64,000 bases of DNA from Candidatus Campbellbacteria bacterium (GTDB lineage Bacteria; Patescibacteriota; Minisyncoccia; Phycocordibacterales; GCA-2747955), in contig PDQZ01000008.1 in assembly GCA_002747955.1 (NCBI GenBank), forward strand, positions 5,983 to 69,982, written 5' to 3'. A model generated the notes under the pieces. The model had not been told where the DNA came from and searched no databases. It was given only the letters and a program-made list of their open reading frames with translations. The first letter of the stretch is position 1; each line of letters starts with the position of its first letter. Positions 1 through 64,000 of this stretch are shown here, one piece after another. The translations under genes were made by a program, and so were the position numbers.

Positions 1-1857
1 AATAACTGGGATTTTTACAAAAACTTTGATGGAGAACTTGTGTTTAAAAAAGATAAAATTAACACTCAAAGTTCTTTGTTTAAAAGTAATTTAGATATTT
101 CAATGTCTGATAAGAACAACTGGCTTGAAGTTGAAACAGAAATCTTTATTGGAAAAGAAAAATATAATATTGATTTTTTAGAAAAGTTTTTAGAAAGTAA
201 AGATGACTTTTTTTACAAAGAAAATGGAGAAAGGGTGGAAGTTAAAAATAAAGAAGAACTTCAAAAATTTATATATATTTTAAAAACTTTTAGAATTAAA
301 AATACAGGAAAAACTCAAATTTCAAAAAACAATGCTTTTGTGTTGAATGAATTTTTCAAACAAGATCAGACTTACAGTGTTTCAAAAAATAAAATTTTCA
401 AAAATTTTATAAATGATTTGAAAAATAAAAAGAATTTTGAAAATATTAAAATTGATAAAAGATACGAAGATATTTTAAGAGAATATCAAAAAAAGGGGGT
501 TGAGTGGATTTTGTTTTTAAAACACTATGGTTTTTCTGGAATTTTAGCAGATGATATGGGGCTTGGTAAAACTTTGCAAGTTTTGGCGGTTTTGGATATG
601 TATAAAGTAAAAAACAAACCTTCTTTGGTGGTTTGTCCAAAAACTTTAATTCAAAACTGGAAAGATGAAATCCAAAAATATGCTCCAAACTTAAAATATA
701 TAGATGTAACGGGTGACCAACAAGAAAGAAAAAAACAAATTAAAAGTTTAAAAAAATATGATGTGGTTTTAACTTCGTATTCACTTTTACAAAAAGATAT
801 TGAGCTTTATAATCAAGAAGATTTTGATTTTAATTATTTGATTTTAGATGAAGCACAGTATATTAAAAACTTTAGAACTAAAAATGCAAAAGTGGTTAAA
901 AATATTGATGCCGATTACAAGCTAGCGCTGTCAGGAACTCCTGTTGAAAATAATTTAACAGAACTTTGGTCTTTGTTTGATTTTTTAATGCCGGGGTTTT
1001 TAGGAAGTATAAAAGATTTTGAAAATGCTTTTGTAAATTCAAAAGAAAGTGAAAAGCTTAATTTTTTACGAAAGAAAATTTCACCTTTTATTTTAAGGCG
1101 AGAAAAAACACAGGTTTTGAAACAGTTGCCTTCAAAAACGGTTCAAAATATGTATGTTCAAAATACAGATGATCAAAATGTTTTGTATCAAGAGATTTTA
1201 AAGTCAACTAAAAAAGAGATTTTTGAAAAAATTAACAAGGATGGTTTTGGGAAATCGTATTTACATATTCTGTCGGCTTTAACAAAGTTAAGACAGGTTT
1301 GTAACCATCCAAATTTAGTTTTGAAAGAAAAAGATTTTAGAAAGTTTTCTTCTGCTAAACTTGATTTGTTTTTGAACTTAACTCAAGAGATTGTTTCTGA
1401 GAAAAGAAAGGTTTTGGTTTTTTCACAGTTCACATCAATGCTTGATATACTTTCTGAAAGTTTAGATCAGAAAAAAATTAAATATGAAGTTTTGACTGGA
1501 AAAACAAAAAACAGAAAAGAAGTAATTGAGAATTTTTCAAAAAGCAAAAATACAAATGTATTTTTAATTAGTTTGAAAGTGGGAGGTTTGGGGTTAAATT
1601 TAACCCAGGCTGATACGGTGATTATTTTTGATCCATGGTGGAATATTGCGGTTGAAAAGCAAGCTGAAGATCGAGTGTATAGAATAGGGCAGAAAAACAA
1701 AGTTAATGTTTATAAGCTGATTTCCAAAAATACAGTTGAAGAAAAGATTTTGAAATTGCAAAAGAAAAAATCTTTTTTGTTTGATTCGGTGATGAAAGAA
1801 AGTGGAGACTTTTCAAAGAAGTTAAATATTGATGATATTAAAGATATTTTTGAATAA
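1..1857 (+). CDS. SNF2/RapA-family DNA-dependent ATPase/helicase (5'-partial; frame is open to window start, listed GTG at 40 is probably internal)
   Basis: DEXH-type ATPase motifs LADDMGLGKT and LILDEAQYIKN, LSGTPVENN, C-terminal helicase motifs GGLGLNLTQADTVIIFDPWWNIAVEKQAEDRVYRIGQ. Confidence 0.8.
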   Translation, partial: NNWDFYKNFDGELVFKKDKINTQSSLFKSNLDISMSDKNNWLEVETEIFIGKEKYNIDFLEKFLESKDDFFYKENGERVEVKNKEELQKFIYILKTFRIKNTGKTQISKNNAFVLNEFFKQDQTYSVSKNKIFKNFINDLKNKKNFENIKIDKRYEDILREYQKKGVEWILFLKHYGFSGILADDMGLGKTLQVLAVLDMYKVKNKPSLVVCPKTLIQNWKDEIQKYAPNLKYIDVTGDQQERKKQIKSLKKYDVVLTSYSLLQKDIELYNQEDFDFNYLILDEAQYIKNFRTKNAKVVKNIDADYKLALSGTPVENNLTELWSLFDFLMPGFLGSIKDFENAFVNSKESEKLNFLRKKISPFILRREKTQVLKQLPSKTVQNMYVQNTDDQNVLYQEILKSTKKEIFEKINKDGFGKSYLHILSALTKLRQVCNHPNLVLKEKDFRKFSSAKLDLFLNLTQEIVSEKRKVLVFSQFTSMLDILSESLDQKKIKYEVLTGKTKNRKEVIENFSKSKNTNVFLISLKVGGLGLNLTQADTVIIFDPWWNIAVEKQAEDRVYRIGQKNKVNVYKLISKNTVEEKILKLQKKKSFLFDSVMKESGDFSKKLNIDDIKDIFE

Positions 1858-1862
1858 GGTTT

Positions 1863-1980
1863 TTGGAAAAATAAGATGAATAACGCGGAGACAAATAAAA
1901 AATACCCAAGGTGTATTATTACAGTGAGGGTATTTTTTATACGGTCGACAAAGTTAGTCGCTTATTTTTTAAGTTTTTTC
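1863..1980 (-). repeat. MITE-like intergenic repeat family A, copy A1
   Basis: terminal inverted repeats of AAAAACTTAAAAAAT type, central AT-stem hairpin; near-identical to copy at 40011-40132. Confidence 0.6.
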
Positions 1981-2088
1981 TTCTTTGCTTTTTCTTCAAG
2001 CATAGCCTTTTTAATAGCTAGTCTTTTAGCTGTCTTGTGATTTCTCACAGTTCTTTTTTTGTCTATTCCTGTTGCTCTTTTTGCCATA
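1969..2088 (-). CDS. small basic protein, 39 aa (MAKRATGIDKKRTVRNHKTAKRLAIKKAMLEEKAKKEKT), possible ribosomal or nucleic-acid-binding peptide
   Basis: manually translated ORF below the 60-aa track cutoff; TATAAT box about 13 nt upstream of ATG on minus strand; stop codon lies inside repeat A1. Confidence 0.3.
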
Positions 2089-2131
2089 ATGTCTTATATT
2101 ATAACATTAAAAAATAAAATTGGAAGTTTAA

Positions 2132-2172
2132 AAAAGTCCAAAATTCGCTTCGCAAATTTTGGACTTTTCTAA
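2132..2172. terminator. perfect 12-bp inverted repeat hairpin (AAGTCCAAAATT / AATTTTGGACTT) with T-run
   Basis: seen directly in sequence between small ORF and helicase gene. Confidence 0.4.
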
Positions 2173-2223
2173 AATAACAAATATTACCTTGAATTTTATA
2201 AATTTTATTTTTTCAAATATGAT

Positions 2224-2229
2224 ATAATG
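2224..2229 (+). promoter_or_regulatory. TATAAT -10 box 5 nt upstream of ATG (leaderless-type promoter)
   Basis: gatataatgttttATG; no Shine-Dalgarno sequence. Confidence 0.4.
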
Positions 2230-2234
2230 TTTTT

Positions 2235-5200
2235 ATGAATAATAATTTAGAACAAAAGTTTAAAGAGGCTTTTGAAAGTTTAAATCAAAACCAAAAAAAG
2301 GCAGTGGAACAAACAGAAGGTCCAGTGGTGGTAAATGCAGGTCCAGGAACTGGAAAAACTCAAATTTTGGCATTAAGAATTGCAAATATTATCAAAAAAA
2401 ATACAGCTGAAACCGCATCTTCGATTTTGGCTTTGACTTTTACAAATTCAGGTGTTGTTTCGATGAGAAAAAGGTTGATTGAATTTTTAGGCACAAAACT
2501 TGCATATTCTGTAAATATTTTTACTTTTCACTCTTTTTGTGAAGAGCAAATTAAAAACTTTCCAGAATATTTTCCAAAATATCAAAACTCGACTGTTGTT
2601 GACAATATTTTACAATATCAAATTGTTGAAGATATTTTAAAACAAAAAGACTGGCAGTATTTTAAAACTTTTGGTTCTACAAAACACTATGTTGCAGATA
2701 TTGTTTTTGCTATTTCAAAAATCAAAAGCGAAGGTTTAAGCAAAGAAAAACTTTTAGAAAAAAACGAAAACTTCAAAAAACAAATCGAACTTGACGAAAA
2801 TTCTTATTATAAAAGAGATGGAAAGTACGGAAAAAAAGGGGATTTGAAAAAAGACATTTTGAAACCTTATGAAAAAAACTTAGAACTTGCAGAAATTTAC
2901 GAGCTTTACGAAAAAAGTCTTGAAGAAAAAAACTTATACGATTTTTCAGATATGATCTTGTCTGTTGTAAAAGAAGCTGAGAAAAAATCGGACTTTCTTT
3001 TTGATTTGCAAGAAAAGTTTTTATATATTTTAGTTGATGAACATCAAGATACAAACGAAGCTCAAAATAAAATTGTCGAACTCATCGCATCAGCCGAAGT
3101 TTTGGAAAACAAACCAAATGTTTTTACAGTAGGGGATCCGAAACAAGCCATTTATCGTTTCGCTGGTGCTTCAAAAGAGTCTTTTGAAAATTTTAAAAAT
3201 ATTTACACTGACGTTTTGGAAATTACTTTGGATAAAAACTACAGATCAAGTCAAAATATTTTAGACGCATCTTACAGTACAATTTCTGAAAACAAACTTA
3301 TTTCAAGTAACAAAGCTTTGGAAAACGAAAAATCAAAAATAAAAGTGAAAGAATTTTTGACATATCAAGGTGAACTTTATGCTTTAACTCAAAGTATTAA
3401 AAAACAAAAAGAAAGCGGAGTTGAGTATAAAGATATTGCGGTTTTTTACCGTGACAACAAGCATTTGAAAGAAATTAAAAACACTTTAAATAAAAACGAT
3501 ATTCCAGTTTCTGTTTTTTCAAAAGAAAATATTTTGGAAGATATTGGAATTTTGAAATTGTTTAAAATTTTAAAAGCAGTTGATAATTTTTACCAAAATA
3601 AATTTGTTTCAGAAGCCATGTTTGTTGATTTTTTGAATATAAATTATTTAGATATTTTAAAAATAAACAAAACAGTTACAAAAGGAAGAAACGACAAATC
3701 AATTTACTCTTTGATCACAGACCAAAAAAGACTTGAAAAGAAAAATCTGGAAAACCAACAAGAAGTTTTGGACTTTGGAAACTTTTTGAAAGAACAAAAA
3801 GAGTTTGAAAAAAATCATTCTTTTTTAGAGTTTTTTGAAAACTTTATTAAAAAATCTGGATTTTTAGAATATATTTTAAAGTCAGAAAACAGCGCAAACG
3901 ATTTGCAAAAGCTTGATAGGTTTTATAATTTGGTCAAAGATTTTTATGCCAATGACAAAAACTTAAACTTAGAAAAGTTTTTAGAAAAAATCGAAGTTTT
4001 AAAATATTATAATTTAAAAGTTGAGATTAAAGAAAACTCAACAACAGACGGTGTAAACTTGATGACAGCTCATGCTTCAAAGGGTCTTGAATTTGATTAT
4101 GTTTATATTACAAATTTTGCAAACAAAGTTTGGGGGAATAAAAAAAACCCAGGTAGAATAAAACTTCCTATCAAGATTGCAGAAGGGGATAATGACGATG
4201 AAAGAAGACTGTTTTTTGTGGCTCAAACTCGGGCTAAAAAAGGTCTTTGTATTTCGTATTCAATATATGACAACAAAGGAAAAGAAAGATTACCATCTTT
4301 GTTTTTGGAAAATCTGGAAGATGAGTTGATTGATTTTGAAAAAACACAAAATGATAAAAAAGAGCAGGTGCTTTCAAGCTTTGAACCGTTGAAGCAAAAT
4401 AAAAAATCTATTTTGGATAAAGATTTTATTCAAGAAGAATTTTTGGAAAGAAAACTTTCAGTTTCAGCTTTAAATAATTATTTTCAATCTCCTATTTTGT
4501 ATTTTTTTAGAAACTTGATTCGAATTCCTTCTGTTCAAAACAAAACTTTGATTTACGGAGATGTAATTCACAAAAGTTTGGAAACATTTTTTACTCAGTC
4601 AAAAGAAGAAGGGAAAATTTTGTCACAAAAAAAGCTTTTAGAAATTTTTGTTGATGTTTTGGAAAAGTCAGATATTGATTCAGTTGATTTTGAAGAAACT
4701 GAAAAAAGGGGAAAGGAATGTTTGAAAAATTATTACAATTTTTATAAAAATGATTTTAGTTTAGATATTGAAACGGAGAAATTTATCAACAAGGTGGTGT
4801 TCAATATTGACGATGAAAAACATTTGGAGTTGATTGGTTTTGTTGACAAAATTATTAAAAATTCTGATGGAAGTGTGACAGTTGTTGATTATAAAACCGG
4901 AAAACCTTGGAGTAAGAAGAAAAAAGAAGAAAAAGAAGATTTGAAAAGACAGTTAACTTTTTACAAACTTTTACTTGCAGAGTATGAGTTTGGAAAATAT
5001 AAGTTTAAGGAAGCTGTTTTGGACTTTGTTGAGCCAAACGACAACGGCGAGTTTGAAAGAATAGTTTTTAACACAGACGAGCTTGATGTTGAAGTCTTGA
5101 AAAATGAAATTAAAGAGTTTGCAGAAGATATTTTGTCAGGAGAATTTTTGCAAAAAGCACTTGTGCAAAACAAACTTTCAGACAGGCACAAAGAGTATGA

Positions 5201-5252
5201 AGAGTTTTTGGATACAATGGGATTTGAGTTTGGGCAGAAAGAGTTGTTTTAG
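2235..5252 (+). CDS. UvrD/PcrA/AddA-family SF1 helicase with C-terminal PD-(D/E)xK RecB/Cas4-like nuclease domain
   Basis: Walker A VVNAGPGTGKTQ, DEHQDTN box, FTVGDPKQAIYRFAGA, C-terminal VVDYKTGK and QLTFYKLL nuclease motifs; 1005 aa. Confidence 0.8.
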   Translation: MNNNLEQKFKEAFESLNQNQKKAVEQTEGPVVVNAGPGTGKTQILALRIANIIKKNTAETASSILALTFTNSGVVSMRKRLIEFLGTKLAYSVNIFTFHSFCEEQIKNFPEYFPKYQNSTVVDNILQYQIVEDILKQKDWQYFKTFGSTKHYVADIVFAISKIKSEGLSKEKLLEKNENFKKQIELDENSYYKRDGKYGKKGDLKKDILKPYEKNLELAEIYELYEKSLEEKNLYDFSDMILSVVKEAEKKSDFLFDLQEKFLYILVDEHQDTNEAQNKIVELIASAEVLENKPNVFTVGDPKQAIYRFAGASKESFENFKNIYTDVLEITLDKNYRSSQNILDASYSTISENKLISSNKALENEKSKIKVKEFLTYQGELYALTQSIKKQKESGVEYKDIAVFYRDNKHLKEIKNTLNKNDIPVSVFSKENILEDIGILKLFKILKAVDNFYQNKFVSEAMFVDFLNINYLDILKINKTVTKGRNDKSIYSLITDQKRLEKKNLENQQEVLDFGNFLKEQKEFEKNHSFLEFFENFIKKSGFLEYILKSENSANDLQKLDRFYNLVKDFYANDKNLNLEKFLEKIEVLKYYNLKVEIKENSTTDGVNLMTAHASKGLEFDYVYITNFANKVWGNKKNPGRIKLPIKIAEGDNDDERRLFFVAQTRAKKGLCISYSIYDNKGKERLPSLFLENLEDELIDFEKTQNDKKEQVLSSFEPLKQNKKSILDKDFIQEEFLERKLSVSALNNYFQSPILYFFRNLIRIPSVQNKTLIYGDVIHKSLETFFTQSKEEGKILSQKKLLEIFVDVLEKSDIDSVDFEETEKRGKECLKNYYNFYKNDFSLDIETEKFINKVVFNIDDEKHLELIGFVDKIIKNSDGSVTVVDYKTGKPWSKKKKEEKEDLKRQLTFYKLLLAEYEFGKYKFKEAVLDFVEPNDNGEFERIVFNTDELDVEVLKNEIKEFAEDILSGEFLQKALVQNKLSDRHKEYEEFLDTMGFEFGQKELF

Positions 5253-5291
5253 AAAAATCCAGCGCCGACGAAGTCGGCGCTGGTTTTTGCT

Positions 5292-6185
5292 TTACTTAAT
5301 TCTATACTTTCCCAAATATTCCTTGACCACATTTTGAATTTCCAGAGTCGATAAAACAATATTTAATTTTGTAATATCAAAACCAGATTCTTTTTGCAAT
5401 TCGGACTTTTCTTTTGGTTCTTTTAACAAATCCAAAATTATTTTTTCATCTTCTGAAAAATTTTCAAAATCAATCTTTAATTGCTCAACTTTTTCATTGT
5501 CGACTTTTTCTCCCAAAAGTTCTAAAATATCGTTACCACAAAAAACAGGGTTTGCACCTTGTTTCAAAAGCTTGTTTGAACCTTTTGAGTATTCAGAAAA
5601 AATGGAGTTTGGAATTGCGCCTAAGTTTTTGTTGTAATCCAAAGCAAGTCGGGCTGTAATCATTGTGCCAGATTTTTCACCGGCTTCCACTACCAAAACT
5701 GCATCAGATAGTGCTGTCATAATTCTGTTTCTTTTGGGAAAAGTCCAGTTTGTGGCTTTAAAATTGTCTTCAAATTCTGAAATCAAAGAACCGCCACTTT
5801 CTAAAATTTCTCTTGCTAGTTTTAAATTTGTTTTGGGGTATAAAACTTCTTCTGAAAGTCCACTTCCTGGAACAGCAATAGTTTTTAGACCGTATTTTAA
5901 AGCAAGTTTGTGAGCGTGCGCATCAATGCCCAAAGCAAGTCCTGAAATAATTACAATTTTTTTGTTGTGTGAAATTTCAGAAATAATTTTTTCTAAAGCA
6001 TCTTTGGCATAAGCGGAGCAGGCGCGTGATCCAACCACAGTTAAAAATTTGTATTTATTTTTTTCAAAAATTGGTCCTTTTACGAAAAGTTCTTTTGGAA
6101 AATCAGGAATATGGTTCAGTTTATATAAAAAAGAATTTTTAAAATCATCTTTTAAAATTTTTTGACTTTCAGGGAAGTTAAACAT
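5292..6185 (-). CDS. dprA: DNA processing protein DprA/Smf
   Basis: Rossmann-like SMF core VVGSRACSAYAKDALEKII...ISGLALGIDAHAHKLAL...GTMITARLALDYNKNLGAIP. Confidence 0.85.
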   Translation of the reverse strand: MFNFPESQKILKDDFKNSFLYKLNHIPDFPKELFVKGPIFEKNKYKFLTVVGSRACSAYAKDALEKIISEISHNKKIVIISGLALGIDAHAHKLALKYGLKTIAVPGSGLSEEVLYPKTNLKLAREILESGGSLISEFEDNFKATNWTFPKRNRIMTALSDAVLVVEAGEKSGTMITARLALDYNKNLGAIPNSIFSEYSKGSNKLLKQGANPVFCGNDILELLGEKVDNEKVEQLKIDFENFSEDEKIILDLLKEPKEKSELQKESGFDITKLNIVLSTLEIQNVVKEYLGKYRIK

Positions 6186-6271
6186 AATTTAATAATATAT
6201 TTTTTTCAAAGAATTTGCAAATATTCGTGAGGCAAGGCCTCACGGAAGACCTCACGGAAATTGGAAGCGGG

Positions 6272-6313
6272 CCCGAAAATTTGGGTGCGTGGTTGTGCTG
6301 CCAAATTTTCGGG
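6272..6313. repeat. hairpin family C copy (stem CCCGAAAATTTGG, loop containing GTGGTTGTG = reverse of CACAACCAC)
   Basis: perfect 13-bp stem, conserved loop motif shared with 5 other hairpins; lies in leuS -35 region. Confidence 0.5.
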
Positions 6314-6337
6314 TTTTTTTAGAAAATATGATAAAAT

Positions 6338-9205
6338 ATGTCTATGACAAATAATTACAATCATAAAGAAACTGAAGATAAAATCAAAAAAAATTGGCAA
6401 GAAAATCAAGTTTCTCAAAAACTAAAAGAAAAGAACAAAAATGGAGAAAAATTTTATCTTTTAGATATGTTTACATACCCTTCGGCAACAGGTGTTCACA
6501 TGGGTCACGCTTTTGTTGGGTCTGTAACAGATGCACTTTACAGATATAAATCAATGAGAGGGTTTAATACTCTGCACCCTGGTGGGTTTGATTCTTTCGG
6601 TTTGCCTGCTGAAAACTTTGCTGTTCAAACAGGTATTCACCCTAAAACTTCGACTGAAGAAATAATGGAAAATTTTAAAAAGCAGTTTTCAAATGTTGGG
6701 ATTGATTATGAATTTCACGATGGTGTTATAACTTCAAGTCCAGAATATTACAGATGGACCCAATATCTTTTTGGAAAGTTTTTTGAAAACGGACTTGTTT
6801 ATAAAAAAAATACAAAAGCAAACTGGTGTGATTCTTGTAAAACAGTTATTGCAAACGAGCAAGTAGAAGGTGGAGTGTGTGAAAGATGTAAAACACAAAT
6901 TGTTCAAAAAGATATTCCATCTTGGATGTTTAAAATTACAGATTTTGCAGATGAGCTTATAAACGATTTAGACAAAGTTGACTGGCCAGAATCAACAAAG
7001 AAAAATCAAATAAACTGGATTGGAAAATCCGAAGGAGCAGAAATTGATTTTGATGTAGTTGAAAGTGAATATGTAGACATAAACAGAGACGGGGGAAAAG
7101 ACACATACCAGAACGGTGTTGAGGAAATTGAAAGACACAATGTGGTTGTAATTATTGAACACCCAGAAAAAGAAGAATTTTTATGTGTTAAATGGAAAAA
7201 AGTTGACTGGCAGGGATTTGTTACAGGTGGAATTGAAAACGGTGAAAGTGTGAAAGAAACTGCTTTAAAAGAAGTTGTTGAAGAAACAGGTTATCAAAAT
7301 CCAGAAATTGTAAAAGTTTATAACCAGTCTTCACACGGAAAGTTTTATCATGTTGGAAAAAAGGTAAATCGGTTTGCGCATTATAGAGTTGTGCATGTGA
7401 AACTTAAAGACTTAGAGCAAAAGGAAAGATCTCAAGAAGAGCAAGATATTGCAGATATTTTTTGGGTTCCAAAAAATGAGGTAAATGATTTTCTAAAAAG
7501 GGAAGATATGAAATATCCGTGGAGAGTGGTAAATGGGGAAAATGATTTTGGTCAAAAACTAAAAGTTTTTACAACAAGAGCCGATACCATTTTTGGTGCA
7601 ACTTATATGGTTGTGGCTCCTGAGCACAAACCTGTAAAAGAATTTTTAGAAAACGGAAAAATTCGAAATAAAAATGAGGTTCAAGATTATGTCAAAGAAA
7701 CAGAAAAAAAATCAGAACTTCAAAGACTTGAAGCTAAAGAAAAAACAGGGGTAAAACTTGAAGGTATTGAAGCTATAAACCCTGCAACAAAAAAACAAAT
7801 TCCAATTTTTATTTCAGACTATGTTTTGTCATCTTATGGAACAGGAGCAATTATGGCTGTGCCTGCACACGACGAACGAGATAACGAGTTTGCTCAAAAG
7901 TTTGGACTTGAAATTAAAGAAGTTGTAACTTCTGAAAACAAAAAAGAAGATAAAGTTTTCACAGACAAAGGAGTTTTGGTAAATTCAGAACGGTTTGATG
8001 GAAAAACTTCAGATGAAGCTATAGATGAAATTGTTCAATTTGTTGGTGGAAAAAAAGTTTCAAATTATAGATTGAGAGATTGGTCTATTTCTCGACAGAG
8101 ATATTGGGGTTGTCCAATTCCGATTGTTTATGACAAAAACGGTCAGGCAAAATTTGTGGGTGAAGAAAATTTGCCATGGACTCTTCCTGAAGATGTAGAT
8201 TTTGTTCCAGACGGAACAGCACCACTTGCAAAATCAAAAGAATTGAAAGAACGAACCCAAAAACTTTTTGGAGATGGTTTTACACCAGAAGTTGATACAA
8301 TGGATACTTTTGTTGATTCGTCTTGGTATTTCTTGCGATATCCTGATTCTGAAAATCAAGATGAATTTTGTTCAAAAGAAATATTGGAAAAGTTTTTGCC
8401 AGTTGATTTGTATATTGGGGGAGCAGAACACACTTACATGCACTTGCTTTACGCTCGATTCTTCACAAAAGCAATGAAAAAACTTGGACTTTTGAATTTT
8501 GATGAACCGTTTTTAAAACTTCGTCATCAGGGAATGGTTTGCGACGAACATGGAAAGAAAATGTCAAAATCAAAAGGAAATGTAGTAAATCCAGATGATG
8601 CAGTTGAAAGGTTTGGAGCAGATGCTACAAGAACTTATTTGTTGTTTTCATCACCGCTACAAGATGATGTGATCTGGAATGAAGATGGAGTGGTGGGAGC
8701 ATATAGATTTTTGGAAAAAGTTTTCAGACAGAAAAATAAAGTTGTAGATGAAGAGGTTTTGGAGGTTAAAAAAGAGCTTGCCAAGACTGAAAAGAAATTC
8801 ACACAACATATAGAAGATTTGAAGTTTAACACCGCTATTTCATTTTTGATGACATTTATAAACTTTTTGGACAAGCAGGAAAAAATTAATAAAAATGATT
8901 TTGAAGATTTTCTAAAAATGCTTTCTATTTTTGCGCCTTTTGTTTCAGACCAGCTTGCAGAGAAAAACTTGATTTTGGAAAATTGGCCAAAGTTTGATTC
9001 TGAACTTGTAAAAGAAGACAGTATTACAGTTGTGGTTCAGATAAACGGTAAAAAAAGAGCAGAGCTTGAAGTTTCACCTGAAATAAATCAGGATGAAATT
9101 GAAAAACTTGTTTTGGAAAATCAAGATGTTTTAAAATGGACTGAAGGCAAAGAGATTAAAAAAATTATTTATGTTAAAGGAAAGTTAGTTTCGGTTGTGG
9201 TTTAG
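6338..9205 (+). CDS. leuS: leucyl-tRNA synthetase with an inserted Nudix-like domain
   Basis: HIGH motif (HMGHAF), KMSKS motif, zinc knuckle CDSC...CERC, editing-domain VFTTRADTIFGATY; about 160-aa insert (aa 245-405) carrying Nudix box GGIENGESVKETALKEVVEETGY. Confidence 0.95.
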   Translation: MSMTNNYNHKETEDKIKKNWQENQVSQKLKEKNKNGEKFYLLDMFTYPSATGVHMGHAFVGSVTDALYRYKSMRGFNTLHPGGFDSFGLPAENFAVQTGIHPKTSTEEIMENFKKQFSNVGIDYEFHDGVITSSPEYYRWTQYLFGKFFENGLVYKKNTKANWCDSCKTVIANEQVEGGVCERCKTQIVQKDIPSWMFKITDFADELINDLDKVDWPESTKKNQINWIGKSEGAEIDFDVVESEYVDINRDGGKDTYQNGVEEIERHNVVVIIEHPEKEEFLCVKWKKVDWQGFVTGGIENGESVKETALKEVVEETGYQNPEIVKVYNQSSHGKFYHVGKKVNRFAHYRVVHVKLKDLEQKERSQEEQDIADIFWVPKNEVNDFLKREDMKYPWRVVNGENDFGQKLKVFTTRADTIFGATYMVVAPEHKPVKEFLENGKIRNKNEVQDYVKETEKKSELQRLEAKEKTGVKLEGIEAINPATKKQIPIFISDYVLSSYGTGAIMAVPAHDERDNEFAQKFGLEIKEVVTSENKKEDKVFTDKGVLVNSERFDGKTSDEAIDEIVQFVGGKKVSNYRLRDWSISRQRYWGCPIPIVYDKNGQAKFVGEENLPWTLPEDVDFVPDGTAPLAKSKELKERTQKLFGDGFTPEVDTMDTFVDSSWYFLRYPDSENQDEFCSKEILEKFLPVDLYIGGAEHTYMHLLYARFFTKAMKKLGLLNFDEPFLKLRHQGMVCDEHGKKMSKSKGNVVNPDDAVERFGADATRTYLLFSSPLQDDVIWNEDGVVGAYRFLEKVFRQKNKVVDEEVLEVKKELAKTEKKFTQHIEDLKFNTAISFLMTFINFLDKQEKINKNDFEDFLKMLSIFAPFVSDQLAEKNLILENWPKFDSELVKEDSITVVVQINGKKRAELEVSPEINQDEIEKLVLENQDVLKWTEGKEIKKIIYVKGKLVSVVV

Positions 9206-9220
9206 AAACAAGAAAAAAAG

Positions 9221-9268
9221 AAAATCAGCGGAGCTGATTTTCTTTTTTCTTTTTTCTTTTTTTTGGGG
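9221..9268 (+). terminator. rho-independent terminator after leuS
   Basis: hairpin AAAATCAGC GGA GCTGATTTT followed by long T-run. Confidence 0.55.
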
Positions 9269-9273
9269 GTTTG

Positions 9274-9308
9274 AATTTTGCCCGCAGCCGAAGGCTGCGG
9301 GCAAAATT
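9274..9308. repeat. GC hairpin GCCCGCAGCC-GAAG-GGCTGCGGGC (twin of 19940-19980 in opposite loop orientation)
   Basis: identical 10-bp GC stem recurs at 19946-19968 with loop TTCG. Confidence 0.5.
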
Positions 9309-9349
9309 TCAAGTATTTATTTATTTTTATTTTTTGTTAAAATATATGT

Positions 9350-9697
9350 ATGAAAAAATATTACTTAATTTTAATTTCTTTTTTGCTGCCGTACCTTGTT
9401 TATGCACAAGGGGGTGGTGTTGGGATCAAATCACCCTTTACACAAGAAGTTGGTAGCCTGGTTGATTTATTAAAAATAATTATAAAAGGAGTGACTTATG
9501 TTTCAATTCCAATTTTGGTTTTGGCATTTATCTATTCAGGTTTCATGTTTATTAAAGCCCAGGGGGATACAAATGAATTGGGTCGAGCAAAAAAGATTTT
9601 AATTACAACTGTTGTGGCGGCAATGTTAATTTTAGGATCAAATGTAATTCTAACTATGATTTCAGATACAGCTGATGCAATTTTGACAACTTCTTAA
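9350..9697 (+). CDS. small secreted two-TM protein, TrbC/VirB2-pilin-like fold
   Basis: signal peptide MKKYYLILISFLLPYLVYA then two hydrophobic helices; homologous to C-terminus of 47269-48426 product (shared YSGF/YTGF-x-FI-A-G-AKK pattern). Confidence 0.55.
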   Translation: MKKYYLILISFLLPYLVYAQGGGVGIKSPFTQEVGSLVDLLKIIIKGVTYVSIPILVLAFIYSGFMFIKAQGDTNELGRAKKILITTVVAAMLILGSNVILTMISDTADAILTTS

Positions 9698-9716
9698 TTT
9701 TTAAATAACACAAAGT

Positions 9717-10421
9717 ATGAATAATAATAATTTTTCAATCAAAACACAAGACTTCGAAGGACCTTTCGATATTTTGTTGGACTTGATTTTAAAGAAAAAA
9801 CTTTCTGTAAACGATCTTTCTTTGGCTCAAATTACAGATGAGTATATTTTGTATGTGAAAAACAATGAGTTTGTCCTAAAGGACGCAGCTTCGTTTGTTT
9901 TGGTTGCGTCAACTTTAATGTTTTTAAAGTCAAAATCACTTTTGCCACATTTAGTTTTTGAAAGTGAAGAAAAAGAAAATGTAGATGAGCTTAAAAAAAG
10001 ACTTTTATTTTTATCAGAAATCAAAAAAGTTTCAGAAAAAATCAAAAGTAAATTTCAAAAAAATATTTTGTACAAAAGGAAATTTAAAAGAAAAGTTGAA
10101 ATTTCTTTCAGGCCAGATGACAATATTACTTTAAAAAACATGTTGCTTTCTTTGGATAACTTGGTTGCAAATTCTCCTTTGAAAACAGAAATTCCAAAGG
10201 TGGAAGTTCAAAAAGTAAAGTCCTTAAAAGAAGTAATGAACGAAGTTCAAGAAAGAATCAATAGATTTTTAAAAATCAACTTCAAAGAAATAGTTCAGGG
10301 CGGAAATAAAAAAGAAGTCTCAGTTTCATTTTTAGCAATTTTAGAGCTTTTTAGAAATGGGGAAGTAAATCTTTTTCAGAATGAGGCATTTGGCAACATC
10401 GAGATTGAAAAAACAAAATAA
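9717..10421 (+). CDS. scpA: segregation and condensation protein A
   Basis: N-terminal FEGPFDILLDLILKKKLSVNDLSLAQITDEY typical of ScpA kleisin. Confidence 0.8.
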   Translation: MNNNNFSIKTQDFEGPFDILLDLILKKKLSVNDLSLAQITDEYILYVKNNEFVLKDAASFVLVASTLMFLKSKSLLPHLVFESEEKENVDELKKRLLFLSEIKKVSEKIKSKFQKNILYKRKFKRKVEISFRPDDNITLKNMLLSLDNLVANSPLKTEIPKVEVQKVKSLKEVMNEVQERINRFLKINFKEIVQGGNKKEVSVSFLAILELFRNGEVNLFQNEAFGNIEIEKTK

Positions 10422-10545
10422 AAATTTGAAAAATTGGCGGATTGCTTCGTTGTCTTCATAAAAAAAATTTCTCAACGTAATAAAACATACGTATCCAATT
10501 TTTTTACTCGACGCCTCGCACTCCACTTAATTTATTAAGTTTTTA
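10420..10545 (+). repeat. MITE-like repeat family A, copy A2 (left flank of SPFH cassette)
   Basis: reverse complement recurs at 12336-12452 nearly base for base. Confidence 0.7.
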
Positions 10546-10579
10546 CTACAAAAGTTTTATGAGAAAATAATTTTTAAAA

Positions 10580-10622
10580 ACCCCGATTTTGACAAACACA
10601 ACCACACAATTAAAATCGGGTT
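10580..10622. repeat. hairpin family C copy (stem CCCGATTTT, loop GACAAACACAACCACACAATT)
   Basis: conserved ACAACCAC loop motif. Confidence 0.5.
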
Positions 10623-10775
10623 TTTTAAAAATTTAAGCACTTGACAAATATTACATTTACATTAAAATAGTGAATGGAGAAATTTTTTGTATACAAAAAA
10701 TTGCTGGAAAGCTTCGCTTTCCAGCAAAGTATATTAAAAGATTTCATTTTTTAGTTCTTTATTAGGAGAATTTAA

Positions 10776-11699
10776 ATGAGAAGTTTAAAAAATTTTTTAA
10801 CTTTATCTTTTTTGGCGGTCACCGCTTTTGGTTTAACCGGATGTGGAAAGGTGGTCGAAATACCACCAGCTCATGTTGGTAAATTATCAACACCAAACGG
10901 ATTACAAGAGGGAGTTATTCCTCCTAGTAAAATTAGGTTGAGTAATCTTTGCATAACTTGCGACAGCATTATTTTAGCTGAAGCATCCGACTATCCTATT
11001 TCCGATAGTTTAAAAATATATATGCCAAAAGATGAACTAAACCTAGATGTCGATGTAAGGGGAACCGTTACAATTTCAGCAGAAAAAAGTAACATTGACC
11101 AGGTTTTTGATCGCGTTACAGCTCAGCCAACTCAATCAGAAAGAGTAAATATAATACCGCTTTCTAGTGTGTATAAAATTTACGCAGAGCCTGTAATTAG
11201 AGAAGTTGTTCGCTCTTCTTTGACCAGGTATACAATTTCCCAGGTTATGGGGGATCGTGCTAAGGTTTCTGATGAGTTGATGAAAGAAATCAGAAGAAAA
11301 CTTTCATCAACACCCATAACTGTGAAACAGCTGGGGCTTGCTGATGTGCAACCACCCGAGGTCATTATTAAAGCCCGTGAGGCTGCCAAAGAGCGTGAAA
11401 TTGCAATTCAAAGAGCTGAAGCCGATAAGCAGGTTAAATTGAAGGAAGCTGAAGCTGCACTTGAAGTTGCTAAAAAGCAGCAGCAAGTGGACTTGAAAGA
11501 AGCCGAAACACAAGTTCTTGTCAATAAGAAGTTGGCGGAAGGCGTGAATCAAGCTTTTGTAACTCAGCGCTGGTTAAAAGTAATGGATCAGATGTCTCAA
11601 AATACAGAGGGTAAGGTGATCATTTTACCTTTTGAGGCCATCAAGAATCCAGCAATTTTAACTGGTGTTTCCAACAAGGCTTTGAAGGGGGTAAAATAA
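10776..11699 (+). CDS. SPFH/band-7 (stomatin/HflC-like) lipoprotein
   Basis: lipobox LTGCG after signal peptide; SPFH core and alanine/glutamate-rich coiled-coil AEADKQVKLKEAEAALEVAKKQQQ; AGGAG Shine-Dalgarno 8 nt upstream (rare in this window); GC-richer than surroundings. Confidence 0.7.
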   Translation: MRSLKNFLTLSFLAVTAFGLTGCGKVVEIPPAHVGKLSTPNGLQEGVIPPSKIRLSNLCITCDSIILAEASDYPISDSLKIYMPKDELNLDVDVRGTVTISAEKSNIDQVFDRVTAQPTQSERVNIIPLSSVYKIYAEPVIREVVRSSLTRYTISQVMGDRAKVSDELMKEIRRKLSSTPITVKQLGLADVQPPEVIIKAREAAKEREIAIQRAEADKQVKLKEAEAALEVAKKQQQVDLKEAETQVLVNKKLAEGVNQAFVTQRWLKVMDQMSQNTEGKVIILPFEAIKNPAILTGVSNKALKGVK

Positions 11700-12110
11700 A
11701 TGGATAATGTGTTAGCGCTGGGGGCGTTGTTTAATCTGTTTTTGTTTTTAATTTTTTTGATTATTGTGGCTTACGCAGTTTACATTTTTAAAAAAGTTAA
11801 AATTGCTACAGAAAACAATTATGACTTAGCTTCTGCTTTTTATAAACAAAAAGTACATATTGTAGTTTTTATTATTTTGACAGCAAGCTTTGTGTCTTAC
11901 CTTTCCATTCAAACAGCTTTTCGTCCTAAAAATTCAATTTCTCAAACCAATGCTGTTTTACAGCAGAAGTTGAAGAGAATTGATAATTCTACTGTTGGAG
12001 AATTAAAACCAGCAGAGGGAGACAAGAGGGACAAACAGAATAAAGGGTATTCCCAAAGAAACACTCAAGAAAATAAAGAGGCCATAGAGGCTTTTAAAAA
12101 CCTTGAGTAA
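11700..12110 (+). CDS. small membrane protein co-transcribed with SPFH gene (possible NfeD-like partner)
   Basis: two TM helices; start overlaps SPFH stop; GGGGG 8 nt upstream. Confidence 0.45.
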   Translation: MDNVLALGALFNLFLFLIFLIIVAYAVYIFKKVKIATENNYDLASAFYKQKVHIVVFIILTASFVSYLSIQTAFRPKNSISQTNAVLQQKLKRIDNSTVGELKPAEGDKRDKQNKGYSQRNTQENKEAIEAFKNLE

Positions 12111-12129
12111 ACAACTTTTTCATTTGTCC

Positions 12130-12204
12130 AGCCCTTCTGTCAGGAGGGGCTGTTTTTTAATGTAGAAACAAAACGCAATTTTGACGAAGTCAAAATTGCG
12201 TTTT
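12130..12204 (+). terminator. two stacked terminator hairpins (CAGCCC...GGGCTG+T-run; AAACGCAATTTTGAC-GAAG-GTCAAAATTGCGTTT)
   Basis: seen in sequence. Confidence 0.5.
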
Positions 12205-12226
12205 GCTAAAAATATTTTTCACAAAC

Positions 12227-12452
12227 AAAACTTTAAAAATGAGATACCTAACGCGGAAGCAAGCAAAAAACCCCGAGCCTTATTTGATATAAGATGAGGG
12301 GATTTTGTAACAAACAGGTTTTAATTGTATTTAGTAAAATTTTAAAAATTGGATGAAGCGCGAGGCGTCGAGTAAAAAAATTTGGATACGTATGTTTTAT
12401 TACGTTGAGAAATTTTTTTATGAAGACAACGAAGCGATTCGCCATTTTTAAA
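12227..12452 (-). repeat. MITE-like repeat family A, copies A3a (half) + A3b (inverted partner of A2)
   Basis: 12336-12452 is reverse complement of 10420-10545. Confidence 0.7.
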
Positions 12453-12458
12453 TTTTTA

Positions 12459-13502
12459 CTAGTTGTCAATCCAGTATTGAGGCTTCTCCGGACACCCACT
12501 CTCTCCATCAGACAAATCTTTTTCACACCAATTGTAAATTTTATCATTTAAGTAAACCACAACAGTATCTACTGTTTTGAACTGCAAAGCTGCTTTATCA
12601 ATTTGTGCCCTTATTTCAGGTAAAGCACAGTGGTCTGGTCCATTCATATTTCCTGTTAAATAAACTCTTGCTGTCCTGTCTTTAACCGTTACAGTTTTAT
12701 ATTTTAAATCCTCATATCCTTTTAGTGTATTCCTATGGTCTTTTTCTAAATCAGTTTCAGAAAGTTCAAAAAGTTTTTTATAAGTAGCATCTAAAACACC
12801 TTTAGTTTTTGGAACTTTATAAGGAGCGAATTTTACTCCTACCCCACAACCAATTTTCCCTTTTCCATAAATTAAAGGAACATTGACAGTTGTATGGCTA
12901 AAGTCTTCATCTGTTGTACCATCTAGACATTTTGGTTTAGCGTATTCTTTACAAGCCTTCATGGTACAAGTAACCATTTCATTTTCTTGAACCATACAGC
13001 TGTTGCATCCATCAAAAAATGACTTACATTCTTTCGGAAGCATGTCTTTCCAGCTGTTTTGGTCATAAACTTGCTTTTCTTGTGCATCTTCTTCTTTATT
13101 TTCATTTCCACTTTCTTCATCTCTTTCTCCCTCCGTTACTTCTGTATTTGTTTCATCGTTCTGGCTAACTTCATTTCCACCTTCTTCATTTCCATTTTCT
13201 TTTTTATTTCCGCCTTCATCAGAAACATTTTCTTTTTCAATTTTTAAACACTCTTTTGTCACTTCGTCCCATCTATAATTTTCAAATTCACCACAAGCCC
13301 TTCTGTTTTCCTCCTCAAGCTCTTCTTGGTACTGTGTAACATCCTCTTCTGATATATCCTCTTGGTTTATGTTTTCAATATTTTCTTGTTTGTTTGTATT
13401 TCCAAAATTAAATCCAAAAACATTTGCAATGTCTTTAAAATAAAATCCTAAAACCCCAACAAAAATCAAGAAAAGAACTAAAATTATTATTTTACCTTTC
13501 AT
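12459..13502 (-). CDS. secreted/membrane-anchored protein with acidic low-complexity linker and C-terminal GerMN-like domain
   Basis: N-terminal TM, E/N/G-rich region, C-terminal pattern VYLTGNMNGPDHCALPEIRAQIDKAALQFKTVDTVVVYLND. Confidence 0.4.
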   Translation of the reverse strand: MKGKIIILVLFLIFVGVLGFYFKDIANVFGFNFGNTNKQENIENINQEDISEEDVTQYQEELEEENRRACGEFENYRWDEVTKECLKIEKENVSDEGGNKKENGNEEGGNEVSQNDETNTEVTEGERDEESGNENKEEDAQEKQVYDQNSWKDMLPKECKSFFDGCNSCMVQENEMVTCTMKACKEYAKPKCLDGTTDEDFSHTTVNVPLIYGKGKIGCGVGVKFAPYKVPKTKGVLDATYKKLFELSETDLEKDHRNTLKGYEDLKYKTVTVKDRTARVYLTGNMNGPDHCALPEIRAQIDKAALQFKTVDTVVVYLNDKIYNWCEKDLSDGESGCPEKPQYWIDN

Positions 13503-13596
13503 ATTTTTATTTTATATTGTTAATATATTTATTATACATAAAATAAAAAAATTTAAAAGCCTTAAATTTACTAATAGTTTATTTTTGAAAAAAGCC

Positions 13597-13651
13597 CATT
13601 TTCGCTCTTTTAAAATTAAAGTTGAGCGAAAATGGGCTTTTTTCAAAAATT
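13597..13651. repeat. long hairpin AAAAAAGCCCATTTTCGCTC...GAGCGAAAATGGGCTTTTTT (partner of 16805-16862)
   Basis: 20-bp stem; same stem with flipped loop at 16805-16862. Confidence 0.6.
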
Positions 13652-13654
13652 TGC

Positions 13655-13660
13655 TATAAT
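13655..13660 (+). promoter_or_regulatory. TATAAT -10 box 6 nt upstream of eno ATG
   Basis: ttgctataattattacATG. Confidence 0.4.
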
Positions 13661-13666
13661 TATTAC

Positions 13667-14959
13667 ATGTTTAAATTATTCAAAAAAAATACAAATAAAA
13701 TTAAAACTTTAAAAGGTTATCAAATCTTAGACTCTCGTGGAAATCCCACAATCGAAGTCGAACTTGTTTTAGAAAACAGAATTAAAGTTTGGTCCTCTGT
13801 TCCGTCAGGAGCTTCAACTGGAAAATATGAAGCAGTGGAGCTAAGAGATCAAGACTCAAAAGACTTTGGAGGTAAAGGTGTTACTCAAGCTATCAAAAAT
13901 ATTGAACAAAAAATTTTCCCAGCCATCAAAGATATAAACATCACAAACCAAAAACAAATCGACATTGCAATGCTAAAACTTGATGGCACAAAAAACAAAT
14001 CAAGCCTAGGAGCAAATGCAATTTTAGCTGTTTCAGAAGCCGTGTGTAGAGCAGGAGCTATTGTTTCAAAAAAGCCACTTTACAAATACATCGCTGAAAT
14101 TTCAGAAAACAAAAATTCTTTATTTTGCCCAAGACCATTTTTCAATATTGTAAACGGGGGAGTGCATGCAGGTTCACAAATCGCTACACAAGAGTTTATG
14201 GTTTCTCCAGCTTTTGAAACTTTTGAAGAAAACTACAAAGCAGCAGCTGAAATCTACCAAGTTTTAAAAAAGATTTTAAAAGAAAAGTTTGGACAAAACT
14301 CAGAACTTTTGGGAGATGAAGGAGGTTTTGCTCCGGTTGATTTTAAAAACGAAAAAGAAGTTTTAGAAACCATAAAAGAGGCTGTAAAAAAAGCAGGTTA
14401 CGAAGGAAAAACAGACTTTGCTTTAGACGTGGCTGCATCTGAATTTTACCAAAACTTAAAATACAATTTAGGTTTTAAAAAACCAAAAGATGAAATCAAA
14501 ACTTCAGAAGAAATGATAACTTTTTATAAAAAACTCAAACAAGATTTTCCAAACTTAATTTCAATCGAAGACCCGTTTGATCAAACTGATTTTTTAGCTT
14601 TTGCAAAACTTAAAAGAGAGTTTCAAAATCAAGTTCAAATCGTTGCAGACGATTTAACAGTTACAAACACAACTCGGATTCAAAAAGCCATTGACCACAA
14701 ATCAGCAAATGCACTGCTTTTGAAAGTAAATCAAATCGGAACAATCACAGAATCAATTGAAGCTTTCAAACTTGCAAAACAGAACGAGTGGAAGGTGATG
14801 GTTTCTCACAGATCTGGTGAAACAACAGACGACTTTATCGCAGATTTTGCAGTGGGAGTGGGGGCAGACCAGATTAAATCAGGTGCAACAGCAAGAGGAG
14901 AAAGGGTTGTAAAATACAACCGACTTTTATATATAGAAAAAGCCATAAAAATATCATAA
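13667..14959 (+). CDS. eno: enolase (phosphopyruvate hydratase)
   Basis: GYQILDSRGNPTIEVEL, SHRSGETTDDFIADFAVG; listed TTG start at 13622 lies inside hairpin, ATG at 13667 preferred. Confidence 0.95.
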   Translation: MFKLFKKNTNKIKTLKGYQILDSRGNPTIEVELVLENRIKVWSSVPSGASTGKYEAVELRDQDSKDFGGKGVTQAIKNIEQKIFPAIKDINITNQKQIDIAMLKLDGTKNKSSLGANAILAVSEAVCRAGAIVSKKPLYKYIAEISENKNSLFCPRPFFNIVNGGVHAGSQIATQEFMVSPAFETFEENYKAAAEIYQVLKKILKEKFGQNSELLGDEGGFAPVDFKNEKEVLETIKEAVKKAGYEGKTDFALDVAASEFYQNLKYNLGFKKPKDEIKTSEEMITFYKKLKQDFPNLISIEDPFDQTDFLAFAKLKREFQNQVQIVADDLTVTNTTRIQKAIDHKSANALLLKVNQIGTITESIEAFKLAKQNEWKVMVSHRSGETTDDFIADFAVGVGADQIKSGATARGERVVKYNRLLYIEKAIKIS

Positions 14960-15041
14960 ACTTTGTTTACCAACCTAAACAATATTTATTTTTGTTTTCA
15001 AAGCTAAATTATGATATTATTATACTAATATTATAATAATT

Positions 15042-16781
15042 ATGGATACACAAAATATTCGAGATTACATTTTAGAAATGGATCTTTTAACAAAAGAAGA
15101 AGAAGAGAAAATAGAAGAGTTTATGTTTCAAAATGACAAAAACTTTTTAGATTCAATGTTCGAGCTTGATATTTTAGACAATCAAACTTTAAACAAAATC
15201 ACCGCTTCAATTTTAGGTACAAAATTTGTAAACCTAAAAGAAAAAATAATCGACTTTGAAACTTATTCGAAAATACCATTGCCAATTTCAGAAGAACACA
15301 ATTTAATTTGTTTTGAACAGAACGACAATTTTTTAAAAGTGGCTTTCAGTGATATTCTAAACATTCAAGTTTTAGAAGAAGTTTTTGCTCAAAATCAAAA
15401 AGTGGAGTTTTTCTATGCAGACAAAAATGAAATTTTAGAAAAAATCGCTCAATACAAAAAACTAATTGAGGAAAATGTTATTTTAAAAAATCAAAAATCT
15501 GTTTCTAAAATTTTAAAACTTGACGAGTTTGGTTTTAAAAATCAAAAAGATGTTCCACAAGAATACATCAACGACATTGTTTCAGACTTGAACACAGAAA
15601 AATTTGTCCAAGGACTTTTAGAACACGCCGTTTCTCAAAAAGCTGACTTTGTTTTCTTAACTCCATCTGACCAAGATATTTTAGTTTCTTTCAGAATTTT
15701 TGACCGATCTTATCAGATTATGCAAATTGATTTAAAAACTCTGTTTTCAATCGTTTCAAAACTTAAAGTTTTCTGTGATATAAATATTTTTGAAAAATCA
15801 CTCATTAAAGAGGGAAGCTTCAAAGCTGAAATTTTAGGCAAAGTTTACACGGTTTTTTTAACAATCGTTCATACAGATTTTGGAGAAGCAGTTACTTTAG
15901 AAATCACTCAAGACAAAAACTTTAAAGCAAATATTTTTGACTTAAGTTTAAAACAAAGACATTTGTTCTTATCTGCTTTGAAAAAAGATGCTGGTTTTTT
16001 CACTATTTTTGGAGAAGATGAATTTGCTAAAAAAGAAACTCTGTATTCATTTTTAGAAACCGATATTAAAAAAAACAAAGAAGTTTATTCTTTTGAAGTT
16101 AACCCGTCTTTAAATCTTTCTTATGTCAAACAAATTTCAGTGAACGAAAATGAAAATCTACTTCCTGTTTTTGAAAGCATTTTAAAAACAGAACCTGAAA
16201 CACTGGCTGTTGAAGATGTTAGAAAAACTTCTTTCCCAGCTTTGTTTAACTATACAAACTTTTCAAAAAAAGTTATTTTATCTTCAAATAAAAAAATCGA
16301 AAATTTTGTTCAAAACTTTCTAGATTTTGACTTTAACAAAGGGCAAGTGGTTAAAAACTTATCTATTTGTTTAAATCACACTGAATTTGGTTTGCTTCAA
16401 GATCAAAATACTAAAAAATATGTTTTGAAAAAAGATGATATTAAACTTATAAAATCATTTTTTACAAACGATCAATTGCAAGAACTTTTTGTTCAAAACG
16501 GTTTTTACAAAAAAAGAGTCTTTAGTTTAGAAAAAATTGACTTTTATACTAAAAAAACAAACAAAAAAGAAAAAAGTGTTTACAAAAAAGTTCAAGTTAC
16601 TAAAGGAATTTTTAATTTAGGTTTATTTTTAGAAAAATGTTTTTTGAACAAATATGATAAACTAAAAATTAAAAATGAAATCAAAAAGGAGGTTAAAAAA
16701 TCTGTTTTAGAAAACGCTTTGATTTTATCTGCTAAAAAAGTTGTCGATATAAAAGATGTTTTAAAATATTTGAAAAAGTAG
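15042..16781 (+). CDS. protein with GspE/PilB N-terminal (MshEN-like) domain, no ATPase domain
   Basis: N-terminal 140 aa resemble T2SS-E N-domain; no Walker motifs in remaining 440 aa. Confidence 0.3.
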   Translation: MDTQNIRDYILEMDLLTKEEEEKIEEFMFQNDKNFLDSMFELDILDNQTLNKITASILGTKFVNLKEKIIDFETYSKIPLPISEEHNLICFEQNDNFLKVAFSDILNIQVLEEVFAQNQKVEFFYADKNEILEKIAQYKKLIEENVILKNQKSVSKILKLDEFGFKNQKDVPQEYINDIVSDLNTEKFVQGLLEHAVSQKADFVFLTPSDQDILVSFRIFDRSYQIMQIDLKTLFSIVSKLKVFCDINIFEKSLIKEGSFKAEILGKVYTVFLTIVHTDFGEAVTLEITQDKNFKANIFDLSLKQRHLFLSALKKDAGFFTIFGEDEFAKKETLYSFLETDIKKNKEVYSFEVNPSLNLSYVKQISVNENENLLPVFESILKTEPETLAVEDVRKTSFPALFNYTNFSKKVILSSNKKIENFVQNFLDFDFNKGQVVKNLSICLNHTEFGLLQDQNTKKYVLKKDDIKLIKSFFTNDQLQELFVQNGFYKKRVFSLEKIDFYTKKTNKKEKSVYKKVQVTKGIFNLGLFLEKCFLNKYDKLKIKNEIKKEVKKSVLENALILSAKKVVDIKDVLKYLKK

Positions 16782-16804
16782 TTTAAAATTTTATAAAACT
16801 TAAA

Positions 16805-16862
16805 TAAAAAAGCCCATTTTCGCTCAACTTTAATTTAAAAAAGTGCGAAAATGGGCTTTTTT
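16805..16862. repeat. long hairpin, flipped-loop partner of 13597-13651
   Basis: AAAAAAGCCCATTTTCGC...GCGAAAATGGGCTTTTTT. Confidence 0.6.
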
Positions 16863-16941
16863 ATTTCCCACACTGTGATAAAATTAAAACAATAAAATGT
16901 CAAATATTGACAGAAATAATAATTAAATATATAATAATTTT

Positions 16942-18444
16942 ATGAATGAAGGATTTAAAAAATATGTTCAAAAAGAAAAAGAGGTTTTAAAGGAGGTTCA
17001 AAGCAAACAAGAAAATGCAACTTCTGATGAAACATCAAAAGAGACACAAAAACAAATTTCTGAAGATTTATCTCAACAAGAAAAAGATACTCAAAGCCTT
17101 GAAGAATTTTTAGAAAAAGATTTAGAAGAAAATGACAACAGAGTTACTCCTGAAAGATTTGCTGAAATAAGTTTTGAAGAACAAACAAAAAAAAGTTTAG
17201 ATATATTTGAAAATCAAATTGAAGAAAATGATAATTTGATAAATTCCGAAATAAACTTGAAAATTCAAGACCTAGAAAACGAACTTCAAAGTTTACCAGA
17301 TGACCAAAAACAGGAACACATTGAAAGTTTAAAGCAAGAAATTTCAGAAATGTTTGATCAAAAAATTAATCTGTACAGTCGAAAATCAAACGAAGCTTTA
17401 GACTTGATTGCTCAAAACTACGAACCAACAAATGAAGACGCTTTAGAAGATCAAAATTTTTACCAAAACTCTTTTGAAGCAAAAAAACAAGCATATATTG
17501 AATCCCAAACAAAACAACAAGAAACAATTATTCAAAATCTTGATAGTTTACTTATTCCAGACAAAAAAGATCAAGCAGACTCACTTGGTGAAGGAGTTTT
17601 AGACGCAAAAGATTTTCCGCCCACTCCAAAACCAATTGACCTAAATTATGTTTCACAGAAAGCTTTAGAAAAATTTCAAAACGAAATGGATGTTTATTTA
17701 AAAGCTGATATTTCAAAAATAGGAGAAGACGGAAAAAAAGAAATTTCAAAGATTTATCAAAAACTTAAAAATGGAACTTTTGAAGACAAAAAGCAAGAAC
17801 AAGACGCGCAAAATCTTATTCAAGAAATAGAAAAAAATTTTGATTTTGCTAAAAAAAGTCAAGATATTCCAGAAAATTGTAAATCTTTAAATTTAAAAAA
17901 CAACATAGAAAATCAAGAAGATAACACAGACAGCACAAACAACCAAAATCAACCTTTTCCAGAAGAAGGTTTTAAAAAATCTTTCAAAAACACTTTTTCA
18001 GGAATGGCTAAAAGTGCAGAAAAAGATCTAGAAGTTTTCAAGGAGGTTTTTGATACCCATGACAAAATTTTGCAAGAAACTGTTCAAAAAATTGAAGGTT
18101 TTGTAAACGATGAAAACGGTACAATTTTAGATAAAATGAAAAGAATGCCACAAAAGAGCCTTTATCTTGCAGGGGCAGCGTCTGGGGGTATGGCAGGTTT
18201 TGGTTTAAAAAGTTTAACTACTTTAGGAAAAACAGTAACATTGCCTTTAAAACACCCATTGAAAACAGCGGGTATTGGTGCAGCGGGGTATTTTGGTTTT
18301 AAAGCTTTAAAATTCATCTTTATAAAATCAATGCCTTATTATCTATTCTGGAAATTTGTTGTAAAACCAGAATTGAAAGAAAATGGAGCTTGGGAAACAT
18401 TTAAAAAATTCGGTAGAGTTAAAAAAGAACATTGGTGGTTATAG
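16942..18444 (+). CDS. acidic coiled-coil protein with Gly-rich hydrophobic C-terminus (hypothetical)
   Basis: E/Q/K-rich, C-terminal GAASGGMAGFGLK... Confidence 0.4.
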   Translation: MNEGFKKYVQKEKEVLKEVQSKQENATSDETSKETQKQISEDLSQQEKDTQSLEEFLEKDLEENDNRVTPERFAEISFEEQTKKSLDIFENQIEENDNLINSEINLKIQDLENELQSLPDDQKQEHIESLKQEISEMFDQKINLYSRKSNEALDLIAQNYEPTNEDALEDQNFYQNSFEAKKQAYIESQTKQQETIIQNLDSLLIPDKKDQADSLGEGVLDAKDFPPTPKPIDLNYVSQKALEKFQNEMDVYLKADISKIGEDGKKEISKIYQKLKNGTFEDKKQEQDAQNLIQEIEKNFDFAKKSQDIPENCKSLNLKNNIENQEDNTDSTNNQNQPFPEEGFKKSFKNTFSGMAKSAEKDLEVFKEVFDTHDKILQETVQKIEGFVNDENGTILDKMKRMPQKSLYLAGAASGGMAGFGLKSLTTLGKTVTLPLKHPLKTAGIGAAGYFGFKALKFIFIKSMPYYLFWKFVVKPELKENGAWETFKKFGRVKKEHWWL

Positions 18445-18516
18445 AAAAAATGAAATTTTATAATAAAAAACAGAAACTGTGTTTCTGTTTTTTATTATAA
18501 AATTTCATTTTTATCT

Positions 18517-19428
18517 TTACCATTTACTCCACTTTGAAATTAAAAGCATTAAAATAACCATTATTAAGGAAATAACAATAATCATTGTAAAATCATGTGG
18601 ATGACCTAAAAACAAATGTTTTTGCTTTGTTGGAATTGTAATGATTGTAATAAACAAAGTTGCTGGTAAAATTGAAAAAGTTGTGATTGTGAAAATCCTT
18701 GAAAGTCTGTGCATTTTAACGTTTAACAACGAATTGTTTGTGTCTCGGAGTTCGCGAAGTTGATCTTTGATATTTTCAAGCTGATCGATTGTTTTTTGAT
18801 ATGAAAGGTTTATGATTTCAATCCTTTTAATTTCTTTTTGGTCAAAGAAATCCTCAGCTGTTGAAAAGAAGCTTTCCCAAAAATCGTCGTGACTTCTGAT
18901 ATGTTTTTTAAAATCAATTAATTTTCTGTTTATGTGAGAAATTTCATAAACCATTTTTCTTTCATTTCCGTCAAAAACTTTTTTTTCAATTTCTTCAATT
19001 TTAACTTCGATTTTTTTCAATTCAGCAATTAAGTTTTCATATATTTTTTCAAAAAAGTAAATGAAGGTATTTGAAATTTTACTATTTTGAGTTTGCCCTC
19101 TATAAAAGTCAGAACCGTTGTCAAAATTTGCTTTGAATTTTTCAAGTCCCTTGTCTTTTTTGCAAACAAGCGAAATTAAATAATCTTTCCCTAAAATCAA
19201 TTTAATTTTATTTTTAATAAATTCATCTTTTTCCAAAAAAGGAACATCAACTGAAACAAAAAGATTACTGTAAGATGAAATAACTTTGTTTCGGTTACTG
19301 TCTTCTATAAACTTATTGGCAACATAAGGACTAATTTGGTATTTGTCGACCACCTCTTCTAGTTTATCTTTATCCAAAGTTGAAAATTCATACCAAGCTA
19401 TATTTCTATGAAAGTGTATTTTTAACAT
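18517..19428 (-). CDS. CorA-like fold protein (cytoplasmic coiled-coil domain plus two C-terminal TM helices; no GMN motif)
   Basis: architecture only; 303 aa. Confidence 0.3.
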   Translation of the reverse strand: MLKIHFHRNIAWYEFSTLDKDKLEEVVDKYQISPYVANKFIEDSNRNKVISSYSNLFVSVDVPFLEKDEFIKNKIKLILGKDYLISLVCKKDKGLEKFKANFDNGSDFYRGQTQNSKISNTFIYFFEKIYENLIAELKKIEVKIEEIEKKVFDGNERKMVYEISHINRKLIDFKKHIRSHDDFWESFFSTAEDFFDQKEIKRIEIINLSYQKTIDQLENIKDQLRELRDTNNSLLNVKMHRLSRIFTITTFSILPATLFITIITIPTKQKHLFLGHPHDFTMIIVISLIMVILMLLISKWSKW

Positions 19429-19604
19429 ATTATATTATTATGTATATAATTATATATTTAAAATTTAAAAAACACAAATTTTGATTTATCCTTTTTAGCT
19501 ATTGCATTATTCAATTTATTTATATATAATAAATACATCAAGCCTTAATAGAACTTGATTTTATTGAGTATTGATAATTTTTTAAAAATTTAAAAATAAA
19601 AATT

Positions 19605-19877
19605 ATGAATAAAGGACAATTAGTAGAATTTATCGCTGATAAAGTTGGATCAACAAAAGCAGATGCAGAAAGAATGCTTGAAGCATTCATGGAAGCAGTT
19701 ACAGAAACACTTAAAAAAGAAGATTCGGTAGCATTAACAGGTTTTGGAGCATTCTCTATTTCACATAGAAAAGCAAGAACTGCAAGAAACCCAAAAACAG
19801 GAGCAGAAGTAAAAGTTCCAGCAACAAAAGCACCTAAATTCAAAGCAGGTAAAAAACTAAAAGAGGCTGTTAAATAA
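19605..19877 (+). CDS. hup: DNA-binding protein HU
   Basis: MNKGQLVEFIADK...GFGAFSISHRKARTARNPKTGAEVKVPA. Confidence 0.9.
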   Translation: MNKGQLVEFIADKVGSTKADAERMLEAFMEAVTETLKKEDSVALTGFGAFSISHRKARTARNPKTGAEVKVPATKAPKFKAGKKLKEAVK

Positions 19878-19892
19878 TTAGTTTTAACTTAA

Positions 19893-19980
19893 AAAACCAA
19901 AATTTCGTGAAAGCGTTATTTTGGTTTTTTAAATATTTTGTTAAAAATGCCCGCAGCCTTCGGCTGCGGGCATTTTTTTC
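19893..19980 (+). terminator. tandem terminator hairpins after hup (AACCAAAAT...ATTTTGGTT; GCCCGCAGCC-TTCG-GGCTGCGGGC + T-run)
   Basis: seen in sequence. Confidence 0.55.
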
Positions 19981-20001
19981 TTTTTATGATAAAATATATT
20001 T

Positions 20002-21417
20002 ATGAAAATTTATAACACTTTAACCAAAACCAAACAAGAGTTTGAGCCAGTTGAAAAAAACAAAGTTTTGTTTTACCAGTGTGGTCCAACTGTTTACTGG
20101 AACCAGCACATTGGAAACTTGCGTTCAGTTGTTTTGGCTGACTTTATAAACAGAACTTTTAAGTATTTAGGATACGAAGTTTTGTTTGCACGAAATTACA
20201 CAGATGTGGGACACCTAAGTGGGGACAATGAAGGTAATGCCGATACGGGTGAAGACAGAATGGAAAAAGCTTCAAAAAGAGAAAACTTGAATCCAGAAGA
20301 AATTGCTCAAAAATATATCCAAACTTACAACAAAGATGTAAGTTTATTAAACACAATAGAGCCAACTTTTAAACCAAAAGCAACAGAATACATAGAAGAA
20401 CAAAAAGAAATGATAAATATTTTGTTTCAAAAAGGTTTTGCTTATGTTACAAAACTTGGAATTTATTTTGATGTTTCAAAAGCCGAAAACTATCACAGAC
20501 TTTCTGGACAAAAAACAGATTTTAACATTTGCGGGGCAGGAGCCGGAGATGTCACAGATTCTGAAAAGAAAAACAAAGAAGATTTTGCTTTATGGTTTTT
20601 CAAAACAGGAGCGCACAAAAACGCTTTGCAAACTTGGCAGTTTAAAGAATTTAATAATTATTTTGAAAACGGGCAAGGCTTCCCAGGCTGGCATTTAGAG
20701 TGTTCTGCAATGGCTTGGAAACTTTTGGGAGATACTATTGATATTAAAATGGGAGGAATTGAACACATTCCAATTCACCATACAAATGAAATTGCACAAT
20801 CTGAAAATACAACTGGTAAAAATTATGCAAATTTTTATTTACACAACGAGCACCTTTTGGTTGACGGAAAGAAAATGTCAAAATCAGAAGGAACATCATA
20901 TTTGCTTTCAGATATTATTGACAAGGGTTATTCACCACTTGATTTAAGGTTTTTGTTTTTACAAGCGCATTACAGATCAAAACAAAACTTCACTTGGGAC
21001 TCACTTGAAGCTTCAAAAAAAGCATTTGATAAAATCAAAAACAAACTTGGACAAATTGAAAGTGTTGGAAAAATAAATTCTGAATTCCAGAAAAAGTTTT
21101 TAGAAAAAATCGAAGATGACTTTAACACACCCGAAGCACTTGCTGTTTTACACGAAGTTTTAAAATCAGATATTCCAGACCAAGACAAAAAAGCCACAAT
21201 TTTAGATTTTGATAAAATTTTTGGTTTAAAACTTTCAGAAGTCCAAAAAGAAAAAGAAGAAGAAATGCCTCAAGAAGTTGCTCAGATTTTAGAACAAAGA
21301 AAACAAGCCCGTGAAGAAAAAAACTGGCAAAAGTCAGATGAACTCAGAGACAAACTTGCAGAACTTGGATACATTGTTAAAGACGGTCCTGACGGACAAA
21401 CAGTGACTAAAAAATAA
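20002..21417 (+). CDS. cysS: cysteinyl-tRNA synthetase
   Basis: YQCGPTVYWNQHIGN, GWHLECSAM, KMSKSEG. Confidence 0.9.
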   Translation: MKIYNTLTKTKQEFEPVEKNKVLFYQCGPTVYWNQHIGNLRSVVLADFINRTFKYLGYEVLFARNYTDVGHLSGDNEGNADTGEDRMEKASKRENLNPEEIAQKYIQTYNKDVSLLNTIEPTFKPKATEYIEEQKEMINILFQKGFAYVTKLGIYFDVSKAENYHRLSGQKTDFNICGAGAGDVTDSEKKNKEDFALWFFKTGAHKNALQTWQFKEFNNYFENGQGFPGWHLECSAMAWKLLGDTIDIKMGGIEHIPIHHTNEIAQSENTTGKNYANFYLHNEHLLVDGKKMSKSEGTSYLLSDIIDKGYSPLDLRFLFLQAHYRSKQNFTWDSLEASKKAFDKIKNKLGQIESVGKINSEFQKKFLEKIEDDFNTPEALAVLHEVLKSDIPDQDKKATILDFDKIFGLKLSEVQKEKEEEMPQEVAQILEQRKQAREEKNWQKSDELRDKLAELGYIVKDGPDGQTVTKK

Positions 21418-21458
21418 AAGTTGCAAAAACAAAATACAAAACACAAAACACAAATTTA

Positions 21459-21506
21459 AAACACGATTTTGGCCCACACAACCACCCACGCCAAAATCGT
21501 GTTTTT
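21459..21506. repeat. hairpin family C copy (stem ACACGATTTTGG, loop CCCACACAACCACCCACG)
   Basis: 12-bp stem + conserved loop; T-run follows. Confidence 0.55.
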
Positions 21507-21570
21507 CATTTTTCCACATCTTTAAAATAACAAGTTTGCTTTTTTTTTTCAATAATATATATCACTTTAT

Positions 21571-21684
21571 AGGGGACCAGACACAGTCTCAACCAAACAA
21601 CGACGCAAAGTGCAGAACCTTACCGCAAAACGAGACTGTGTCTAACCCCTCCCCAAACGCCCCTACTTATGTGAGGGTTTTTTA
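21571..21684 (+). ncRNA. candidate small structured RNA (GC-rich, own promoter-like AT box, own terminator), identity unknown
   Basis: AGACACAGTCTC pairs GAGACTGTGTCT across about 45 nt; ends in CCCCTAC...GAGGG + T-run; GC far above local background. Confidence 0.3.
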
Positions 21685-21798
21685 ATATTATTTTCTATTT
21701 GTATTTTTTCAAAAAAGGTATATAATATATATATTAGAAATTCTGAAAAGAATTTTTGCGAAAGCAAAAATTCTTTTTCTTTAAAAATAAAAAATACA

Positions 21799-23106
21799 AT
21801 GTTTGATTTAAAAGTTATAAACTCAGTTCTAGAAGAACTGCAAGAAACAAAAAATATTTCAAAAGATGAAGTAATTGACGCTATTGAGGAAACGCTAGCA
21901 GCCGCATACAAAAAACAATACGGAGAAAGAGGGCAGGTTGTAAAAGCAAAACTAAACATGGATACAGGAAATGTTGATTTTTTCAGAATCAAAGAAGTAG
22001 TTTCAGACAACGAAGTTATTCCAGAAGATGAGCTTGAAAAAATGGACAAAGAACAATATTTAGCAGAAAAAGAAAAAGGAAGAACAAAGTTCATTGACCA
22101 AAAACACATTATGCTTGATTCTGCAAAAATGATCAAAGCCGATGCCAAAGTTGGAGATGAAATCGTTTTTGATTTGGAAAACAAAACAGATTTTGGACGT
22201 GTAGCAGCAATGGCTGCAAAACAAACAATCCGACAAAAAATCAGACAAGCTGAAATGGGACATATTCAAGAAGAATTTGGAGATAAAGAATTTGAAATTG
22301 TTCAAGGAGAAGTTTTGAAACAAGAAGGAGGTTTTGTTTATGTTGATTTAGGAAAAGCCGAAGCTGTAATGCCAGCCTCAGAGCAGTTACCAAAAGAAAA
22401 ATACAAAACAGGAGACAAAATCAAAGCTCTGCTTTTGAAACAAAAAAACAGAGATGAAGGAAAACTAAGTTTAATGGTTTCAAGAACTCACCCTGAATTT
22501 TTAAGAAAACTTTTTGAAATCGAAATTCCAGAATTAAAAGAAGGAATTGTTGAAATCAAAAAAATCGTTCGTGATCCAGGATTTAGAGCAAAAGTTGCAG
22601 TTGTCTCACACGACGAAGATCTTGATGCAGTTGGAACTTTTATCGGACAAGGTGGTTCAAGAGTTATGGCAGTTTCAAACGAGCTTTCAGGAGAAAGAAT
22701 TGACCTTGTTGAATATTCAGAAGACGAAGTTGAGTACGCTAAAAACGCAATGATGCCAGCTGAAATTGAAAGCGTGGAACTTGAAGGTGACGACAAAGTG
22801 ATTGTAAATGTTTTATCTGAAAACTTCACAAGCACAATTGGACGAAATGGACAAAATGTAAAGCTTGCTTCAAGGCTTTTATCAAAAAGAATTGATGTTC
22901 TAAAAATCGATCAAGATCAAGAAAGCCAAGACAAAGAAGAAGAGCCAAAAAAAGAACTTGAAAATGAAGTTGAAGAAACAAAAACAGAAGATGAGGTAAA
23001 AGAAGAAAAAGAAGTTGTTGAAACAACAGAAGAAAAGAAAGATAAAGAAGAACCAAAAGAAAATCAAGAACAAGACAAAGAGGAGAAAACAAAAACAGAA
23101 GAATAA
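21799..23106 (+). CDS. nusA: transcription termination/antitermination factor NusA with acidic C-terminal tail
   Basis: NusA N-domain, S1 and KH regions (GRNGQNVKLASRLL). Confidence 0.9.
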   Translation: MFDLKVINSVLEELQETKNISKDEVIDAIEETLAAAYKKQYGERGQVVKAKLNMDTGNVDFFRIKEVVSDNEVIPEDELEKMDKEQYLAEKEKGRTKFIDQKHIMLDSAKMIKADAKVGDEIVFDLENKTDFGRVAAMAAKQTIRQKIRQAEMGHIQEEFGDKEFEIVQGEVLKQEGGFVYVDLGKAEAVMPASEQLPKEKYKTGDKIKALLLKQKNRDEGKLSLMVSRTHPEFLRKLFEIEIPELKEGIVEIKKIVRDPGFRAKVAVVSHDEDLDAVGTFIGQGGSRVMAVSNELSGERIDLVEYSEDEVEYAKNAMMPAEIESVELEGDDKVIVNVLSENFTSTIGRNGQNVKLASRLLSKRIDVLKIDQDQESQDKEEEPKKELENEVEETKTEDEVKEEKEVVETTEEKKDKEEPKENQEQDKEEKTKTEE

Positions 23107-23115
23107 AAAACAAAA

Positions 23116-23150
23116 ACACGATTTTGACTTCGTCAAAATCGTGTTTTTAA
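23116..23150 (+). terminator. terminator hairpin ACACGATTTTGAC-TTCG-GTCAAAATCGTGT + T-run
   Basis: seen in sequence. Confidence 0.6.
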
Positions 23151-23179
23151 TTTTCAAAAATAAAGTGTATAATATTTAT

Positions 23180-23713
23180 ATGAGAAATAATTCAAACATT
23201 TTCGTATCAGAGACAAAAAACCTTTTTGAAAAAATTTTTGGGAAAGATTTTGACTTTCAAAATTTGTTAAAAAGTGCACTTTTTGTTATTTTAATTTTAG
23301 GTTTTTTGGTATACTATCTTTTTGATATTAAAATTAATTTTCACCTTTTTGGATTAAAAAGTTTATTTTTTGGTTTTTTTATTTTAACTTTTTTTGTTTC
23401 CTTTTTGGTCCCATTATTTTTTATTCAAAAAATAAAAACCAAAGTTATTTTTGAAAAAGATTTTGTTGTATTAAAAAGTTTTTATAATCAAAAAAATATT
23501 TCTGAAAAGAAAATATATTATTCTAAATTAGAAAAAATTATTTTAAAAAGAAATAAAAACTTTTTTGGATTTCAAGGTGTTATCTTGGTCCAACCAAGCA
23601 AACAAAGAAGCCAGAAAAATTATATATATTTTTATTTAGACACAAACGAAATGACAAATTTTCAATATTTTATTGAAAAAAATAGTGATTTGAAAAGAAA
23701 AATAGAAGCATAA
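23180..23713 (+). CDS. small polytopic membrane protein (hypothetical); start moved to ATG after TATAAT at 23169
   Basis: listed ORF start 23015 overlaps nusA and encodes K-rich junk; TATAAT then ATG at 23180. Confidence 0.45.
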   Translation: MRNNSNIFVSETKNLFEKIFGKDFDFQNLLKSALFVILILGFLVYYLFDIKINFHLFGLKSLFFGFFILTFFVSFLVPLFFIQKIKTKVIFEKDFVVLKSFYNQKNISEKKIYYSKLEKIILKRNKNFFGFQGVILVQPSKQRSQKNYIYFYLDTNEMTNFQYFIEKNSDLKRKIEA

Positions 23714-23750
23714 AAAAGCCCGAAATTCTGCCAAAATTTCGGGCTTTTTT
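23712..23750. repeat. short member of palindrome family B (AAAAGCCCGAAATT...AAATTTCGGGCTTTT)
   Basis: shares GCCCGAAATTT arms with long palindromes. Confidence 0.5.
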
Positions 23751-23767
23751 CCAATCCCCACCATTTT

Positions 23768-23890
23768 AAAAACTTGAAAAATTGGATAAAGCGCGCAGAG
23801 ACAAACAAAAAAACCTCCAGAGGTATTTAATATACGGTGAGAAGTTTTTTTGTGCAGTCGACAAAGTTAGGCACTCATTTTTCAAGTTTT
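23768..23890 (-). repeat. MITE-like repeat family A, copy A4; terminal repeat overlaps murA stop codon
   Basis: AAAAACTTGAAAAATTGG ... CATTTTTCAAGTTTT. Confidence 0.6.
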
Positions 23891-25202
23891 AAATTTCTTC
23901 AATTTTTGCTCCGACACTATTTAATCTTTCCACAATATCCGCATACCCCCTTTTAATATTATAAATATCATTCAACCTTGACTCTCCGTTAATTCCCAAA
24001 AGAGTAATCAAAATCGCAGCAGAAGGCCTTAAAGCAGGTGGGCAGTTTATGGTTGCAGGTTTCAGACTCTTGTTTCCTTCAATTTCAATTCTATGTTTAT
24101 CGAGAAGCTTAATTTTAGCCCCCGTTTTTTTCAACAAAGTAAAATACTCAATTCTTTTTTCCCACATCCAGTCATGAATTAAACTTTTTCCCTCAGCTTG
24201 TAAACAAATTGGTACAAAAAATGGTAAGTTATCAATATTGATCCCAGGGTAGGGTAAAGCATGAATTTTATCAGGAAGTGCTTTAAGTTTTTTAAATTTA
24301 GAAATTGAAATATCAGCCAAAACAGTTTTTTTGTTATAAGACAAATACGTTTTTGAAATTTTAAATTCAATCCCCATACTTTCCATTTTCAAAATTTCAA
24401 GTCTTAAAAAGTTAATAGGACATCTTCTAATCACAAAATCTTTTGACTTTGTAGAAACAGCAGCCGAGATAAAAAACATTGACTCAACAGGGTCTTCGCT
24501 GTTGTAGACTTTAATATTTTTATTTATATTTTTCTTTCCATGAACGACAATTTTATCAGACAAAAATTCAATTTTAATACCCAAAGATTTCAAAAAGTAA
24601 ATTACATCCATAACCATATAATTTTGCTGTCCAAAGTGAATTGTAGTTTTTCCAGCAATTCCAGCAGCACAAATTAAAATATTTTCAGTAGCAGTATCAG
24701 ACGCCTCATACATTACAATTTCAGCAGGCTTTAATTTGTCTTTTGAAATATAATATCCGTCATCTTTAACTTTAATTTTCACTCCCAATTTCTCAAGCCC
24801 CGACTTATGAGCTGAAATTGTCCTTTCTCCCATTTTACAACCTCCCGCCTGAGGGATCTTAAAATTGTCCAAGTGATGAACCAAAGGTCCAATGGCCATT
24901 AAAAAAGAACGAATTTTTACAGCAGACTCTGCATATATATTTTTAAAGTTATATTTTTTAGGTGGAGTAAGTTCTAAAACATCATTTTCTTCTCCAATCC
25001 ATTTACACAAAACCCCAATAGATTCAAAAATTTCCAAAACTCGAAAAACTTCTTCGGTTTTAGGAATTTTGTGTAAAGTCGTTTTTCCTTTATTTAAAAG
25101 TGCTGCGTGTAAAAGCCCCATTGCTCCATTTTTGGAAGTGTTGGTGTTAATTTTTCCTTTAAGTTTTCTGCCACCTTCAATTTTTATATTTATTTTTTTC
25201 AT
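23889..25202 (-). CDS. murA: UDP-N-acetylglucosamine 1-carboxyvinyltransferase
   Basis: EPT-family; active-site region QAGGCKMGERTIS; ATG at 25202 preferred over GTG at 25220. Confidence 0.9.
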   Translation of the reverse strand: MKKINIKIEGGRKLKGKINTNTSKNGAMGLLHAALLNKGKTTLHKIPKTEEVFRVLEIFESIGVLCKWIGEENDVLELTPPKKYNFKNIYAESAVKIRSFLMAIGPLVHHLDNFKIPQAGGCKMGERTISAHKSGLEKLGVKIKVKDDGYYISKDKLKPAEIVMYEASDTATENILICAAGIAGKTTIHFGQQNYMVMDVIYFLKSLGIKIEFLSDKIVVHGKKNINKNIKVYNSEDPVESMFFISAAVSTKSKDFVIRRCPINFLRLEILKMESMGIEFKISKTYLSYNKKTVLADISISKFKKLKALPDKIHALPYPGINIDNLPFFVPICLQAEGKSLIHDWMWEKRIEYFTLLKKTGAKIKLLDKHRIEIEGNKSLKPATINCPPALRPSAAILITLLGINGESRLNDIYNIKRGYADIVERLNSVGAKIEEI

Positions 25203-25259
25203 ATACTTAAATTCTAGCACAATTACTTAATATTCAAAAACAAAACAAAAAATGTTATA

Positions 25260-25661
25260 ATGAAAAACATGAATACACAAAAATACGCAAAAGTTTTATT
25301 CGATGCTTTTGAGACAAAAGATAAAAAAGAATTTGAAGTTTTTTTTCAAAATTTTATGGATCTAATAAAATTTCAAAAAAAACAATCTTTTCTACCACAA
25401 ATTTACAAAGAAGTTCAAAAACACCTTGAACTTAAAAAAGCAGACATGAAAACAGTTTTAACTTTAAAAGATAAAAGTGATTTTGAAAAATATCAGGACA
25501 GGCTTGAAAAACTAAAAGACTATTTTAACTTAGACGATTTAAAAATAGAAGAAAACAAAAACATTGTGGGTGGGTTTATTTTACAAAACAAAAAACACAC
25601 AGTTGACCACAGTTTCAGAACAAAACTTCTTAAAATGTATAACAACTTAATTAAAAAATAA
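25260..25661 (+). CDS. atpH: short F-ATPase delta (OSCP)-like subunit
   Basis: N-terminal YAKVLFDAF and C-terminal NIVGGFILQNKKHTVDHSFRTKL resemble delta ends; only 133 aa. Confidence 0.45.
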   Translation: MKNMNTQKYAKVLFDAFETKDKKEFEVFFQNFMDLIKFQKKQSFLPQIYKEVQKHLELKKADMKTVLTLKDKSDFEKYQDRLEKLKDYFNLDDLKIEENKNIVGGFILQNKKHTVDHSFRTKLLKMYNNLIKK

Positions 25662-25686
25662 AAAACACCAATTTGGTGTTTTTTAT
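25660..25686. terminator. bidirectional terminator AAAAACACC-AATTT-GGTGTTTTTT between convergent atpH and rpmA
   Basis: seen in sequence. Confidence 0.55.
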
Positions 25687-25959
25687 TTAAACAATACTTA
25701 CTAATTTTCTTTTAACTATTTTTCCATTAAAAGATTTTTTTCTTTTTTCTTTAAATTGTACTTTTCCTTCTTTTGTTGCAAACAAAGTGTGGTCTTTTCC
25801 TGTATCAACTCCAACTCCCGCCATAAATTTTGTTCCTCTTTGTCTTACAATAACGCAACCTGGTGTTGCTTTTTGTCCGTCAGCTAGTTTTACACCTAAA
25901 TATTTTGGATTTGAATCTCTTAGGTTTTTTGCTGATCCTCCTGCTTTACGATGTGCCAT
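25687..25959 (-). CDS. rpmA: 50S ribosomal protein L27
   Basis: [24 protein letters not shown]...VRQRGTKF. Confidence 0.9.
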
Positions 25960-26006
25960 ATTTTTATGTTATAATGTTAAATATAAACTGTATTATAAAA
26001 CATAAT

Positions 26007-26333
26007 ATGAAAAAAATCAAGTCCATTTTTAAAGATGATTTTATCTTTTTTGTTTTGTTATTTTTAATCTCATCAACCCTTTCTTTTTATTTAGGCAGAC
26101 TTTCGGTTGAGTATAAACAAAACAAAGAGAGTCAAAACATCACTTTTTTAGAAAAAAAAGAAAAATACCAGCAAGAAACTTACGTTGTAGCATCTAAAAA
26201 AGGAAAAACTTACTCTTTTCCTTGGTGTTCTGGAGCCAAAAGAATTTCTCAGAAAAATAAAATTATTTTTAAATCAAAAAAGGAGGCGGAGGAAAAAGGT
26301 TACAGAGAAGCCAAAAATTGTGCTGGATTTTAA
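26007..26333 (+). CDS. membrane-anchored small protein with C-terminal Cys-containing Ada/sunset-like domain
   Basis: TM then YVVASKKGKTYSFPWCSGAKRISQKNKIIFKSKKEAEEKGYREAKNC. Confidence 0.35.
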   Translation: MKKIKSIFKDDFIFFVLLFLISSTLSFYLGRLSVEYKQNKESQNITFLEKKEKYQQETYVVASKKGKTYSFPWCSGAKRISQKNKIIFKSKKEAEEKGYREAKNCAGF

Positions 26334-26409
26334 ACTCAAACAAAACCAAATACATTTAAATTTTTAATCTGTTTTTTTATTTCTTAAAAATTTATGTTAA
26401 AATATTTCT

Positions 26410-27354
26410 ATGAATAGTATAACAAAAAAAGCCATAAAATGGATTTTAGCTTTCTTTGCCTTCGCACTTTTTGTAATCATTGTGGTTTATTTATTCACAA
26501 AATACGTGCCAAGAGAGAATCAGTTTAATGTAGATTTGTTAATGCAAGACAAAGAGATTGAAGAAATTTATAAAAAAAAGCAAAAAGAAAGAGAGGAATA
26601 TGAAAGACAGTGGGAAAATAGAGAAAAAGAGGTTATTGAAAATTTAGACTGTATTAAAAATGGTAAAAAATACAAACACGGAGATTGGGGATTCTTCTAT
26701 TCAAAAAGATTTGTGAGCTTGCAAGATGATTGTGGTAACTACCAATCAAAAAAAAGATGCGACAACGGTCAATGGCTGGGTGATAGTTTTTACAATGAAC
26801 CATTATGTGAGCAATCTGTTGATTGTATGTTAGAAAATGGGGAAATTCTAAAAAATGGAGAGTCAAGAGATTTTTACTTTTTTGAAACAGTTCAGTATGG
26901 AGAAAAATGTGAAGATTACATGATTAAAAGAACCTGTAACAACACTCACTTAAAAGGCGACTCCAGATATAAATTTACAGAGTGTAAAGTTACAGAAGAA
27001 GGTATTTGTAAATTTGGAGAAAATATAATTCCAAATAAAAAAACGCACTTATTTTACAGTGTCCAGGAAGTTGAGTATACAGATAAATGTCAAAATTATT
27101 CACAATTAAGACTTTGTTCTGATGGAAAACTTTTTGGTGATGAAAAATACAAATACTGGGATTGTAGAGTTAAAATTCCTAAAAAATGTAAAACAGAAGA
27201 TGGTAAAGAGGTTGAACATAACCAAATTATAAAAATGTATTCAAGCCCGTACGGGGGAGAAAAAGGTTGTGCTTACTTTATGAAACAAGCTCAATGTATT
27301 AACGGAAAGTTTAATCAAGGTCCTGAATACAAATATGCAAAGTGTGTTGAATAA
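26410..27354 (+). CDS. membrane-anchored cysteine-rich tandem-repeat protein (about 5 repeats of roughly 55 aa)
   Basis: recurring C..NG...GD..Y...C spacing; N-terminal TM. Confidence 0.5.
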   Translation: MNSITKKAIKWILAFFAFALFVIIVVYLFTKYVPRENQFNVDLLMQDKEIEEIYKKKQKEREEYERQWENREKEVIENLDCIKNGKKYKHGDWGFFYSKRFVSLQDDCGNYQSKKRCDNGQWLGDSFYNEPLCEQSVDCMLENGEILKNGESRDFYFFETVQYGEKCEDYMIKRTCNNTHLKGDSRYKFTECKVTEEGICKFGENIIPNKKTHLFYSVQEVEYTDKCQNYSQLRLCSDGKLFGDEKYKYWDCRVKIPKKCKTEDGKEVEHNQIIKMYSSPYGGEKGCAYFMKQAQCINGKFNQGPEYKYAKCVE

Positions 27355-27406
27355 TAATTTTTTATCTGGTAAGATGAATATATACCAATAAGGTATAAAC
27401 AAAATT

Positions 27407-27724
27407 ATGGAAAAATACTTAGAAATGGTCAAAGAATATGATTCAAACCCTGACGTTGAATTAGTTGAGGTTTTGTCACACAAATTAGCTTCTACACTTG
27501 CTGATTCTGATGCATCAAGCGTTGCTTGTTCTGACGACTCAGAACTACAAACTGTTAAAACAAATTTATTGAAAAATAAATTAGATGTTGAAGGACAAGA
27601 AGCCGATGATGCAATCTCTTATGTTTGTGAAGAAATGAAAGATCAAAACAGAAAAAACAGATTAGTATTTTATTATCTTTTAATTCAAAAACTTGGACTA
27701 AAAGACAAATATGTAAATAGCTAA
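27407..27724 (+). CDS. small acidic protein (hypothetical)
   Basis: ORF with ATG and A-rich upstream; no recognisable family. Confidence 0.35.
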   Translation: MEKYLEMVKEYDSNPDVELVEVLSHKLASTLADSDASSVACSDDSELQTVKTNLLKNKLDVEGQEADDAISYVCEEMKDQNRKNRLVFYYLLIQKLGLKDKYVNS

Positions 27725-27770
27725 TAAAAGAAACTAAAAACAAAAACCAAATGGTTTTTGTTTTTTATTT

Positions 27771-27860
27771 TGAAAGCCCGAAATTTAAGAAGGTTTTTTG
27801 GAAAAAGGTAGAAGCGAAGCTTCTACCTTTTTCCAAAAAACCTTCTTAAATTTCGGGTTT
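27771..27860. repeat. long perfect palindrome, family B (copy B3), abutting tRNA-Arg 3' end
   Basis: GAAAGCCCGAAATTTAAGAAGGTTTTTTGGAAAAAGGTAGAAGC-GAAGC-mirror. Confidence 0.65.
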
Positions 27861-27865
27861 TCTTG

Positions 27866-27937
27866 TCCTCCAACCAGGAATCGAACCTGAATCTAGCCCT
27901 TAGGAGGGGCTTGTTCTATCCATTGAACTATTAGAGG
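27866..27937 (-). tRNA. tRNA-Arg (anticodon CCT)
   Basis: manual fold: 7-bp acceptor, D-stem GTTC/GAAC, anticodon stem AGCCC/GGGCT loop CTCCTAA, T-arm CAGGTTCGATTCCTG; CCA not encoded. Confidence 0.8.
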
Positions 27938-28006
27938 TTTTTTGTATTATATCACAAAAAAAATTAATAAAAAAAACTTAAACTTTGTCTAAATTTCAAA
28001 TTATTT

Positions 28007-28687
28007 TTAGACTTCACACTTAGTATCAAAAATTTCAAAAATGGCTAAAAAGAAGATTGTGAAAACCCAAGATGAAACAAAAGCAATTTCTTGAAAAATA
28101 ACATTTTCATTCATCACCAAAACATTAAATCCGTAGTGAATAAAAGTTGCCAAAACAATTCCCAAAACAGCAAACAAGAGTCTTACTAAAAGTTTTTTGT
28201 GATACATAAATGTAATCAAAAATCCAACAGTGGCAGATGAAACCACATGAAGTAAAGTAGCCCCAATAAATCTATAACTTCCATCAAGTAAAGTTTGAAT
28301 ATATTGGTTGTTTGAAATATAGTCAATAATATAATACATATTTTCAACAGCAGCAAATCCAAGTGCTGCTGTAATCATATACAAAATCGGATCACTTTTT
28401 TCGTTATCCCATTTCGAACCAAACACAGCAAAAAAGAATGCCATAAACTTCACAATCTCTTCTGTAAGGGCAAATAGAAATACTTTATGGTTTTGAACAA
28501 TTTGAGCCTGTGAGATTAAAAGTTCTATAAAAACAGCAAAAAAAGCAGAAAAAGCCCCAAAAAGAAAAGTTTTTAAAATCATTCTTTTTGGTTCTGGTTC
28601 ACATTTATCTTCATTTATCCAAAAAATCAACCAAACTATCGCTGGCGTGAAACCACCAATTGCTGCATATAACCATACTTTTTCCAT
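28007..28687 (-). CDS. PrsW-family intramembrane protease-like protein
   Basis: EEIVK, FAAVEN and HVVSSA motifs in polytopic membrane protein. Confidence 0.5.
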   Translation of the reverse strand: MEKVWLYAAIGGFTPAIVWLIFWINEDKCEPEPKRMILKTFLFGAFSAFFAVFIELLISQAQIVQNHKVFLFALTEEIVKFMAFFFAVFGSKWDNEKSDPILYMITAALGFAAVENMYYIIDYISNNQYIQTLLDGSYRFIGATLLHVVSSATVGFLITFMYHKKLLVRLLFAVLGIVLATFIHYGFNVLVMNENVIFQEIAFVSSWVFTIFFLAIFEIFDTKCEV

Positions 28688-28759
28688 ATTTATATTTTAC
28701 CATTTTTTTAGAAATAATAAATATTATATTTTATCATTTTTTATGGTAAAATATATAGT

Positions 28760-31033
28760 ATGAATAATGAAAATAATAATTTAACTCAAAATAATTCTTC
28801 TGAGCAGACTGTAACAAACTACAAAGATCAAAGAATTATCCAAATTCCTCTATCTATTATCAAACCAAATCCTTATCAACCAAGACTTGCTTTTTCTGAT
28901 GACAAGCTTTCAACTCTTGCTTCTTCAATTTCTCAATACGGAGTTTTGCAACCTATTGTTGTTTCAAGAAAACAAAACCAAGATGGTTCTGAGTTTTTTG
29001 AAATCATCGCAGGGGAAAGAAGGTATAGAGCAGCGAAAATAGCAGGGCTTCAAACTATTCCAGCTGTTTTAGCTGATGAAAAAATTCAAAATGTAGATAA
29101 ATTTGAACTTGCTATTATTGAAAATATTCAAAGAGAAGACTTAAATCCCGTTGACAAAGCCAAGGCTTTTAAAAAACTTCACGAGGAGTTTGGTTTAACT
29201 CACAGTCAAATTGCAGAAAAAATGGGTAAATCAAGAGAGTATATTTCAAACTCAATCAGACTTTTGGATCTACCTGATAAAATTTTAGAAGGAATTGTTA
29301 AAGAAGAAATTACAGAAGGTCACTCAAAACCCCTTTTGATTTTAAAAGAAAGACCTTTCGAACAAAATATTTTATTTCAAAAAATCAAAGATAAAAAATT
29401 AACTGTTCGTGCAGCCAACAATCTTGCCAAAAAACTTCTATCAGGTGAAAAAGAAATTGTTGAAACTGGAAACAGCAACAATCAGTATAAAATTATTGAA
29501 AAAAAACTTTCAGAAAAACTTGGAACGAAAGTTTCAATTGCTCAAAAAGATCAAGGAGAAGGTGGAAAATTAACCATTGAGTTTTTCTCACAAGAAGATT
29601 TAAACAAAATTGTTTCTTTGGTTCGTGGAAAGGGACTTGTTGGAGTAGATGAAGCTTTAGGCGGTGATATAGAAAAAGAAAATCAAGAATTAAAAAATGA
29701 TTTTTCTGAAAATTTAAAAACAGCAGAAACTAAAAATCCAGCTTTCTTTGGTGATGAAATTGAAAAATTAGATAGTCAAGAAAAAGGGCAAGAAAAAGAA
29801 CAAGAAGTTCAAGGTCAAAAGATTGAAGTTGAAGTTGAAAATAAAGTAGAGCAAGAGCAGATTTTGGCTTCGCCAAAATCTGCCCAAAAAGAAGTTGAAG
29901 AAAGTCAAAAAAAAGAAACAGAAGAAAACTTAAATGATTTAGATGGTTTTAATATTTCATCTTTTTTACACAAAAACGAAGCTACAAAAGTTCAAGTTCA
30001 AGGTTCAGATGAAGATTTTAAAAAAGATTTAGAAGAATTTAAGAGTATTGAACTTGAACAGAATCAAGAAGAACAAAATGAAGTTCAAAGTCAAATTCAA
30101 ACTCCAGCGTTTGAAGGAGTAGACAACTTTGGAGATTTAAAAACAGAAACAACCACACCAACAAAACCAGAAAAGGTAGATTTTACCAAATCAAAACAAG
30201 AAATTACAAGTTTTGGACCAAAACCAAAAATAGAAGTTAAAGAAGAACAAAATGTTAACCAAGAAACTAAAGACGATCAAAACATCGATGACATTTTTTC
30301 TTATTCAAAACCAGAACCTGCTTCTGTTTCAAAAACTCCAGAAACAAAAGTAAACGAGTTTGCAAAAGGTGACTTTATGTTAAATAAAGAAAAACTTGAT
30401 GATTTAGAATACGAAAAAAATAATCAAACTGTTTTTGGAAGTCAAAACCAAGAAAAAGTAAATCAAATTTTGACTCAAAAATTTGAAGAAAATCAAAAAG
30501 CCAAAGAAAAAACCTTTGAAAACCAGAATTTAAATCAAAATGTTTCAGAAATGCCAAAAGCAAATGAGACAAAAAACGAAATGAAACCAAGTCAAAATAT
30601 TGAAAACAGTTCAATTTATCAAGAATTTTTAAAATCAAAAGAAAAAATAGCAGAGCAACAAAAAAGAGTTTTCAGTGGTAAAAAACCAGCTTTTTCTGGT
30701 GAAACAGCAGGATTTATGTCTTCACAAGGTGTCATAAACAATGAAAATCAAACAGAATTAAAACCCGAAGATTACAAAGATCCAGTTGAGGAAACTATCG
30801 AACAAATGAAACATGTCGTAGAAGAAATCGATAATTCAGACGAGGCAATTCTTGTAAACAGTGGTAGTGATTTTATCCCCAAAGAAGCTCTAGAAAAAAA
30901 ACAAAATCAAGAAAATCAAGAAATTCAAAAACCAAAAAATCTAACTGAAATAACTCCAAAAAACCAGAAAAACTTGGAGCAAAAAAACGAAGACAAAAAT
31001 CTTCAAAAAGGTTTCGGTAATTTTACTTTATAA
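28760..31033 (+). CDS. parB: ParB/Spo0J-like protein with about 480-aa low-complexity E/Q/K-rich C-terminal extension; no parA adjacent
   Basis: ParB box GERRYRAAK, HTH region LTHSQIAEKMGKSREYISNSIRLL. Confidence 0.8.
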   Translation: MNNENNNLTQNNSSEQTVTNYKDQRIIQIPLSIIKPNPYQPRLAFSDDKLSTLASSISQYGVLQPIVVSRKQNQDGSEFFEIIAGERRYRAAKIAGLQTIPAVLADEKIQNVDKFELAIIENIQREDLNPVDKAKAFKKLHEEFGLTHSQIAEKMGKSREYISNSIRLLDLPDKILEGIVKEEITEGHSKPLLILKERPFEQNILFQKIKDKKLTVRAANNLAKKLLSGEKEIVETGNSNNQYKIIEKKLSEKLGTKVSIAQKDQGEGGKLTIEFFSQEDLNKIVSLVRGKGLVGVDEALGGDIEKENQELKNDFSENLKTAETKNPAFFGDEIEKLDSQEKGQEKEQEVQGQKIEVEVENKVEQEQILASPKSAQKEVEESQKKETEENLNDLDGFNISSFLHKNEATKVQVQGSDEDFKKDLEEFKSIELEQNQEEQNEVQSQIQTPAFEGVDNFGDLKTETTTPTKPEKVDFTKSKQEITSFGPKPKIEVKEEQNVNQETKDDQNIDDIFSYSKPEPASVSKTPETKVNEFAKGDFMLNKEKLDDLEYEKNNQTVFGSQNQEKVNQILTQKFEENQKAKEKTFENQNLNQNVSEMPKANETKNEMKPSQNIENSSIYQEFLKSKEKIAEQQKRVFSGKKPAFSGETAGFMSSQGVINNENQTELKPEDYKDPVEETIEQMKHVVEEIDNSDEAILVNSGSDFIPKEALEKKQNQENQEIQKPKNLTEITPKNQKNLEQKNEDKNLQKGFGNFTL

Positions 31034-31036
31034 AAC

Positions 31037-32008
31037 ATGGATAAAAATCAAAAACAAAAAAGCCTAATTGGAAAAAGAATTGAAAAAAAAGACAAAAAAA
31101 AGGTTTTTGTCATTTTAGACACAACCGATCATTCTTTAAATTATGCCAAAAAAATTATTTCACTACTTTTTCCAATAGAAGTTGTTTTAGTTTTTTATAT
31201 AAAAGACAGTTTTAGTATTGAAGGAAAAATTTATAAAAACATTAACTTAATTTTTGGTCCAAATGATTCTTGTATAAATTTACTTCCTTATGACAAAGAA
31301 ATTTCAAAAAAAGTTGAAAAACAAATAAACTTATTGGGTAAAAACACTTTTTTTGAAAGCACAGATAAAAAAATATTATTTTCATCTAAAAACAATATTA
31401 AAAATATTTTAAAAAACAGAAAAGTTCAAACTCCAATTTTTCAACTTTTAGGAAACAGAGAAGCAGATGAAACTTACTTATCTTTCACTCAACCATCAAG
31501 AATATTTTCAAAAAAGAATGATTTTTATTCGGGAAAAATAAACAGCATCAAGCAAATGAACAAGGTTTTCAAAAAAATAAACCACCAAAAAAGAAGTAAC
31601 TATTTAATAGAAGAGTATATAGAGGGCCAAGATATTTACGCTTTTGTTTTTAAATACAACGATAAAATAATAGTATATTCTGTTGTGGAGCAAGAAGAAC
31701 AATCAAAAAAATATCTAGAAAAAATAAAAGACAACGATGTTGAGTTTGCAACAGGAAAAAGGTACACAAAACTTGAAGGAGATTTAGTAAAAGAAGTAAA
31801 GGAAAAATCAAAAGATTTTTTTGAAATATTTAAATTTGAAAAATTTGCTCTGTTGCATTTTAAAAATCACCAAAAAAGAGGTTTGTATTTTTTAAATGCA
31901 GTCATTGACCACACAATTTTAGATGACAGTAGAAAAAATATTGTAAAAAATATTTTCAAAAAAGAAGGTTTAAGCTTTGATAATTTCGCCAAACGAATTA
32001 TTTTTTAA
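31037..32008 (+). CDS. hypothetical protein, possible ATP-grasp-like C-terminal half
   Basis: LIEEYIEGQDIYAFVF resembles ATP-grasp EEFI-G-E motif; weak. Confidence 0.25.
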   Translation: MDKNQKQKSLIGKRIEKKDKKKVFVILDTTDHSLNYAKKIISLLFPIEVVLVFYIKDSFSIEGKIYKNINLIFGPNDSCINLLPYDKEISKKVEKQINLLGKNTFFESTDKKILFSSKNNIKNILKNRKVQTPIFQLLGNREADETYLSFTQPSRIFSKKNDFYSGKINSIKQMNKVFKKINHQKRSNYLIEEYIEGQDIYAFVFKYNDKIIVYSVVEQEEQSKKYLEKIKDNDVEFATGKRYTKLEGDLVKEVKEKSKDFFEIFKFEKFALLHFKNHQKRGLYFLNAVIDHTILDDSRKNIVKNIFKKEGLSFDNFAKRIIF

Positions 32009-32059
32009 AAAATAAATATAATCTATTTATTTTTTATTTTTTTCTGTTAAAATAGATAC

Positions 32060-32608
32060 ATGAATAAAAAGTGTATATACAAAAATATAATTTTAATAGC
32101 TTCGGTTTTTTTACTTTTCGCACTCGGTGTTGTTTTTTGCAAATTATTAGAAAATAAAAGAACTTTAAACTTGAACATAAATAAAAATTTTTTTAATCAA
32201 AAAATGTTTGATATAAATATTAAAAGCGGTGATCTGATCAAAAACAATTTTAAAGTATTAGGAACCGACTTGAATCAACAGGCTTTTCCCTTAGAAAATG
32301 GAAAAATAGCACAAGTGGTTTTGTGGGATATGAATAACAAAATTTTAGGTAAGGCAGATTTAAGATTTGAAAAAAAAGACGAACAAAACAGAAACTGTTT
32401 TGAGGCAAGACTTTCTTATAATCAAACAAAAGAAAAAGAAGGAATTGTTGAAATAAAAAGTATTTCAAAAGATAATCAAAGAGAATTTAGTTATAAAATA
32501 AAAGTAAAACTAGACAACAAACCTTTGAACTTAAATCAAGGTTTTATACCAAAAGACGGAACTCCTTTTGTAGCAGGCCCATCATTTGATCCACCTGCAA
32601 AAAAATAA
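32060..32608 (+). CDS. membrane-anchored hypothetical protein
   Basis: N-terminal TM; no family recognised. Confidence 0.4.
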   Translation: MNKKCIYKNIILIASVFLLFALGVVFCKLLENKRTLNLNINKNFFNQKMFDINIKSGDLIKNNFKVLGTDLNQQAFPLENGKIAQVVLWDMNNKILGKADLRFEKKDEQNRNCFEARLSYNQTKEKEGIVEIKSISKDNQREFSYKIKVKLDNKPLNLNQGFIPKDGTPFVAGPSFDPPAKK

Positions 32609-32628
32609 AACAACCTTTCTGGTTGTTT

Positions 32629-33120
32629 TTATTTATCTAATAAAGAGTAAAGAATGATCCCTGTGGTTACAGAAACATTTAAAGAGTTTTTAAAACCTTT
32701 CATGGGAAGTTCTAAAATCTGGTCTGCATTTTCCAAAACTTTTTTGCCCACTCCAAAATTTTCATTTCCCATTATAATGACATTTTTGTTTGAAAGTTTT
32801 GCTTTTTTGTAATCCACAGAGTTTTTGTCCTGTTCCACAGCCAAAATATTAAATCCTTCTTTTTTTAATTCCAAAACAAGTTCCAAAATATCTTTTCTAT
32901 ATTCCCAAGGTGTTTTTGCTCCCAAGGATGTTTTTTGAAAATCTTTTCTGATTCTTCCAAATCGATCTTCTGGAGTGGGGCAGTATCCACACAAAAAGAT
33001 TTTATTAACTCCAATAGCGTCTGCTGTTCTGAAAATTGCTCCGACATTTAAAACAGATCGAACAGAGTCTAAAACCAAATAGTTTGTTTCGTTTTTTTCT
33101 TTTTTCTCCTTTTTTATCAT
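32629..33120 (-). CDS. SpoU/TrmH-family RNA 2'-O-methyltransferase (TrmL-like, 163 aa)
   Basis: SPOUT motifs VGAIFRTADAIG, IMGNENFG, LNVSVTTGIILY. Confidence 0.8.
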   Translation of the reverse strand: MIKKEKKEKNETNYLVLDSVRSVLNVGAIFRTADAIGVNKIFLCGYCPTPEDRFGRIRKDFQKTSLGAKTPWEYRKDILELVLELKKEGFNILAVEQDKNSVDYKKAKLSNKNVIIMGNENFGVGKKVLENADQILELPMKGFKNSLNVSVTTGIILYSLLDK

Positions 33121-33163
33121 TTATATATTTTACTATAAAATTAAAAAAAGTTATAATTAAAAT

Positions 33164-34033
33164 ATGAATAATGAAGAAAAAGTAAAACTTCAAAAAGAAA
33201 TTGAAAAACTAGAACAGTTAACTTATAGCCTCAATTTTTGGAAAGACCCTCAAAAAGCTCAAGAGATTTTAGAAGAAATCAAAAAGCTAAATATTTTAAA
33301 AGAAGGTGGGGAAGAAAATGACTTAAAATCTTGTGTTATAAGTATTTTTGCTGGAACCGGTGGAGATGATGCAGAAGATTTTGTAAGAATTTTGTTTCAG
33401 ATGTATTTTAAATTTTGTGAAAAAAACAATTTTGAAATTCAGATTTTATCTCAAAGCCCAAATGAACAAAAAGGTTATAAAAATATTTCTTTTGAAATTT
33501 TAAATAAAGGAAGTTACGGTCTTTTTAAAAATGAAAACGGTGTTCACAGGCTTGTGAGAAAGTCGCCTTTTAACGCAAAGTCAAAAAGGCAAACTTCATT
33601 TGCTAAAGTTGAGGTTTTGCCAAATATTGAACAAAAAGATTTTCAGATCAACGAAAGTGATTTTGAAATTTCATTTGCTAAATCACAAGGTTCGGGTGGG
33701 CAAAACGTAAACAAAAGAGAAACGGCAGTTCGGATTGTTGACAAAAAAAGTGGAATTTCAGTTTTTGTTTCAGAAGGTAGAACTCAAGAGTATAACAAAA
33801 AAAGAGCTTTTGATTTGATTCGTGCTAAACTTTATTTAAAACACAAAGAAGACCAAGAAAAAATCAAACAAGGTTTAAAGGTCAATGACAAAGTTGAAAT
33901 TTCGTGGGGAAGTCAAATGAGAAATTATATTTTTGATCCATATAAAATGATCAAGGACACAAAGCAAAATATTGAAATTACAAATATTCAAAAAGTTTTA
34001 AATGGAGATTTGTCTGATTTTATTAAGTTGTAA
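33164..34033 (+). CDS. prfB: peptide chain release factor 2 (short N-terminus, no programmed frameshift site)
   Basis: SPF tripeptide (RKSPFNAKS) and GGQ motif (GSGGQNVNK). Confidence 0.85.
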   Translation: MNNEEKVKLQKEIEKLEQLTYSLNFWKDPQKAQEILEEIKKLNILKEGGEENDLKSCVISIFAGTGGDDAEDFVRILFQMYFKFCEKNNFEIQILSQSPNEQKGYKNISFEILNKGSYGLFKNENGVHRLVRKSPFNAKSKRQTSFAKVEVLPNIEQKDFQINESDFEISFAKSQGSGGQNVNKRETAVRIVDKKSGISVFVSEGRTQEYNKKRAFDLIRAKLYLKHKEDQEKIKQGLKVNDKVEISWGSQMRNYIFDPYKMIKDTKQNIEITNIQKVLNGDLSDFIKL

Positions 34034-34034
34034 A

Positions 34035-34121
34035 AAAAGCACGAATTTTTGGAAATTTCGGTTGCAAAAAGCATCAACTTAATTGATGCTTTTTGCAACC
34101 GAAATTTCCAAAAATTCGTGC
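34035..34121. repeat. long perfect palindrome (about 85 nt), B-like architecture (copy B7)
   Basis: AAAGCACGAATTTTTGGAAATTTCGGTTGCAAAAAGCATCAA-CTTA-mirror. Confidence 0.6.
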
Positions 34122-34164
34122 CTGTATTTATTTAAATAAATATTTTTTATGTTATAATTACTCC

Positions 34165-34401
34165 ATGAAGCTTATAATCGCGAAAATTGACGAAACGATT
34201 TTTGAAGGAGAGTTTGAATATTTATCTGTTCCAACAAAACAAACAGGACATATCCAGATTCTTCCAAACCACGCGCCTTTAATTTCAGTTTTAAAAGAAG
34301 GTATTTTAAAATACAAGGCCAAAGGAGGCAAAGAAGAAAAACTTGAAATTAAAAAAGGTATTGTGGAAGTTTCAAAAAACGAAGTATTAGTAATTTTATA
34401 A
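34165..34401 (+). CDS. atpC: F-ATPase epsilon subunit, N-terminal beta-sandwich only
   Basis: IFEGEFEYLSVPTKQTGHIQILPNHAPLISVLKEGILKYK; TATAAT 6 nt upstream of ATG; lacks C-terminal helices. Confidence 0.6.
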   Translation: MKLIIAKIDETIFEGEFEYLSVPTKQTGHIQILPNHAPLISVLKEGILKYKAKGGKEEKLEIKKGIVEVSKNEVLVIL

Positions 34402-34420
34402 ATAATAATAAAAATAAATT

Positions 34421-34729
34421 ATGTTTGGACTAGGAGACAAAGTAAAAGGAATGAAGGACAAAGCTAAAGGAAAGGTAATGGAAAAAATGCTTGAAAAACA
34501 ATTAGCAAATGTCCCAGAAGATCAAAAGCAAGCAATCATGTCAATGATTGAAGAAAATCCAGATTTTTTCAAAGAACTTGGAGAAGAAATTCAACAAGAA
34601 ATGGCAAACGGAAAAAGTCAAATGGCAGCTTCAATGGCTGTAATGAGAAAACATCAAGCTAAAATGCAAGAGCTTATGATGAAAAACATGGGAGGCAACC
34701 CAAAAATGTCAAACAGAAACCTAAAATAA
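34421..34729 (+). CDS. Met/Lys-rich small protein (hypothetical)
   Basis: first gene of a tightly coupled three-gene unit. Confidence 0.4.
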   Translation: MFGLGDKVKGMKDKAKGKVMEKMLEKQLANVPEDQKQAIMSMIEENPDFFKELGEEIQQEMANGKSQMAASMAVMRKHQAKMQELMMKNMGGNPKMSNRNLK

Positions 34730-34730
34730 A

Positions 34731-35321
34731 ATGAGTAATTTAGCAAAAGATATTTTATCAAATATTGGAAATGAAAATTTAGATAAACTTTTTTCAAAAT
34801 ACAATATCCCATCTGATAAAAAAGAAAAAGTTTCTGAAAATCTAACATCACTTTTTTTAGGCGGAATGACAAAAAACGCCCAAAAAGGTGGAGCCGAAAA
34901 ATTGGTTAAAGTGTTAACCGAAGACCACAAAGAAACTTTAAACAAAGCAGGTGATATTTTAGACGGAAAATTCTCAGAAAATGGAGCCAAAATTTTAAAA
35001 CATGTTTTTGGAGACAAAGAAAACAAAGTTTTAAAAACCGTTTCAAAAGAGCTGTCAAAAGACAAATCAACAACACTTGAAATGTTAAAAGATTTTGGAC
35101 CAATGGTTTTGGGAGGGTTTTCAAAAACCACTCAGAAATCAAATGTTCAAGATTCAAATGTTTTAACAGACTTGTTAAAAATGGCAACTTCATCTGATTT
35201 GTCAAAAAACAAATCTTTATTTATGGGATTTTTAGATTTAGATGGTGACGGGCAGATTGTTGATGACATTCCAATTTTATGGAAAAAGTTACAAAAATTA
35301 TTAGCAATGTTTAAAAAATAA
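34731..35321 (+). CDS. Lys-rich hypothetical protein
   Basis: start 2 nt after previous stop. Confidence 0.4.
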   Translation: MSNLAKDILSNIGNENLDKLFSKYNIPSDKKEKVSENLTSLFLGGMTKNAQKGGAEKLVKVLTEDHKETLNKAGDILDGKFSENGAKILKHVFGDKENKVLKTVSKELSKDKSTTLEMLKDFGPMVLGGFSKTTQKSNVQDSNVLTDLLKMATSSDLSKNKSLFMGFLDLDGDGQIVDDIPILWKKLQKLLAMFKK

Positions 35322-35323
35322 AT

Positions 35324-35752
35324 ATGAGTTTTAAATCAAAATTACAAAAAGCAAGAAGAAATTCAAAATACAGAATTAGTTTAATTATCATTTTAATTAT
35401 TTTGGCAGGTATTTTGTTTTACTTTGTTAAAAACGGAACAATGAAAATTGTTTTAGGAGCTATTATGGCACTTTTGGCAACAGCACTTGGAATGGAGGCA
35501 ACAGGAAACGATTACGATGTTCAAAAATTGATTGAAACAAAATCATTCAAAGAATCAAAAGTTGAAAAGAAAAACGGATACTGGAAAATTGGAGATGATT
35601 GTAATGTAGACAATTTAAACTGTTCAGATTTCCAATATCAAGAAGACGCACAAGACTTTTATGAATCTTGTGGAGGGGCAAATGCAAACAGACTTGATGG
35701 AAATGATCAAGACGGAAAAGCTTGTGAATCACTTCCAAAAAGACCTGCTTAA
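35324..35752 (+). CDS. membrane-anchored protein with Excalibur-type calcium-binding domain
   Basis: DGNDQDGKACE motif near C-terminus. Confidence 0.5.
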   Translation: MSFKSKLQKARRNSKYRISLIIILIILAGILFYFVKNGTMKIVLGAIMALLATALGMEATGNDYDVQKLIETKSFKESKVEKKNGYWKIGDDCNVDNLNCSDFQYQEDAQDFYESCGGANANRLDGNDQDGKACESLPKRPA

Positions 35753-35816
35753 TATTTGAAATCAAAAACAACCGCAAGGTTGTTTTTTCATTTCAAAAAG
35801 GTATAATTTACTTACT

Positions 35817-36593
35817 ATGAAAAATATAAAAGAATGTTTGGAGCCTAGATACCAAAGTACAATTAAATTTGTAATTATTATTATTTTGGCGTTAGTTTTA
35901 ATTGGTGTTTTAGCAAAAGACAAAAGTTATAACATCAACTTGTCTGAATTAAAAGACAACACTATCAGAATAAAAGGGGAAGCTGAAAAAATTGTTGCTC
36001 CCGATGTTGCTTCTGTTTCTTTTGAAATTACAAGAAAATCAAAATCAACAAAAGACGCCACAGAATATGTAAACAAAAGAATTAAACAATTAACAGACAT
36101 GCTTTCTTATGAAGGTATAAATCAAAAAGATTTTAAAACAGCATCATACAATGTTCATCCTGAGTATAATTATACAAAAGGCAAAAGAACTTTTTCAGGT
36201 TACAGAGTAAGTCAAAGAATTGATGTAAAAATCAGAGACCTTGATAATGTCTCAACAATTTTAACAAAAATAAATCAAGTTGGAGTTGATAATGTTTCAA
36301 GATTAAAGTTTTTCATTGACGACGACAAAGAGATCAAAGAAGAGTTAAGAAAAAAAGCAATCGAAAACTCAAAGCAAAAAGCTGAAAAAATCGCAAAAGA
36401 TTTAGGTGTAAAACTTGATGAAATTGTTGGATTTTCAGAAGAAGCAAACAGAGATTACGAACCAAGATATCTATCAAATATGAAATTGGCTGGTGCGAAA
36501 GAAGATGCAGTGGAGCTTAATCAAGCTGTAATTCCGGTTGGGTCAAATAAGATTACTTCAACGATTTACATTACATACAAAATCTCCAACTAG
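35817..36593 (+). CDS. SIMPL/DUF541-family periplasmic protein
   Basis: IRIKGEAEKIVAPDVASVSFEI...GYRVSQRIDVKIRDLDNV. Confidence 0.65.
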   Translation: MKNIKECLEPRYQSTIKFVIIIILALVLIGVLAKDKSYNINLSELKDNTIRIKGEAEKIVAPDVASVSFEITRKSKSTKDATEYVNKRIKQLTDMLSYEGINQKDFKTASYNVHPEYNYTKGKRTFSGYRVSQRIDVKIRDLDNVSTILTKINQVGVDNVSRLKFFIDDDKEIKEELRKKAIENSKQKAEKIAKDLGVKLDEIVGFSEEANRDYEPRYLSNMKLAGAKEDAVELNQAVIPVGSNKITSTIYITYKISN

Positions 36594-36596
36594 ACA

Positions 36597-36918
36597 AAAG
36601 CCATAAATTAGTCCACAACTTCGTTGACTTCATGTAAAAATATTTTCAACATACTACCAAGTATGTCTCAAATATTTTTCATTCGTCGCCTCGTTGTGAA
36701 TCTAATTTATGACTTTTTTAAAAATTGAAAAATTAGTGCTCAACTTCGCCGACTGCACATAAAAATTCCCTCACCGTATGTCAAATACGGCTCGGGGATT
36801 TTTTGTTTGCTTCCGCGTTATCCATCTTGTTTTTCAAGTTTTTCCGAAGCAGAAAGTCTGGTTTAGTCTCAATAGAAGCATCTAATTTCTGATGTTTTTA
36901 AAAAACTTGAAAATTATA
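36597..36918 (+). repeat. tandem array of about 2.5 family-A MITE-like units
   Basis: units 36601-36720, 36716-36848, partial 36849-36915; not CRISPR (units over 110 bp, no spacers). Confidence 0.6.
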
Positions 36919-36956
36919 AAAAATCAAATAACGCACAGCGTTATTTGATTTTCATT

Positions 36957-37577
36957 TTAAATGTCTCGAATATCTATCGGTTTTAATTGTTTTGGTTTTG
37001 TTTCAGAATCCATTTCATAAATAGTTTGTCTTTTCTTTCCATTGTTAAGTTTATGTGTGTGCACAAATTTTCTATCGACAATTTTAAATTCATCTTCTCC
37101 ATCATACTTTGCATCAGCATCAACAGCGTAAGGGTCTGTCTCCAAAACTTCTACATCACCCATTGACCATTTTTTATTTGAAGAATAAATAAGTGGGTAT
37201 CCATAATTTTTAGCATTTCCTTTTGCGTAAACATAAATAAACAATTCAGGGAAAGAGTCGTTATCCAAATCAGAAATCTCAACTTTTCTAATCTCTCCAC
37301 CTTTTATATTCACTGTTTGCGGATTACTGTTTTTAGTATATCCTTCTGGTTTAATTTTTATTACATCAGGTTTACCTTCAAGAGTTTCTGTTGTAACTAA
37401 AAATTTAACCCCATTCATTTCTTTGGTTGTTAAACTATAAGTAACATCTGCCTTTCTTTCAGGATTGTTTTTTTCCAAAATCGGAAGTTTTCCATTTTTA
37501 ATTTTAAAAATAACCAAAGCCACAACAAGAAGAACTAAAAGAGCTATTAAAGTATAAATAATTATTTTCTTTTTCAT
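36957..37577 (-). CDS. secreted/membrane-anchored hypothetical protein
   Basis: N-terminal TM/signal; terminator hairpin 36921-36955 downstream. Confidence 0.45.
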   Translation of the reverse strand: MKKKIIIYTLIALLVLLVVALVIFKIKNGKLPILEKNNPERKADVTYSLTTKEMNGVKFLVTTETLEGKPDVIKIKPEGYTKNSNPQTVNIKGGEIRKVEISDLDNDSFPELFIYVYAKGNAKNYGYPLIYSSNKKWSMGDVEVLETDPYAVDADAKYDGEDEFKIVDRKFVHTHKLNNGKKRQTIYEMDSETKPKQLKPIDIRDI

Positions 37578-37695
37578 ATTGTTATATTATTTCCGCTTTT
37601 ACGGTAATTTCATTATAGCATTAAAATTTTATAAAATCTAGATTTTAAACAACCAAAAAACAAAATCAGGCGAAGCCTGATTTTGCTTTCAATAT

Positions 37696-38430
37696 TTATT
37701 TTTTCCTAATCAAAATAATCGGTGTTTTCTCATTTCCTTGGCCCATTGGATTATCAAGCAAAGTTTTTCTTGCAACTTCTTCTGAAACTGGCAAGTTTTT
37801 ACTTTTTCCTAAAATCTCAACGTTGATATTATTCGCGTCAGCAATACAAGCAGGTACTCCAAATTCATCTTCAATTTTCTGACATGATAAATCAGGATTA
37901 TCAGGATAAATTTTCGCAAACTCATCAAAAGGTGGCATTGCTCCATAATACGGCCCATCAATTTGTTCAATATTATTTCCCGCGATTTTATAAAAATACC
38001 CCTTTTTAATTCCAAAAATTTTCAAAATCGCTGTTAGGGGAAGTCCAATAATTGTTGCCAAAAACATTCTCCACCAACCTGTTACAAAAATAGCCGCCTG
38101 AATTTTTTCAGGAATGGCAAAAGCAGGATCATTTTTGTAGGCTTTTTCTCCCATATTAAAGCGAATAAGTCTGTAAATAATTTTAGCCAAAATACCAGGT
38201 TTTAAAAGAGACTTGTGCATCACTCGACCTTCTGAAATTGTTAAAAACTTTTCAGAAATGGCGATGAAATCTCCTTTTTGATATTCTTTTTTAATTTCTT
38301 CATAAATTGGCGTGATATCTTCTTTAATCGAAATCAAATGAGTTTTCACAGGATATCTCAAAAAAATATCTTTACCAACTTTTATTTCAAGTTCTTTTCC
38401 GCCGTTTGGTTGCTTTTTTACTTCTGTCAT
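37696..38430 (-). CDS. hypothetical protein, weak resemblance to CofE/F420-ligase-like fold
   Basis: GDFIAISEKFLTISEGRV pattern only. Confidence 0.2.
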   Translation of the reverse strand: MTEVKKQPNGGKELEIKVGKDIFLRYPVKTHLISIKEDITPIYEEIKKEYQKGDFIAISEKFLTISEGRVMHKSLLKPGILAKIIYRLIRFNMGEKAYKNDPAFAIPEKIQAAIFVTGWWRMFLATIIGLPLTAILKIFGIKKGYFYKIAGNNIEQIDGPYYGAMPPFDEFAKIYPDNPDLSCQKIEDEFGVPACIADANNINVEILGKSKNLPVSEEVARKTLLDNPMGQGNEKTPIILIRKK

Positions 38431-38503
38431 ATTTTTAATTTTAACATATTAAATTTTAATAAACAAAAAATAATTTTATTTTTTATGTTATAATATTTTC
38501 AAT

Positions 38504-40012
38504 ATGAATAATAAAGAACATTCAAGCAGACAAAAAGAAATCAGAAATCTAAGAATTCAAAAAATTAAGAATCTAGAAAGTTTGGGATTAAGCGCTTACT
38601 TAAATCCAAAAGACACAAAACCAACACACACTTTAAAAGAAGTAGTGGATAATTTTGCAAAATTCAAAAGGCAAAAGAAAGACAAGAAATACAAACTTGT
38701 AGGAAGAATCATGATCAAAAGGGGAGCAGGGAAAATTGCTTTTGTAAAGTTTTTTGATGGAACAGAATATTTTCAAGCAGTTCTACAAGCCGATGTTTTG
38801 GGTAAAAAGAAAATGAAAATTTTTGATAAAAATTTTGACATGGGAGATTTTGTCATTTTCCAAGGAACTTTATTTAAAACTAAAAAAGGTGAAAAATCTT
38901 TGAAAGTTACTTCATTTAAAATGGCTGGAAAATCTATTTTGCCACTTCCAGAAAAATGGCACGGTATCACAGACATTGAAGAAAAATACAGAAAAAGATA
39001 TCTAGACGTTCTGTCTGATCAAAATGCTTTTGATAAATTCAAAAAACGGTCAGAAGTAATTCGTGAAATAAGAAATTTTATGGACAATGAAGGTTTTTTA
39101 GAAATTGAAACTCCTATTTTGCAAAACCAAGCTTCAGGAGCAATGGCTGAAACTTTCAACACTCACCACAACGATTACAACCTAGACATGGTTTTAAGAA
39201 TTTCACTTGAAGCTGAACACAAAATAGTTATGGCGGGAGGTTATCCAGCAGTTTACGAGATTGGAAAAAACTTCAGAAACGAAGGATCAGATTCAACACA
39301 TATTCAAGAGTTTACGATGATCGAATGGTATAAAGCTTACAGGGGCCTTGATTACAATATTAAACTTACAGAAAAACTTTTAAAACACTTGGCTAAAAAA
39401 GTTATCAAAAAAACTGTTTTTGAAATTAAAGACGAAAACGACAAAAAAGTAAAAGTGGACTTTTCAAAAGAATGGAAAAAAGTAAAGTTCAACGATTTGA
39501 TTAAAAAATATGCCAAAATAGATGTTCAAAAAGCAACCAGAAAAGAACTTGAAAAAAAAGCAATGGAACTTGGTGGAGTTAAAAAAGAAATTTTAAAAAT
39601 GTCTCACGGAAATTTACTTGATTTTATTTACAAAAAATCAGCTCGAAAAAAATTGATCAACCCAACTTTTGTTTTAAATTATCCAGGAAGTTTAAAACCT
39701 CTTGCAATTCAAAACGAAGATGGAACATCAGAAGTAGCGCAACTTGTAATCGGTGGAGCAGAAGTGACAAACCAATATGCCGAACTTGTAAACCCACTTG
39801 TTCAAAGAAAACTTTTAGAAGATCAGCTAAAAGCTAAAAAGTCAGGGGATAAAGAAGCCATGGATTTCAACTCAGATTTTTTAGAAGCAATGGAATATGG
39901 AATGCCTCCAATGACAGGATTTGGAATGGGAATAGATAGATTGATGGCGATTTTTACGGAGCAGGATAACTTACGAGATACGATATTGTTTCCCATCATC
40001 AAACCTAAATAA
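38504..40012 (+). CDS. lysS: lysyl-tRNA synthetase, class II
   Basis: OB anticodon-binding domain, FRNEGSDSTHIQEFTMIEWY, GGAEVTNQYAELVNP, GFGMGIDRLMAIFT. Confidence 0.9.
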   Translation: MNNKEHSSRQKEIRNLRIQKIKNLESLGLSAYLNPKDTKPTHTLKEVVDNFAKFKRQKKDKKYKLVGRIMIKRGAGKIAFVKFFDGTEYFQAVLQADVLGKKKMKIFDKNFDMGDFVIFQGTLFKTKKGEKSLKVTSFKMAGKSILPLPEKWHGITDIEEKYRKRYLDVLSDQNAFDKFKKRSEVIREIRNFMDNEGFLEIETPILQNQASGAMAETFNTHHNDYNLDMVLRISLEAEHKIVMAGGYPAVYEIGKNFRNEGSDSTHIQEFTMIEWYKAYRGLDYNIKLTEKLLKHLAKKVIKKTVFEIKDENDKKVKVDFSKEWKKVKFNDLIKKYAKIDVQKATRKELEKKAMELGGVKKEILKMSHGNLLDFIYKKSARKKLINPTFVLNYPGSLKPLAIQNEDGTSEVAQLVIGGAEVTNQYAELVNPLVQRKLLEDQLKAKKSGDKEAMDFNSDFLEAMEYGMPPMTGFGMGIDRLMAIFTEQDNLRDTILFPIIKPK

Positions 40013-40132
40013 AACTTAAAAAATTGGCGACTCACTTTGTCGACCGCATAAAAAATTCCTTCACCATATATTAAATATGGCTCAGGAATTTTTTATTTGT
40101 CTCCTCGTGATTCATCCAATTTTTTAAGTTTT
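40011..40132 (+). repeat. MITE-like repeat family A, copy A6; perfect 17-bp TIRs AAAACTTAAAAAATTGG/CCAATTTTTTAAGTTTT; starts on lysS stop codon
   Basis: seen in sequence. Confidence 0.7.
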
Positions 40133-40149
40133 ATGATATAAGGATTGAA

Positions 40150-40247
40150 AAAACAAGCCCGAAATTTTGAAGCAAATTTTTGGAAAAAAGAACAAGCAAC
40201 GCTTGTTCTTTTTTCCAAAAATTTGCTTCAAAATTTCGGGCTTGTTT
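40150..40247. repeat. long perfect palindrome family B (copy B4)
   Basis: near-identical to 53379-53473 with compensatory arm changes. Confidence 0.7.
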
Positions 40248-40257
40248 TCAACCAACC

Positions 40258-40719
40258 CTAAATTTCACCATCAATCTGCTCAATTCTTCTTTGATGTCTT
40301 TGTTTATTTGAAAAAGGTTCAGAAAGCCAAATTTTTAAAATTTTACCTAAATTTATACTTTTAACAAACCTTGCTCCGATTGATAAAACATTTGCGTTGT
40401 TATGTTCTTTTGAAAGTTTTAAAATTTTTGGATTTCCTCCGTAGTAAACTGTTGCTCTGACATTTTTAAATCTATTCGCAACCATAGCTTCTCCTTGCCC
40501 TGAACCACCAAAAATAATAGCCAAATTTTCAGGATTTTCAGAAATTTTTTCTCCGGCTTTTTTGATAAACAAAGGGTAGTCATCATCAGGATTGTAAGTT
40601 TCAGCCCCTAAATCTTTCACATTGTACTCTGGATATTTTTTCTTTAAAATTTTTTTTGTTTTTTCTTTTAATTTAAACCCAGCGTGATCTGTAGCCAAAT
40701 ATATTGTTTTATTTTCCAT
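40258..40719 (-). CDS. rpiB: ribose-5-phosphate isomerase B
   Basis: IYLATDHAGFKLKEK...IIFGGSGQGEAMVANR. Confidence 0.85.
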   Translation of the reverse strand: MENKTIYLATDHAGFKLKEKTKKILKKKYPEYNVKDLGAETYNPDDDYPLFIKKAGEKISENPENLAIIFGGSGQGEAMVANRFKNVRATVYYGGNPKILKLSKEHNNANVLSIGARFVKSINLGKILKIWLSEPFSNKQRHQRRIEQIDGEI

Positions 40720-40767
40720 AGATGTATTATAGCAAAAAAATTAAAATATGTTAAAATACTTTTTAAC

Positions 40768-40856
40768 GGAGAAGTGGCTGAGTGGTCGAAAGCGCGTCCC
40801 TGCTAAGGACGTGTCCGGGTTAAACTGGACCGGAGGTTCGAATCCTCTCTTCTCCG
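40768..40856 (+). tRNA. tRNA-Ser (anticodon GCT), type II with long variable arm, discriminator G
   Basis: GGAGAAG acceptor, anticodon stem CGTCC/GGACG loop CTGCTAA, T-arm AGGTTCGAATCCT. Confidence 0.8.
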
Positions 40857-41125
40857 CCGAGCACAAAAACCCAAAGCGACAGCTTTGGGTTTTTCCGTGC
40901 TCCGGCCGGAGAAGAGAGGATTCGAAAAGAGCGCAGCCCTGTTTTTTCTCTGCGTGGCTGCGTCCGAGAAAAAACGGCAAGCGGCGGGCCCGCGAGTTCT
41001 TAACGAACGACGAACGCAGTGAGGAAGTAAAACCCAAAGCGACAGCTTTGGGTTTTTCCGTGCTCCGGCCGGAGAAGAGAGGATTCGAAAAAAGCGGACT
41101 TTTCAAAAGTCCGCTTTGGTTTTAA
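40857..41125. repeat. tRNA-Ser 3'-end-derived inverted and direct repeats (two about 75-bp copies) plus segment shared with 57960-58030
   Basis: GGAGAAGAGAGGATTCGAA (revcomp of tRNA T-arm/acceptor) at 40895 and 41059; AAAACCCAAAGCGACAGCTTTGGGTTTTT hairpin twice. Confidence 0.6.
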
Positions 41126-41128
41126 AAA

Positions 41129-41668
41129 TTATTCAGCAAGTTTCTCTCCCGCTTTCTGCAGAAGTTCACTTGCTTTTTTTAAACCCTTTTCACCAAGGTT
41201 TTTAGAAGCTTCAAGCCCCTTTTTTCCTAGGTCTTTTGCAACACCAACTCCTTTTGATGTTGCTTCTTTAGTTTTTTCAACTGCCTTTTTACTAGTTTCT
41301 TTTAGGTCGCACCAAGCAGGTGCGTTAAAAGTAACTTCATTTACTTTATCTTTAACAGTGATAAAGTAAATGATTTTTTTACTGAAACCGGCTTTCTTCC
41401 AGGTTCCAGAGAAGGCGTATTTTCCAGGTTCAATTTGTTCTTGAACTTGGAAAACATTCTCGTCTTTTCCCATCGTAAATTCGTATGGGAAATTGGGAAC
41501 ATTTTTTTTCAATTCCTTGAAATAAAATGAACCGTTTTCAAAACCCTCAATAACCATTTTACAGCCGTAAGGCTTGTAAAAGGTCACGATGGTTTTGTTG
41601 TCATCTTCAGCAAATAAAACATTGCTAAAGAAAACTAAAATTAAAAAAACAATTTTTTTCATTACCAA
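41129..41668 (-). CDS. secreted hypothetical protein with K/A/E-rich C-terminal tail
   Basis: signal peptide MVMKKIVFLILVFFSNVLFA. Confidence 0.45.
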   Translation of the reverse strand: MVMKKIVFLILVFFSNVLFAEDDNKTIVTFYKPYGCKMVIEGFENGSFYFKELKKNVPNFPYEFTMGKDENVFQVQEQIEPGKYAFSGTWKKAGFSKKIIYFITVKDKVNEVTFNAPAWCDLKETSKKAVEKTKEATSKGVGVAKDLGKKGLEASKNLGEKGLKKASELLQKAGEKLAE

Positions 41669-42342
41669 CCTCCTTTAGGTTGTGGTATTCTACGCCACTG
41701 GTTGTTGTTTTGGTCTTGAATAATCACACGGATATCTCCGTCATCTTTTCTCCAGCACTCCTGTCTTTGGTAATTGTTCAAGTTTATAACAATTCTACCC
41801 AAATGGGCATTGTTAATATCATAAACAAGTGTATCACCAGAACCAGGGTGTCCAACGTATTGAACATTCAACAATCTACCGTTTTTGTACCAGTAAACTC
41901 GGGTACGGTAGTGGTTGTTTGTGTTGAAACGATAAACAAGTGTTTTTTCTTCACCTTGTCTGTAAAGCACAAAGTCTTCTTTGACAGGGTTAAAGTTTTT
42001 TTTCTGACCAGGTAAATACTTTTCAAGGTCAGAGCTTATTTTTACCGAACAATAAGGTGCGTTTAATCTAAAAACCACCTCATTTGTTACAACTTCTCCT
42101 GTAACATCGCTTGTGTAAACCACTTGCCCAGAACTTTGTCCTGAACTGTAACTCCACCCCGAAGCAACTGTTGCGCAACCAGTTGTCGCGACAACAGAGC
42201 TCCAAACAATTATTTTCAAAATTAATTTTTTCATTTTTGCCTCCTTCGGCAGTTTATTAAAAGAATTCTTGTATATTGTACATTTAATAACATAACTTGT
42301 CAATGTTGTAAATGTAAATTTTATGTGATAAATTGAAAACAA
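41662..42342 (-). CDS. hypothetical lipoprotein
   Basis: lipobox VATTGCA after signal peptide. Confidence 0.45.
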   Translation of the reverse strand: MFSIYHIKFTFTTLTSYVIKCTIYKNSFNKLPKEAKMKKLILKIIVWSSVVATTGCATVASGWSYSSGQSSGQVVYTSDVTGEVVTNEVVFRLNAPYCSVKISSDLEKYLPGQKKNFNPVKEDFVLYRQGEEKTLVYRFNTNNHYRTRVYWYKNGRLLNVQYVGHPGSGDTLVYDINNAHLGRIVINLNNYQRQECWRKDDGDIRVIIQDQNNNQWRRIPQPKGGW

Positions 42343-42343
42343 T

Positions 42344-43564
42344 ATGGATAAAAAACAATTGGAAAAATGGCTTGAAGCGGGAGTTATTGATCAAAATCAA
42401 GCCGAAAAAATGTTGCAAGATTTGGAACAACAAAAAAAAGAAAAAAGCTCTTCAAGAGTAATTTGGGTTTTTTCAATAATTGGTTCGGTTTTGTTGGGTT
42501 TGGGAGTAATTTTATTTATGGCTTCAAACTGGAGCCGGATACCTGATTTTGGAAAAATCGGAATGTTGGTTCTTGGAACATTTGGAACGTTCTTTGTTGG
42601 TTATTATTTGAAAGAACAAAAAAAGAATTATCCAAAAGTTGGTTTCTCGCTGATTTTTTTGAGTGCTTTTTTGTTTGGGGCAACAATTTTTCTGATTGCT
42701 CAAATTTATCACACTCAAGCAGATGAGCACAGTTTAGTTTTGTTGTGGCTTCTTGGAGTTTTACCTTTAGTTTATGTTTTTGGTTCAAGGATTTTTGCTT
42801 TTTTAAGCTCCATGCTTTTTTACACTTGGATGATTTTGTTTTTTATTCAAAAAAGCTCTATGTTTAAAGGTGAGATTGTTTTTTATATAATTTTTACACT
42901 TTCAATTTTGCTTTTTGTTTTTGGAAATTTGCATTTTTTCAAAAAAAGTTTAGAAAAAGTAGGCTTGGTTTATAAAATTTTTGGTTTCTTTGTTACCTCT
43001 GCTTTTTTGTATCTTGTGACGTTCCCAGACTTAGCTTCAGAGTTTATCAGGATCGGTTATTTTACAAAGTCTTTGTATTTTCCGATAACTTTTATGTTTG
43101 TTTTGATTTTTTTAGCTTTGACTTTAAGTTCAGCTCTAAACCCTAACAGAAGTGAAAATAACAGATTTGAAAATATAAGTTTGCTTTTAGGAAGTGCTTT
43201 GGTTTTTGGATTTAGTCTTTTTGATCCTGAAGTTGTAAAAGAAAGTATTTTTAGTTTTAGTTATATTGTATTTTATAATATTGTATTTTTTGGAATGTCT
43301 ATTTTGCTTGTTTACAAGGGTTACAAAAAAGAAAAAATGGTTTATGTGAATTTTGGAATTTTTTACTTGTGCTTATTTTTGATTTCAAAATATTTTGATT
43401 TGTTTTATCAAATGCTCGACAGATCCGTTTTCTTTATTATTGGTGGTATTATTTTAATTGCAGGAGGTTTTTATGCTGAGAAAAAAAGAAGAAAAATGAA
43501 AGAAGATTTTCTGAAGAATAAAAAAGATGTTGTTAATAGTTTTAATTTAAATAAATATGAATAA
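42344..43564 (+). CDS. polytopic membrane protein, DUF2157-like
   Basis: many TM helices; commonly paired with GDYXXLXY protein. Confidence 0.45.
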   Translation: MDKKQLEKWLEAGVIDQNQAEKMLQDLEQQKKEKSSSRVIWVFSIIGSVLLGLGVILFMASNWSRIPDFGKIGMLVLGTFGTFFVGYYLKEQKKNYPKVGFSLIFLSAFLFGATIFLIAQIYHTQADEHSLVLLWLLGVLPLVYVFGSRIFAFLSSMLFYTWMILFFIQKSSMFKGEIVFYIIFTLSILLFVFGNLHFFKKSLEKVGLVYKIFGFFVTSAFLYLVTFPDLASEFIRIGYFTKSLYFPITFMFVLIFLALTLSSALNPNRSENNRFENISLLLGSALVFGFSLFDPEVVKESIFSFSYIVFYNIVFFGMSILLVYKGYKKEKMVYVNFGIFYLCLFLISKYFDLFYQMLDRSVFFIIGGIILIAGGFYAEKKRRKMKEDFLKNKKDVVNSFNLNKYE

Positions 43565-44147
43565 AAAGATTTTAATTGGAGTACTTTTATTTTGGTTTAG
43601 TGTTATTGGAGGTTTTGTTGGGTATAAAGAATATACAGTTCAAAGCGGAACTGAGGTTTTGTTAAAAACAAGGGGATATGATCCGCATGATATTTTTAGA
43701 GGAGAGTATGTTAGATTGAGGCATAACATAAATGAAGTTGGAATAAATTATGGTACAAGTAATTTTGAGAATTTAAATGAATTTGAAAAAAAAGTTAAAA
43801 AAGGGGATAGGGTTTTTGTTTCCTTAAAAGTTGATGAAAAAAACACAGCTTCAGTTGGTAAGATAAGTTTGGAAAAACCAAAAAGTGGAATTTTTATTAA
43901 AGGAAAAAGTTTGGGTTCTTATTATCCATATTTGAAAGTTGATTATGGGCTGGGTAGTTATTTTGTGGAAGAGGGGAAAGGGTATGAAATTGAAAAAAAG
44001 TTGAGGGACCATAAATATAGTGCTTTTACAAAAGTTTCGATAAATAGGTTTGGTGATGCGGTAATTTTGGATTTGTTTTTTGAAAAAAAGAGTAAGATGG
44101 ATTATCAGAATTGGAAAGATGAGGGATCTAACCCTTCTGATTTTTAG
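43557..44147 (+). CDS. GDYXXLXY-domain protein
   Basis: DPHDIFRGEYVRLRHNI matches GDYxxLxY signature; overlaps upstream gene by 8 nt. Confidence 0.5.
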   Translation: MNKKILIGVLLFWFSVIGGFVGYKEYTVQSGTEVLLKTRGYDPHDIFRGEYVRLRHNINEVGINYGTSNFENLNEFEKKVKKGDRVFVSLKVDEKNTASVGKISLEKPKSGIFIKGKSLGSYYPYLKVDYGLGSYFVEEGKGYEIEKKLRDHKYSAFTKVSINRFGDAVILDLFFEKKSKMDYQNWKDEGSNPSDF

Positions 44148-44221
44148 AAGGTTTGTTGTATTGGGGAAGCAAAAATTGCCGAAGGCAATTTTTGTTTTAT
44201 TTGAGATGTTTTGTTTTAGAA

Positions 44222-44272
44222 ATGTTGCCCGATTTTGATAAGCATAACCCCACAGTCAAAATCGGGCAACAT
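44222..44272. repeat. hairpin family C copy (17-bp stem ATGTTGCCCGATTTTGA, loop TAAGCATAACCCCACAG)
   Basis: seen in sequence. Confidence 0.5.
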
Positions 44273-44401
44273 TTATTTATCAACATTTCTCTTTCATTTT
44301 TTGAAAAAATTGGTATAATATAGGCACATTCTTTTAAAGGTTTTATTTTAAAAAATTTAAAAGGGTTATTTATAAATTAATAATTTTAATAAAAATATAA
44401 A

Positions 44402-44869
44402 ATGACAAAAACACAAAAAGGGTTCACATTGATTGAACTTCTAGTAGTAATCGCAATTATCGGTATTTTAGCAGGAATTCTATTCGTTGCTATTGACCCT
44501 AAAGCGCAAACAGATAAAGCAGACGATGCAGCTAATAAATCAGCAATCGCATCAATCAGAACACAAGCAGCTCTTGTATTTAGTTCAACAGGTAGCTACC
44601 TAACAGTATTTGAAGATGATACTTCTACTTCTACTTCTGCAGATGCAAATGTTGCAAAACTTTACAATTCTTTACCAGGAACAGACGGGACTGAAAAAAA
44701 ATCTTATTCAACAGCTAATGCATGGTTTGTTGCAGCAACAATGAACAACGATAAAGATAATGGAACTACAGGTTCAAAAATTTATTGTGCTGACTCAGAT
44801 GGATTTACAGGATATGTTCAAACTATGCCAGGAGATACTGATACTGCCTGTGGACCAGCAGCAACATAG
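44402..44869 (+). CDS. type IV pilin-like protein (prepilin N-terminal methylation motif)
   Basis: KGFTLIELLVVIAIIGILAG. Confidence 0.8.
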   Translation: MTKTQKGFTLIELLVVIAIIGILAGILFVAIDPKAQTDKADDAANKSAIASIRTQAALVFSSTGSYLTVFEDDTSTSTSADANVAKLYNSLPGTDGTEKKSYSTANAWFVAATMNNDKDNGTTGSKIYCADSDGFTGYVQTMPGDTDTACGPAAT

Positions 44870-44991
44870 TAAAAGCTTATTATAAAGAACTTCCAATTGG
44901 GAGTTTTTTATTTCTTGTAATAAAAGTATAGCCCGATTTTGCGCAGCAAAATCGGGTTTTATTTTTAAATTTTTAATGTATAATATAAAAT

Positions 44992-45390
44992 ATGAAAAAT
45001 AATAAAGGTTTTACATTAATAGAGCTTTTAGTTGTAATTGCTCTTATTGGTATTATAGCAGGATTACTTTTTGTTTATATCAACCCTCAAAAAAGAACAG
45101 ATGACGCGAACGACTCAAAAGTCAAATCAAATTTAGCAGGGGTTGTTTCTCAAGCATCAGTTTCTTTTTCAAATAACGGAAATGTTTATACAGAAGTTTG
45201 TAATGAAAACGAGGTTAGAAAACTTGCAGGTTTAGAAGCTGGAGAAAAATACCCAGGAGTATGTAACGCAGGTGAACACTTTTGGGTGGTTTCACGAAAA
45301 CTTCCAAGTGGAAAGTATTGGTGTGTTGACTGGAAGTCAAATAAAAAAGAACTGGACAGTCAAATTACAAGTACACAAACTGAGTGCTAG
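44992..45390 (+). CDS. type IV pilin-like protein
   Basis: KGFTLIELLVVIALIGIIAG. Confidence 0.8.
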   Translation: MKNNKGFTLIELLVVIALIGIIAGLLFVYINPQKRTDDANDSKVKSNLAGVVSQASVSFSNNGNVYTEVCNENEVRKLAGLEAGEKYPGVCNAGEHFWVVSRKLPSGKYWCVDWKSNKKELDSQITSTQTEC

Positions 45391-45398
45391 TTTTTAAA

Positions 45399-45437
45399 AA
45401 CACCCGAAAATGACGAAGTCATTTTCGGGTGTTTTTG
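45399..45437 (+). terminator. terminator ACACCCGAAAATGAC-GAAG-GTCATTTTCGGGTGT + T-run
   Basis: seen in sequence. Confidence 0.6.
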
Positions 45438-45481
45438 TTGAAAGGGTATTTACTTAATTTAAAAATATGTTAAAATATATA

Positions 45482-45585
45482 TGCTTGCAAGGCGATGACA
45501 TTCACCAGTTTCCACCCCATCTTCCGGTTTGGGGTTGGTGAAAAGAATCATTTTGGCCCAGACTTTAGTCTGGGTCCTTTTTTTA
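45482..45585 (+). ncRNA. candidate small RNA between promoter-like TAAAAT box and strong terminator
   Basis: about 100 nt, internal pairing CACCAGTTTCCACCCCA / TGGGGTTGGTG; GGCCCAGACTTTAGTCTGGGTCC + T7. Confidence 0.25.
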
Positions 45586-45629
45586 AATTTTGAATTTTTT
45601 AAAATTTTTGGTAAAATAAGTTCAATGCC

Positions 45630-45825
45630 AATGAAGCTTTAGCACAGTGGAGGTAAAAATTAAATATAGAAAGAAAGTGTTTGAAATTTTATATTTCAAA
45701 AAACAGGGTGGCACCGCGGTTTGGTTGCCCGAAATTTAGCAAAGCTTGATTTCGGGTCAAATAAAAAATCGTCCCTGTGAATTATTATAAACTTAATAAT
45801 TTACAGGAACGATTTTTTGTTTTCT
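45630..45825 (+). promoter_or_regulatory. T-box riboswitch leader of serS
   Basis: AACAGGGTGGCACCGCGG (45701-45718) matches T-box consensus AGGGUGGNACCGCG; CAGGG can pair CCCTG of downstream terminator hairpin (45765-45818); upstream TTGAAT-16-TAAAAT promoter at 45592-45625. Confidence 0.5.
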
Positions 45826-45852
45826 GTAAAGAAAAATAAAAGAAAAAATAAA

Positions 45853-47118
45853 ATGTTAGATATAAAATTTATAAGAGAAAATTTAGATGCTGTAAAAGCT
45901 GGTGCTAAAAAAAAGCATGTAGATATAAATTTGGACAAACTTGTAGAGCTTGATGATACAAGAAAAGATTTACAACAACAAATTGATACAAAAAAACAAC
46001 AACAAAATGAAAACTCATCAGATATTCCAAATTTAGAAGGAGACGAGAAGCAAGCAAAAATCCAAGAGCTTTCTGTTTTAAAAGCAGAAATTCAAGAATT
46101 GCAAGACAAATATAATCAAAATCAAAAAGAATGGAAAGCTTTAATGTTGCAAGTTCCGCAAATTCCAGCAGATGAAGTTCCAGAAGGAGATGATGATGCT
46201 GACAACAAAGAAATCAAAGTGTGGGGAGAAAAGCCACAATTTGATTTTGAACCAAAATCTCATATTGATCTTATGGAAGAGCTTGATATGGTAGATTTTA
46301 AAAGAGGATCAAAAATTCACGGTTTCAGAGGATACTATTTGAAAAATGATGGAGCGAAACTTTCTTGGGCTATTTGGAACTATGCAAACGAATTTTTTGG
46401 ACAAAAAGGTTTTGTACCAATGTTGCCACCTGCAATTGTGAAAGAAGAAAACTTGTATGGAACAGGGCACTTACCAAATGATGCCGAAGATGTTTATAAC
46501 ACTCAAGACAAAGACTACTTGATCGGGACAGCTGAAATCCCTGTAACAGGTTATCACTCAGGAGAAGTTTTACAAAACGGTGAACTTCCAAAAAAATACC
46601 TAGGATTTTCTCCTTGTTACAGAAGAGAAGCTGGGTCTTATGGAAAAGACACAAAAGGGCTAATTCGGGTACATGAGTTTTACAAAGTAGAACAAGTTAT
46701 TTTATGTCAGGCAAGTAAAGAAGAAACTCATAAGTTCCATGAATGGATAAACAGAAACACAGAAGAGTTTGTTGAAACTTTAGGTATTCCTTATCACACA
46801 GTTTTAAACTGTGGTGGAGATTTAGGGCAAGGACAAGTTAAAAAGTTTGATATTGAACTTTGGGTTCCAGGTGAAGAAACTTACAGAGAAATTTCATCAG
46901 CATCTTGTTTTTATGATTTTCAAGCAAGAAGATTTAATATAAGATATAAAGATCAAAATGGTGAGACAAAATTTGTTCATACATTAAACTCAACTGCTAT
47001 TCCAACTCCAAGAATTTTAGTTTCTTTGGTTGAAAACTTTCAAACAAAAGACGGGGAAATTATTATTCCAGAACCATTGAGAAAATATATGGACGGAAGA
47101 GAAAAAATTACAAAATAA
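45853..47118 (+). CDS. serS: seryl-tRNA synthetase
   Basis: MLDIKFIREN start, class II motifs FRREAGS, GGDLGQGQ; listed start 45817 lies in terminator T-run. Confidence 0.9.
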   Translation: MLDIKFIRENLDAVKAGAKKKHVDINLDKLVELDDTRKDLQQQIDTKKQQQNENSSDIPNLEGDEKQAKIQELSVLKAEIQELQDKYNQNQKEWKALMLQVPQIPADEVPEGDDDADNKEIKVWGEKPQFDFEPKSHIDLMEELDMVDFKRGSKIHGFRGYYLKNDGAKLSWAIWNYANEFFGQKGFVPMLPPAIVKEENLYGTGHLPNDAEDVYNTQDKDYLIGTAEIPVTGYHSGEVLQNGELPKKYLGFSPCYRREAGSYGKDTKGLIRVHEFYKVEQVILCQASKEETHKFHEWINRNTEEFVETLGIPYHTVLNCGGDLGQGQVKKFDIELWVPGEETYREISSASCFYDFQARRFNIRYKDQNGETKFVHTLNSTAIPTPRILVSLVENFQTKDGEIIIPEPLRKYMDGREKITK

Positions 47119-47140
47119 TTTAAAGTGGTTTTTGAGAAAT

Positions 47141-47233
47141 GAAAGCCCGAAATTTTGGCAGAATTTTTTGAAAAAGTTGAAAGGCTTTGCCTTTCAACTT
47201 TTTCAAAAAATTCTGCCAAAATTTCGGGCTTTC
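47141..47233. repeat. long perfect palindrome family B (copy B5)
   Basis: GAAAGCCCGAAATTTTGGCAGAATTTTTTGAAAAAGTTGAAAGG-CTTTG-mirror. Confidence 0.7.
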
Positions 47234-47268
47234 TATTTTTTAAACAAAATTATGTTATAATTTTAAGT

Positions 47269-48426
47269 ATGAAAAAACAAATAAAATTTATTTTAATTTT
47301 GATTACATTTTTGACATTTCCTTTATCTAGTTTTGCTTTTAACGCTGATAGTTTATTGGAAAAACTTTATGAAGATAATGGATTTAGTGCTCAAGACAGA
47401 GATAAAATAAAAAATCTAAATCAATATATAGCGATTGTGGGTGGTTATGAAAGTGGTGGTAAAAATATTAAAGTAAGGAATGGAGTTTCTTTAAACTCAA
47501 CTGCAGCAGGTTATTATCAAATGACAGAGACAACATTGTTTGGTTCAGGTGGCCTTTCTGGTGGTGTTGTTGGTTACATAAAACGCAAATTTGGAATTGA
47601 CATAACAGAAGGTAAAGAGCCTTATAAGCTTGGAGTTAGGGGTAGTGCAAATAGTAATAGACCAAATTATATACAAACCTTTTCAGAGAAAGAGCAGAGA
47701 GCAATAACGCTTGCTATGTGGAATTCAAAAGGAAGAATTTCATTAAAAAAGTTAACCGAACCAGGTGCTACCAAGGACAAATGGTTGATGTATGCTTATA
47801 ATCATCACGGAGTTAGGAGTAGTCATAGAAATCAAGATTTGAGAGCCACGAATGGTTTCAGGTCTTATATGGAAAAAAAATACGGACAAGTCATTGATGA
47901 TTCTTTTTTAACTGAAGGAGGGGGTTCTCCTGGTGGAGGGGATGATCCTGAATATACTTACTCACCAGAAGAGTTTGATGGGGTTTCTACCAGTGGTGAA
48001 CCGATTGACCCCATTTCTGTTTCTCAATTTGAAGCCGGTATTTCAGCCAGTATTGACTTAGACACAAAAGAACTTCTCGACCAAATCTGTGCAGCATCAA
48101 GAGAAACAGCAAATCAAGGTTTATTAAAATACGACGGAGTATGTGACCAAAAAAGTGGTATTCAAGGACTGTTCGACACAATCCAAGAAGTACTTTCATG
48201 GTTAATAAAAATAGCAATGGTAATTGCTGTGTTTGCACTATTTTACACAGGCTTTAAATTCATCGCAGCAAATGGAGAACCAGGTAAAATATCAGACGCA
48301 AAGAAAACATTAGTAAATGTAGTAATAGGATTATTCTTTATCCTTTCTGCATTCTTCATTGTTGACTTTGTATTTGACCTATTACTTATTGATCCTTCAT
48401 ATAAGTTTTTAAATAATGTTCAGTAA
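47269..48426 (+). CDS. secreted protein with C-terminal TrbC/VirB2-like two-TM domain (paralogous to 9350-9697 product)
   Basis: signal peptide; C-terminal IAMVIAVFALFYTGFKFIAANGEPG...AKKTLVNVVIGLFFILSAFFIV. Confidence 0.5.
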   Translation: MKKQIKFILILITFLTFPLSSFAFNADSLLEKLYEDNGFSAQDRDKIKNLNQYIAIVGGYESGGKNIKVRNGVSLNSTAAGYYQMTETTLFGSGGLSGGVVGYIKRKFGIDITEGKEPYKLGVRGSANSNRPNYIQTFSEKEQRAITLAMWNSKGRISLKKLTEPGATKDKWLMYAYNHHGVRSSHRNQDLRATNGFRSYMEKKYGQVIDDSFLTEGGGSPGGGDDPEYTYSPEEFDGVSTSGEPIDPISVSQFEAGISASIDLDTKELLDQICAASRETANQGLLKYDGVCDQKSGIQGLFDTIQEVLSWLIKIAMVIAVFALFYTGFKFIAANGEPGKISDAKKTLVNVVIGLFFILSAFFIVDFVFDLLLIDPSYKFLNNVQ

Positions 48427-48508
48427 AAATAAAAACCAAAATTTCGCGATGTGAAATTTTGGTTTTGTTTTGTACAATTAAAAGCTTTTTATGTTATAAT
48501 TTAAAATT

Positions 48509-49804
48509 ATGGAAGAAGTTTTAACTTTATTATCAAATCCTTCAAATCAAATATATCAAATATTTATTGCTTTATTTTTAGGTATATTTTTAGGATTAAG
48601 GAAAGAAATGTGGATTCAGAAAAACAAAACAGTGGCTGTTTTTGGTTTAAGAACAACTATTTTGATTGTAATGTTGGGAACAATATCAACTTTTTTTACA
48701 GATCTACCTTATTTACCAATTGTATTTTTTTTAGCAATTTTTACTTTCGTAGCTATTGCATATTTCAACGGAGTTTTTAAACTCAATCTGATTGGTTTAA
48801 CTTCAGAATTCCAAGCCCTTATTGCTTTTTGGATCGGAGTTTTGGTTGGCTACGAAAAAGTTTTCACAGCAATCATACTAACGGTTATTTTATCGATCCT
48901 GATGGCTTACAAAGAAAACTTTCACAATTTTGCTAAAAACTTTTCTTTAAAAGAGTATTCTGGTTCTTTAAAACTTTTAATTATTACAGCTGTTGTTTTA
49001 CCATTTTTACCAACCGAACCCATCGACCCTTGGGGAGTGTTTATTCCTTTCAATATTTGGTTAATTGTAATTTTCATCTCATCGATTGGTTTTATTGGTT
49101 ATTTTTTAAACAAATACTTTGGAAGTCGAAAATCAGTTATGTTAACTTCAGTTTTAGGATCTTTGGTTTCTTCAACTATTGTGACAACATCTTTAGCATC
49201 AAAATCTAAAACCTCAAATATTAAAATTTTGTCTATCGGAATTTTAATTTCAATTTTAGTTATGCAGATAAGAATTTTGATTGAAATTTTAACTTTACTT
49301 GGAGGATATTCAGAATTTAATTATATTTTTATTATTCCATCTATTTTTATGATTTTATCTTCTGTTATTCTGGTTTTCATTTATCGTAAAAAGTATTGTC
49401 GCGCCGAAAATATAAAAGATTTTAAACACAAGTTAGAGGTTAAATCACCTTTTGAAATACTTCCTGCTTTAAAATTCGGTTTTCTATTTTCAGCTATTTT
49501 GTTTGCAATTTACTTTGGAAACAAATATTTTGGACAAATTGGTGGTTATTTTGTAGTCTTTTTGTCTTCTTTTACAGATGCAGATGCAGTAGTTTTATCA
49601 ACCGCTGAATCTTTTAAAACAGGGGGGGCAACAGGAACTTTTTTAGCTTATACAATTTTAATAGCGACTGTTTTAAATACTTTGGTTAAATCTTTATACA
49701 TTTATTTAATTGGTGGAAAGGAAATTTTTAAATTAACACTTTTACCAATTGTCTTAATTTCACTTTCAGGTATTTTATCGTTTTTTATATTTATCAGTAT
49801 CTAA
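48509..49804 (+). CDS. polytopic integral membrane protein (possibly MgtC/DUF4010-like)
   Basis: 10 or more TM helices; TATAAT before ATG. Confidence 0.35.
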   Translation: MEEVLTLLSNPSNQIYQIFIALFLGIFLGLRKEMWIQKNKTVAVFGLRTTILIVMLGTISTFFTDLPYLPIVFFLAIFTFVAIAYFNGVFKLNLIGLTSEFQALIAFWIGVLVGYEKVFTAIILTVILSILMAYKENFHNFAKNFSLKEYSGSLKLLIITAVVLPFLPTEPIDPWGVFIPFNIWLIVIFISSIGFIGYFLNKYFGSRKSVMLTSVLGSLVSSTIVTTSLASKSKTSNIKILSIGILISILVMQIRILIEILTLLGGYSEFNYIFIIPSIFMILSSVILVFIYRKKYCRAENIKDFKHKLEVKSPFEILPALKFGFLFSAILFAIYFGNKYFGQIGGYFVVFLSSFTDADAVVLSTAESFKTGGATGTFLAYTILIATVLNTLVKSLYIYLIGGKEIFKLTLLPIVLISLSGILSFFIFISI

Positions 49805-49857
49805 ATGTTAAAAAATTAAAACTTCCACACTTATTTTTTATATGTTAAAATATTTAC

Positions 49858-50376
49858 ATGACAAAAAAAGAAATAAAATCAAAATTTGAAGGAAAAAAAG
49901 CAAAAGCTTTTTGTTTAAAAAATCAAAACGAAGAAAAAATTTGTTTAAAAGATTTCCAAAAAGGTGGAGAATTTGGAGGTAAAGAAGGAAAAAAAGTTTT
50001 ACTTTACTTTTACCCAAAAGACTTAACTTCAGGGTGCACAATCGAATCAGTTTCATTTACCAAAATGAAAAAGAATTTCCAAAATCAAAACACAGTTATT
50101 TTAGGAATTTCAAAAGACTCTATTGAACTTCACAAAAAATTTATTAAAAAAGAAAAACTTAAAAATGACCTTCTTTCAGACGAAGAACACAAAGTTTTAG
50201 AAAAATACGGTGTTTGGCAAGAAAAATCAATGTTCGGAAAAAAGTATATGGGAGTATCAAGAGAATCATTTTTGATTGATGAAAACGGAAAAGTTTTAAA
50301 ACATTTCCAAACAGTAAAACCAAAAACTCACGCACAAGAAGTTCTAGATTTTTTAAAAGCTTTAAAAAAGAAATAA
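49858..50376 (+). CDS. bcp: peroxiredoxin Bcp/PrxQ-type thiol peroxidase
   Basis: LLYFYPKDLTSGCTIE. Confidence 0.8.
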   Translation: MTKKEIKSKFEGKKAKAFCLKNQNEEKICLKDFQKGGEFGGKEGKKVLLYFYPKDLTSGCTIESVSFTKMKKNFQNQNTVILGISKDSIELHKKFIKKEKLKNDLLSDEEHKVLEKYGVWQEKSMFGKKYMGVSRESFLIDENGKVLKHFQTVKPKTHAQEVLDFLKALKKK

Positions 50377-50467
50377 CAAAATAAAAACCCAAAATTTTCA
50401 ACTTAATTTTGGGTTTTTTCTCCCCGTAAGTCCTTGCCAAAAGTTTGTTTTTGGTGTATAATATTTT

Positions 50468-51847
50468 TTGATGAAAAGAGAAAAGTTATTAAGAAAAGAT
50501 GGAAAAGTTTTTGTTGTAAAAAAAAGAAGAAATCTTTTTTCTTTTTTGTTTTCTTTTATAAAAGATTATTTACACTTTTGTTTAAGCATTTTTTTGTTTG
50601 TGCCTAAAAAAGTTTCTGCGTTTTTTAAAAATTTTTTGAAAAGTTTCGGACAAAAAAGAGCTTTGAAAAAAGAATTTAAAAAAGAACTTGATTTAGAAAA
50701 AGAAAAACTAAAACAAAAAGAAAAAGAAAAGGAAGAAGTTTTAAGACAAATTCAAATTCAAAAAGAAGAACTTGATTTTGAAAAACAAAGAAGGGAACTT
50801 TTGAAACAAAAAGAGATTTTAGAAAAAGAGCTTGAAGAAAAAAGAAGAAAAAAAGAAGCTGAAATTCAAGAAGAAAAGGCTAGGCTTGAAAGTTTAAAAA
50901 AAGAAAAGCTAGAGTTGAAAGAAAAAGAAGAAAAGGAAGAAGAAGAAAGGTATTTAAAAAAAGAGCAAAATGACTTTCAAGATGAAGTTTTAACCCAAAA
51001 CTCAGTGAGTATTAAAAAAGAAAACTTTATTTTAAGATTTTTTAAAACTATTTTTAGATATATAAATGAATATTTCTTGTTTATTTATCGGGTTTTTAGA
51101 TTTATTTTAATTTTACCAATTTTGATTATTCGTTTTATCAAAAAATATTTAAGAAAGTTTAAAAACTTTTTTTTAGGTATATTTTCAAAAATAGGAAAAT
51201 CATTTTCAAATCAAAAAACAAAACTTTCAAACAAGGTTCAAGGCGGGTTTGAAAATTTAAAAGATAAATTTAAAAAAGAACAGGTTGAAGAAACTCAAGT
51301 TGAAGTTTTAGAAGAAAAAACACAAAGACAAGGTTTTGAAGAGCTTGAAGAAAAAGCAGAAGAAATTGAGGTTAAAAATTTTAGTCAAAACTCTAACCAA
51401 AAATTTAGTCAAAATTTTAGTCAAAATCCGGAAGCTAAAATTCAAAATTCAGATGTGAAAATTTCAGAAGGTGCTTTAAGTTTAAATTTGAAAAATAAAT
51501 TTGATTTTTCAAATTCAAAAATTTTAAATAAAATTTCAAATATTGATATTAAAAATCAAACAGTTAAAAAAACTTTAGATGTTGGTTTTGACGTAACTAA
51601 AAAAGCTTTGAAAAAAGACAATTTTGAAATCTTTACAGAAAAAAGCGATGACTACAGAGTTGACTTTGCCATTATCGGTGGAATATCACTTTTTGTTTTA
51701 TACGTTTTACCACTTTTTGATTTTCTAAAACCGTATATGCTGGAAATTTACTTTTTGTTGTGTTTATTTATTTTGCTTTATTGTTTACATTATTTTATAA
51801 TAGTATTTAATGACACAAAAGAAGTTCAAAAAGATAGTTCAAAATAG
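50468..51847 (+). CDS. KE-rich coiled-coil membrane protein (hypothetical)
   Basis: long KEKEKEE repeats, C-terminal TM helices. Confidence 0.4.
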   Translation: MMKREKLLRKDGKVFVVKKRRNLFSFLFSFIKDYLHFCLSIFLFVPKKVSAFFKNFLKSFGQKRALKKEFKKELDLEKEKLKQKEKEKEEVLRQIQIQKEELDFEKQRRELLKQKEILEKELEEKRRKKEAEIQEEKARLESLKKEKLELKEKEEKEEEERYLKKEQNDFQDEVLTQNSVSIKKENFILRFFKTIFRYINEYFLFIYRVFRFILILPILIIRFIKKYLRKFKNFFLGIFSKIGKSFSNQKTKLSNKVQGGFENLKDKFKKEQVEETQVEVLEEKTQRQGFEELEEKAEEIEVKNFSQNSNQKFSQNFSQNPEAKIQNSDVKISEGALSLNLKNKFDFSNSKILNKISNIDIKNQTVKKTLDVGFDVTKKALKKDNFEIFTEKSDDYRVDFAIIGGISLFVLYVLPLFDFLKPYMLEIYFLLCLFILLYCLHYFIIVFNDTKEVQKDSSK

Positions 51848-53366
51848 AATAAAGACAATCCAAAAACCAGAAAATAGAACACTTAAAAACATTTTATTTG
51901 TTGTTTTTTTGGTTTTCTTTTTTTTGGCAGCTTTTGTCTATTTTAAAAACTCGGGTTTACAAAAACAAATCGTTTTAAGTGCTGAAGAAAATCAAGTGCT
52001 ATTTGACATTTTTGAAGATGCACGAAACAAAAATTCAAAAAAAAATATTGAAATTTTTGTTAAAAATTTTTTGAAGTTAAAAGAAGAAAAATGTTTGAAA
52101 ATTGAAATTCAAAAAGATGTTTTTTGTGATTTGAAAAACGAAAGTGCTAAAGAGTGTTTGTTGAAAACCGAGATTTTGAATTTTAACCCAACTTGTGTTT
52201 TGTATAAATCGTTTCATTTAAAAAAACCTCAAAATATTAAAGCTATTTACTATTCAGCATACGCAGCAGCCAGTGCTAAAAAAATTGACTATTTAATTGA
52301 ACTTGCTGAAAAGTCAGACATCAACGCAGTTGTGATTGATATTAAAGAAGCCGATGGGGGACTTTCTGTTAAAATTCCAACAGACGGTTTTGAAATTAAA
52401 CCTAAAATTTTAAATATTATTAAAAATCCAAAAGCCTTAATTGAGAAGTTACATCAAAAAGGTATTTATGTTATTGCAAGGGTTGTGGTTTTTAAAGATA
52501 AAAATCTTGTAAGACAGTATCCTGAATTTGCTGTTAAAAGATCTGATCAAAAAACAATCTGGAAAGACCACAGACATAAAACTTGGCTTGATGCTAATAA
52601 TCCGAAAGTTTGGGATTATATCGCTGAGATTTCAAAACAGGTTTACCTTTTGGGATTTGATGAGGTTAACTTGGACTATGTGCGTTTTCCGTCTGATGGT
52701 CCGATGAGAGATATTTATTATCCTTATTCAAATTCTGAAATTGTAAAATCACCAAGATGGGGAAGGGCCAAAGTGATGGACGATTTTTATTTTTATTATA
52801 CCCAAAAATTAAGAAAGACATTTCCTGAAATTCAGCTTTCAGCAGATGTTTTTGGACAGGTTGCTTTAAACTGGGACGATGTTTCAATTGGACAAATTTT
52901 AGAGTCAGCAGTGCTTTATTTTGATGGGATTTATCCAATGGCATATCCTTCTCATTACTCTTGGAGATTTTTACCTCAGTACACAGATGGTCCAGACAAT
53001 CATCCGTATGAAGTGATTGAAAAAACGATTAAAGCTTCTGATAAAAAAATTGAAGATTTAAATCAGAAAATTGCTTGGTCAATTGAAAATAAAAAACCGT
53101 TAACTATAAGGCCAGGTGTGGTTTCAAAAATCAAACCTGAAGATTTGAAAATTATTCAAAAAAATAAAGTTAAGTTTTGGTTGCAAGCATTTTATTGTTC
53201 TTGGTGTCGAAATTCAAAACCGTATGGATTAACTGAGATTTTGTTACAGAAGAAAGCTTTGGAAGACAGCGGGCATCATAACTGGCTTTTCTGGAATGCT
53301 TCATCTAGGTATAAAGAAAGTCATTTTGTTACACAAGAAAATGAGTGGGAAAGCATGGAAGGTTAG
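51810..53366 (+). CDS. membrane-anchored putative glycoside-hydrolase-like TIM-barrel protein (GHL10/YngK-like)
   Basis: N-terminal TM; conserved-looking core AVVIDIKEADGG...ARVVVFKD...LGFDEVNLDYVRFP. Confidence 0.35.
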   Translation: MTQKKFKKIVQNRIKTIQKPENRTLKNILFVVFLVFFFLAAFVYFKNSGLQKQIVLSAEENQVLFDIFEDARNKNSKKNIEIFVKNFLKLKEEKCLKIEIQKDVFCDLKNESAKECLLKTEILNFNPTCVLYKSFHLKKPQNIKAIYYSAYAAASAKKIDYLIELAEKSDINAVVIDIKEADGGLSVKIPTDGFEIKPKILNIIKNPKALIEKLHQKGIYVIARVVVFKDKNLVRQYPEFAVKRSDQKTIWKDHRHKTWLDANNPKVWDYIAEISKQVYLLGFDEVNLDYVRFPSDGPMRDIYYPYSNSEIVKSPRWGRAKVMDDFYFYYTQKLRKTFPEIQLSADVFGQVALNWDDVSIGQILESAVLYFDGIYPMAYPSHYSWRFLPQYTDGPDNHPYEVIEKTIKASDKKIEDLNQKIAWSIENKKPLTIRPGVVSKIKPEDLKIIQKNKVKFWLQAFYCSWCRNSKPYGLTEILLQKKALEDSGHHNWLFWNASSRYKESHFVTQENEWESMEG

Positions 53367-53378
53367 TGGTTGGTGAAA

Positions 53379-53473
53379 ACAAAGCCCGAAATTTTGGAGT
53401 AAATTTTTAGAAAAAAGAACAAGCGACGCTTGTTCTTTTTTCTAAAAATTTACTCCAAAATTTCGGGCTTTGT
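53379..53473. repeat. long perfect palindrome family B (copy B6)
   Basis: near-identical to B4 with paired compensatory substitutions. Confidence 0.7.
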
Positions 53474-53527
53474 TTCTGTCTATTTTCACCACTCATTTTG
53501 CCACCAAAAGTATTCCACAACTTATCA

Positions 53528-53556
53528 AGTGCGCCCAAAGGGTGCACTTGACTTTT
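53528..53556 (+). promoter_or_regulatory. consensus sigma-70-type rRNA promoter TTGACT-17-TATAAT
   Basis: exact hexamers with 17-bp spacer about 125 nt upstream of 16S 5' end. Confidence 0.6.
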
Positions 53557-53679
53557 TTTGGAAAATAAAATATAATACTTGGCACTGTTTTACACTTTAA
53601 ATGTAAACAGAAAGTTCGTTGAAAATAAAATATTGTAAGGTTATAGCAAAAGAAATTTTTCTTTTGCTCCGTCTAATTT

Positions 53680-55170
53680 AATTATAAGAGTTTGATCCTA
53701 GCTCAGGATGAATGCTGGCTGTGTGGATAAGGCATGCAAGTCGAATGCATTTAGTTGCATGGCGGACGAGGTAGTAACACGTAGGACTACGTACCCCAAA
53801 GTCAGGGATAACCCATCGAAAGGTGGGATAATACTTGATATCTCTTCGGAGGAAAGATTTATCGCTTTGGGAACGGCCTGCGGAGTATCAGCTAGTTGGT
53901 AAGGTAATGGCTTACCAAGGCTACGACGCTTAGGGGAGGTGAGAGCCTGACCCCCACCGATGGGACTGAGACACGGCCCATACTCCTACGGGAGGCCGCA
54001 GTCGAGAATCTTCCACAATGGACGAAAGTCTGATGGAGCGACACAGCGTGATGGATGAAGTTCATAAGAATGTAAACATCTTTTATATGTGAAAAAGTTT
54101 ATTGATATTAACATATGAATAAGGGGTTGCTAACTACGTGCCAGCAGCAGCGGTAATACGTAGGCCCCGAGCATTATCCGGAATCATTGGGCGTAAAGGG
54201 TCCGTAGGCGGTTTAATTAGTCTTTCGTTAAAGCACCAGGCTCAACCTGGGACAGGCGAAGGAAACGGTTAAACTAGAATCAAAAAGAGGTGTGTGGAAC
54301 TCATAGTGTAGGGGTGAAATCCGTTGATATTATGGGGAACACCAAAAGCGAAGGCAACACACTGGTTTTGTATTGACGCTGAGGGACGAAACCCTGGGTA
54401 GCGAATGGGATTAGATACCCCAGTAGTCCAGGGCCTAAACGATGCATACTAGCTTTTTAAATTTCAATCATTTAAGAGGCGAAGCTAACGCGTTAAGTAT
54501 GCCGCCTGGGGAGTACGGTCGCAAGGCTAAAACTCAAAGGAATAGACGGGGACTCGCACAAGTAGTGGATCATGTGGCTTAATTCGTAGGTACACGAAGA
54601 ACCTTACCCAGATTAGATATTATATTCATGCTACACATTGGAGACAAATAGTAGATATTGTGGTATAACAGGTGTTGCATGGCCGTCGTCAGTTCGTGGC
54701 TTGAGCTGTTCCTTTAAGTAGGGAAACGAACGCAACCCTCATCGTTTGTTATAAGTGTCAAACGAGACTGCCTCGCCTTAAGTTTTTAAATAAAATTTTG
54801 AAGATTTAAGGCGGGGAGGAAGGTGGGGATGACGCCAGGTCAGCATGACCCTTGATGTCTGGGGCTGCACACGTGATACAATGGGCAGGACAACAAGACG
54901 CAATACGGCAACGTGGAGCAAATCTTTCAAACCTGTCCTAAGTTCGGATCGGGGGCTGAAACTCGACCCCGTGAAGTTGGAATTACTAGTAATCGCAGGT
55001 CAGCTATACTGCGGTGAATATGTTCTCGAGTCTTGTACTCACCGCCCGTCAAGTCAAGGGAGTTGGGAGTACCCAAAGTTCGTGTTTATCACGACCTAAG
55101 GTAAGCTCAGTAACAGGGACTAAGTCGTAACAAGGCACGGCTAGCGGAAGCTGGTCGTGGATTATTTCAA
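53680..55170 (+). rRNA. rrs: 16S ribosomal RNA, complete, not followed by tRNA or 23S within 500 nt
   Basis: AGAGTTTGATCCTAGCTCAG 5' end; GTGCCAGCAGCAGCGGTAATAC; GGATTAGATACCC; ...AAGTCGTAACAAGG...GGATTATTTC 3' end lacking CCTCC. Confidence 0.95.
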
Positions 55171-55344
55171 AGAAGATGGTCATAAATGACTTTATTGGTT
55201 GAAACAATTCTATAATTGTTAGACTTTCATCTGGAGTCTTTAAATCAGATGCGCTTATAGTAAGATATGCGACACTTCTAATTAGTCGGGGCACAAGAAA
55301 GATTTTTTTCTATAACCAATCACTAAATTACAATATTTTATTTC

Positions 55345-55480
55345 AAAAAACTGCAGAAATTGGCGAAAATCTTTGTCAATTTTATAAAAAAAAACTCTCA
55401 CCGTATATTTAATACGGCTCGAGATTTTTTTTATTCATTTCCTCGATTCTCATCCAATTTCTGCTGTTTTTTAACTTTTT
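55345..55480 (+). repeat. MITE-like repeat family A, copy A7 (TIRs AAAACTGCAGAAATTGG / CCAATTTCTGCTGTTTT with compensatory change)
   Basis: seen in sequence. Confidence 0.6.
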
Positions 55481-55667
55481 AAAAAACACCAAAAGGTGTT
55501 TTTTTGTATTAAATTTAATAATTATTAAGGCAAGACCTGTTAACTGATTTTCGGGTATAGTACAAACCAAAAAAAGCTTAAAAAATAAAGCAAAGAAGCA
55601 AAAATATTAGCTTGTTTTATCAACCTCTTTACTGTATAATGTATCTATTATAAACAATAATAAATAT

Positions 55668-56417
55668 ATGAATAAAATAAGTATAAAAAATATTTTCAAA
55701 AAATCTTGGGAAGATTTTAAAAAGAATTGGGTTGCTATTTTAGCAGCTTGTCTTACAATTATTATAATTTCTGGAGTAGGAAATTATTTTGCTGGTGGAA
55801 TGATTGACATGAATATGGCTGAGCTAGGAACAGTAGAAAGTCTTAAAGCCTTTGGTGCAAAAGAATTTGTAATTGCTTTAGTTTTTGCTTTAGTGCTTGT
55901 CTTTTTAGAAATCACATTTTTAAGATCTTGGCTAAAAATTGCAGATGGTAAAAAAACAAGTTTCACAGATTTCTTTACAAACATTGATGGAGCAGGAAAC
56001 TACTTTAAATTTATCGGAACAGCAATTTTAGTTGGGGTTTTAGTTGCAGTGCCTACATATTTACTAGGACTTTTGGTATTTAAGGTTATTGACCCTCAAA
56101 CATCTGTGATGGGGGTGGGAGTAGGAGGCATGATAGTTTCACTGATTTCATTTGTAATTTCATTCTTCTTTATGTTTGCTGTGATTTTCTCAGCAGAAAA
56201 CAGATACCATTTTTTAACTGCGATTAAAAAATCATTTGGAATTATAAGTAAAAATTTTGGATCAGTAATTGCATTACTTTTTGCAATGATGGGATTAAAC
56301 TTATTAGGAATGATTCCTTTGGGACTTGGTTTGATCATTACAGTTCCAGTATCAGTTTTGATGAGTGCACACTTTTATAGACTTGCAGATCAAGAAATGA
56401 AAGCTGTTGAGGAATAA
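55668..56417 (+). CDS. polytopic membrane protein (hypothetical)
   Basis: multiple TM helices; terminator AAAAAACACCGAAAGGTGTTTTTT follows. Confidence 0.45.
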   Translation: MNKISIKNIFKKSWEDFKKNWVAILAACLTIIIISGVGNYFAGGMIDMNMAELGTVESLKAFGAKEFVIALVFALVLVFLEITFLRSWLKIADGKKTSFTDFFTNIDGAGNYFKFIGTAILVGVLVAVPTYLLGLLVFKVIDPQTSVMGVGVGGMIVSLISFVISFFFMFAVIFSAENRYHFLTAIKKSFGIISKNFGSVIALLFAMMGLNLLGMIPLGLGLIITVPVSVLMSAHFYRLADQEMKAVEE

Positions 56418-56454
56418 AAAGATAAAAAACACCGAAAGGTGTTTTTTATTAAAA

Positions 56455-57025
56455 GTGAAAAACCACCAGCTTTAGCTGGTGTGTGCGTTTAAAAACGTAG
56501 TTAGTATAATTTCCGCAAGGAAAGTGTTTTAACAATTAATATAATCTAAAATGAATCAAAGACTATATCACTTAAATCATAGCACATGGATTTGTGATTA
56601 CCACATTGTTTGGTGTCCAAAATACAGAGGAAATGTGTTGGAAGACAAGTATATTAAAAATCAATTAAAAACAATGTTTAAAAATATTGTAAAGTGGAAA
56701 GGTTTAATTATTCACGCTTGGCACATTGGTGATAATCATATACATTTATACATATCAATCCCGCCAAAATATTCAACTGCATACACAATACAAATTTTGA
56801 AAGGAAAAACTTCAGCATGGATAAAAAAGAAAACAAAAAAATTTCCAAGGGGAACTTTATGGCAAAGAGGATATTTTGTATCAACAATTGGTTTAAACAA
56901 ACACCAAATTAAAAACTACATTAACGATCAATCTCACCACCAAATAGAACTGACTCAGAAAAAGTTATTCTAGCCCACAACGTGGGCAAGATAAAAGCGA
57001 CCAGCGTTTAGCTGGTCGTTTTTAC
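56455..57025 (+). mobile_element. IS200-type insertion sequence (tnpA only) with subterminal hairpins
   Basis: left hairpin CACCAGCTTTAGCTGGTG (56457-56480), right hairpin GACCAGCGTTTAGCTGGTC (57000-57021) flanking tnpA. Confidence 0.7.
56551..56973 (+). CDS. tnpA: IS200/IS605-family Y1 (HUH) transposase TnpA
   Basis: HUH motif HIGDNHIHLYISIPPKYS and catalytic Tyr region LWQRGYFVSTIG; 140 aa. Confidence 0.85.
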   Translation: MNQRLYHLNHSTWICDYHIVWCPKYRGNVLEDKYIKNQLKTMFKNIVKWKGLIIHAWHIGDNHIHLYISIPPKYSTAYTIQILKGKTSAWIKKKTKKFPRGTLWQRGYFVSTIGLNKHQIKNYINDQSHHQIELTQKKLF

Positions 57026-57067
57026 TTTTTTAAATGCCAAAAGATTTTTTTATGTTAAAATATATTT

Positions 57068-57790
57068 ATGAAAAAAGAAATAATAAAAAAAGATATAACA
57101 TTTAAAATGAAAGATAAAGGTGAGATTTATGCTGATTTTTATTCTTCAAAAAGTAAAAAATGTATTGTTATAATACACGGACTTTTTGGAAATTCATCTG
57201 AACACCAGTTTTATAATTCAGCAAGGTTTTTTGCCAAAAAAGGTTACGATGTTTACGCTTTAAACATGTATACAATGGGAAAAAGGCAGATTGATAAAAA
57301 TAGTATAACTCAACAAGTAAAAGATTTAGAGGAAATTTATGAAAAAGTAAAAAGAAAATATCAGAAAATATTTTTAATAGGTCATTCAATCGGTGGACCA
57401 ATTATCTATTTATCAAAAGTGGCCCAACAAGAAAACAAAGTTCAAGCTTGTGCTTTGTGGGAACCAACCATAAATCCAGTTGGAGTTGAAAAAGATTTTA
57501 AGTTTAAAAAAGGAATAAACGCTTACTATACTTTTGGTTTTTTAGTTTCTAAAAAAATGGTTTCTGATTTGAAAAAATTAACTTCAGAAAAGATTTCAAA
57601 AATCAAAAAACCTTTTTTGTTGGTTTTAAATACAAAAGGCGGGCTTTATAAAAATTGGAAAAAAGCTTATGAGTTTATTAGAACTGATTATGAAACTTTG
57701 TATTTAAAAAACTCAGGACATAATTTTTCTAAAAATAATCAAGATCAGATTTTGTATAAAGAGACTTTGAAATATTTTAATAAATTTTAA
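57068..57790 (+). CDS. alpha/beta-hydrolase fold protein
   Basis: nucleophile elbow GHSIGG, HGLFGN oxyanion region. Confidence 0.6.
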   Translation: MKKEIIKKDITFKMKDKGEIYADFYSSKSKKCIVIIHGLFGNSSEHQFYNSARFFAKKGYDVYALNMYTMGKRQIDKNSITQQVKDLEEIYEKVKRKYQKIFLIGHSIGGPIIYLSKVAQQENKVQACALWEPTINPVGVEKDFKFKKGINAYYTFGFLVSKKMVSDLKKLTSEKISKIKKPFLLVLNTKGGLYKNWKKAYEFIRTDYETLYLKNSGHNFSKNNQDQILYKETLKYFNKF

Positions 57791-57794
57791 GTTT

Positions 57795-58045
57795 TTGTAA
57801 TGGGTCTTGTTTTGAAAGAGGGCTCGGCACCAGTTCTAAACTCAGACTTCGCATTCGCTCGTCTTCGTTAAGAACTCGTTGCCTCGATTTAAAGCATTTC
57901 CGAGCACTTTTTGTGGTTGTGTTTTAAAAGTGCTTGGTCGAGCCTGGAAAGAAAGAGGGCTCGGCACCAGTTCTAAGCTCACTTCCTCACTGCGTTCGTC
58001 GTTTGCTAAGAACTCGTCGCCTCGTTTTTTCGAGCCCTCTTTTTT
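57795..58045. repeat. two direct repeats resembling tRNA-Leu 3' end (AAAGAGGGCTCGGCACCAGTTCTAA...) plus segment shared with 40985-41030
   Basis: 57829-57880 vs 57955-58020; GAGGGCTCG matches tRNA-Leu T-arm region. Confidence 0.55.
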
Positions 58046-58180
58046 GTAAAAAATAATACAAAATAATTCCTGCGCACTGCTCGGAATGTATTTTGTTTAT
58101 TTTTACACAAAAAACACCTGAACTTGATTGTACTGTTACAAAACAAAAACTTAACTTCGGTTAAAAAGTTAAGTTGCTTG

Positions 58181-58262
58181 TACCCGAAAGAGGGCTCGAA
58201 CCTCCATGGATTGCTCCACTGGTTCCTAAGACCAGCGCGTCTACCAATTCCGCCATTCGGGC
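58181..58262 (-). tRNA. tRNA-Leu (anticodon TAG), type II
   Basis: acceptor GCCCGAA/TTCGGGT, D-loop AATTGGTAGA, anticodon stem CTGGT/ACCAG loop CTTAGGA, long variable arm, T-arm GAGGTTCGAGCCCTC. Confidence 0.8.
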
Positions 58263-58337
58263 AGGTTCTAGTATTTTAACAGATTTATGTATTTTTTCAA
58301 GTTTATGATATAATTATTTTCATATAATTATAACAAT

Positions 58338-59279
58338 ATGGCATCGTTAAAAACATTGAAAGGAAAAATGGCTGGGATCAAAAAAACAGCCAAAGTAACA
58401 AAAGCAATGGAATCAATTTCTGCAATCAAAATGCGATCAGCACAAAAAAAAGCAATCGCATCAAGAGAATATTCTTTCCGAGTTTTTTCAATTGTAAAAA
58501 GAGTTTCAAAACTTTTTTTGCATGATAATGTAGATTTATTTTTCAAACAAAAATTAGACAACTTACACCCAACTGTAATTTTACTGATATCTCCTGACAA
58601 AGGTTTAACAGGGGGAATGAACAATTTTCTATTTAAAAAAGTAGACGAAGTTATCAAAGACCAAGAATTTACAAAAGAGAATTTATCTTTTGTTTGTGTA
58701 GGTAAAAAAGGTTACGAGTATGTTTCTAAAAAAGGTTTTGAAGTGATCAAATATTTTGATTTGATTGCCGAAAAATCAACAACAGAAGAAATCAAAGAAG
58801 TTTCAGAATACATGCAGTCTTTATATGCTGAAAACAAGTGTGCCCGAATAAAAGTAATTTATACAACTTTTATCAACACCTCTGAACAAACTCCAAAAGT
58901 AAGAAGAATTTTACCCATCAACTACAAAGATACAAAAAAGTTTATCAAAGAAATTTTACCAGACAAAGGAAAGTTTTCAGATATTGAACACAACATCGAT
59001 ATTGATCACTCAGATGTTGGATCATACTTGTTTGAACCGGACATTAAAGATGCGGTGAAAACTTTAACTGAGTATGTAATGCACATCGGAGTATACCACT
59101 CAATTTTAGAAGCTTTTGCTTCAGAACATTCAGCCAGAATGTTGGCAATGAAAAACTCAACAGATAAGGCCGATGAGCTTTCAGAAAATATCAGAAAGAA
59201 AGTAAACAAAGAAAGACAAGCTCAAATTACAAAAGAAATTTCAGAAATTGTTTCTGGAATTGAGTCAATGAAAAAATAA
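58338..59279 (+). CDS. atpG: F-ATPase gamma subunit
   Basis: MASLKTLKGKMAGIKKTAKVTKAMESISAIKMRSAQ N-terminus and helical C-terminus typical of gamma. Confidence 0.8.
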   Translation: MASLKTLKGKMAGIKKTAKVTKAMESISAIKMRSAQKKAIASREYSFRVFSIVKRVSKLFLHDNVDLFFKQKLDNLHPTVILLISPDKGLTGGMNNFLFKKVDEVIKDQEFTKENLSFVCVGKKGYEYVSKKGFEVIKYFDLIAEKSTTEEIKEVSEYMQSLYAENKCARIKVIYTTFINTSEQTPKVRRILPINYKDTKKFIKEILPDKGKFSDIEHNIDIDHSDVGSYLFEPDIKDAVKTLTEYVMHIGVYHSILEAFASEHSARMLAMKNSTDKADELSENIRKKVNKERQAQITKEISEIVSGIESMKK

Positions 59280-59337
59280 AACAAGCAGGAGGCTTGTTTT
59301 GTTTTTTTGGCTTTTATTTTTTTTGTTTTTTGCTTTG

Positions 59338-59367
59338 CCGCGCAGGTTTCGCCTGCGCGGATTTTTT
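59338..59367 (+). terminator. GC hairpin CCGCGCAGG-TTTCG-CCTGCGCGG + T-run
   Basis: seen in sequence. Confidence 0.55.
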
Positions 59368-59390
59368 ATTTTAATTTTAGGTTTGAGTTT

Positions 59391-59436
59391 GCACGATTTT
59401 GACTGTTTGGTGGTTGTGTTTGTCAAAATCGTGCTT
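59391..59436. repeat. hairpin family C copy with loop in reverse orientation (TGTTTGGTGGTTGTGTTTG)
   Basis: stem GCACGATTTTGAC/GTCAAAATCGTGC. Confidence 0.55.
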
Positions 59437-59560
59437 TTCTGATTTCTGAACAAAAATTTAGATATTTTTCCAAAATTTTTTAAAAAATCTTTTATGTGGA
59501 TATGTTGTCGACTATTGATGTGATTTTGTCTTTTTTTCCTTATTTTTCATAAAATTCATG

Positions 59561-59588
59561 TTGACTTTTTCTGTGAATTTGTTAAAAT
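59561..59588 (+). promoter_or_regulatory. promoter TTGACT-16-TAAAAT upstream of ribosomal protein cluster
   Basis: seen in sequence; second TATAAA 2 nt before rpsS ATG. Confidence 0.45.
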
Positions 59589-59608
59589 ATTCACACTTTT
59601 TATAAATT

Positions 59609-59935
59609 ATGACAAGATCAATTAAAAAAGGGCCATACGTGGACGAAAATTTAATGAAAAAAATAGCTGGAAAAAAACCAGAAGACACAGGTACAATTAA
59701 AACTTGGGCTCGTGCTTCTCAAATTCACCCAGACATGATTGGATTTACTTTTGGAGTACACAATGGTAGAAAACACATAGATGTTTTTGTAACAGAAGAA
59801 ATGGTAGGACACAGACTAGGAGAATTTGCAGCAACAAAAACTTTCCATAGACATGGAGGTAAAATGCAAAAAGAACTAGATCAAAAGAAAAGAGAAGCAG
59901 AAATCTCAGCAGCAAAAGCTGCAAAGGCTGCTTAA
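59609..59935 (+). CDS. rpsS: 30S ribosomal protein S19 (with A/K-rich C-terminal extension)
   Basis: [14 protein letters not shown]...[27 protein letters not shown]. Confidence 0.9.
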
Positions 59936-59953
59936 TAAATAAATATTATTATT

Positions 59954-60295
59954 ATGAAAGTTAAAGCAAGTATTAAAAATTTAAGATCTACACCAAGAAA
60001 AGCAAGATTGATTGCTGATTTTATTCGTGGTAAAGACTTAAAAATAGCAAAAGCAGAACTTAAATTTGTGAACAAAAAAGCAGCAGCTGACTTTTTAGAT
60101 TTATTAAAATCAGCAGAAAGCAACGCAAAAAACAATTTTGATTTAAAAGCAGATAACTTATTTGTTGAATCAATTTCAGTTGACGCAGGAGCTGCTTTAA
60201 AAAGACACAGAGCTGGTTCAAATGGTAGAGCTTTACCATTTAAAAGAAGATTATCAAATATAAATCTTGTTTTATCAGAAAAAGAAACTAAATAA
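59954..60295 (+). CDS. rplV: 50S ribosomal protein L22
   Basis: KASIKNLRSTPRKARLIADFIRGK. Confidence 0.9.
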   Translation: MKVKASIKNLRSTPRKARLIADFIRGKDLKIAKAELKFVNKKAAADFLDLLKSAESNAKNNFDLKADNLFVESISVDAGAALKRHRAGSNGRALPFKRRLSNINLVLSEKETK

Positions 60296-60308
60296 TCAAT
60301 TATAAATT

Positions 60309-60971
60309 ATGACACATATAGTACATCCGTATGCACACAGATTGGGAGGACTTAGAGATTGGAAATCTCAATGGACTTTCTCAAATAAAGAAGACTACAA
60401 AAGGTTTTTAAAAACTGACCAAATCGTTAGAGCTTTTTTAGAAAAAGAATTAGGAAATTCTTTTGTTTCTTCAATCCAATTCCAAAGACACTCAGACGAC
60501 AGATATGTTGTAAAAATTTACACATCAAGAGTTGGGATGATTGTTGGAAAAGATGGAAAAGGAGTTGAAAAACTTACACAAAAAGTTAAAAAACAACTAA
60601 AGAAAAACAATCTAGTTGTACCAACAAACTTAAAAATTGATTTAGAAGAAGTTTCTTCTCCTGATTCTGATGCTGGAATTGTTGCAGCAACAGTTAAAGA
60701 AGGTTTAGAAAGAAAAATGCCTTTCAGGAGAGTTCTAAAAACAGCGATTGAAAAATCAATGGCAGACAGAAACGTAAAAGGAATTAAAATTTCTGTTTCA
60801 GGAAGACTTGGGGGAGCAGATATGGCTAGAAAAGAATACCTTAAAAAAGGAAGAATTCCACTTTCAACATTCAGAGCAGATGTTGATTACAGAGAAGCAA
60901 GAGCAAATCTTCCATATGGTGTTATTGGTGTGAAAGTGTGGATTTACAGAGGTGAAATTTTTGATAAATAA
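60309..60971 (+). CDS. rpsC: 30S ribosomal protein S3
   Basis: KH domain GMIVGKDGKGVEKL; C-terminal GRLGGADMARKEYLKKGRIPLSTFRADVDY. Confidence 0.9.
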   Translation: MTHIVHPYAHRLGGLRDWKSQWTFSNKEDYKRFLKTDQIVRAFLEKELGNSFVSSIQFQRHSDDRYVVKIYTSRVGMIVGKDGKGVEKLTQKVKKQLKKNNLVVPTNLKIDLEEVSSPDSDAGIVAATVKEGLERKMPFRRVLKTAIEKSMADRNVKGIKISVSGRLGGADMARKEYLKKGRIPLSTFRADVDYREARANLPYGVIGVKVWIYRGEIFDK

Positions 60972-61010
60972 TTCAACTTTTGTTTAAAATTATAAATTAT
61001 AAAAAATATT

Positions 61011-61436
61011 ATGTTATTTCCAAATAAAGTAAAACATAGAAAATGGCAAACTGGTAGAAAAAACTCAGTTAAGCTTGCAGAAAAAGTAGCAACAAAAGGA
61101 ACAAAAGTTTCATTTGGAGATTTTGGTTTAAAAGCAATGTCTCAAGCAAGAGTTACTTCAAACCAAATCGAAGCAGCCAGAAAAGCAATTAAAAGACATG
61201 TAGGAAAACTTGGAACAGTTTACATCAGAGTTTTTCCAGACAGGCCTGTAACACAAAAAGCAGCAGAAGTTGGTATGGGTAAAGGTAAAGGTGATCCACA
61301 ACACTTTTGTGTGGAAGTTTTCACAGGAAGAGTTTTGTTTGAAGTTACAGGGGTGAAAGAAGAAGTAGCTCGTGAAGCTTTGAGAAAAGGTGGAACAAAA
61401 TTACCAGTTAAAACAAAAGTTATTGAAAGAAAATAA
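61011..61436 (+). CDS. rplP: 50S ribosomal protein L16
   Basis: MLFPNKVKHRKWQTGRK ... RMGKGKGDP-like GMGKGKGDPQHF. Confidence 0.9.
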   Translation: MLFPNKVKHRKWQTGRKNSVKLAEKVATKGTKVSFGDFGLKAMSQARVTSNQIEAARKAIKRHVGKLGTVYIRVFPDRPVTQKAAEVGMGKGKGDPQHFCVEVFTGRVLFEVTGVKEEVAREALRKGGTKLPVKTKVIERK

Positions 61437-61445
61437 TATTTTATT

Positions 61446-61622
61446 ATGAAAGATTTAATCAAAAAAAGTACAAAAGACTTAACAAAAGAGCTTAAAGCTT
61501 TAAAAGAAAAAAACAGAGAAATTTCTTTTTCAGCAGGAGGAGCTGTTTCAAAAGACTCTTTTGAAAAAAGAAAAAACAGAAAACAAATTGCAAAAATTTT
61601 AACTGTGTTAAATAAAAAATAA
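61446..61622 (+). CDS. rpmC: 50S ribosomal protein L29 (58 aa, below ORF-track cutoff)
   Basis: manual translation [26 protein letters not shown]...; position between rplP and rpsQ. Confidence 0.75.
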
Positions 61623-61626
61623 AATT

Positions 61627-61866
61627 ATGACAACAGATAAAAATATTAAAACATTTACAGGAGTTGTTTCTTCAGACAAAATGAAAGATACTACTGTTGT
61701 GAATGTAGAATCTTACACAAAACACCCAAAATACGGAAAATTTGTTAAAAAAACAAAAAAATTCAAAGTTCACGATGCTGGAAACACAGCAAAAGTGGGT
61801 GACAAAGTAGAAATCACAGAGACAAAACCAATCTCTAAAACTAAAAGATTTATTTTAGTAAAATAA
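61627..61866 (+). CDS. rpsQ: 30S ribosomal protein S17
   Basis: [41 protein letters not shown]. Confidence 0.9.
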
Positions 61867-61896
61867 TTTGGTTATTAAATTTATTAACAAAACAAT

Positions 61897-62268
61897 ATGA
61901 TACAACCACAAACAATAGTAAAAGTAACAGACAACTCAGGGGCTTTGCAAGCAAGAGTATTTAAAGTTTTAGGAGGTTCAAAAAAAAGATATGCAAGAAT
62001 TGGAGATATTGTTGTTGCTTCAGTGCAATCAGCACAACCAAGAAAAACTGTAAAGAAAAAAGATGTTGTTTACGGGGTTGTTGTAAGGCAAAAACAACCT
62101 TTCAGAAGAAAAGATGGTTCTTATATTTATTTTGATGAAAACTCAATCGTTTTGATCTCAAAAGAAAAAAAAGAACCTATCGCAGGTAGAATTTTCGGAC
62201 CAATTCCAAGAGAAGTTCAAGAACTTGGTTATCAAAAAATTGCTTCTTTAGCACCAGAAGTACTTTAA
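61897..62268 (+). CDS. rplN: 50S ribosomal protein L14
   Basis: MIQPQTIVKVTDNSGA... Confidence 0.9.
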   Translation: MIQPQTIVKVTDNSGALQARVFKVLGGSKKRYARIGDIVVASVQSAQPRKTVKKKDVVYGVVVRQKQPFRRKDGSYIYFDENSIVLISKEKKEPIAGRIFGPIPREVQELGYQKIASLAPEVL

Positions 62269-62312
62269 TTTATCTACTTAAAATTATTATTAAAAAACCT
62301 ATAAAAAATATT

Positions 62313-62621
62313 ATGAAGTTTAAAACAGGAGACAATGTAATTGTGATTGCCGGAAAAGACAAAGGCAAAGAATCTAAAATAGTAAAAATTTTCTCAAAAG
62401 AAAATAAGGTTGTTTTAGAAGGAGTGAATTTAAAAAAGAAACATATAAAAGCCTATGGACAACAAGAAGGTGGTATTTTAGAAATTCCATCTCCAATCGA
62501 TATTTCAAATATTGCTATTATTGATCCAAAAACTAAAAAAGCTTCAAGAGTAGGTTTTACATTTGACAAAAAAGGTAAAAAAATCAGAATTGCCAAAAAG
62601 TCAGGAAGTGAAATTAAATAA
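62313..62621 (+). CDS. rplX: 50S ribosomal protein L24
   Basis: KFKTGDNVIVIAGKDKGKESKIVKI (KOW motif). Confidence 0.85.
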   Translation: MKFKTGDNVIVIAGKDKGKESKIVKIFSKENKVVLEGVNLKKKHIKAYGQQEGGILEIPSPIDISNIAIIDPKTKKASRVGFTFDKKGKKIRIAKKSGSEIK

Positions 62622-62630
62622 TAAAATATT

Positions 62631-63185
62631 ATGAATAATCAAGGAGTAAAAGAAAAAATAAATACAGGATTTGAAATTTTGAAAGATAAAATTTCAATCA
62701 AAAACAAAATGCAAAGTCCAAAGTTGGAGAAAGTAACTATTTCTGTGGGGGTTGGAAAATTCAGAGATGACAAAAGAAAACTTGAGGTTGTACAAGACAG
62801 ACTTGAAAAAATCACAGGGCAAAAACCAGTTGTAGCTGCAGCTAAAAAATCAATCGCTACTTACAAAGTAAGAGAAGGTGATGTTTCAGGTTACAAAGTA
62901 ACTTTAAGAGGAGAACAAATGTATTCATTTGTTGACAAACTTATCAATATTTCTTTACCTAGAACAAAAGACTTTAGAGGAATTTCTAAAAAATCTGTTG
63001 ATCAAATGGGTAACTTAACAATTGGGGTTAAAGAACATATTGTTTTTGCTGAAACACCAGACGAAGAGATTAAAGATATTTTCGGACTATCTGTAACCTT
63101 AACTTCAACAGCAGAAAGCAAAGAAGATGCGATTACATTTTTTGAATACATTGGTATTCCTTTTAAAAAAGAAGAAACTAAATAA
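62631..63185 (+). CDS. rplE: 50S ribosomal protein L5
   Basis: KVTISVGVG...YKVTLRGEQMYSFVDKLINISLPRTKDFRG. Confidence 0.9.
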   Translation: MNNQGVKEKINTGFEILKDKISIKNKMQSPKLEKVTISVGVGKFRDDKRKLEVVQDRLEKITGQKPVVAAAKKSIATYKVREGDVSGYKVTLRGEQMYSFVDKLINISLPRTKDFRGISKKSVDQMGNLTIGVKEHIVFAETPDEEIKDIFGLSVTLTSTAESKEDAITFFEYIGIPFKKEETK

Positions 63186-63191
63186 AATATT

Positions 63192-63440
63192 ATGAAAAAA
63201 GATATACACCCAGAAAATAGAGAAATTGTTTTTGTTGATAAAGAAGCAAACTATGTTTTAAAAGCATTGTCTACTTTAAAAACAGAAGATACTTACGAAT
63301 TTGAAGGAAAAGAATATCCAGCAGTTTTTGTTGAAATTTCTTCAGCATCACACCCTTTCTATACAGGAAATACAAAAACTCTTGATACTGCAGGGAGAGT
63401 TGATAAGTTTAAGAAACGATTCGAAAAGGCAAAGAGCTAA
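63192..63440 (+). CDS. rpmE: 50S ribosomal protein L31 (non-zinc type) at the position normally held by S14
   Basis: [14 protein letters not shown]...[24 protein letters not shown]. Confidence 0.8.
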
Positions 63441-63563
63441 AAATTTGAAAAATGAGCAGTCAACTTCGTTAGAGGTACAAAAAATCCCCTCACCGTATAT
63501 CAAATACGACTCGGGGATTTTTGTTTGCTTCCTCGTTATCCATCTTGTTTTTCAAGTTTTTTT
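63438..63563 (+). repeat. MITE-like repeat family A, copy A8; begins on rpmE stop codon
   Basis: AAAAATTTGAAAAATGAG ... CATCTTGTTTTTCAAGTTTTT; central AAAAATCCCC...GGGGATTTTT hairpin. Confidence 0.65.
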
Positions 63564-63577
63564 GTGTTTGGGAATTG

Positions 63578-63623
63578 ACGTCGAGCACCATTGTTTTTTT
63601 AAAAAAAACAATGGTGCTCGACA
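63578..63623. repeat. perfect palindrome GTCGAGCACCATTGTTTTTTT/AAAAAAACAATGGTGCTCGAC
   Basis: seen in sequence. Confidence 0.5.
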
Positions 63624-63702
63624 TTAAATTTCTGCCGTTTTTTAAAAACTTGAAAAACACCAAAAAACAAAGGTGTTTTTCTTTTACTCTACAACACAAA
63701 AA

Positions 63703-63748
63703 GCAGAATTTTGGCAAACCACAACCACCCAGCCAAAATTCTGCTTTT
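63703..63748. repeat. hairpin family C copy (stem GCAGAATTTTGG, loop CAAACCACAACCACCCAG)
   Basis: seen in sequence; T-run follows. Confidence 0.55.
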
Positions 63749-63806
63749 TTATAAACCTATATTTTCATATTTTTAATTTTGCCCTAAAGGCCTTTTATAA
63801 GTTATT

Positions 63807-64000
63807 TTACTTAATACTTTTTTTAAGCTCGTCAATTTCTTTTTGAGATAAAACTTTGTACTCTCCAACTTTTAAATTTCCAAGTTTTATGTTCATAAAT
63901 CTCACTCTTTTTAAACCTAAAACTGTATATCCAAGTGCTGCACACATTCTACGAATTTGGTGTTTTTTTCCTTCAGTTAAAATCAAGGAAAAAGTTCGGG
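63807..64000 (-). CDS. RsuA/RluB-family pseudouridine synthase, C-terminal part (5' end beyond window)
   Basis: HQIRRMCAALGYTVLGLKRVRFMNIKLGNLKVGEYKVLSQKEIDELKK. Confidence 0.7.
   Translation of the reverse strand, partial: RTFSLILTEGKKHQIRRMCAALGYTVLGLKRVRFMNIKLGNLKVGEYKVLSQKEIDELKKSIK

Follow-up and report, generated by a model that had tools for sequence, protein, structure and literature searches.

Bacterial lineages that have reassigned UGA, whether under code 4 (UGA read as Trp: Mycoplasmatales, JAKLIH01 and insect symbionts) or code 25 (UGA read as Gly: Gracilibacteria/Absconditabacteria), have small AT-rich genomes and end their genes in TAA and TAG only, at ~75–80% and ~20–25%, respectively. 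Both JAKLIH01, a Minisyncoccia/Paceibacteria family recently reported to have lost release factor 2 (RF2) and to read UGA as Trp (PMC13092985, Supplementary Table 2), and the code 25 lineages belong to the same phylum as the organism studied here. Sister genomes of JAKLIH01 that retain RF2 show 3.9–4.6% UGA (PMC13092985, Supplementary Table 2), and JAVHQB01, a sister of JAKLIH01 that shares with our organism its class, the presence of RF2 and the standard code, ends its genes in ~72% TAA, 24% TAG and 4% TGA (PMC13092985). Variants of tRNA-Trp able to read UGA are associated with lower UGA use (PMC13092985). A further point of reference is the “codon disappearance” stage of codon capture (Osawa and Jukes), at which genes hardly use a codon, or do not use it at all, and the decoding machinery is unchanged, with parallels among unused codons in UGA of the Chlamydomonas plastid and CGG of Mycoplasma capricolum. 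We found no statement in the literature that Paceibacteria or Campbellbacteria avoid UGA, the nearest data being the supplementary table of PMC13092985.

The organism analyzed here, labelled Candidatus Campbellbacteria by NCBI, is a member of the Patescibacteria, class Paceibacteria (Minisyncoccia), with a GC content of ~30%. Our data on its genome comprise a 64 kb window, i.e., the whole stretch of DNA analyzed, and ~5 kb contributed by two overlapping Logan contigs (L001 and L002) that are identical to the window wherever the two were compared, ~69 kb in total. In an independent six-frame ORF census, the curated set of 65 window genes ended in TAA 52 times, in TAG 13 times and never in TGA; an RluA-like gene with its end at 63807 on the minus strand adds one further TAA (Table 1), as do all four genes lying just beyond the window edges on the Logan contigs. 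The absence of TGA stops among ~65 genes, first remarked in an earlier note made from the sequence, is thus confirmed in all 70 gene ends, and the exclusive use of TAA and TAG holds as well, at proportions closer to 80/20 than to the ~75/25 given originally. By the rule of three, zero cases in 65–70 bound the TGA share at ~4.5%, and 0% is not separable from ~4% at this sample size. In the window, TGA terminates just two ORFs of 100 aa or more, and both were ruled out as genes because they run antisense to HU and nusA. Among ORFs of at least 25 aa in the intergenic gaps of the window, none ending in TGA had a notable positive coding score.

Table 1. Coordinates of the features discussed, as positions in the 64 kb window.
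Feature	Position	Strand	Remarks
Stop-codon census	1..64000	.	66 ends: 53 TAA, 13 TAG, 0 TGA; 0 in-frame TGA in 17,988 codons
Spurious 101-aa ORF ending in TGA	19538..19843	-	Antisense to HU gene; no Pfam match
HU DNA-binding protein gene, the real gene at this site	19605..19877	+	Stop TAA; Pfam PF00216, E=1e-33
Spurious 115-aa ORF ending in TGA	22488..22835	-	Within nusA (21799-23106, +)
tRNA-Arg(CCT)	27865..27937	-	Unable to read UGA
SpoU/TrmH-family RNA 2'-O-methyltransferase gene	32629..33120	-	5' neighbour of prfB
AT-rich spacer, 43 nt	33121..33163	+	Between divergent SpoU-type methyltransferase gene and prfB
prfB, short-form RF2, 289 aa	33164..34033	+	Single uninterrupted ORF, stop TAA; TIGR00020, E=2e-88
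tRNA-Ser(GCT)	40768..40858	+	Unable to read UGA
16S rRNA	53680..55172	+	3' end without CCUCC anti-Shine-Dalgarno sequence
tRNA-Leu(TAG)	58180..58262	-	Unable to read UGA

TGA is also not a sense codon in the window genes; the same note had concluded, from intact conserved proteins and the Trp codons inspected, that it is not a frequent one. Its in-frame count is zero, against 138 TGG and 976 GGN codons. Under code 4, UGA would be expected at conserved Trp positions, where it typically outnumbers UGG if the genome is AT-rich, and under code 25 at conserved Gly positions; neither pattern was seen, and prfB, whose loss would be expected under either code, is present. Reading frames of conserved genes (LeuRS, LysRS, CysRS, SerRS, enolase, NusA and ribosomal proteins) are intact, and calling ORFs with TAA and TAG alone as stops gained only short 5′ extensions. 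Neither the three tRNAs of the window nor a scan of 18 related loci included a tRNA(UCA), and no tRNA-Trp gene was present in the window or in any of the loci retrieved.

The TGA triplet itself is far from rare in this DNA. At the next in-frame stop downstream of each gene end, TGA made up 16 of 65 cases (25%), compared to none of 65 at the true stops (Fisher p = 3.6e-5), and it accounted for 8 of 64 (12.5%) of the first in-frame stops upstream. In intergenic sequence we counted 187 TGA and 89 TAG. At unselected positions, TGA outnumbers TAG by two to four times, whereas the true stops contain 13 TAG and no TGA. Because TGA is plentiful at weakly selected sites, base composition by itself is not enough to explain its depletion, and given its abundance out of frame, in spacers and past the stops of genes, the depletion concerns reading frames and their ends specifically. 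The most parsimonious interpretation is that selection acts against TGA where genes terminate. This sets the locus apart from classical codon capture, where neutral AT pressure removes the codon and the triplet should be rare everywhere; the resemblance to the disappearance stage lies instead in a codon absent from genes with its decoding machinery unchanged.

We analyzed stop codon use in relatives from loci of ~20 kb each around prfB, which represent partial genomes and were grouped by RF2 similarity rather than by a species tree. An RF2 scan of genome contigs found one relative (L003), while an RF2-alignment scan of metagenome contigs, whose patterns proved too general, returned 80 loci, mostly from distant bacteria, which served as a control group. 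In 10 close Paceibacteria relatives (29–40% GC, RF2 present in each locus), TGA ended 2 of 168 ORFs, in contrast to 47 of 168 downstream stops (p = 1e-13). One of the two cases was a spurious ORF and the other an ATGA start/stop overlap in L093, leaving one credible TGA stop in 167 genes. Relatives at 40% GC also lacked TGA stops (0/22 in L084 and 0/19 in L089). The depletion is thus not confined to one genome but is common to at least ten related lineages. Against the ~4% of JAVHQB01, which stems from whole-genome counts, our partial counts are lower, at 0/70 in this organism and ~1% in the ten relatives, including those at 40% GC. TGA was also depleted in more distant loci encoding a short RF2 (13/121 stops vs. 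39/119 downstream; p = 4e-5), and the difference was not significant in other bacteria of at most 0.5 GC (40/172 vs. 51/172). Two relatives do use TGA: L087 (47% GC), with the same type of RF2, has it at 7 of 17 gene ends, and L007 terminates its own, equally short prfB with this codon.

The RF2 encoded in the window carries GGQ (residues 178–180) and, as noted earlier, has the SPF motif (residues 134–136), is N-terminally short and lacks a +1 frameshift site. Its match to TIGR00020 covers profile positions 111–349 (296.6 bits). Residues 37–287 align with residues 107–357 of the Bacillus subtilis RF2, covering all of domains 2–4 of the solved RF2 structures, the fold is predicted with confidence (pLDDT 85.7), and Foldseek matched the model to RF2 structures 2ihr and 1gqe (TM 0.72–0.76). 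Orthology with the canonical, autoregulated prfB of the E. coli/B. subtilis type (~365 aa) thus extends over domains 2–4. Unlike that gene, prfB here lacks ~70 residues of domain 1, which is cut down to a two-helix hairpin. It also lacks the +1 frameshift site at CUU UGA: where the autoregulated gene has an in-frame UGA near codon 26 (CUU UGA C) and a Shine-Dalgarno (SD)-like stimulator, we found a single ORF with a conserved N-terminus and no CTT-TGA site in the gene or its 5′ spacer. The spacer carries a TATAAT motif at 33152–33157, six bases upstream of the prfB ATG, and is too small for an upstream ORF1 or an SD-like frameshift stimulator. The short N-terminus is real, given that the divergent SpoU/TrmH gene bounds prfB on its 5′ side. 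We ruled out that the gene encodes RF-H (prfH), a protein of ~200 aa without domain 1 and with a divergent recognition loop, whose gene is paired with an RtcB-like gene. The score against TIGR03072 was 89.6 bits (cut-off 166.65) compared to 296.6 for the RF2 profile, SPF is present, and the neighbours of prfB are the SpoU methylase and ATP synthase epsilon genes rather than an RtcB-like gene.

Short RF2 is a family trait. A form of ~285 aa is the norm among the 120 homologues that match best, many of which carry a Patescibacteria label, with SPF in 120/120 and GGQ in 118/120, and the window gene displays the features of this form: 284–292 aa, an N-terminal helix ExxIxxLExEMY...FW, SPF, GGQ and an SPFN..KRQT loop. 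In the recognition loop after SPF, 116 of the 120 have Gln in place of the His of canonical RF2 (KRQT vs. RRHT), and one lineage (P0116/L097) has GGM instead of GGQ. The earlier note's implication that a short, frameshift-less prfB signals RF2 decay did not survive this comparison: both traits are universal in the family, domains 2–4 are whole, and RF2 is equally short in the TGA-using L087 and L007. The change from His to Gln was also rejected as the cause of TGA avoidance, as Q-type lineages (L087, L022, L024 and L063) use TGA and the H-type L098 avoids it. With the same short RF2, Gln-for-His included, in the TGA-using L087, the form of RF2 alone does not explain the avoidance.

The anti-SD sequence on which the frameshift stimulator of canonical prfB depends is missing from the 3′ end of the 16S rRNA, and an SD-like motif precedes just 1 of 53 genes; the missing anti-SD agrees with the missing SD-stimulated frameshift in prfB. 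Helix 34 of the 16S rRNA (C1054 region) was considered as a lead to altered UGA reading and set aside, C1054 being conserved and the few substitutions not interpretable.

Several explanations other than selection against a still-functioning stop signal have to be weighed. It is very unlikely that TGA stops are simply rare at 30% GC and that 65 genes happened to have none. Such a result is conceivable at a true share of 4–5%, where P(0/64) is 0.04–0.07 (0.038 at exactly 5%), and shares of 3.9–4.6% UGA do occur in some Minisyncoccia genomes (PMC13092985). Published medians for low-GC orders are 9–17% UGA, and the binomial probability is 0.0012 at a 10% share and 0.0048 at 8%. Against chance, the excess of TGA over TAG at unselected positions disappears at true stops, the same absence recurs in relatives at 40% GC, and the test pooled over the ten relatives gives p = 1e-13. 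That UGA has already been reassigned or is ambiguously decoded (code 4 or 25), with sense UGAs elsewhere in the genome, strikes us as the most improbable of the readings, even though the TAA/TAG-only profile equals that of recoded lineages and both its class and its phylum offer precedents. The complete lack of in-frame TGA beside abundant TGG and GGN codons, the negligible gain from two-stop ORF calling, an intact, conserved RF2 and the lack of a tRNA(UCA) in the window and the 18 related loci all speak against it.

Two other readings, each of which we regard as unlikely, place the cause in the decoding machinery. If RF2 of the subclade had lost or weakened its recognition of UGA and acted on UAA only, UGA would be effectively unassigned; zero or near-zero UGA use in ten lineages, a recognition loop with Gln instead of His and the lineage with GGM are in line with this. 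L087, however, ends genes in TGA with the same KRQT loop, L098 avoids TGA with the His-type loop, SPF is invariant, and L093 uses TGA in its ATGA overlap. Alternatively, a tRNA-Trp(CCA) that reads UGA, e.g., one whose anticodon stem has 4 bp or whose D-arm is of the Hirsh type, might cause leaky termination at UGA and thereby drive the loss of this codon where genes end. In 13 of 19 orders, the UGA share is lower in genomes whose only tRNA-Trp has a 4-bp stem, and such tRNAs are known from several Paceibacteria (PMC13092985). The published reductions are modest, with UGA medians mostly of 9–35% (PMC13092985), and tRNA-Trp genes are absent from the window and the related loci scanned.

On balance, we consider it probable that the organism uses the standard code and that UGA is still a stop codon, read by the intact short-form RF2, but strongly disfavoured at real gene ends. 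We infer that UGA termination would be costly in these cells. UGA may be the stop codon most prone to readthrough by near-cognate tRNA-Trp, the supply of RF2 may escape feedback regulation, since prfB has no frameshift site and the 16S rRNA no anti-SD that could drive frameshifting, and an RF2 without most of domain 1 could be part of the cost. If UGA termination is costly, TGA stops would therefore be replaced by TAA or TAG. RF2 itself would be retained for its part in terminating at UAA and for termination at the many out-of-frame UGAs. The outcome would be a code 4-like stop profile without reassignment.

A nearly vacated UGA would be a state in which the loss of RF2 and the capture of UGA by a tRNA are cheap. 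JAKLIH01, of the same class, has already taken such a step for Trp, and the code 25 lineages of the phylum have done so for Gly. The suggestion in the earlier note of a precursor to UGA reassignment is, on the analogy of these two cases, plausible, although it is a claim about the future course of the lineage. A more far-reaching version, which we put forward tentatively and regard as fairly unlikely, is that a whole Paceibacteria subclade has functionally vacated UGA, so that it serves as neither stop nor sense codon. RF2 with its reduced domain 1 would then be kept mainly for UAA, these bacteria would be living intermediates of the kind behind the Gly and Trp reassignments of the phylum, and some lineages might already be relaxing RF2, as with GGM in P0116.

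How stop codons are freed for reassignment is generally reconstructed once the change is complete. In the present case, in a phylum that has recoded UGA at least twice, the codon is depleted in all ten close relatives sampled with RF2 encoded in each locus, and composition is not the explanation. In practice, a stop profile resembling code 4 could mislead the automatic choice of genetic code in gene calling. If whole-genome counts agree with the partial counts given here, models in which RF2 is lost first and models in which the codon disappears first would become directly testable against each other, and these lineages would reveal what makes UGA costly, be it the structure of tRNA-Trp, the form of RF2 or the missing feedback on prfB.

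The window comes from a member of the Paceibacteria/Parcubacteria-type Patescibacteria (CPR), has a GC content of 30%, and is densely packed with genes in the standard code, along with three tRNAs (Arg-CCT, Ser-GCT, and Leu-TAG). Genes were taken from a six-frame ORF listing scored by a codon model with long ORFs as training, and doubtful ORFs were compared with Pfam, NCBIfam, and the gene calls of overlapping contigs. The 65 curated genes with a stop inside the window end in TAA (52) or TAG (13) and never in TGA. An RluA-like gene (end 63807, minus strand) also stops at TAA, as do all four genes beyond the window edges, located on two short Logan contigs of the same organism (L001 and L002) whose compared stretches are identical to the window. 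The claim of the earlier note that no gene of the window stops at TGA thus holds at 0 of 70 gene ends, these four neighbors included. The only TGA-ending ORFs of at least 100 aa are two shadows, one antisense to the HU gene and one within nusA (see the feature table), and no small TGA-ending ORF in the intergenic gaps of the window was coding-like.

Nor is TGA a sense codon in these genes. Among 17,988 in-frame codons, TGA was absent, compared to 138 TGG and 976 GGN codons, consistent with the initial reading of the sequence. With stops limited to TAA and TAG, real genes lengthen only by short 5′ extensions, every one of which contains a TGA no more than ~140 nt (mostly ≤60 nt) upstream of the start. 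Organisms using code 4 (UGA as Trp) or code 25 (UGA as Gly) have the same stop profile; of the hallmarks of these codes tested, sense UGA is absent here and RF2 has not been lost.

Composition alone is insufficient to explain the pattern, given that TGA:TAG is three- to four-fold at unselected positions but 0:13 at true stops. On both strands, the window holds 2,468 TGA triplets versus 937 TAG, and its intergenic DNA 187 versus 89. As a control from these genes themselves, the in-frame stop that follows the true stop is TAA, TGA, and TAG in 45, 16, and 4 cases, respectively, and the first one upstream of the start in 52, 8, and 4 (Fisher p = 3.6e-5 for this downstream/upstream control versus TGA at 0/65 true stops). 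The absence of TGA had been judged very unlikely to arise by chance; P(0/64) is 0.0012 if the TGA share were 10%, though at this sample size a share of 0% is indistinguishable from about 4.5%. The median UGA share in low-GC orders, including other Patescibacteria orders, is 9–17% (PMC13092985, Suppl. Table 4). The simplest explanation is that TGA is selected against where genes end. This is unlike classical codon capture, where mutational pressure causes genome-wide loss of the triplet, because here TGA is depleted at gene ends and within reading frames only.

The same pattern was seen in relatives, which were sampled as the DNA around RF2 genes (products 52–58% identical to that of the window), with stops counted from ORFs of 100 aa or longer that do not overlap. 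Pooled over ten close relatives, true stops were TAA in 128, TAG in 38, and TGA in 2 cases, with TGA at 47/168 next-downstream stops versus 2/168 true stops (p = 1e-13). Depletion was weaker in more distant loci with a short RF2 (13/121 true versus 39/119 downstream, p = 4e-5) and absent from unrelated bacteria with GC ≤0.5 in the same scan (40/172 versus 51/172).

TGA at true stops in ten close relatives (loci around prfB)
Locus	TGA stops	GC	Remark
L003	0/17	0.29	
L084	0/22	0.40	
L085	0/11		
L089	0/19	0.405	
L091	0/11		
L092	0/16		
L093	1/17		ATGA stop/start overlap
L094	0/15		
L097	0/18		No recoding sign; locus of the GGM RF2
L098	1/22		ORF not a called gene

The earlier note had described prfB as present (SPF motif), N-terminally short, and without a +1 frameshift site, all of which was confirmed; TIGR00020 is the top-scoring model, and no ORF1 or CTT-TGA site was found at the prfB 5′ end. 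The protein exactly matches NCBI PID83383.1, annotated 'peptide chain release factor 2 [Candidatus Campbellbacteria bacterium]' on a 152,504-bp MAG contig; its short N-terminus is real, as a divergent SpoU-type methyltransferase gene bounds prfB 43 nt upstream. In alignment to solved structures, residues 37–287 correspond to 107–357 of B. subtilis RF2 and residues 12–42 to 32–62, with roughly 45–65 domain 1 residues and ~20 N-terminal ones missing. An AlphaFold model (27 homologues; pLDDT 85.7, pTM 0.77), in which domain 1 is a two-helix hairpin, resembles the free RF2 structures 2ihr and 1gqe (TM 0.72–0.76). The 120 best homologues have a mean length of 288 aa and a conserved N-terminus, with SPF in 120/120 and GGQ in 118/120. 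Judged from these sequences, RF2 is under purifying selection, and the short form is a family trait, not a peculiarity of this genome. The suggestion of a possible precursor state of UGA reassignment holds in part: the avoidance and the presence of RF2 stand, whereas the implied degeneration of RF2 does not. In one relative, the RF2 P0116 (L097, 10001–10891) has GGM replacing the catalytic GGQ, with ATG where relatives encode Gln as CAA/CAG, a change needing two or three bases; this may reflect relaxed RF2 function in one lineage.

The codon-recognition loop after SPF (within residues 134–146, SPFNAKSKRQTSF) carries Gln for the canonical His (KRQT versus RRHT in RRHTSF), a substitution shared by 116 of the 120 best homologues. 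The canonical His stacks on the stop codon in RF2–ribosome crystal structures. As a cause of TGA avoidance, this change was rejected, since the Q-type loci L087, L022, L024, and L063 use TGA and the H-type L098 does not; the short domain 1 and the missing prfB frameshift likewise do not track TGA use. TGA occurs at 7/17 gene ends in L087 (GC 0.47, same RF2 type), and the prfB of a further locus, L007, itself stops at TGA, so the short RF2 presumably can read UGA.

The 16S 3′ end of the window (GGAUUAUUUCAAAG, versus GGAUCACCUCCUUA in E. coli) shows that the anti-Shine-Dalgarno required by the frameshift stimulator is missing, and with neither this nor the frameshift site, RF2 would be supplied without feedback control. 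The same end (...GGATTATTTCAAAG) lacks CCUCC, an SD-like motif was seen in 1 of 53 ATG-start genes (25 nt upstream examined), and many genes have a conserved TTTTTATGTTAAAATATATTT-ATG module, an extended −10 box ending 6–7 nt before the start codon. This suggests leaderless mRNAs as the rule here.

Features of the window
Feature	Position	Description
LeuRS	6338-9205	955 aa; residues ~266-389 match Nudix/RNA pyrophosphohydrolase models (E about 2e-6), suggesting a Nudix-like insertion
Upstream regions of ATG-start genes, examples	9327-9358, 19979-20010, 32037-32068, 49835-49866, 57045-57076	
Repeat family D2/D3	12265-12307, 36761-36843, 40051-40133, 55388-55471, 63480-63561	Intergenic; 43-nt hairpin (AAAAATCCCCTCACCGTATATCAAATACGACTCGGGGATTTTT), then conserved T-rich segment of ~49 nt; copies ≤94% identical; look terminator-like
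TGA-ending ORF	19538-19843(-)	Shadow antisense to HU gene
HU gene	19605-19877(+)	PF00216, E=1e-33
TGA-ending ORF	22488-22835(-)	Shadow within nusA
ATP synthase delta, epsilon, gamma	25260-25661, 34165-34401, 58338-59279	Dispersed over three sites; gamma immediately 5′ of ribosomal-protein cluster S19 to L5, then L31 and cluster end
ParB/Spo0J-like	28760-31033	757 aa; normal N-terminal ParB domain (~240 aa), low-complexity Glu/Lys/Asn/Gln-rich tail (~500 aa)
prfB	33164-34033	289 aa, SPF + GGQ; TIGR00020, E=2e-88, profile positions 111-349 of 353
Repeat family D18	40866-40933, 41029-41096	GC-rich 68-nt element, two copies, 99% identical, just 3′ of tRNA-Ser(GCT)
16S rRNA gene	53680-55172	Solitary: no 23S or 5S in next 9 kb
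16S 3′ end	55145-55172	
IS200-type transposase	56551-56973	1.4 kb downstream of 16S

The nearest published parallel is the family JAKLIH01 (order UBA6257, same class), in which UGA encodes Trp and RF2 is lost, together with its RF2-retaining relatives, which use 3.9–27% UGA; the sister family JAVHQB01 uses 3.9–4.6% UGA and ~24% UAG (PMC13092985). Tapirivita (Eggerthellaceae, standard code) has 9% UGA beside recoded sisters (PMC13462651). We found no paper describing UGA avoidance in the present group. Published work has linked tRNA-Trp with a 4-bp stem to lower UGA use and listed such tRNAs in several Paceibacteria; a UGA-reading tRNA-Trp, or the absence of RF3 or PrmC, could contribute here. 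We infer that ending translation at UGA carries a cost for these cells and that TGA stops would, for this reason, have been exchanged for TAA (RF1 and RF2) or TAG (RF1), with RF2 probably retained for UAA and out-of-frame UGAs. Reading frames here avoid UGA both as a stop and as a sense codon, with RF2 intact, and the organism is a more extreme case than the low-UGA JAKLIH01 relatives or Tapirivita, in a pattern common to all ten close relatives sampled.

Follow-up and report, generated by a model that had tools for sequence, protein, structure and literature searches.

Aminoacyl-tRNA synthetases (aaRSs) are among the best-studied enzymes, and to our knowledge no characterised member of this group carries a nucleotide pyrophosphatase. 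In canonical bacterial leucyl-tRNA synthetases (LeuRSs), such as those of Escherichia coli (4AQ7/5OMW) and Thermus thermophilus (Tt; 1H3N/2BTE), the CP1 editing domain has a loop of only 8-10 residues in its first beta-hairpin. Partial precedents for a composite architecture are offered by NadM-Nudix (PRK05379), an NMN adenylyltransferase/Nudix hydrolase in which a Nudix domain is joined to an adenylyl-transfer enzyme, and by isoleucyl-tRNA synthetase (IleRS) with a GNAT domain (NF040702), in which a small-molecule-modifying domain is borne by a class I synthetase; both are terminal fusions, not insertions into an editing domain. For Nudix pyrophosphohydrolases themselves, the substrates given in reviews are nucleoside diphosphates linked to a moiety X, which they recognise via the pyrophosphate (PMC5389931; PMC10148737). 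Their substrate specificity resides in the X-loop (PMC5389931), which follows the Nudix box and in ApnA hydrolases bears a characteristic conserved tyrosine (Dunn et al. 1999, cited in PMC5389931). Ap4A comes mainly from aaRSs and is broken down asymmetrically by Nudix enzymes (PMC10148737). Full-text literature searches turned up no account of a Nudix domain combined with LeuRS or any other aaRS, and a 2017 survey of the Nudix clan contains neither 'tRNA synthetase' nor 'tRNA ligase' (PMC5389931).

The window, that is, the whole 64-kb stretch of DNA analysed here, contains a leuS gene (6338..9205, + strand, as are all features described below) that encodes a bacterial-type LeuRS of 955 aa with an insert, as established from the ORF list, TIGR00396, phmmer and an AF2 model. 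The whole protein scores 874.2 bits against the TIGR00396 leuS_bact equivalog model (cutoff 548.4) and matches PDB LeuRSs at E=7e-174 (phmmer), and its AF2 model has the overall LeuRS fold, matching E. coli LeuRS at E=2e-75 with a TMt of 0.81-0.82 (Foldseek). Residues 1-241 (6338..7060), which align with Tt LeuRS 3-237, cover the catalytic core's N-terminal half together with the ZN-1 region and the first strand of CP1, and a motif scan locates the HIGH motif, as HMGH, at aa 54-57 (6497-6508). The rest of the CP1 editing domain occupies aa 407-575 (7556..8062; PF13603, 186.6 bits over aa 405-568) and includes the threonine-rich motif TTRADT at aa 412-417 (7571-7588, aligned with the E. coli T247-T252 region) and the conserved Asp motif GTGAIMAVPAHDERD at aa 501-515 (7838-7882, aligned with the E. 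coli D342/D345 region), both of which are invariant or nearly so in a 65-sequence alignment. The other, C-terminal half of the core follows at 8063..9205 together with the anticodon-binding and C-terminal domains (PF00133 and PF08264 matches), with KMSKS at aa 741-745 (8558-8572; motif scan). In the phmmer alignment with 1h3n, the C-terminal LeuRS part corresponds to Tt 242-578 and 637-876; the leucine-specific domain of T. thermophilus LeuRS, Tt 579-636, has no counterpart in the window protein. The synthetase is otherwise intact, with the HIGH, KMSKS, Thr-rich and editing Asp motifs all kept, and it shares with the canonical bacterial enzymes the TIGR00396 assignment, these motifs and the fold.

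The same alignment breaks off at query residue 241 (Tt 237) and restarts at query residue 407 (Tt 242), which delimits an insert of 165 residues, aa 242-406 (7061..7555), where the E. coli and T. thermophilus enzymes have the short hairpin loop. A first-pass annotation of this DNA had recognised a Nudix domain just before the TTRxDT motif and placed it at 7070-7553, close to the limits measured here; it had also given the spacing from ...GVEITF to VYTTRPDT as about 9 residues in E. coli and about 160 in the window protein, for which direct counting yields 10 (NVNDYDNTLT) and 171. That a domain is inserted is borne out, but it does not lie between the catalytic core and CP1 as had been proposed: the insertion point is the loop of the first CP1 beta-hairpin, equivalent to the position between N237 and D238 of E. 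coli LeuRS. The ascending strand of the resulting long hairpin, aa 230-242 (7025..7063; E230-242 by DSSP of the full-length model), contains ...GKSEGAEIDFDVV and is the homologue of E. coli GRSEGVEITF, and the descending strand, aa 403-412 (7544..7573; E403-412 by DSSP of the same model), leads into the CP1 threonine-rich motif. In the PDB copies searched, the matched LeuRS chains have at most 880 residues, too few to accommodate an insert of this size.

The Pfam scan that had been recommended gave a PF00293 match of 57.1 bits (E=2.5e-15, aa 268-388) for the whole protein and of 60.3 bits when the insert was scanned alone; the cutoff is 21.1. Structure prediction of the full-length LeuRS (pLDDT 87.6) carries a Nudix domain on the CP1 hairpin; the insert has the alpha/beta/alpha Nudix fold, and a fold search is in agreement. 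The flanking segments that had looked beta-strand-like in the sequence, VVVIIEHP and FLCVKW, correspond to predicted strands in the structure model, VVVIIEH and EFLCVKW forming E263-274 and E280-286. What sits at the tip of the first CP1 beta-hairpin is therefore a whole Nudix domain, small, confidently modelled and able to fold on its own. An assembly or annotation artefact was considered and ruled out: the signal is far above chance and the same architecture recurs across dozens of independent assemblies and sources, so a chimeric assembly does not account for the insert.

The Nudix box, GGIENGESVKETALKEVVEETGY, lies at aa 297-319 (7226..7294) with the metal-binding residues E312, E315 and E316, and a six-frame regex scan found it to be the only strict match in the 64-kb window. 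Every position of the canonical pattern GX5EX7REUXEEXGU is kept except for the Arg, which is replaced by Lys311, a position at which Arg is retained in just 65% of an alignment of 219 family domains. In that alignment, G297 (98%), G298 (97%), E312 (99%), E315 (97%), E316 (99%) and G318 (95%) are strongly conserved, and this holds for second and third copies within a protein as well. With the metal-binding glutamates conserved at 97-99%, the domain is predicted to be catalytically competent. The family also has an invariant set of its own, consisting of R266, K341, N344, R345 and W376. Downstream of the box, between strands E322-338 and E343-356, lies a family-specific hairpin, FYHVGKKVNR (aa 336-345, 7343..7372), which is a candidate X-loop and carries the pattern K341-x2-N344-R345 (95%, 97% and 87% conserved in the 219 domains). 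It opens with an aromatic pair that, by the alignment and the predicted structure, stands at the end of the strand preceding the loop, with F (77%) or Y (16%) at position 336 and Y (50%), F (35%) or W (7%) at position 337. These aromatic residues just before the post-box loop may correspond in position to the ApnA-hydrolase tyrosine (PMC5389931).

Among characterised Nudix enzymes, the nearest neighbours of the domain in both sequence and structure are the asymmetric ApnA hydrolases and RppH, namely Aq_158 of Aquifex (3I7U), CT771 of Chlamydia (4MPO), Ndx1 of T. thermophilus (1VC8) and E. coli RppH, with which it has the Nudix fold and box in common. PDB sequence matches of the insert include the Ap4A hydrolases 3i7u and 1f3y, the Ap4A hydrolases CT771 and Aq_158 appear at ranks 2-7 in Foldseek, and the ApnA-type structural neighbours from the fold search are 1vc8, 9cxx, 4mpo and 1kt9. 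In NCBIfam, RppH/NudH models are matched by 31 of 34 family members, the most of any family. Unlike these free enzymes, the window domain is internal to a synthetase, and it reaches none of the curated subfamily cutoffs, scoring about 31 bits where at least 116 are required. The signatures of several other subfamilies, that is, the ADPR proline about 16 residues after the box, the NADH motif SQPWPFPxS and the upstream NuCoA motif, are absent from the window sequence and from the 219-domain profile. Another relative, the MutT/Nudix protein 2AZW of Enterococcus faecalis (UniProt Q836H1), is a stand-alone protein of 146 aa with 18% identity to the window domain; it allows no transfer of function, since the Nudix clan survey gives its own as undetermined (PMC5389931). 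The composite precedents are likewise remote in sequence: PRK05379 was matched by 2-4 of 34 family members at E>1e-4, and NF040702 scored 81 bits on the window protein against a cutoff of 1999, neither of which is above noise.

The first-pass annotation had called the architecture unusual, which is true with respect to characterised LeuRSs but not among near relatives. Comparison with related lineages revealed a widespread insertion: of the 120 closest clusters of LeuRS, 65 carry this Nudix clade, and wherever a source is named it is a member of the Patescibacteria. A word-index search with the insert alone recovered one fragment (P0001), and the family became visible through an exhaustive scan of 1.84 billion representatives and a full-length query. 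Among the 150 best representatives of that scan, 94 contain LeuRS sequence and 43 more are short proteins starting with M; short stand-alone forms of the clade exist. In CPR/Patescibacteria LeuRSs the clade occupies at least three insertion sites with one to three copies, and five clusters of DPANN-type prolyl-tRNA synthetase (ProRS) carry an insert of the same clade; neither site C of LeuRS nor the ProRS site lies within any editing domain. The clade as a whole resides mainly in aaRSs of lineages with ultra-small cells, and ProRS, a class II synthetase, acquired the domain independently in DPANN-type archaea.

Among 16 site-A homologues, no part of the protein is better conserved than the Nudix segment, with 65-76% identity compared with 45-67% in the LeuRS parts. 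Since identity at synonymous codons is not raised in this segment relative to the LeuRS parts, the conservation is a sign of constraint, and recent lateral transfer is ruled out as its cause. Recent intragenic hopping or duplication is also ruled out, in that copies within one protein are 19-44% identical and the domains group by site. Only P0131 departs from this: it is a non-LeuRS protein of 379 aa whose two copies share 74% identity. GC content shows no anomaly over the insert, and a target-site duplication or mobile-element-like insertion is unsupported: the only flanking repeat is a 13-nt pair (7040-7052 and 7538-7550) with one mismatch, which is at chance level in AT-rich DNA. In the surroundings of leuS, stand-alone members of the Nudix family lie 2.4-2.7 kb upstream of the gene in L033 and L052; four insertion-free leuS loci have no family member within 10 kb, and the Nudix gene in L073 is outside the family. 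That a stand-alone family Nudix complements an insertion-free leuS beside it is a weak suggestion. No PADLOC match was obtained that would link the system to anti-phage defence.

Among the roles raised by the first-pass annotation, namely hydrolysis of Ap4A-type compounds or of aminoacyl-adenylates, or regulation, the Ap4A-type activity is the best fit to the sequence and fold neighbours. We tentatively propose, with a rough probability of 0.4, that the Nudix insert is an active hydrolase, most likely acting on the adenine-nucleotide polyphosphates that synthetases release as by-products when they form the aminoacyl-adenylate. This substrate class is suggested by the sequence and fold neighbours, by the RppH/NudH matches, by the aromatic pair ahead of the candidate X-loop and by the absence of the ADP-ribose, NADH and CoA signatures. 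Such compounds (Ap4A and related ApnA) would be cut asymmetrically by the Nudix domain to give ATP and AMP, so that in a genome-reduced cell their removal would be physically joined to an enzyme that makes them. Neither aminoacylation nor editing by CP1 would be altered, with the Nudix module serving as an accessory gained and lost by lineages.

The main rival is a house-cleaning pyrophosphatase merely fused to LeuRS, that is, a general enzyme for (d)NTPs or nucleotide derivatives (MutT-, NudB- or NudI-like) with no mechanistic tie to leucylation. In a streamlined genome, it would have been accommodated by a surface loop that tolerates insertions, in a protein that is essential and constitutively expressed. 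This reading is possible, if on the doubtful side. It would agree with weak NCBIfam matches to NudB models in 30 of 34 family members and to MutT and NudI models in 9 of 34 each. It would equally agree with the patchy insertion state among relatives, insertion-free LeuRSs being frequent, with the variable number of copies at differing sites, and with the presence of other small-molecule hydrolases in sister LeuRSs, where P0215 has a Ham1/ITPase domain (PF01725, 197 bits) and, at the same hairpin, alpha/beta Ser_hydrolase domains occur in P0160, P0201 and P0078. The window domain itself has no match to the MutT 8-oxo-dGTPase model TIGR00586 at E<=0.01. A generic hitch-hiker, however, would be expected across many host proteins, whereas this clade resides mainly in synthetases, recurs in the ProRS of a different domain of life and is more conserved than the LeuRS core around it. 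Activity on RNA 5' ends, in the manner of RppH, appears decidedly unlikely. Such an enzyme would strip pyrophosphate or a nucleotide cap (ppp, Np4 or NAD) from RNA, and tRNA(Leu) held on the synthetase may be a target because the 5' end of its acceptor stem adjoins CP1. The scores are far below the RppH cutoffs (31.1 bits at best against 116-259 for the PRK00714 models), and the location of site C and of the ProRS insert outside an editing domain, together with the stand-alone forms, also argues against it.

The position of the Nudix domain within the editing domain invites the thought that it hydrolyses misactivated aminoacyl-adenylates in pre-transfer editing, or confers immunity to adenylate-mimicking antibiotics directed against LeuRS. 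The serine hydrolase inserts at the same hairpin in relatives, which could act on esters or amides, and the IleRS-GNAT precedent for a small-molecule-modifying module on a synthetase point in the same direction. An aminoacyl-adenylate, however, is an acyl-phosphate without a pyrophosphate, and we know of no precedent for its hydrolysis in Nudix chemistry; moreover, the intact CP1 motifs already provide post-transfer editing, and ProRS bears its Nudix domain away from any editing site, which together make this proposal highly improbable. The least probable reading is a non-catalytic module, a ligand sensor or a protein- or RNA-binding surface that would regulate LeuRS or tether a partner, for which the Nudix domains of NrtR, MutY and mL46 serve as models. 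Metal-binding glutamates and box glycines are conserved at 95-99% in the 219 domains, as in active hydrolases, and would be needless for binding; the catalytic glutamates in particular, at 97-99%, speak against a purely regulatory role.

A more closely coupled scheme, which we consider unlikely, would make the Nudix domain a third catalytic site tied to the synthetase cycle and acting on the acceptor end of tRNA(Leu) or on adenylate derivatives made by the enzyme. The CP1-mounted domain might remove a 5' triphosphate or an Np4/NAD-type cap from tRNA(Leu), or alternatively might process adenylate derivatives while these are still on the enzyme. In that case, the Ham1, alpha/beta-hydrolase and DPANN ProRS Nudix inserts would be counterparts of it in a nucleotide/tRNA 'sanitation platform' that episymbiotic ultra-small cells may have built into their synthetases. 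No proofreading layer of this kind is known to us in any characterised aaRS.

Nudix-in-LeuRS is common in CPR/Patescibacteria-type lineages yet was not found described. Annotation is affected, as some essential LeuRS genes of this type appear in public records as 'NUDIX domain-containing protein', 'hypothetical protein' or 'class I tRNA ligase family protein'. Should the substrate be tRNA or adenylates, the insert would represent a new layer of translational quality control. If, as in the preferred reading, Ap4A-type side products are degraded, the fusion would establish a direct physical link between the production of a debated alarmone and its removal, and would provide a handle on nucleotide housekeeping in organisms unable to make their own nucleotides.

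The leuS ORF of the window (6338-9205, + strand) encodes a 955-aa member of the LeuRS family with a member of the Nudix superfamily inside it. The protein belongs to the bacterial-type leucine--tRNA ligases (TIGR00396, 874 bits vs a cutoff of 548 in NCBIfam), and its LeuRS machinery looks intact from the sequence, all motifs being found: HMGH (aa 54), the Thr-rich TTRADT (aa 412), GTGAIMAVPAHDERD (aa 501), and KMSKS (aa 741). Unlike T. thermophilus LeuRS, however, it has no counterpart of the leucine-specific domain (T. thermophilus residues 579-636), and KMSKS directly follows the core (window 8540-8560, around aa 735-741). In phmmer comparisons against solved structures, aa 6-241 matched residues 3-237 of T. 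thermophilus LeuRS, 165 residues were skipped, and the match restarted at aa 407 (T. thermophilus 242); the insert therefore spans aa 242-406 (nt 7061-7555, + strand), essentially the extent of 7070-7553 proposed by the first-pass annotation. In E. coli LeuRS, the equivalent position is occupied by the loop NVNDYDNTLT, flanked by GVEITF and VYTTRPDT.

The Nudix assignment proposed in that annotation is borne out by PF00293, which scores 57.1 bits when the whole protein is searched and 60.3 bits when the insert is excised, well above the Pfam cutoff of 21.1. The Nudix box GGIENGESVKETALKEVVEETGY (aa 297-319, nt 7226-7294, + strand) is the sole match to the strict pattern in a six-frame translation of the whole window, and its sole departure from the consensus is a Lys in place of the box Arg. 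A full-length structure prediction (pLDDT 87.6, pTM 0.78) can be superposed on E. coli LeuRS complexes with tRNA (TMt 0.81-0.82) and places the Nudix domain (pLDDT about 86-96) at the end of a long hairpin formed by strands E230-242 and E403-412, the first one in the CP1 editing domain. Strictly speaking, the insertion thus lies within CP1, and not between the catalytic core and CP1 as had been assumed. The structural neighbours of the insert include the ApnA hydrolase Rv2985 (14.2), yeast DDP1 (14.0), and the decapping effector AvrM14 (14.0). Foldseek placed 2azw at the top, with the Ap4A hydrolases CT771 and Aq_158 next and RppH after them.

Across 219 aligned domains of this Nudix clade, the box is nearly invariant (G297 98%, G298 97%, E312 99%, E315 97%, E316 99%, G318 95%, Y319 88%), also in second and third Nudix copies, with the box Arg present in only 65% of all domains and in 34% of those at the insertion site of the window protein (site A). 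A set of family-specific residues outside the box reaches the same level of conservation: R266 (94%), K341 (95%), N344 (97%), R345 (87%), L356 (95%), and W376 (97%). Among 16 site-A homologues, identity to the window protein reached 65-76% in the Nudix segment vs 45-67% in the N-core, CP1, and C-core segments. Since synonymous-codon identity at conserved residues is not elevated in the Nudix segment (0.44-0.59, vs 0.37-0.67 outside it), the excess conservation reflects selective constraint, and recent transfer is ruled out as its source. These sequence patterns make a decaying or merely structural spacer very unlikely and give solid grounds for regarding the insert as a predicted-active, strongly constrained Nudix hydrolase embedded in CP1.

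Comparison with LeuRSs of related lineages revealed that the insertion is widespread. In a full-LeuRS search combined with a local domain HMM, 65 of the 120 best LeuRS clusters carried at least one copy of the clade, 48 were of ordinary length without it, and 7 had different inserts; sources that are named belong to Patescibacteria/CPR groups, e.g., Moranbacteria, Pacebacteria, and Parcubacteria. A word-index search with the insert alone matched one marine fragment. Exhaustive phmmer against 1.84 billion representatives yielded 399 matches at E<=1e-3 (162 at E<=1e-10), the best 150 of which comprised 94 with LeuRS sequence, 43 short Met-start proteins, and 13 other architectures. A scan of GTDB species genomes identified 67 loci, nearly all CPR-labelled (Paceibacterota, Campbell-, Vogel-, Taylor-, Doudna-, Komeili-, Buchanan-, Magasanik-, Nomura-, Yonath-, Gracili-, and Moranbacteria). 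One contig binned as 'Nanoarchaeota archaeon' (locus L038, 2177-5803) encodes a bacterial-type LeuRS (1209-aa ORF) with a Nudix domain at site B, which points to either mis-binning of a CPR contig or gene transfer into DPANN. In public annotation, some Nudix-bearing LeuRSs are named 'NUDIX domain-containing protein', 'class I tRNA ligase family protein', or 'hypothetical protein'.

Alignment of all proteins to a LeuRS profile, with the E. coli sequence as coordinate reference, resolved three insertion points: site A between N237 and D238 (43-46 domains), site B between L375 and T376 in a later CP1 loop (the commonest, about 100-120 domains), and site C in the 406-481 region of the core (5-7 domains). 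A single protein may hold as many as three copies: P0122 and P0123 combine two site-A domains with one at site B, P0126 carries a pair at A, P0163 and P0002 carry one at each of A and B, and P0230 carries a pair at B. The nearest neighbour of a domain usually occupies the same site (A-A 41/44, B-B 93/117) and copies inside one LeuRS share only 19-44% identity, indicating that the duplications and relocations happened long ago. Insertion state is distributed patchily over a rough neighbour-joining tree built from the LeuRS core of 121 proteins, requiring no fewer than 8 changes at site A and no fewer than 22 at site B; thus, gain or loss of the module has occurred repeatedly, and LeuRS function as such does not need it. 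No compositional anomaly was found across the window insert, and its flanking repeats were at chance level only. A 13-nt near-direct repeat (7040-7052, GAAATTGATTTTG; 7538-7550, GAAAATGATTTTG), encoding EIDF and ENDF, flanks the insert and, in such AT-rich DNA, has probably arisen by chance.

The same clade occurs in archaeal-type ProRSs. Five clusters (P0154 and P0272-P0275; locus L070, 2906-4837) have Nudix inserts that keep the family signature, located in P0154 between the anticodon-binding and C-terminal domains, and the closest ProRSs that lack the insert are assigned by name to Nanoarchaeota or Woesearchaeota. Other hydrolases are found in sister CPR LeuRSs: an alpha/beta Ser_hydrolase (PF06821) at the same site-A hairpin in P0160, P0201, and P0078 (in P0078 as two stretches), and, in P0215, a Ham1/ITPase domain (PF01725, 197 bits) that separates the core from the anticodon-binding domain. 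P0120 carries a PF14907 insert. LeuRS of these lineages appears to be a hotspot for small-molecule hydrolase insertion. In addition, five Met-start proteins of about 270-295 aa (P0149, P0187, P0205, P0206, and P0264) combine a Nudix domain with an incomplete and degenerate CP1-like stretch (PF13603 positions about 86-149) that lacks both the Thr-rich and the Asp editing motif, and look like free-standing 'CP1 scaffold + Nudix' proteins.

In two genomes (loci L033 and L052), a family member is encoded by a gene of its own, 2.4-2.7 kb upstream of leuS, and none was detected within 10 kb of insertion-free leuS in four other neighbourhoods; a Nudix gene in L073 was rejected as unrelated to the family. 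In L033 (368-8417, a Doudnabacteria MAG), the stand-alone member (187-aa ORF, 3878-4438) has a MetRS-like gene on one side and a leuS without insertion on the other, is preceded by an ORF starting LIDTHAHINLHAF (TatD-like by eye), and is accompanied by a second ORF, Nudix-like by eye (6332-6802), that abuts leuS. The Paceibacteria-type loci L071, L072, and L073 share the order ychF, small gene, insertion-free leuS, sigma-70-like gene, DUF8128, and yceG, an arrangement not shared by the window. Upstream of the window leuS (2235-6185) are two ORFs, one (1005 aa) UvrD/AddA-type helicase-nuclease-like and one divergent (297 aa) DprA-like, both by eye; in the insertion-free relative P0020, a DNA_processg_A (DprA family) gene is upstream of leuS, with one gene between. 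Local G+C rises to 0.40-0.44 at 11050-11650, vs a background of about 0.31, within an ORF (10776-11699) that is SPFH/band-7-like by eye. PADLOC returned no match. The window also contains a complete bacterial 16S rRNA gene (53680-55172, model positions 1-1533, covering the whole family model) and tRNA genes Arg-CCT (27865-27937), Ser-GCT (40768-40858), and Leu-TAG (58180-58262).

With regard to substrate, the insert reached no cutoff in Nudix subfamily tests. RppH/NudH was the NCBIfam family matched by most members (31/34), but at about 31 bits vs cutoffs of 116-259. A role like that of RppH, with action on the 5' ends of RNA or tRNA, agrees with this ranking and with the CP1 location, and is considered quite unlikely. 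Among the PDB sequence matches of the insert are two Ap4A hydrolases (3i7u and 1f3y), and most structural neighbours of known function hydrolyse ApnA, diphosphoinositol polyphosphates, or caps. Nudix specificity motifs reside in the loop downstream of the box, where a tyrosine marks ApnA hydrolases, a proline ADP-ribose enzymes, and SQPWPFPxS NADH enzymes (PMC5389931). The 219-domain alignment contains no ADPR, NADH, or CoA motif; the family has an aromatic pair (F/Y336, Y/F/W337) just ahead of this loop, followed by K-x2-N-R.

Ap4A in cells comes mainly from synthetases and is cleaved asymmetrically by Nudix enzymes (PMC10148737), and for this reason the most economical reading, to which we assign a probability of about 0.4, is that the insert would be an ApnA/adenine-polyphosphate hydrolase attached to an ApnA producer, the substrate evidence being suggestive only. 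A generic house-cleaning NTPase merely riding on an essential protein is rather unlikely: the patchy distribution and the Ham1/ITPase and Ser_hydrolase domains of sister LeuRSs speak for it, whereas the concentration of the clade in synthetases speaks against it. Hydrolysis of aminoacyl-adenylates or adenylate-mimic antibiotics, chemically unprecedented among Nudix enzymes, is improbable, and still more so is a non-catalytic role, which is disfavoured by the invariant glutamates. No description of the synthetase-Nudix architecture was found in the literature searched, including the Nudix clan survey (PMC5389931), and the LeuRS-Nudix combination is apparently an undescribed variant that is widespread in CPR bacteria.

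Follow-up and report, generated by a model that had tools for sequence, protein, structure and literature searches.

An SPFH-lipoprotein operon of probable foreign origin between palindromic elements of its Campbellbacteria host

A contig region of a Candidatus Campbellbacteria bacterium, 64,000 nucleotides long and referred to here as the window, was analyzed for the origin of an SPFH operon in the gap between scpA and a convergent lipoprotein gene. We consider it probable, although not beyond doubt, that this operon was imported into the gap and that the repeats flanking it are elements of the host and not transposon arms. According to this reading, the core between 10.64 and 12.16 kb would be a horizontally acquired operon encoding an SPFH-family lipoprotein and a co-conserved partner with two transmembrane helices (TM). 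It would lie upstream of eno in a gap prone to rearrangement, with scpA (plus strand) on one side and a lineage-specific lipoprotein gene (minus strand) on the other. The Shine-Dalgarno-like (SD-like) motifs, the raised GC content and the atypical codons would be leftovers from an SD-led donor, and the flanking repeats would be two members of an element family of the host lineage, not the cassette's own transposon arms. The features of the locus are listed in Table 1.

Table 1. Features of the scpA-eno region (window coordinates)
Feature	Position	Strand	Remarks
scpA	9717..10421	+	Pfam SMC_ScpA 9e-17; left element begins with the bases of the TAA stop (10419-10421)
Left copy C_L, ~123-nt nested-palindrome MITE-like element	10419..10548	+	ends TAAAAATTTGAAAAAT...AAGTTTTTA; blastn, nhmmer
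Segment that L031 lacks at its scpA-eno junction (indel)	10424..13654		3231 nt
Bidirectional terminator-like hairpin	10569..10633		G+C-rich stem between A and T runs
Promoter-like TTGACA-16-TAAAAT	10641..10668	+	11/12 consensus matches; putative function
Perfect 12-bp hairpin	10701..10727		in putative 5' leader; terminator when read on the minus strand
SD-like AGGAG	10764..10768	+	7 nt before SPFH ATG
SPFH/Band-7 lipoprotein gene	10776..11699	+	307 aa, lipobox LTGC; Pfam, AF2, Foldseek; GC and codon outlier
SD-like AAGGGGG	11685..11691	+	inside SPFH 3' coding end, 8 nt before partner ATG
Small two-TM partner gene	11700..12110	+	136 aa
Intrinsic-terminator-like hairpin and T run	12129..12152	+	closes the operon
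37-nt palindrome	12169..12205		host-type repeat related to 23112-23154
Partial B-subfamily copy (3' two-thirds)	12227..12306	-	tandem behind C_R, as at 36596-36842
Right copy C_R	12332..12458	-	directly after TAG stop of the minus-strand lipoprotein gene
Lineage-specific putative lipoprotein gene	12459..13502	-	347 aa, host-like composition; within the segment missing in L031

The SPFH lipoprotein and its partner

The operon encodes an SPFH/band-7 lipoprotein and a small membrane protein, as stated in the initial annotation of the segment between the repeats. The larger protein matched Pfam Band_7 (PF01145) with 37.9 bits, above the cutoff of 23.6, over residues 84-220, and PF01145 was present in 120 of the 120 homologues listed for it. 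Cys23 of its LTGC lipobox is conserved in at least 90% of the sequences, which suggests that the protein is lipid anchored. In the AF2 model (pLDDT 87) the SPFH domain was followed by a 60-residue helix (195-256); this predicted succession of an alpha/beta domain and a long coiled-coil helix corresponds to that of cage-forming members. A Foldseek search with the model yielded full-length matches to prohibitin, stomatin, HflK/C, QmcA, erlin and flotillin (E 1e-12 to 1e-8), and QmcA was also matched in a PDB profile search (7.6e-11). Among phage proteins, a PHROG match was obtained (phrog_200, "lipoprotein", 5.7e-31), and relatives of 38-52% were present on five IMG/VR contigs, none of them close. 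PADLOC returned no defence-system match for the cassette.

The partner protein contains two hydrophobic helices, with an invariant RPK after TM2 and a polar, low-complexity C-terminal tail that has a conserved motif of its own, N..EN..A...F. No family match was found in Pfam or NCBIfam. An NfeD (OB-fold) domain is absent, so that the pair is not an SPFH-NfeD operon. At 10 other loci the partner gene is kept downstream of the SPFH gene. The Band_7/SPFH domain with a long coiled-coil helix is common to the QmcA-YbbJ and HflK/C-FtsH cages (PDB 8z5g, 7vhq, 7wi3), prohibitin and stomatin, and here, too, the SPFH gene shares an operon with a small membrane partner. However, the anchor is an N-terminal lipobox and not a TM helix, and the partner has the RPK...N..EN..A...F tail instead of an NfeD/OB domain. 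By analogy with QmcA-YbbJ and HflK/C-FtsH, the SPFH protein would most likely form a ring or cage attached to the outer face of the membrane, around or together with the C-terminal tail of its partner.

From the promoter-like site, a transcription start near 10675 and a leader of ~100 nt are predicted, in contrast to the mostly leaderless genes of the host. The hairpin at 10569-10633 was 91% similar to 59407-59438. An Rfam search of the repeats and the leader, at gathering and at permissive thresholds, gave nothing meaningful, and no tRNA was found near the cassette.

Composition, translation signals and origin

The SPFH gene had the highest GC content of the 59 coding sequences (0.396, z +2.9; host mean 0.304, sd 0.032). 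The deviation was largest at GC3 (z +2.45) and modest at GC1 and GC2 (z 1.7 and 1.2). Its synonymous-codon log-likelihood, conditioned on amino acids, was -1.162 compared with -0.787 ± 0.086 for the host (z about -4.4), which made it the most atypical gene in the window; ribosomal-protein genes deviated in the opposite direction (GC3 0.10-0.19). The partner gene ranked third in atypical codon usage, and its composition was marginally deviant (GC 0.321, GC3 z +1.8). The GC and codon-usage comparison that had been proposed with the initial annotation thus agreed with its description of a GC-richer cassette as far as the SPFH gene is concerned, whereas the stretches of 40-48% were not fully reproduced: 150-nt windows over the cassette peaked at 0.45, and the small gene was marginal.

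SD-like 5-mers at positions -20 to -5 were found at the two cassette genes only among 60 window ORFs (0/58 for the others), and in this the earlier description was right. A TAnAAT box lay upstream of the start codon at 27 of 58 genes, its end 3-10 nt away (mode 6), which is an enrichment over the 5.3% of background ATGs. The 3' end of the host 16S rRNA is GGATTATTTCAAAG, without CCUCC. Loss of the 16S anti-SD in a subgroup of Parcubacteria has been published (Tsurumaki et al. 2022, PMC9297842), and the host resembles these organisms both in its 16S rRNA and in the lack of SD motifs at its own genes. It differs in the two imported genes that keep SD-like motifs, a case not described in that paper; our literature search yielded no description of SD relics in hosts without anti-SD. 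Because the 16S anti-SD is gone from the host and most of its mRNAs are leaderless, the SD-like motifs of the cassette are probably inert in it.

Homologues of the SPFH protein were distributed in patches: Nomurabacteria (67%), Saccharibacteria (64-65%), Achromatium (61%), Acidobacteriota (60-61%) and Magnetococcales (58%), with further carriers in Bdellovibrionota, Verrucomicrobiota and on a Paracoccus plasmid. The family is scattered over CPR and Gram-negative phyla. Some of the nearest homologues (74-78%) lie on contigs of 42-47% GC, with SspB, GST and TPR_21 (the last with a faint YfiO match) as neighbours, and others occupy different loci on AT-rich contigs. The operon also forms a GC island in other CPR genomes (0.60 compared with about 0.43 in L007; also L008 and L006). 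IS200 adjoins the cassette only in L007, and no repeats bracket it in L006-L010.

Deviant composition, absence from a close relative (see below) and patchy distribution are the marks of an acquired island, and horizontal acquisition of the operon is well supported. No mobility gene (integrase, transposase) or tRNA target was found at the cassette locus. An SD-using donor, as already suggested in the initial annotation, is the best reading of the cassette, because foreign composition, SD-like motifs in a host without anti-SD and absence at the locus in a close relative coincide. The closest cassette relatives, L045 and L046, lie in AT-rich genomes and have also kept SD-like motifs. The direct donor may therefore itself have been AT-rich and possibly a member of the CPR, and the SD motifs might be under some selection.

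It is unlikely that the operon is native and vertically inherited, with a composition set by protein constraints (an Ala/Glu/Lys/Gln-rich coiled coil), SD-like motifs that arose by chance or serve another role, and a deletion in L031. The modest excess at GC1 and GC2 would be in line with such constraints, but the GC3 excess and a codon score that remained the most extreme in the window after conditioning on amino acids would not, nor would the presence of SD-like motifs at both cassette genes and at none of the 58 others. The operon is present in many CPR lineages, and its closest cassettes (L045, L046-L048) are on AT-rich contigs, one of them with a leaderless-style neighbouring promoter; however, at L045 and L046 it occupies loci other than that in the window. 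The region missing in L031 also holds a host-like gene, in favour of vertical inheritance, whereas the other homologue from Campbellbacteria shares only 57% identity with the window protein and is not its sister in an NJ tree (calculated without support values).

Flanking elements and the scpA-eno junction

In blastn, C_L and the reverse complement of C_R were 89.2-89.3% identical over 130-131 nt (E 2e-41 to 3e-39), with a 45-nt core at 98% (10461-10505 / 12375-12419). The two copies differ by four small indels, and their inner 3' ends diverge. The inverted repeat is real, and only its earlier description as near-perfect was slightly generous. Hairpin folds had z values of -4.0 for C_L and of -6.1 and -6.8 for C_R. 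In RNA folding, the antisense strand was more stable in 9 of 12 copies, an asymmetry that could not be interpreted.

Both copies belong to a family of which the window contains 10 full members and 1 partial one, with further copies in L056, L062 and L067. The consensus element is ~123 nt long with the ends TAAAAAYTTGAAAAAT / ATTTTTCAAGTTTTTA. In its small size, lack of coding capacity, terminal inverted repeats and numerous dispersed copies it is MITE-like; no empty site of a single copy was recovered, and no description of MITEs in CPR was found in a literature search. The 5' end of the element overlaps or abuts the stop codon of a co-oriented gene in C_L, C_R, C_36.6, B_40.0, B_23.8 and B_63.4 (rpmE), and outside the window in L062a, L062b and L067. 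Because the elements follow stop codons and the scpA and lipoprotein genes converge, C_L and C_R are inverted relative to each other. Among 68 loci the element was found only in contigs of this lineage and never beside a homologous cassette, being absent from all loci fetched for homologous SPFH cassettes (L002-L030, L040-L048). We consider that the elements probably act as terminators or 3'-end modules, or insert at TAA/TA.

Imperfect palindromic intergenic repeats of 100-150 nt are known as Correia elements in Neisseria and as ERIC/IRU in enterobacteria. The present element is similar to them in its length, its non-coding nature, its nested palindromes, its ~15-nt terminal inverted repeats ending in TA and its many diverged intergenic copies, mostly just 3' of genes. 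It is unrelated to them in sequence, and differs in that its orientation is fixed, its start coincides with or falls inside the upstream gene's stop codon, and it is so far found only in this Campbellbacteria lineage. An assignment to REP/BIME with RAYT was rejected: those palindromes measure 20-40 nt compared with ~123 nt, and the sole Y1 transposase scored 30.9 bits against a REP_Tyr_transpos cutoff of 80. IS200 was likewise rejected as a source of the palindromes, as the hairpins at the ends of IS200 show no relation to the element.

In the relative L031 (scpA 85% identical in amino acids, ~82% in nucleotides), eno begins 23 nt after scpA, although this relative is a single 986-nt contig and the difference could reflect a deletion. 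The synteny comparison called for earlier did reveal absence of the cassette at the locus, but the missing segment is larger than the repeat-bounded unit and includes the neighbouring host-like lipoprotein gene. A 9-nt match near both ends of the 3.2-kb indel, AAAAATTTG, was discarded as a target-site duplication, as it forms the end of a further palindromic element (13581-13650). The enolase-based synteny scan of genome contigs returned no relative. For the neighbouring lipoprotein, four weak homologues were found, with contexts (L038, L039) that were not syntenic. Relatives of scpA with about 62% identity are followed by other genes and are uninformative on this junction.

Pairs of repeats around cargo are known from composite transposons of the Tn5/Tn10 type and from MITE-bracketed integrons in Acinetobacter. 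The mobilization proposed in the initial annotation, in which a transposase acting in trans would have moved the 2.04-kb SPFH unit into the 3' flank of scpA by means of the C copies, was not supported, and we regard it as decidedly unlikely. As in those systems, two inverted copies of a short element with TIR-like ends and multiple dispersed relatives bracket compositionally foreign genes. However, unlike the arms of Tn5/Tn10, the copies are only 82-89% identical, and neither is the single closest relative of the other. Within the window C_L and C_R form the closest element pair and share an extra CTA beyond the consensus end, but on other contigs C_L has equally close copies (element identity 82% to C_R, 84% to L067, 82% to L062a). 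Elements are present in about 8 of the roughly 60 gaps in the window, and given random placement two C-subfamily copies in neighbouring gaps would be unlikely; yet each copy is placed at the stop codon of a gene outside the unit and in the orientation of that gene, like other members of the family, and L062 contains an inverted pair between convergent genes, ~210 nt apart, without cargo. The only transposase in the window is an IS200-type TnpA (56551-56973; NF033573, 119.8 bits), whose own hairpins do not resemble the element. Neither a second copy of the unit nor a precise empty site was found in the window, L031 and the homologous loci. Other host-type repeats lie inside the unit (10569-10633, 12169-12205, 12227-12306), the element accompanies none of the homologous cassettes, and the indel in L031 does not coincide with the unit. 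The TA at the element ends is part of the consensus of every copy, with AT-rich flanks, and carries no information as a target-site duplication. L001, a Logan contig of 1921 nt, corresponds to 10469-12389 of the window and has its two ends inside the two repeat copies, as might be expected of a mobile unit; a contig break at repeated k-mers, however, is expected of any repeat.

According to a further reading, the pair would belong to a CPR-specific mobile family that inserts at TAA stops in fixed orientation and often supplies stop and terminator; the pair would have captured the foreign operon and be capable of moving it within Campbellbacteria, with the SD-like motifs retained under selection. 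We give this combination only a slim chance of being correct. If true, selected SD-like motifs without anti-SD would point to an SD-independent role for purine-rich leaders. If mobile as proposed, the ~123-nt element family would be previously undescribed. It is most improbable that recombination between the 131-nt repeats inverts the 1.8-kb operon and so switches its expression: the inverted repeats are long enough and flank a segment with a predicted promoter, and L001 ends inside them, but no invertase or recombinase gene lies beside the segment, the operon has its own putative promoter and terminator so that flipping would not switch it, and a single orientation was observed, the contig break being that of repeated k-mers.

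Implications

With the repeats read as host elements and the operon as an import, the locus offers a clear case from nature of an operon that has arrived from outside in a bacterium that gave up SD initiation, where the motifs serve as an import marker. It raises the question of how a leadered, SD-bearing mRNA is translated in a mostly leaderless host without anti-SD. For annotation, the lesson is that in repeat-rich genomes inverted repeats around a cassette are by themselves no sign of a transposon. The analysis also brought to light a repeat family in Campbellbacteria that is placed exactly at stop codons, and an operon of an SPFH lipoprotein and a two-TM partner that has been repeatedly exchanged among CPR and Gram-negative bacteria.

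Composition and translation signals of the cassette

The cassette comprises an SPFH lipoprotein gene and the gene of a small membrane protein (the partner), located between scpA and a minus-strand lipoprotein gene upstream of eno. The window belongs to a Candidatus Campbellbacteria MAG, and in the homologue search the SPFH protein was identical to CSB11_01040 from a 152.5-kb contig. No integrase, tRNA or IS element was found at the site by gene, tRNA and domain annotation. As the initial annotation had proposed, the cassette is compositionally foreign, strongly for the SPFH gene and more mildly for the partner gene. The SPFH gene had the highest GC content of 59 coding sequences (0.396; host mean 0.304 ± 0.032, z +2.9), a GC3 of 0.321 (z +2.45) and the most atypical synonymous-codon log-likelihood of the window under the host model (−1.162 vs −0.787 ± 0.086). 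The partner gene deviated less, with GC3 at z +1.8 and a codon usage that ranked third in atypicality. Because ribosomal-protein genes showed the lowest GC3 (0.10-0.19), expression-linked codon bias was ruled out as the cause.

The host 16S rRNA ends in GGATTATTTCAAAG, where the E. coli counterpart reads GGATCACCTCCTTA; therefore, the anti-Shine-Dalgarno (anti-SD) sequence CCUCC is gone. Anti-SD loss has already been reported in a Parcubacteria subgroup (Tsurumaki et al. 2022, PMC9297842), and the host trait is not new here. A 5-mer SD-like motif at −20 to −5 was present in 2 of the 60 ORFs of the window, namely the cassette genes. A TAnAAT hexamer ending 3-10 nt (mode 6) upstream of the start codon was found in 27 of 58 genes compared with 5.3% of background ATGs, often as TGnTAAAAT. 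This spacing is a signature of leaderless mRNAs, which most host mRNAs appear to be. Given the motif count, the CCUCC loss and the TAnAAT statistics, the contrast drawn in the initial annotation between cassette and other genes was real and statistically clean.

Features of the window
Feature	Position	Remarks
Leucyl-tRNA synthetase gene	6338-9205	NUDIX domain at residues 268-388 (Pfam 2.5e-15), between N-terminal catalytic part and editing domain
TrbC/VirB2-like pilin gene	9350-9697	adjoins scpA
C_L, left element copy	10419-10548	element bases 1-3 = TAA of scpA
Indel relative to L031	10424-13654	3231 nt
Terminator-like hairpin	10569-10633	between C_L and C_R
Promoter-like site	10641-10668	near-consensus TTGACA-16-TAAAAT
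Perfect 12-bp hairpin	10701-10727	
AGGAG	10764-10768	SD-like
Band_7/SPFH lipoprotein gene	10776-11699	307 aa
AAGGGGG	11685-11691	SD-like
Two-helix membrane protein gene (partner)	11700-12110	136 aa
Terminator-like hairpin	12129-12152	
Two more host-type repeats	12169-12205, 12227-12306	
C_R, right element copy	12332-12458	
Lipoprotein gene (−)	12459-13502	347 aa; TAG, then TAAAAA of the element
T2SSE/PilB-like ATPase gene	15042-16781	after eno
Element copies	1866-1977, 10421-10543, 12336-12456, 23769-23890, 36596-36842, 40011-40132, 55347-55470, 63440-63560	
Other genes with stop abutting an element	35817-36593, 38504-40012, 23889-25220	
rpmE	63192-63440	TAA stop 63438-63440 supplies first bases of element
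Other near-perfect palindromes in gaps	53377-53475, 40150-40248, 47137-47244, 27772-27862, 34039-34121, 18436-18522, 13581-13650, 16802-16866, 40837-41096	families of 65-110 nt
16S rRNA gene	53680-55172	3' end 55121-55172
TAnAAT box, examples	2195-2234, 28720-28759, 57028-57067	
IS200-type element	56440-57010	complete-looking; subterminal hairpins ~56450-56475, ~56997-57020
IS200-type TnpA	56551-56973	NF033573, 119.8 bits

Distribution and predicted function of the operon

The window was compared with L031, a Logan contig whose scpA is 85% identical at the amino acid level (about 82% nt) and whose enolase starts 23 nt after the scpA stop. L031 positions 772 and 779 aligned with window positions 10423 and 13655, and the intervening stretch of the window is therefore an indel, compatible with gain here or loss in L031. 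It contains both repeats, the cassette and the lipoprotein gene, which has a host-like composition and a leaderless-type promoter. Neither candidate polarised the event: the 347-aa lipoprotein had four weak matches only, all in unrelated contexts, and more distant scpA relatives have other neighbours. Pilus or DNA-uptake-type machinery lies near the insertion site, since the pilin and ATPase genes flank the scpA-eno region. In two related, Campbellbacteria-like contigs, a 221-aa Y1 (HUH) transposase-family gene lies directly upstream of scpA (L036, 1465-2130; L037, 1436-2101).

Hundreds of SPFH protein homologues were found. Among the named genomes that encode one are those of Nomurabacteria (67%), two Saccharibacteria (64-65%), Sungiibacteriota (63%), Achromatium (61%), Acidobacteriota (60-61%) and Magnetococcales (58%), and further homologues occur in Bdellovibrionota, Verrucomicrobiota, Planctomycetota and one Paracoccus plasmid. 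The closest proteins (74-78%) were encoded on contigs of 42-47% GC or on other AT-rich contigs. On the former, the neighbours were SspB, GST (SspA-like), TPR_21 (faint YfiO match) and GyrB/ParE-type genes, a context interpreted as Gram-negative and probably proteobacterial. On the latter (L045, beside uppP, and L046-48), different loci were occupied and SD-like motifs were retained. In a rough neighbor-joining (NJ) tree, the window protein clustered with the 74-78% sequences, apart from the other Campbellbacteria homologue (57%). At all examined loci except L004, the partner gene directly followed the SPFH gene, and its product had an invariant RPK after TM2 and an N..EN..A...F tail. In Saccharibacteria and Nomurabacteria genomes, the two genes formed sharp GC-rich islands (L007 6001-7954, 0.58-0.62 vs ~0.43; L008, 0.53 vs ~0.42; L006, 0.58 vs ~0.47). 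An IS200 transposase lies immediately downstream of the L007 island, and a TrmB-like regulator upstream of the operon is common to L007 and L008. Owing to the patchy distribution, the different loci, the NJ grouping and the GC islands in CPR genomes, horizontal acquisition (the exact donor not included) is well supported, and the operon appears to be a travelling module. Composition, SD motifs, the L031 comparison and distribution together support the proposed import from an SD-using organism.

In the AF2 model of the SPFH protein (pLDDT 87), a signal/lipobox helix at the N-terminus is followed by an SPFH domain rich in beta structure, then by a helix of 60 residues and a helical region at the C-terminus. 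Full-length structural matches were prohibitin, stomatin, HflK/C, QmcA, erlin and flotillin subunits, and QmcA was also matched by sequence profile. By analogy, the protein would be expected to assemble into a ring or cage anchored by lipid. The partner was excluded as an NfeD protein by family searches. Its topology was predicted by eye from the sequence: after a short N-terminus, a basic loop separates TM1 from TM2, and the chain ends in a polar tail. The conserved tail would lie on the lipoprotein's side of the membrane, which makes it a candidate client or organiser.

The flanking repeats and the origin of the arrangement

The inverted repeat pair described around the cassette was confirmed, with C_L and C_R being reverse complements at 89% identity over 130-131 nt (E 2e-41 to 3e-39) and 98% in a 45-nt core. 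Each copy is a long imperfect hairpin; for three of the four strands, fold z-scores lay between −4.0 and −6.8. Self-comparison revealed a window full of long intergenic palindromes, and hairpin repeats are unusually numerous for a genome of this size. Copy alignment united the C pair and a B group in one family of ~123-nt elements, built of TAAAAAYTTGAAAAAT, outer imperfect stem, A run, inner hairpin, T run, return stem and ATTTTTCAAGTTTTTA. No description of the family was found in the searched literature. In 9 of 12 copies, RNA from the strand antisense to the upstream gene folded more stably than that from the sense strand (mean difference 7 kcal/mol), a consistent asymmetry of the G·U type. 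Within the 64 kb, the profile search yielded 10 complete copies plus a partial one. In 571 kb of fetched loci, further copies occurred in L056, L062 and L067 only (AT-rich, one metagenome), and none beside homologous SPFH cassettes.

Position and orientation follow a fixed pattern: the element starts on, or immediately behind, the stop codon of the gene that runs into it, usually with TAA as its first bases, and always takes that gene's orientation; three more such genes were found in L062 and L067. Two copies depart from the pattern: one stands 175 nt downstream of the 16S gene, and copy 1866-1977 is reversed. Since scpA and the lipoprotein gene point towards each other, the elements behind them must form an inverted pair.

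The initial annotation had attributed movement of the cassette to this MITE-like pair, and it is possible that the inverted C copies once moved the operon as a composite unit. In favour of this, C_L and C_R are the closest pair within the window and share three further bases, CTA, past the consensus end, and two same-subfamily copies in adjacent gaps would rarely arise by chance. However, the direct tests of a composite unit (recurrence elsewhere, precise empty site, target-site duplication, cognate transposase) each failed or were uninformative, and MITE-mediated mobilisation is thus not supported. In L062, convergent genes each carry their own C element behind them, giving an inverted pair with ~210 nt and no genes between the copies. 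In a single alignment, C_L was 82% identical to C_R, 84% to the L067 copy and 82% to the L062a copy; hence the two did not arise by a recent duplication. A partial B copy stands in tandem behind C_R, and the same C-then-B order follows gene 35817-36593. The IS200-type TnpA, the sole transposase of the window, was rejected as a source of the elements, its end hairpins being unrelated to them.

The evidence favours two independent layers, one being a foreign operon and the other host repeats that decorate the outside genes at their 3' ends. The initial observation is confirmed and its interpretation upheld in part: the evidence supports acquisition from an organism that uses SD initiation, but not mobilisation by MITEs. 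Horizontally acquired islands, SPFH operons and MITE-like repeats are kinds already known. The attractive twist is the presence of SD fossils inside an anti-SD-less host, and the stop-codon-abutting repeat family is worth separate study.
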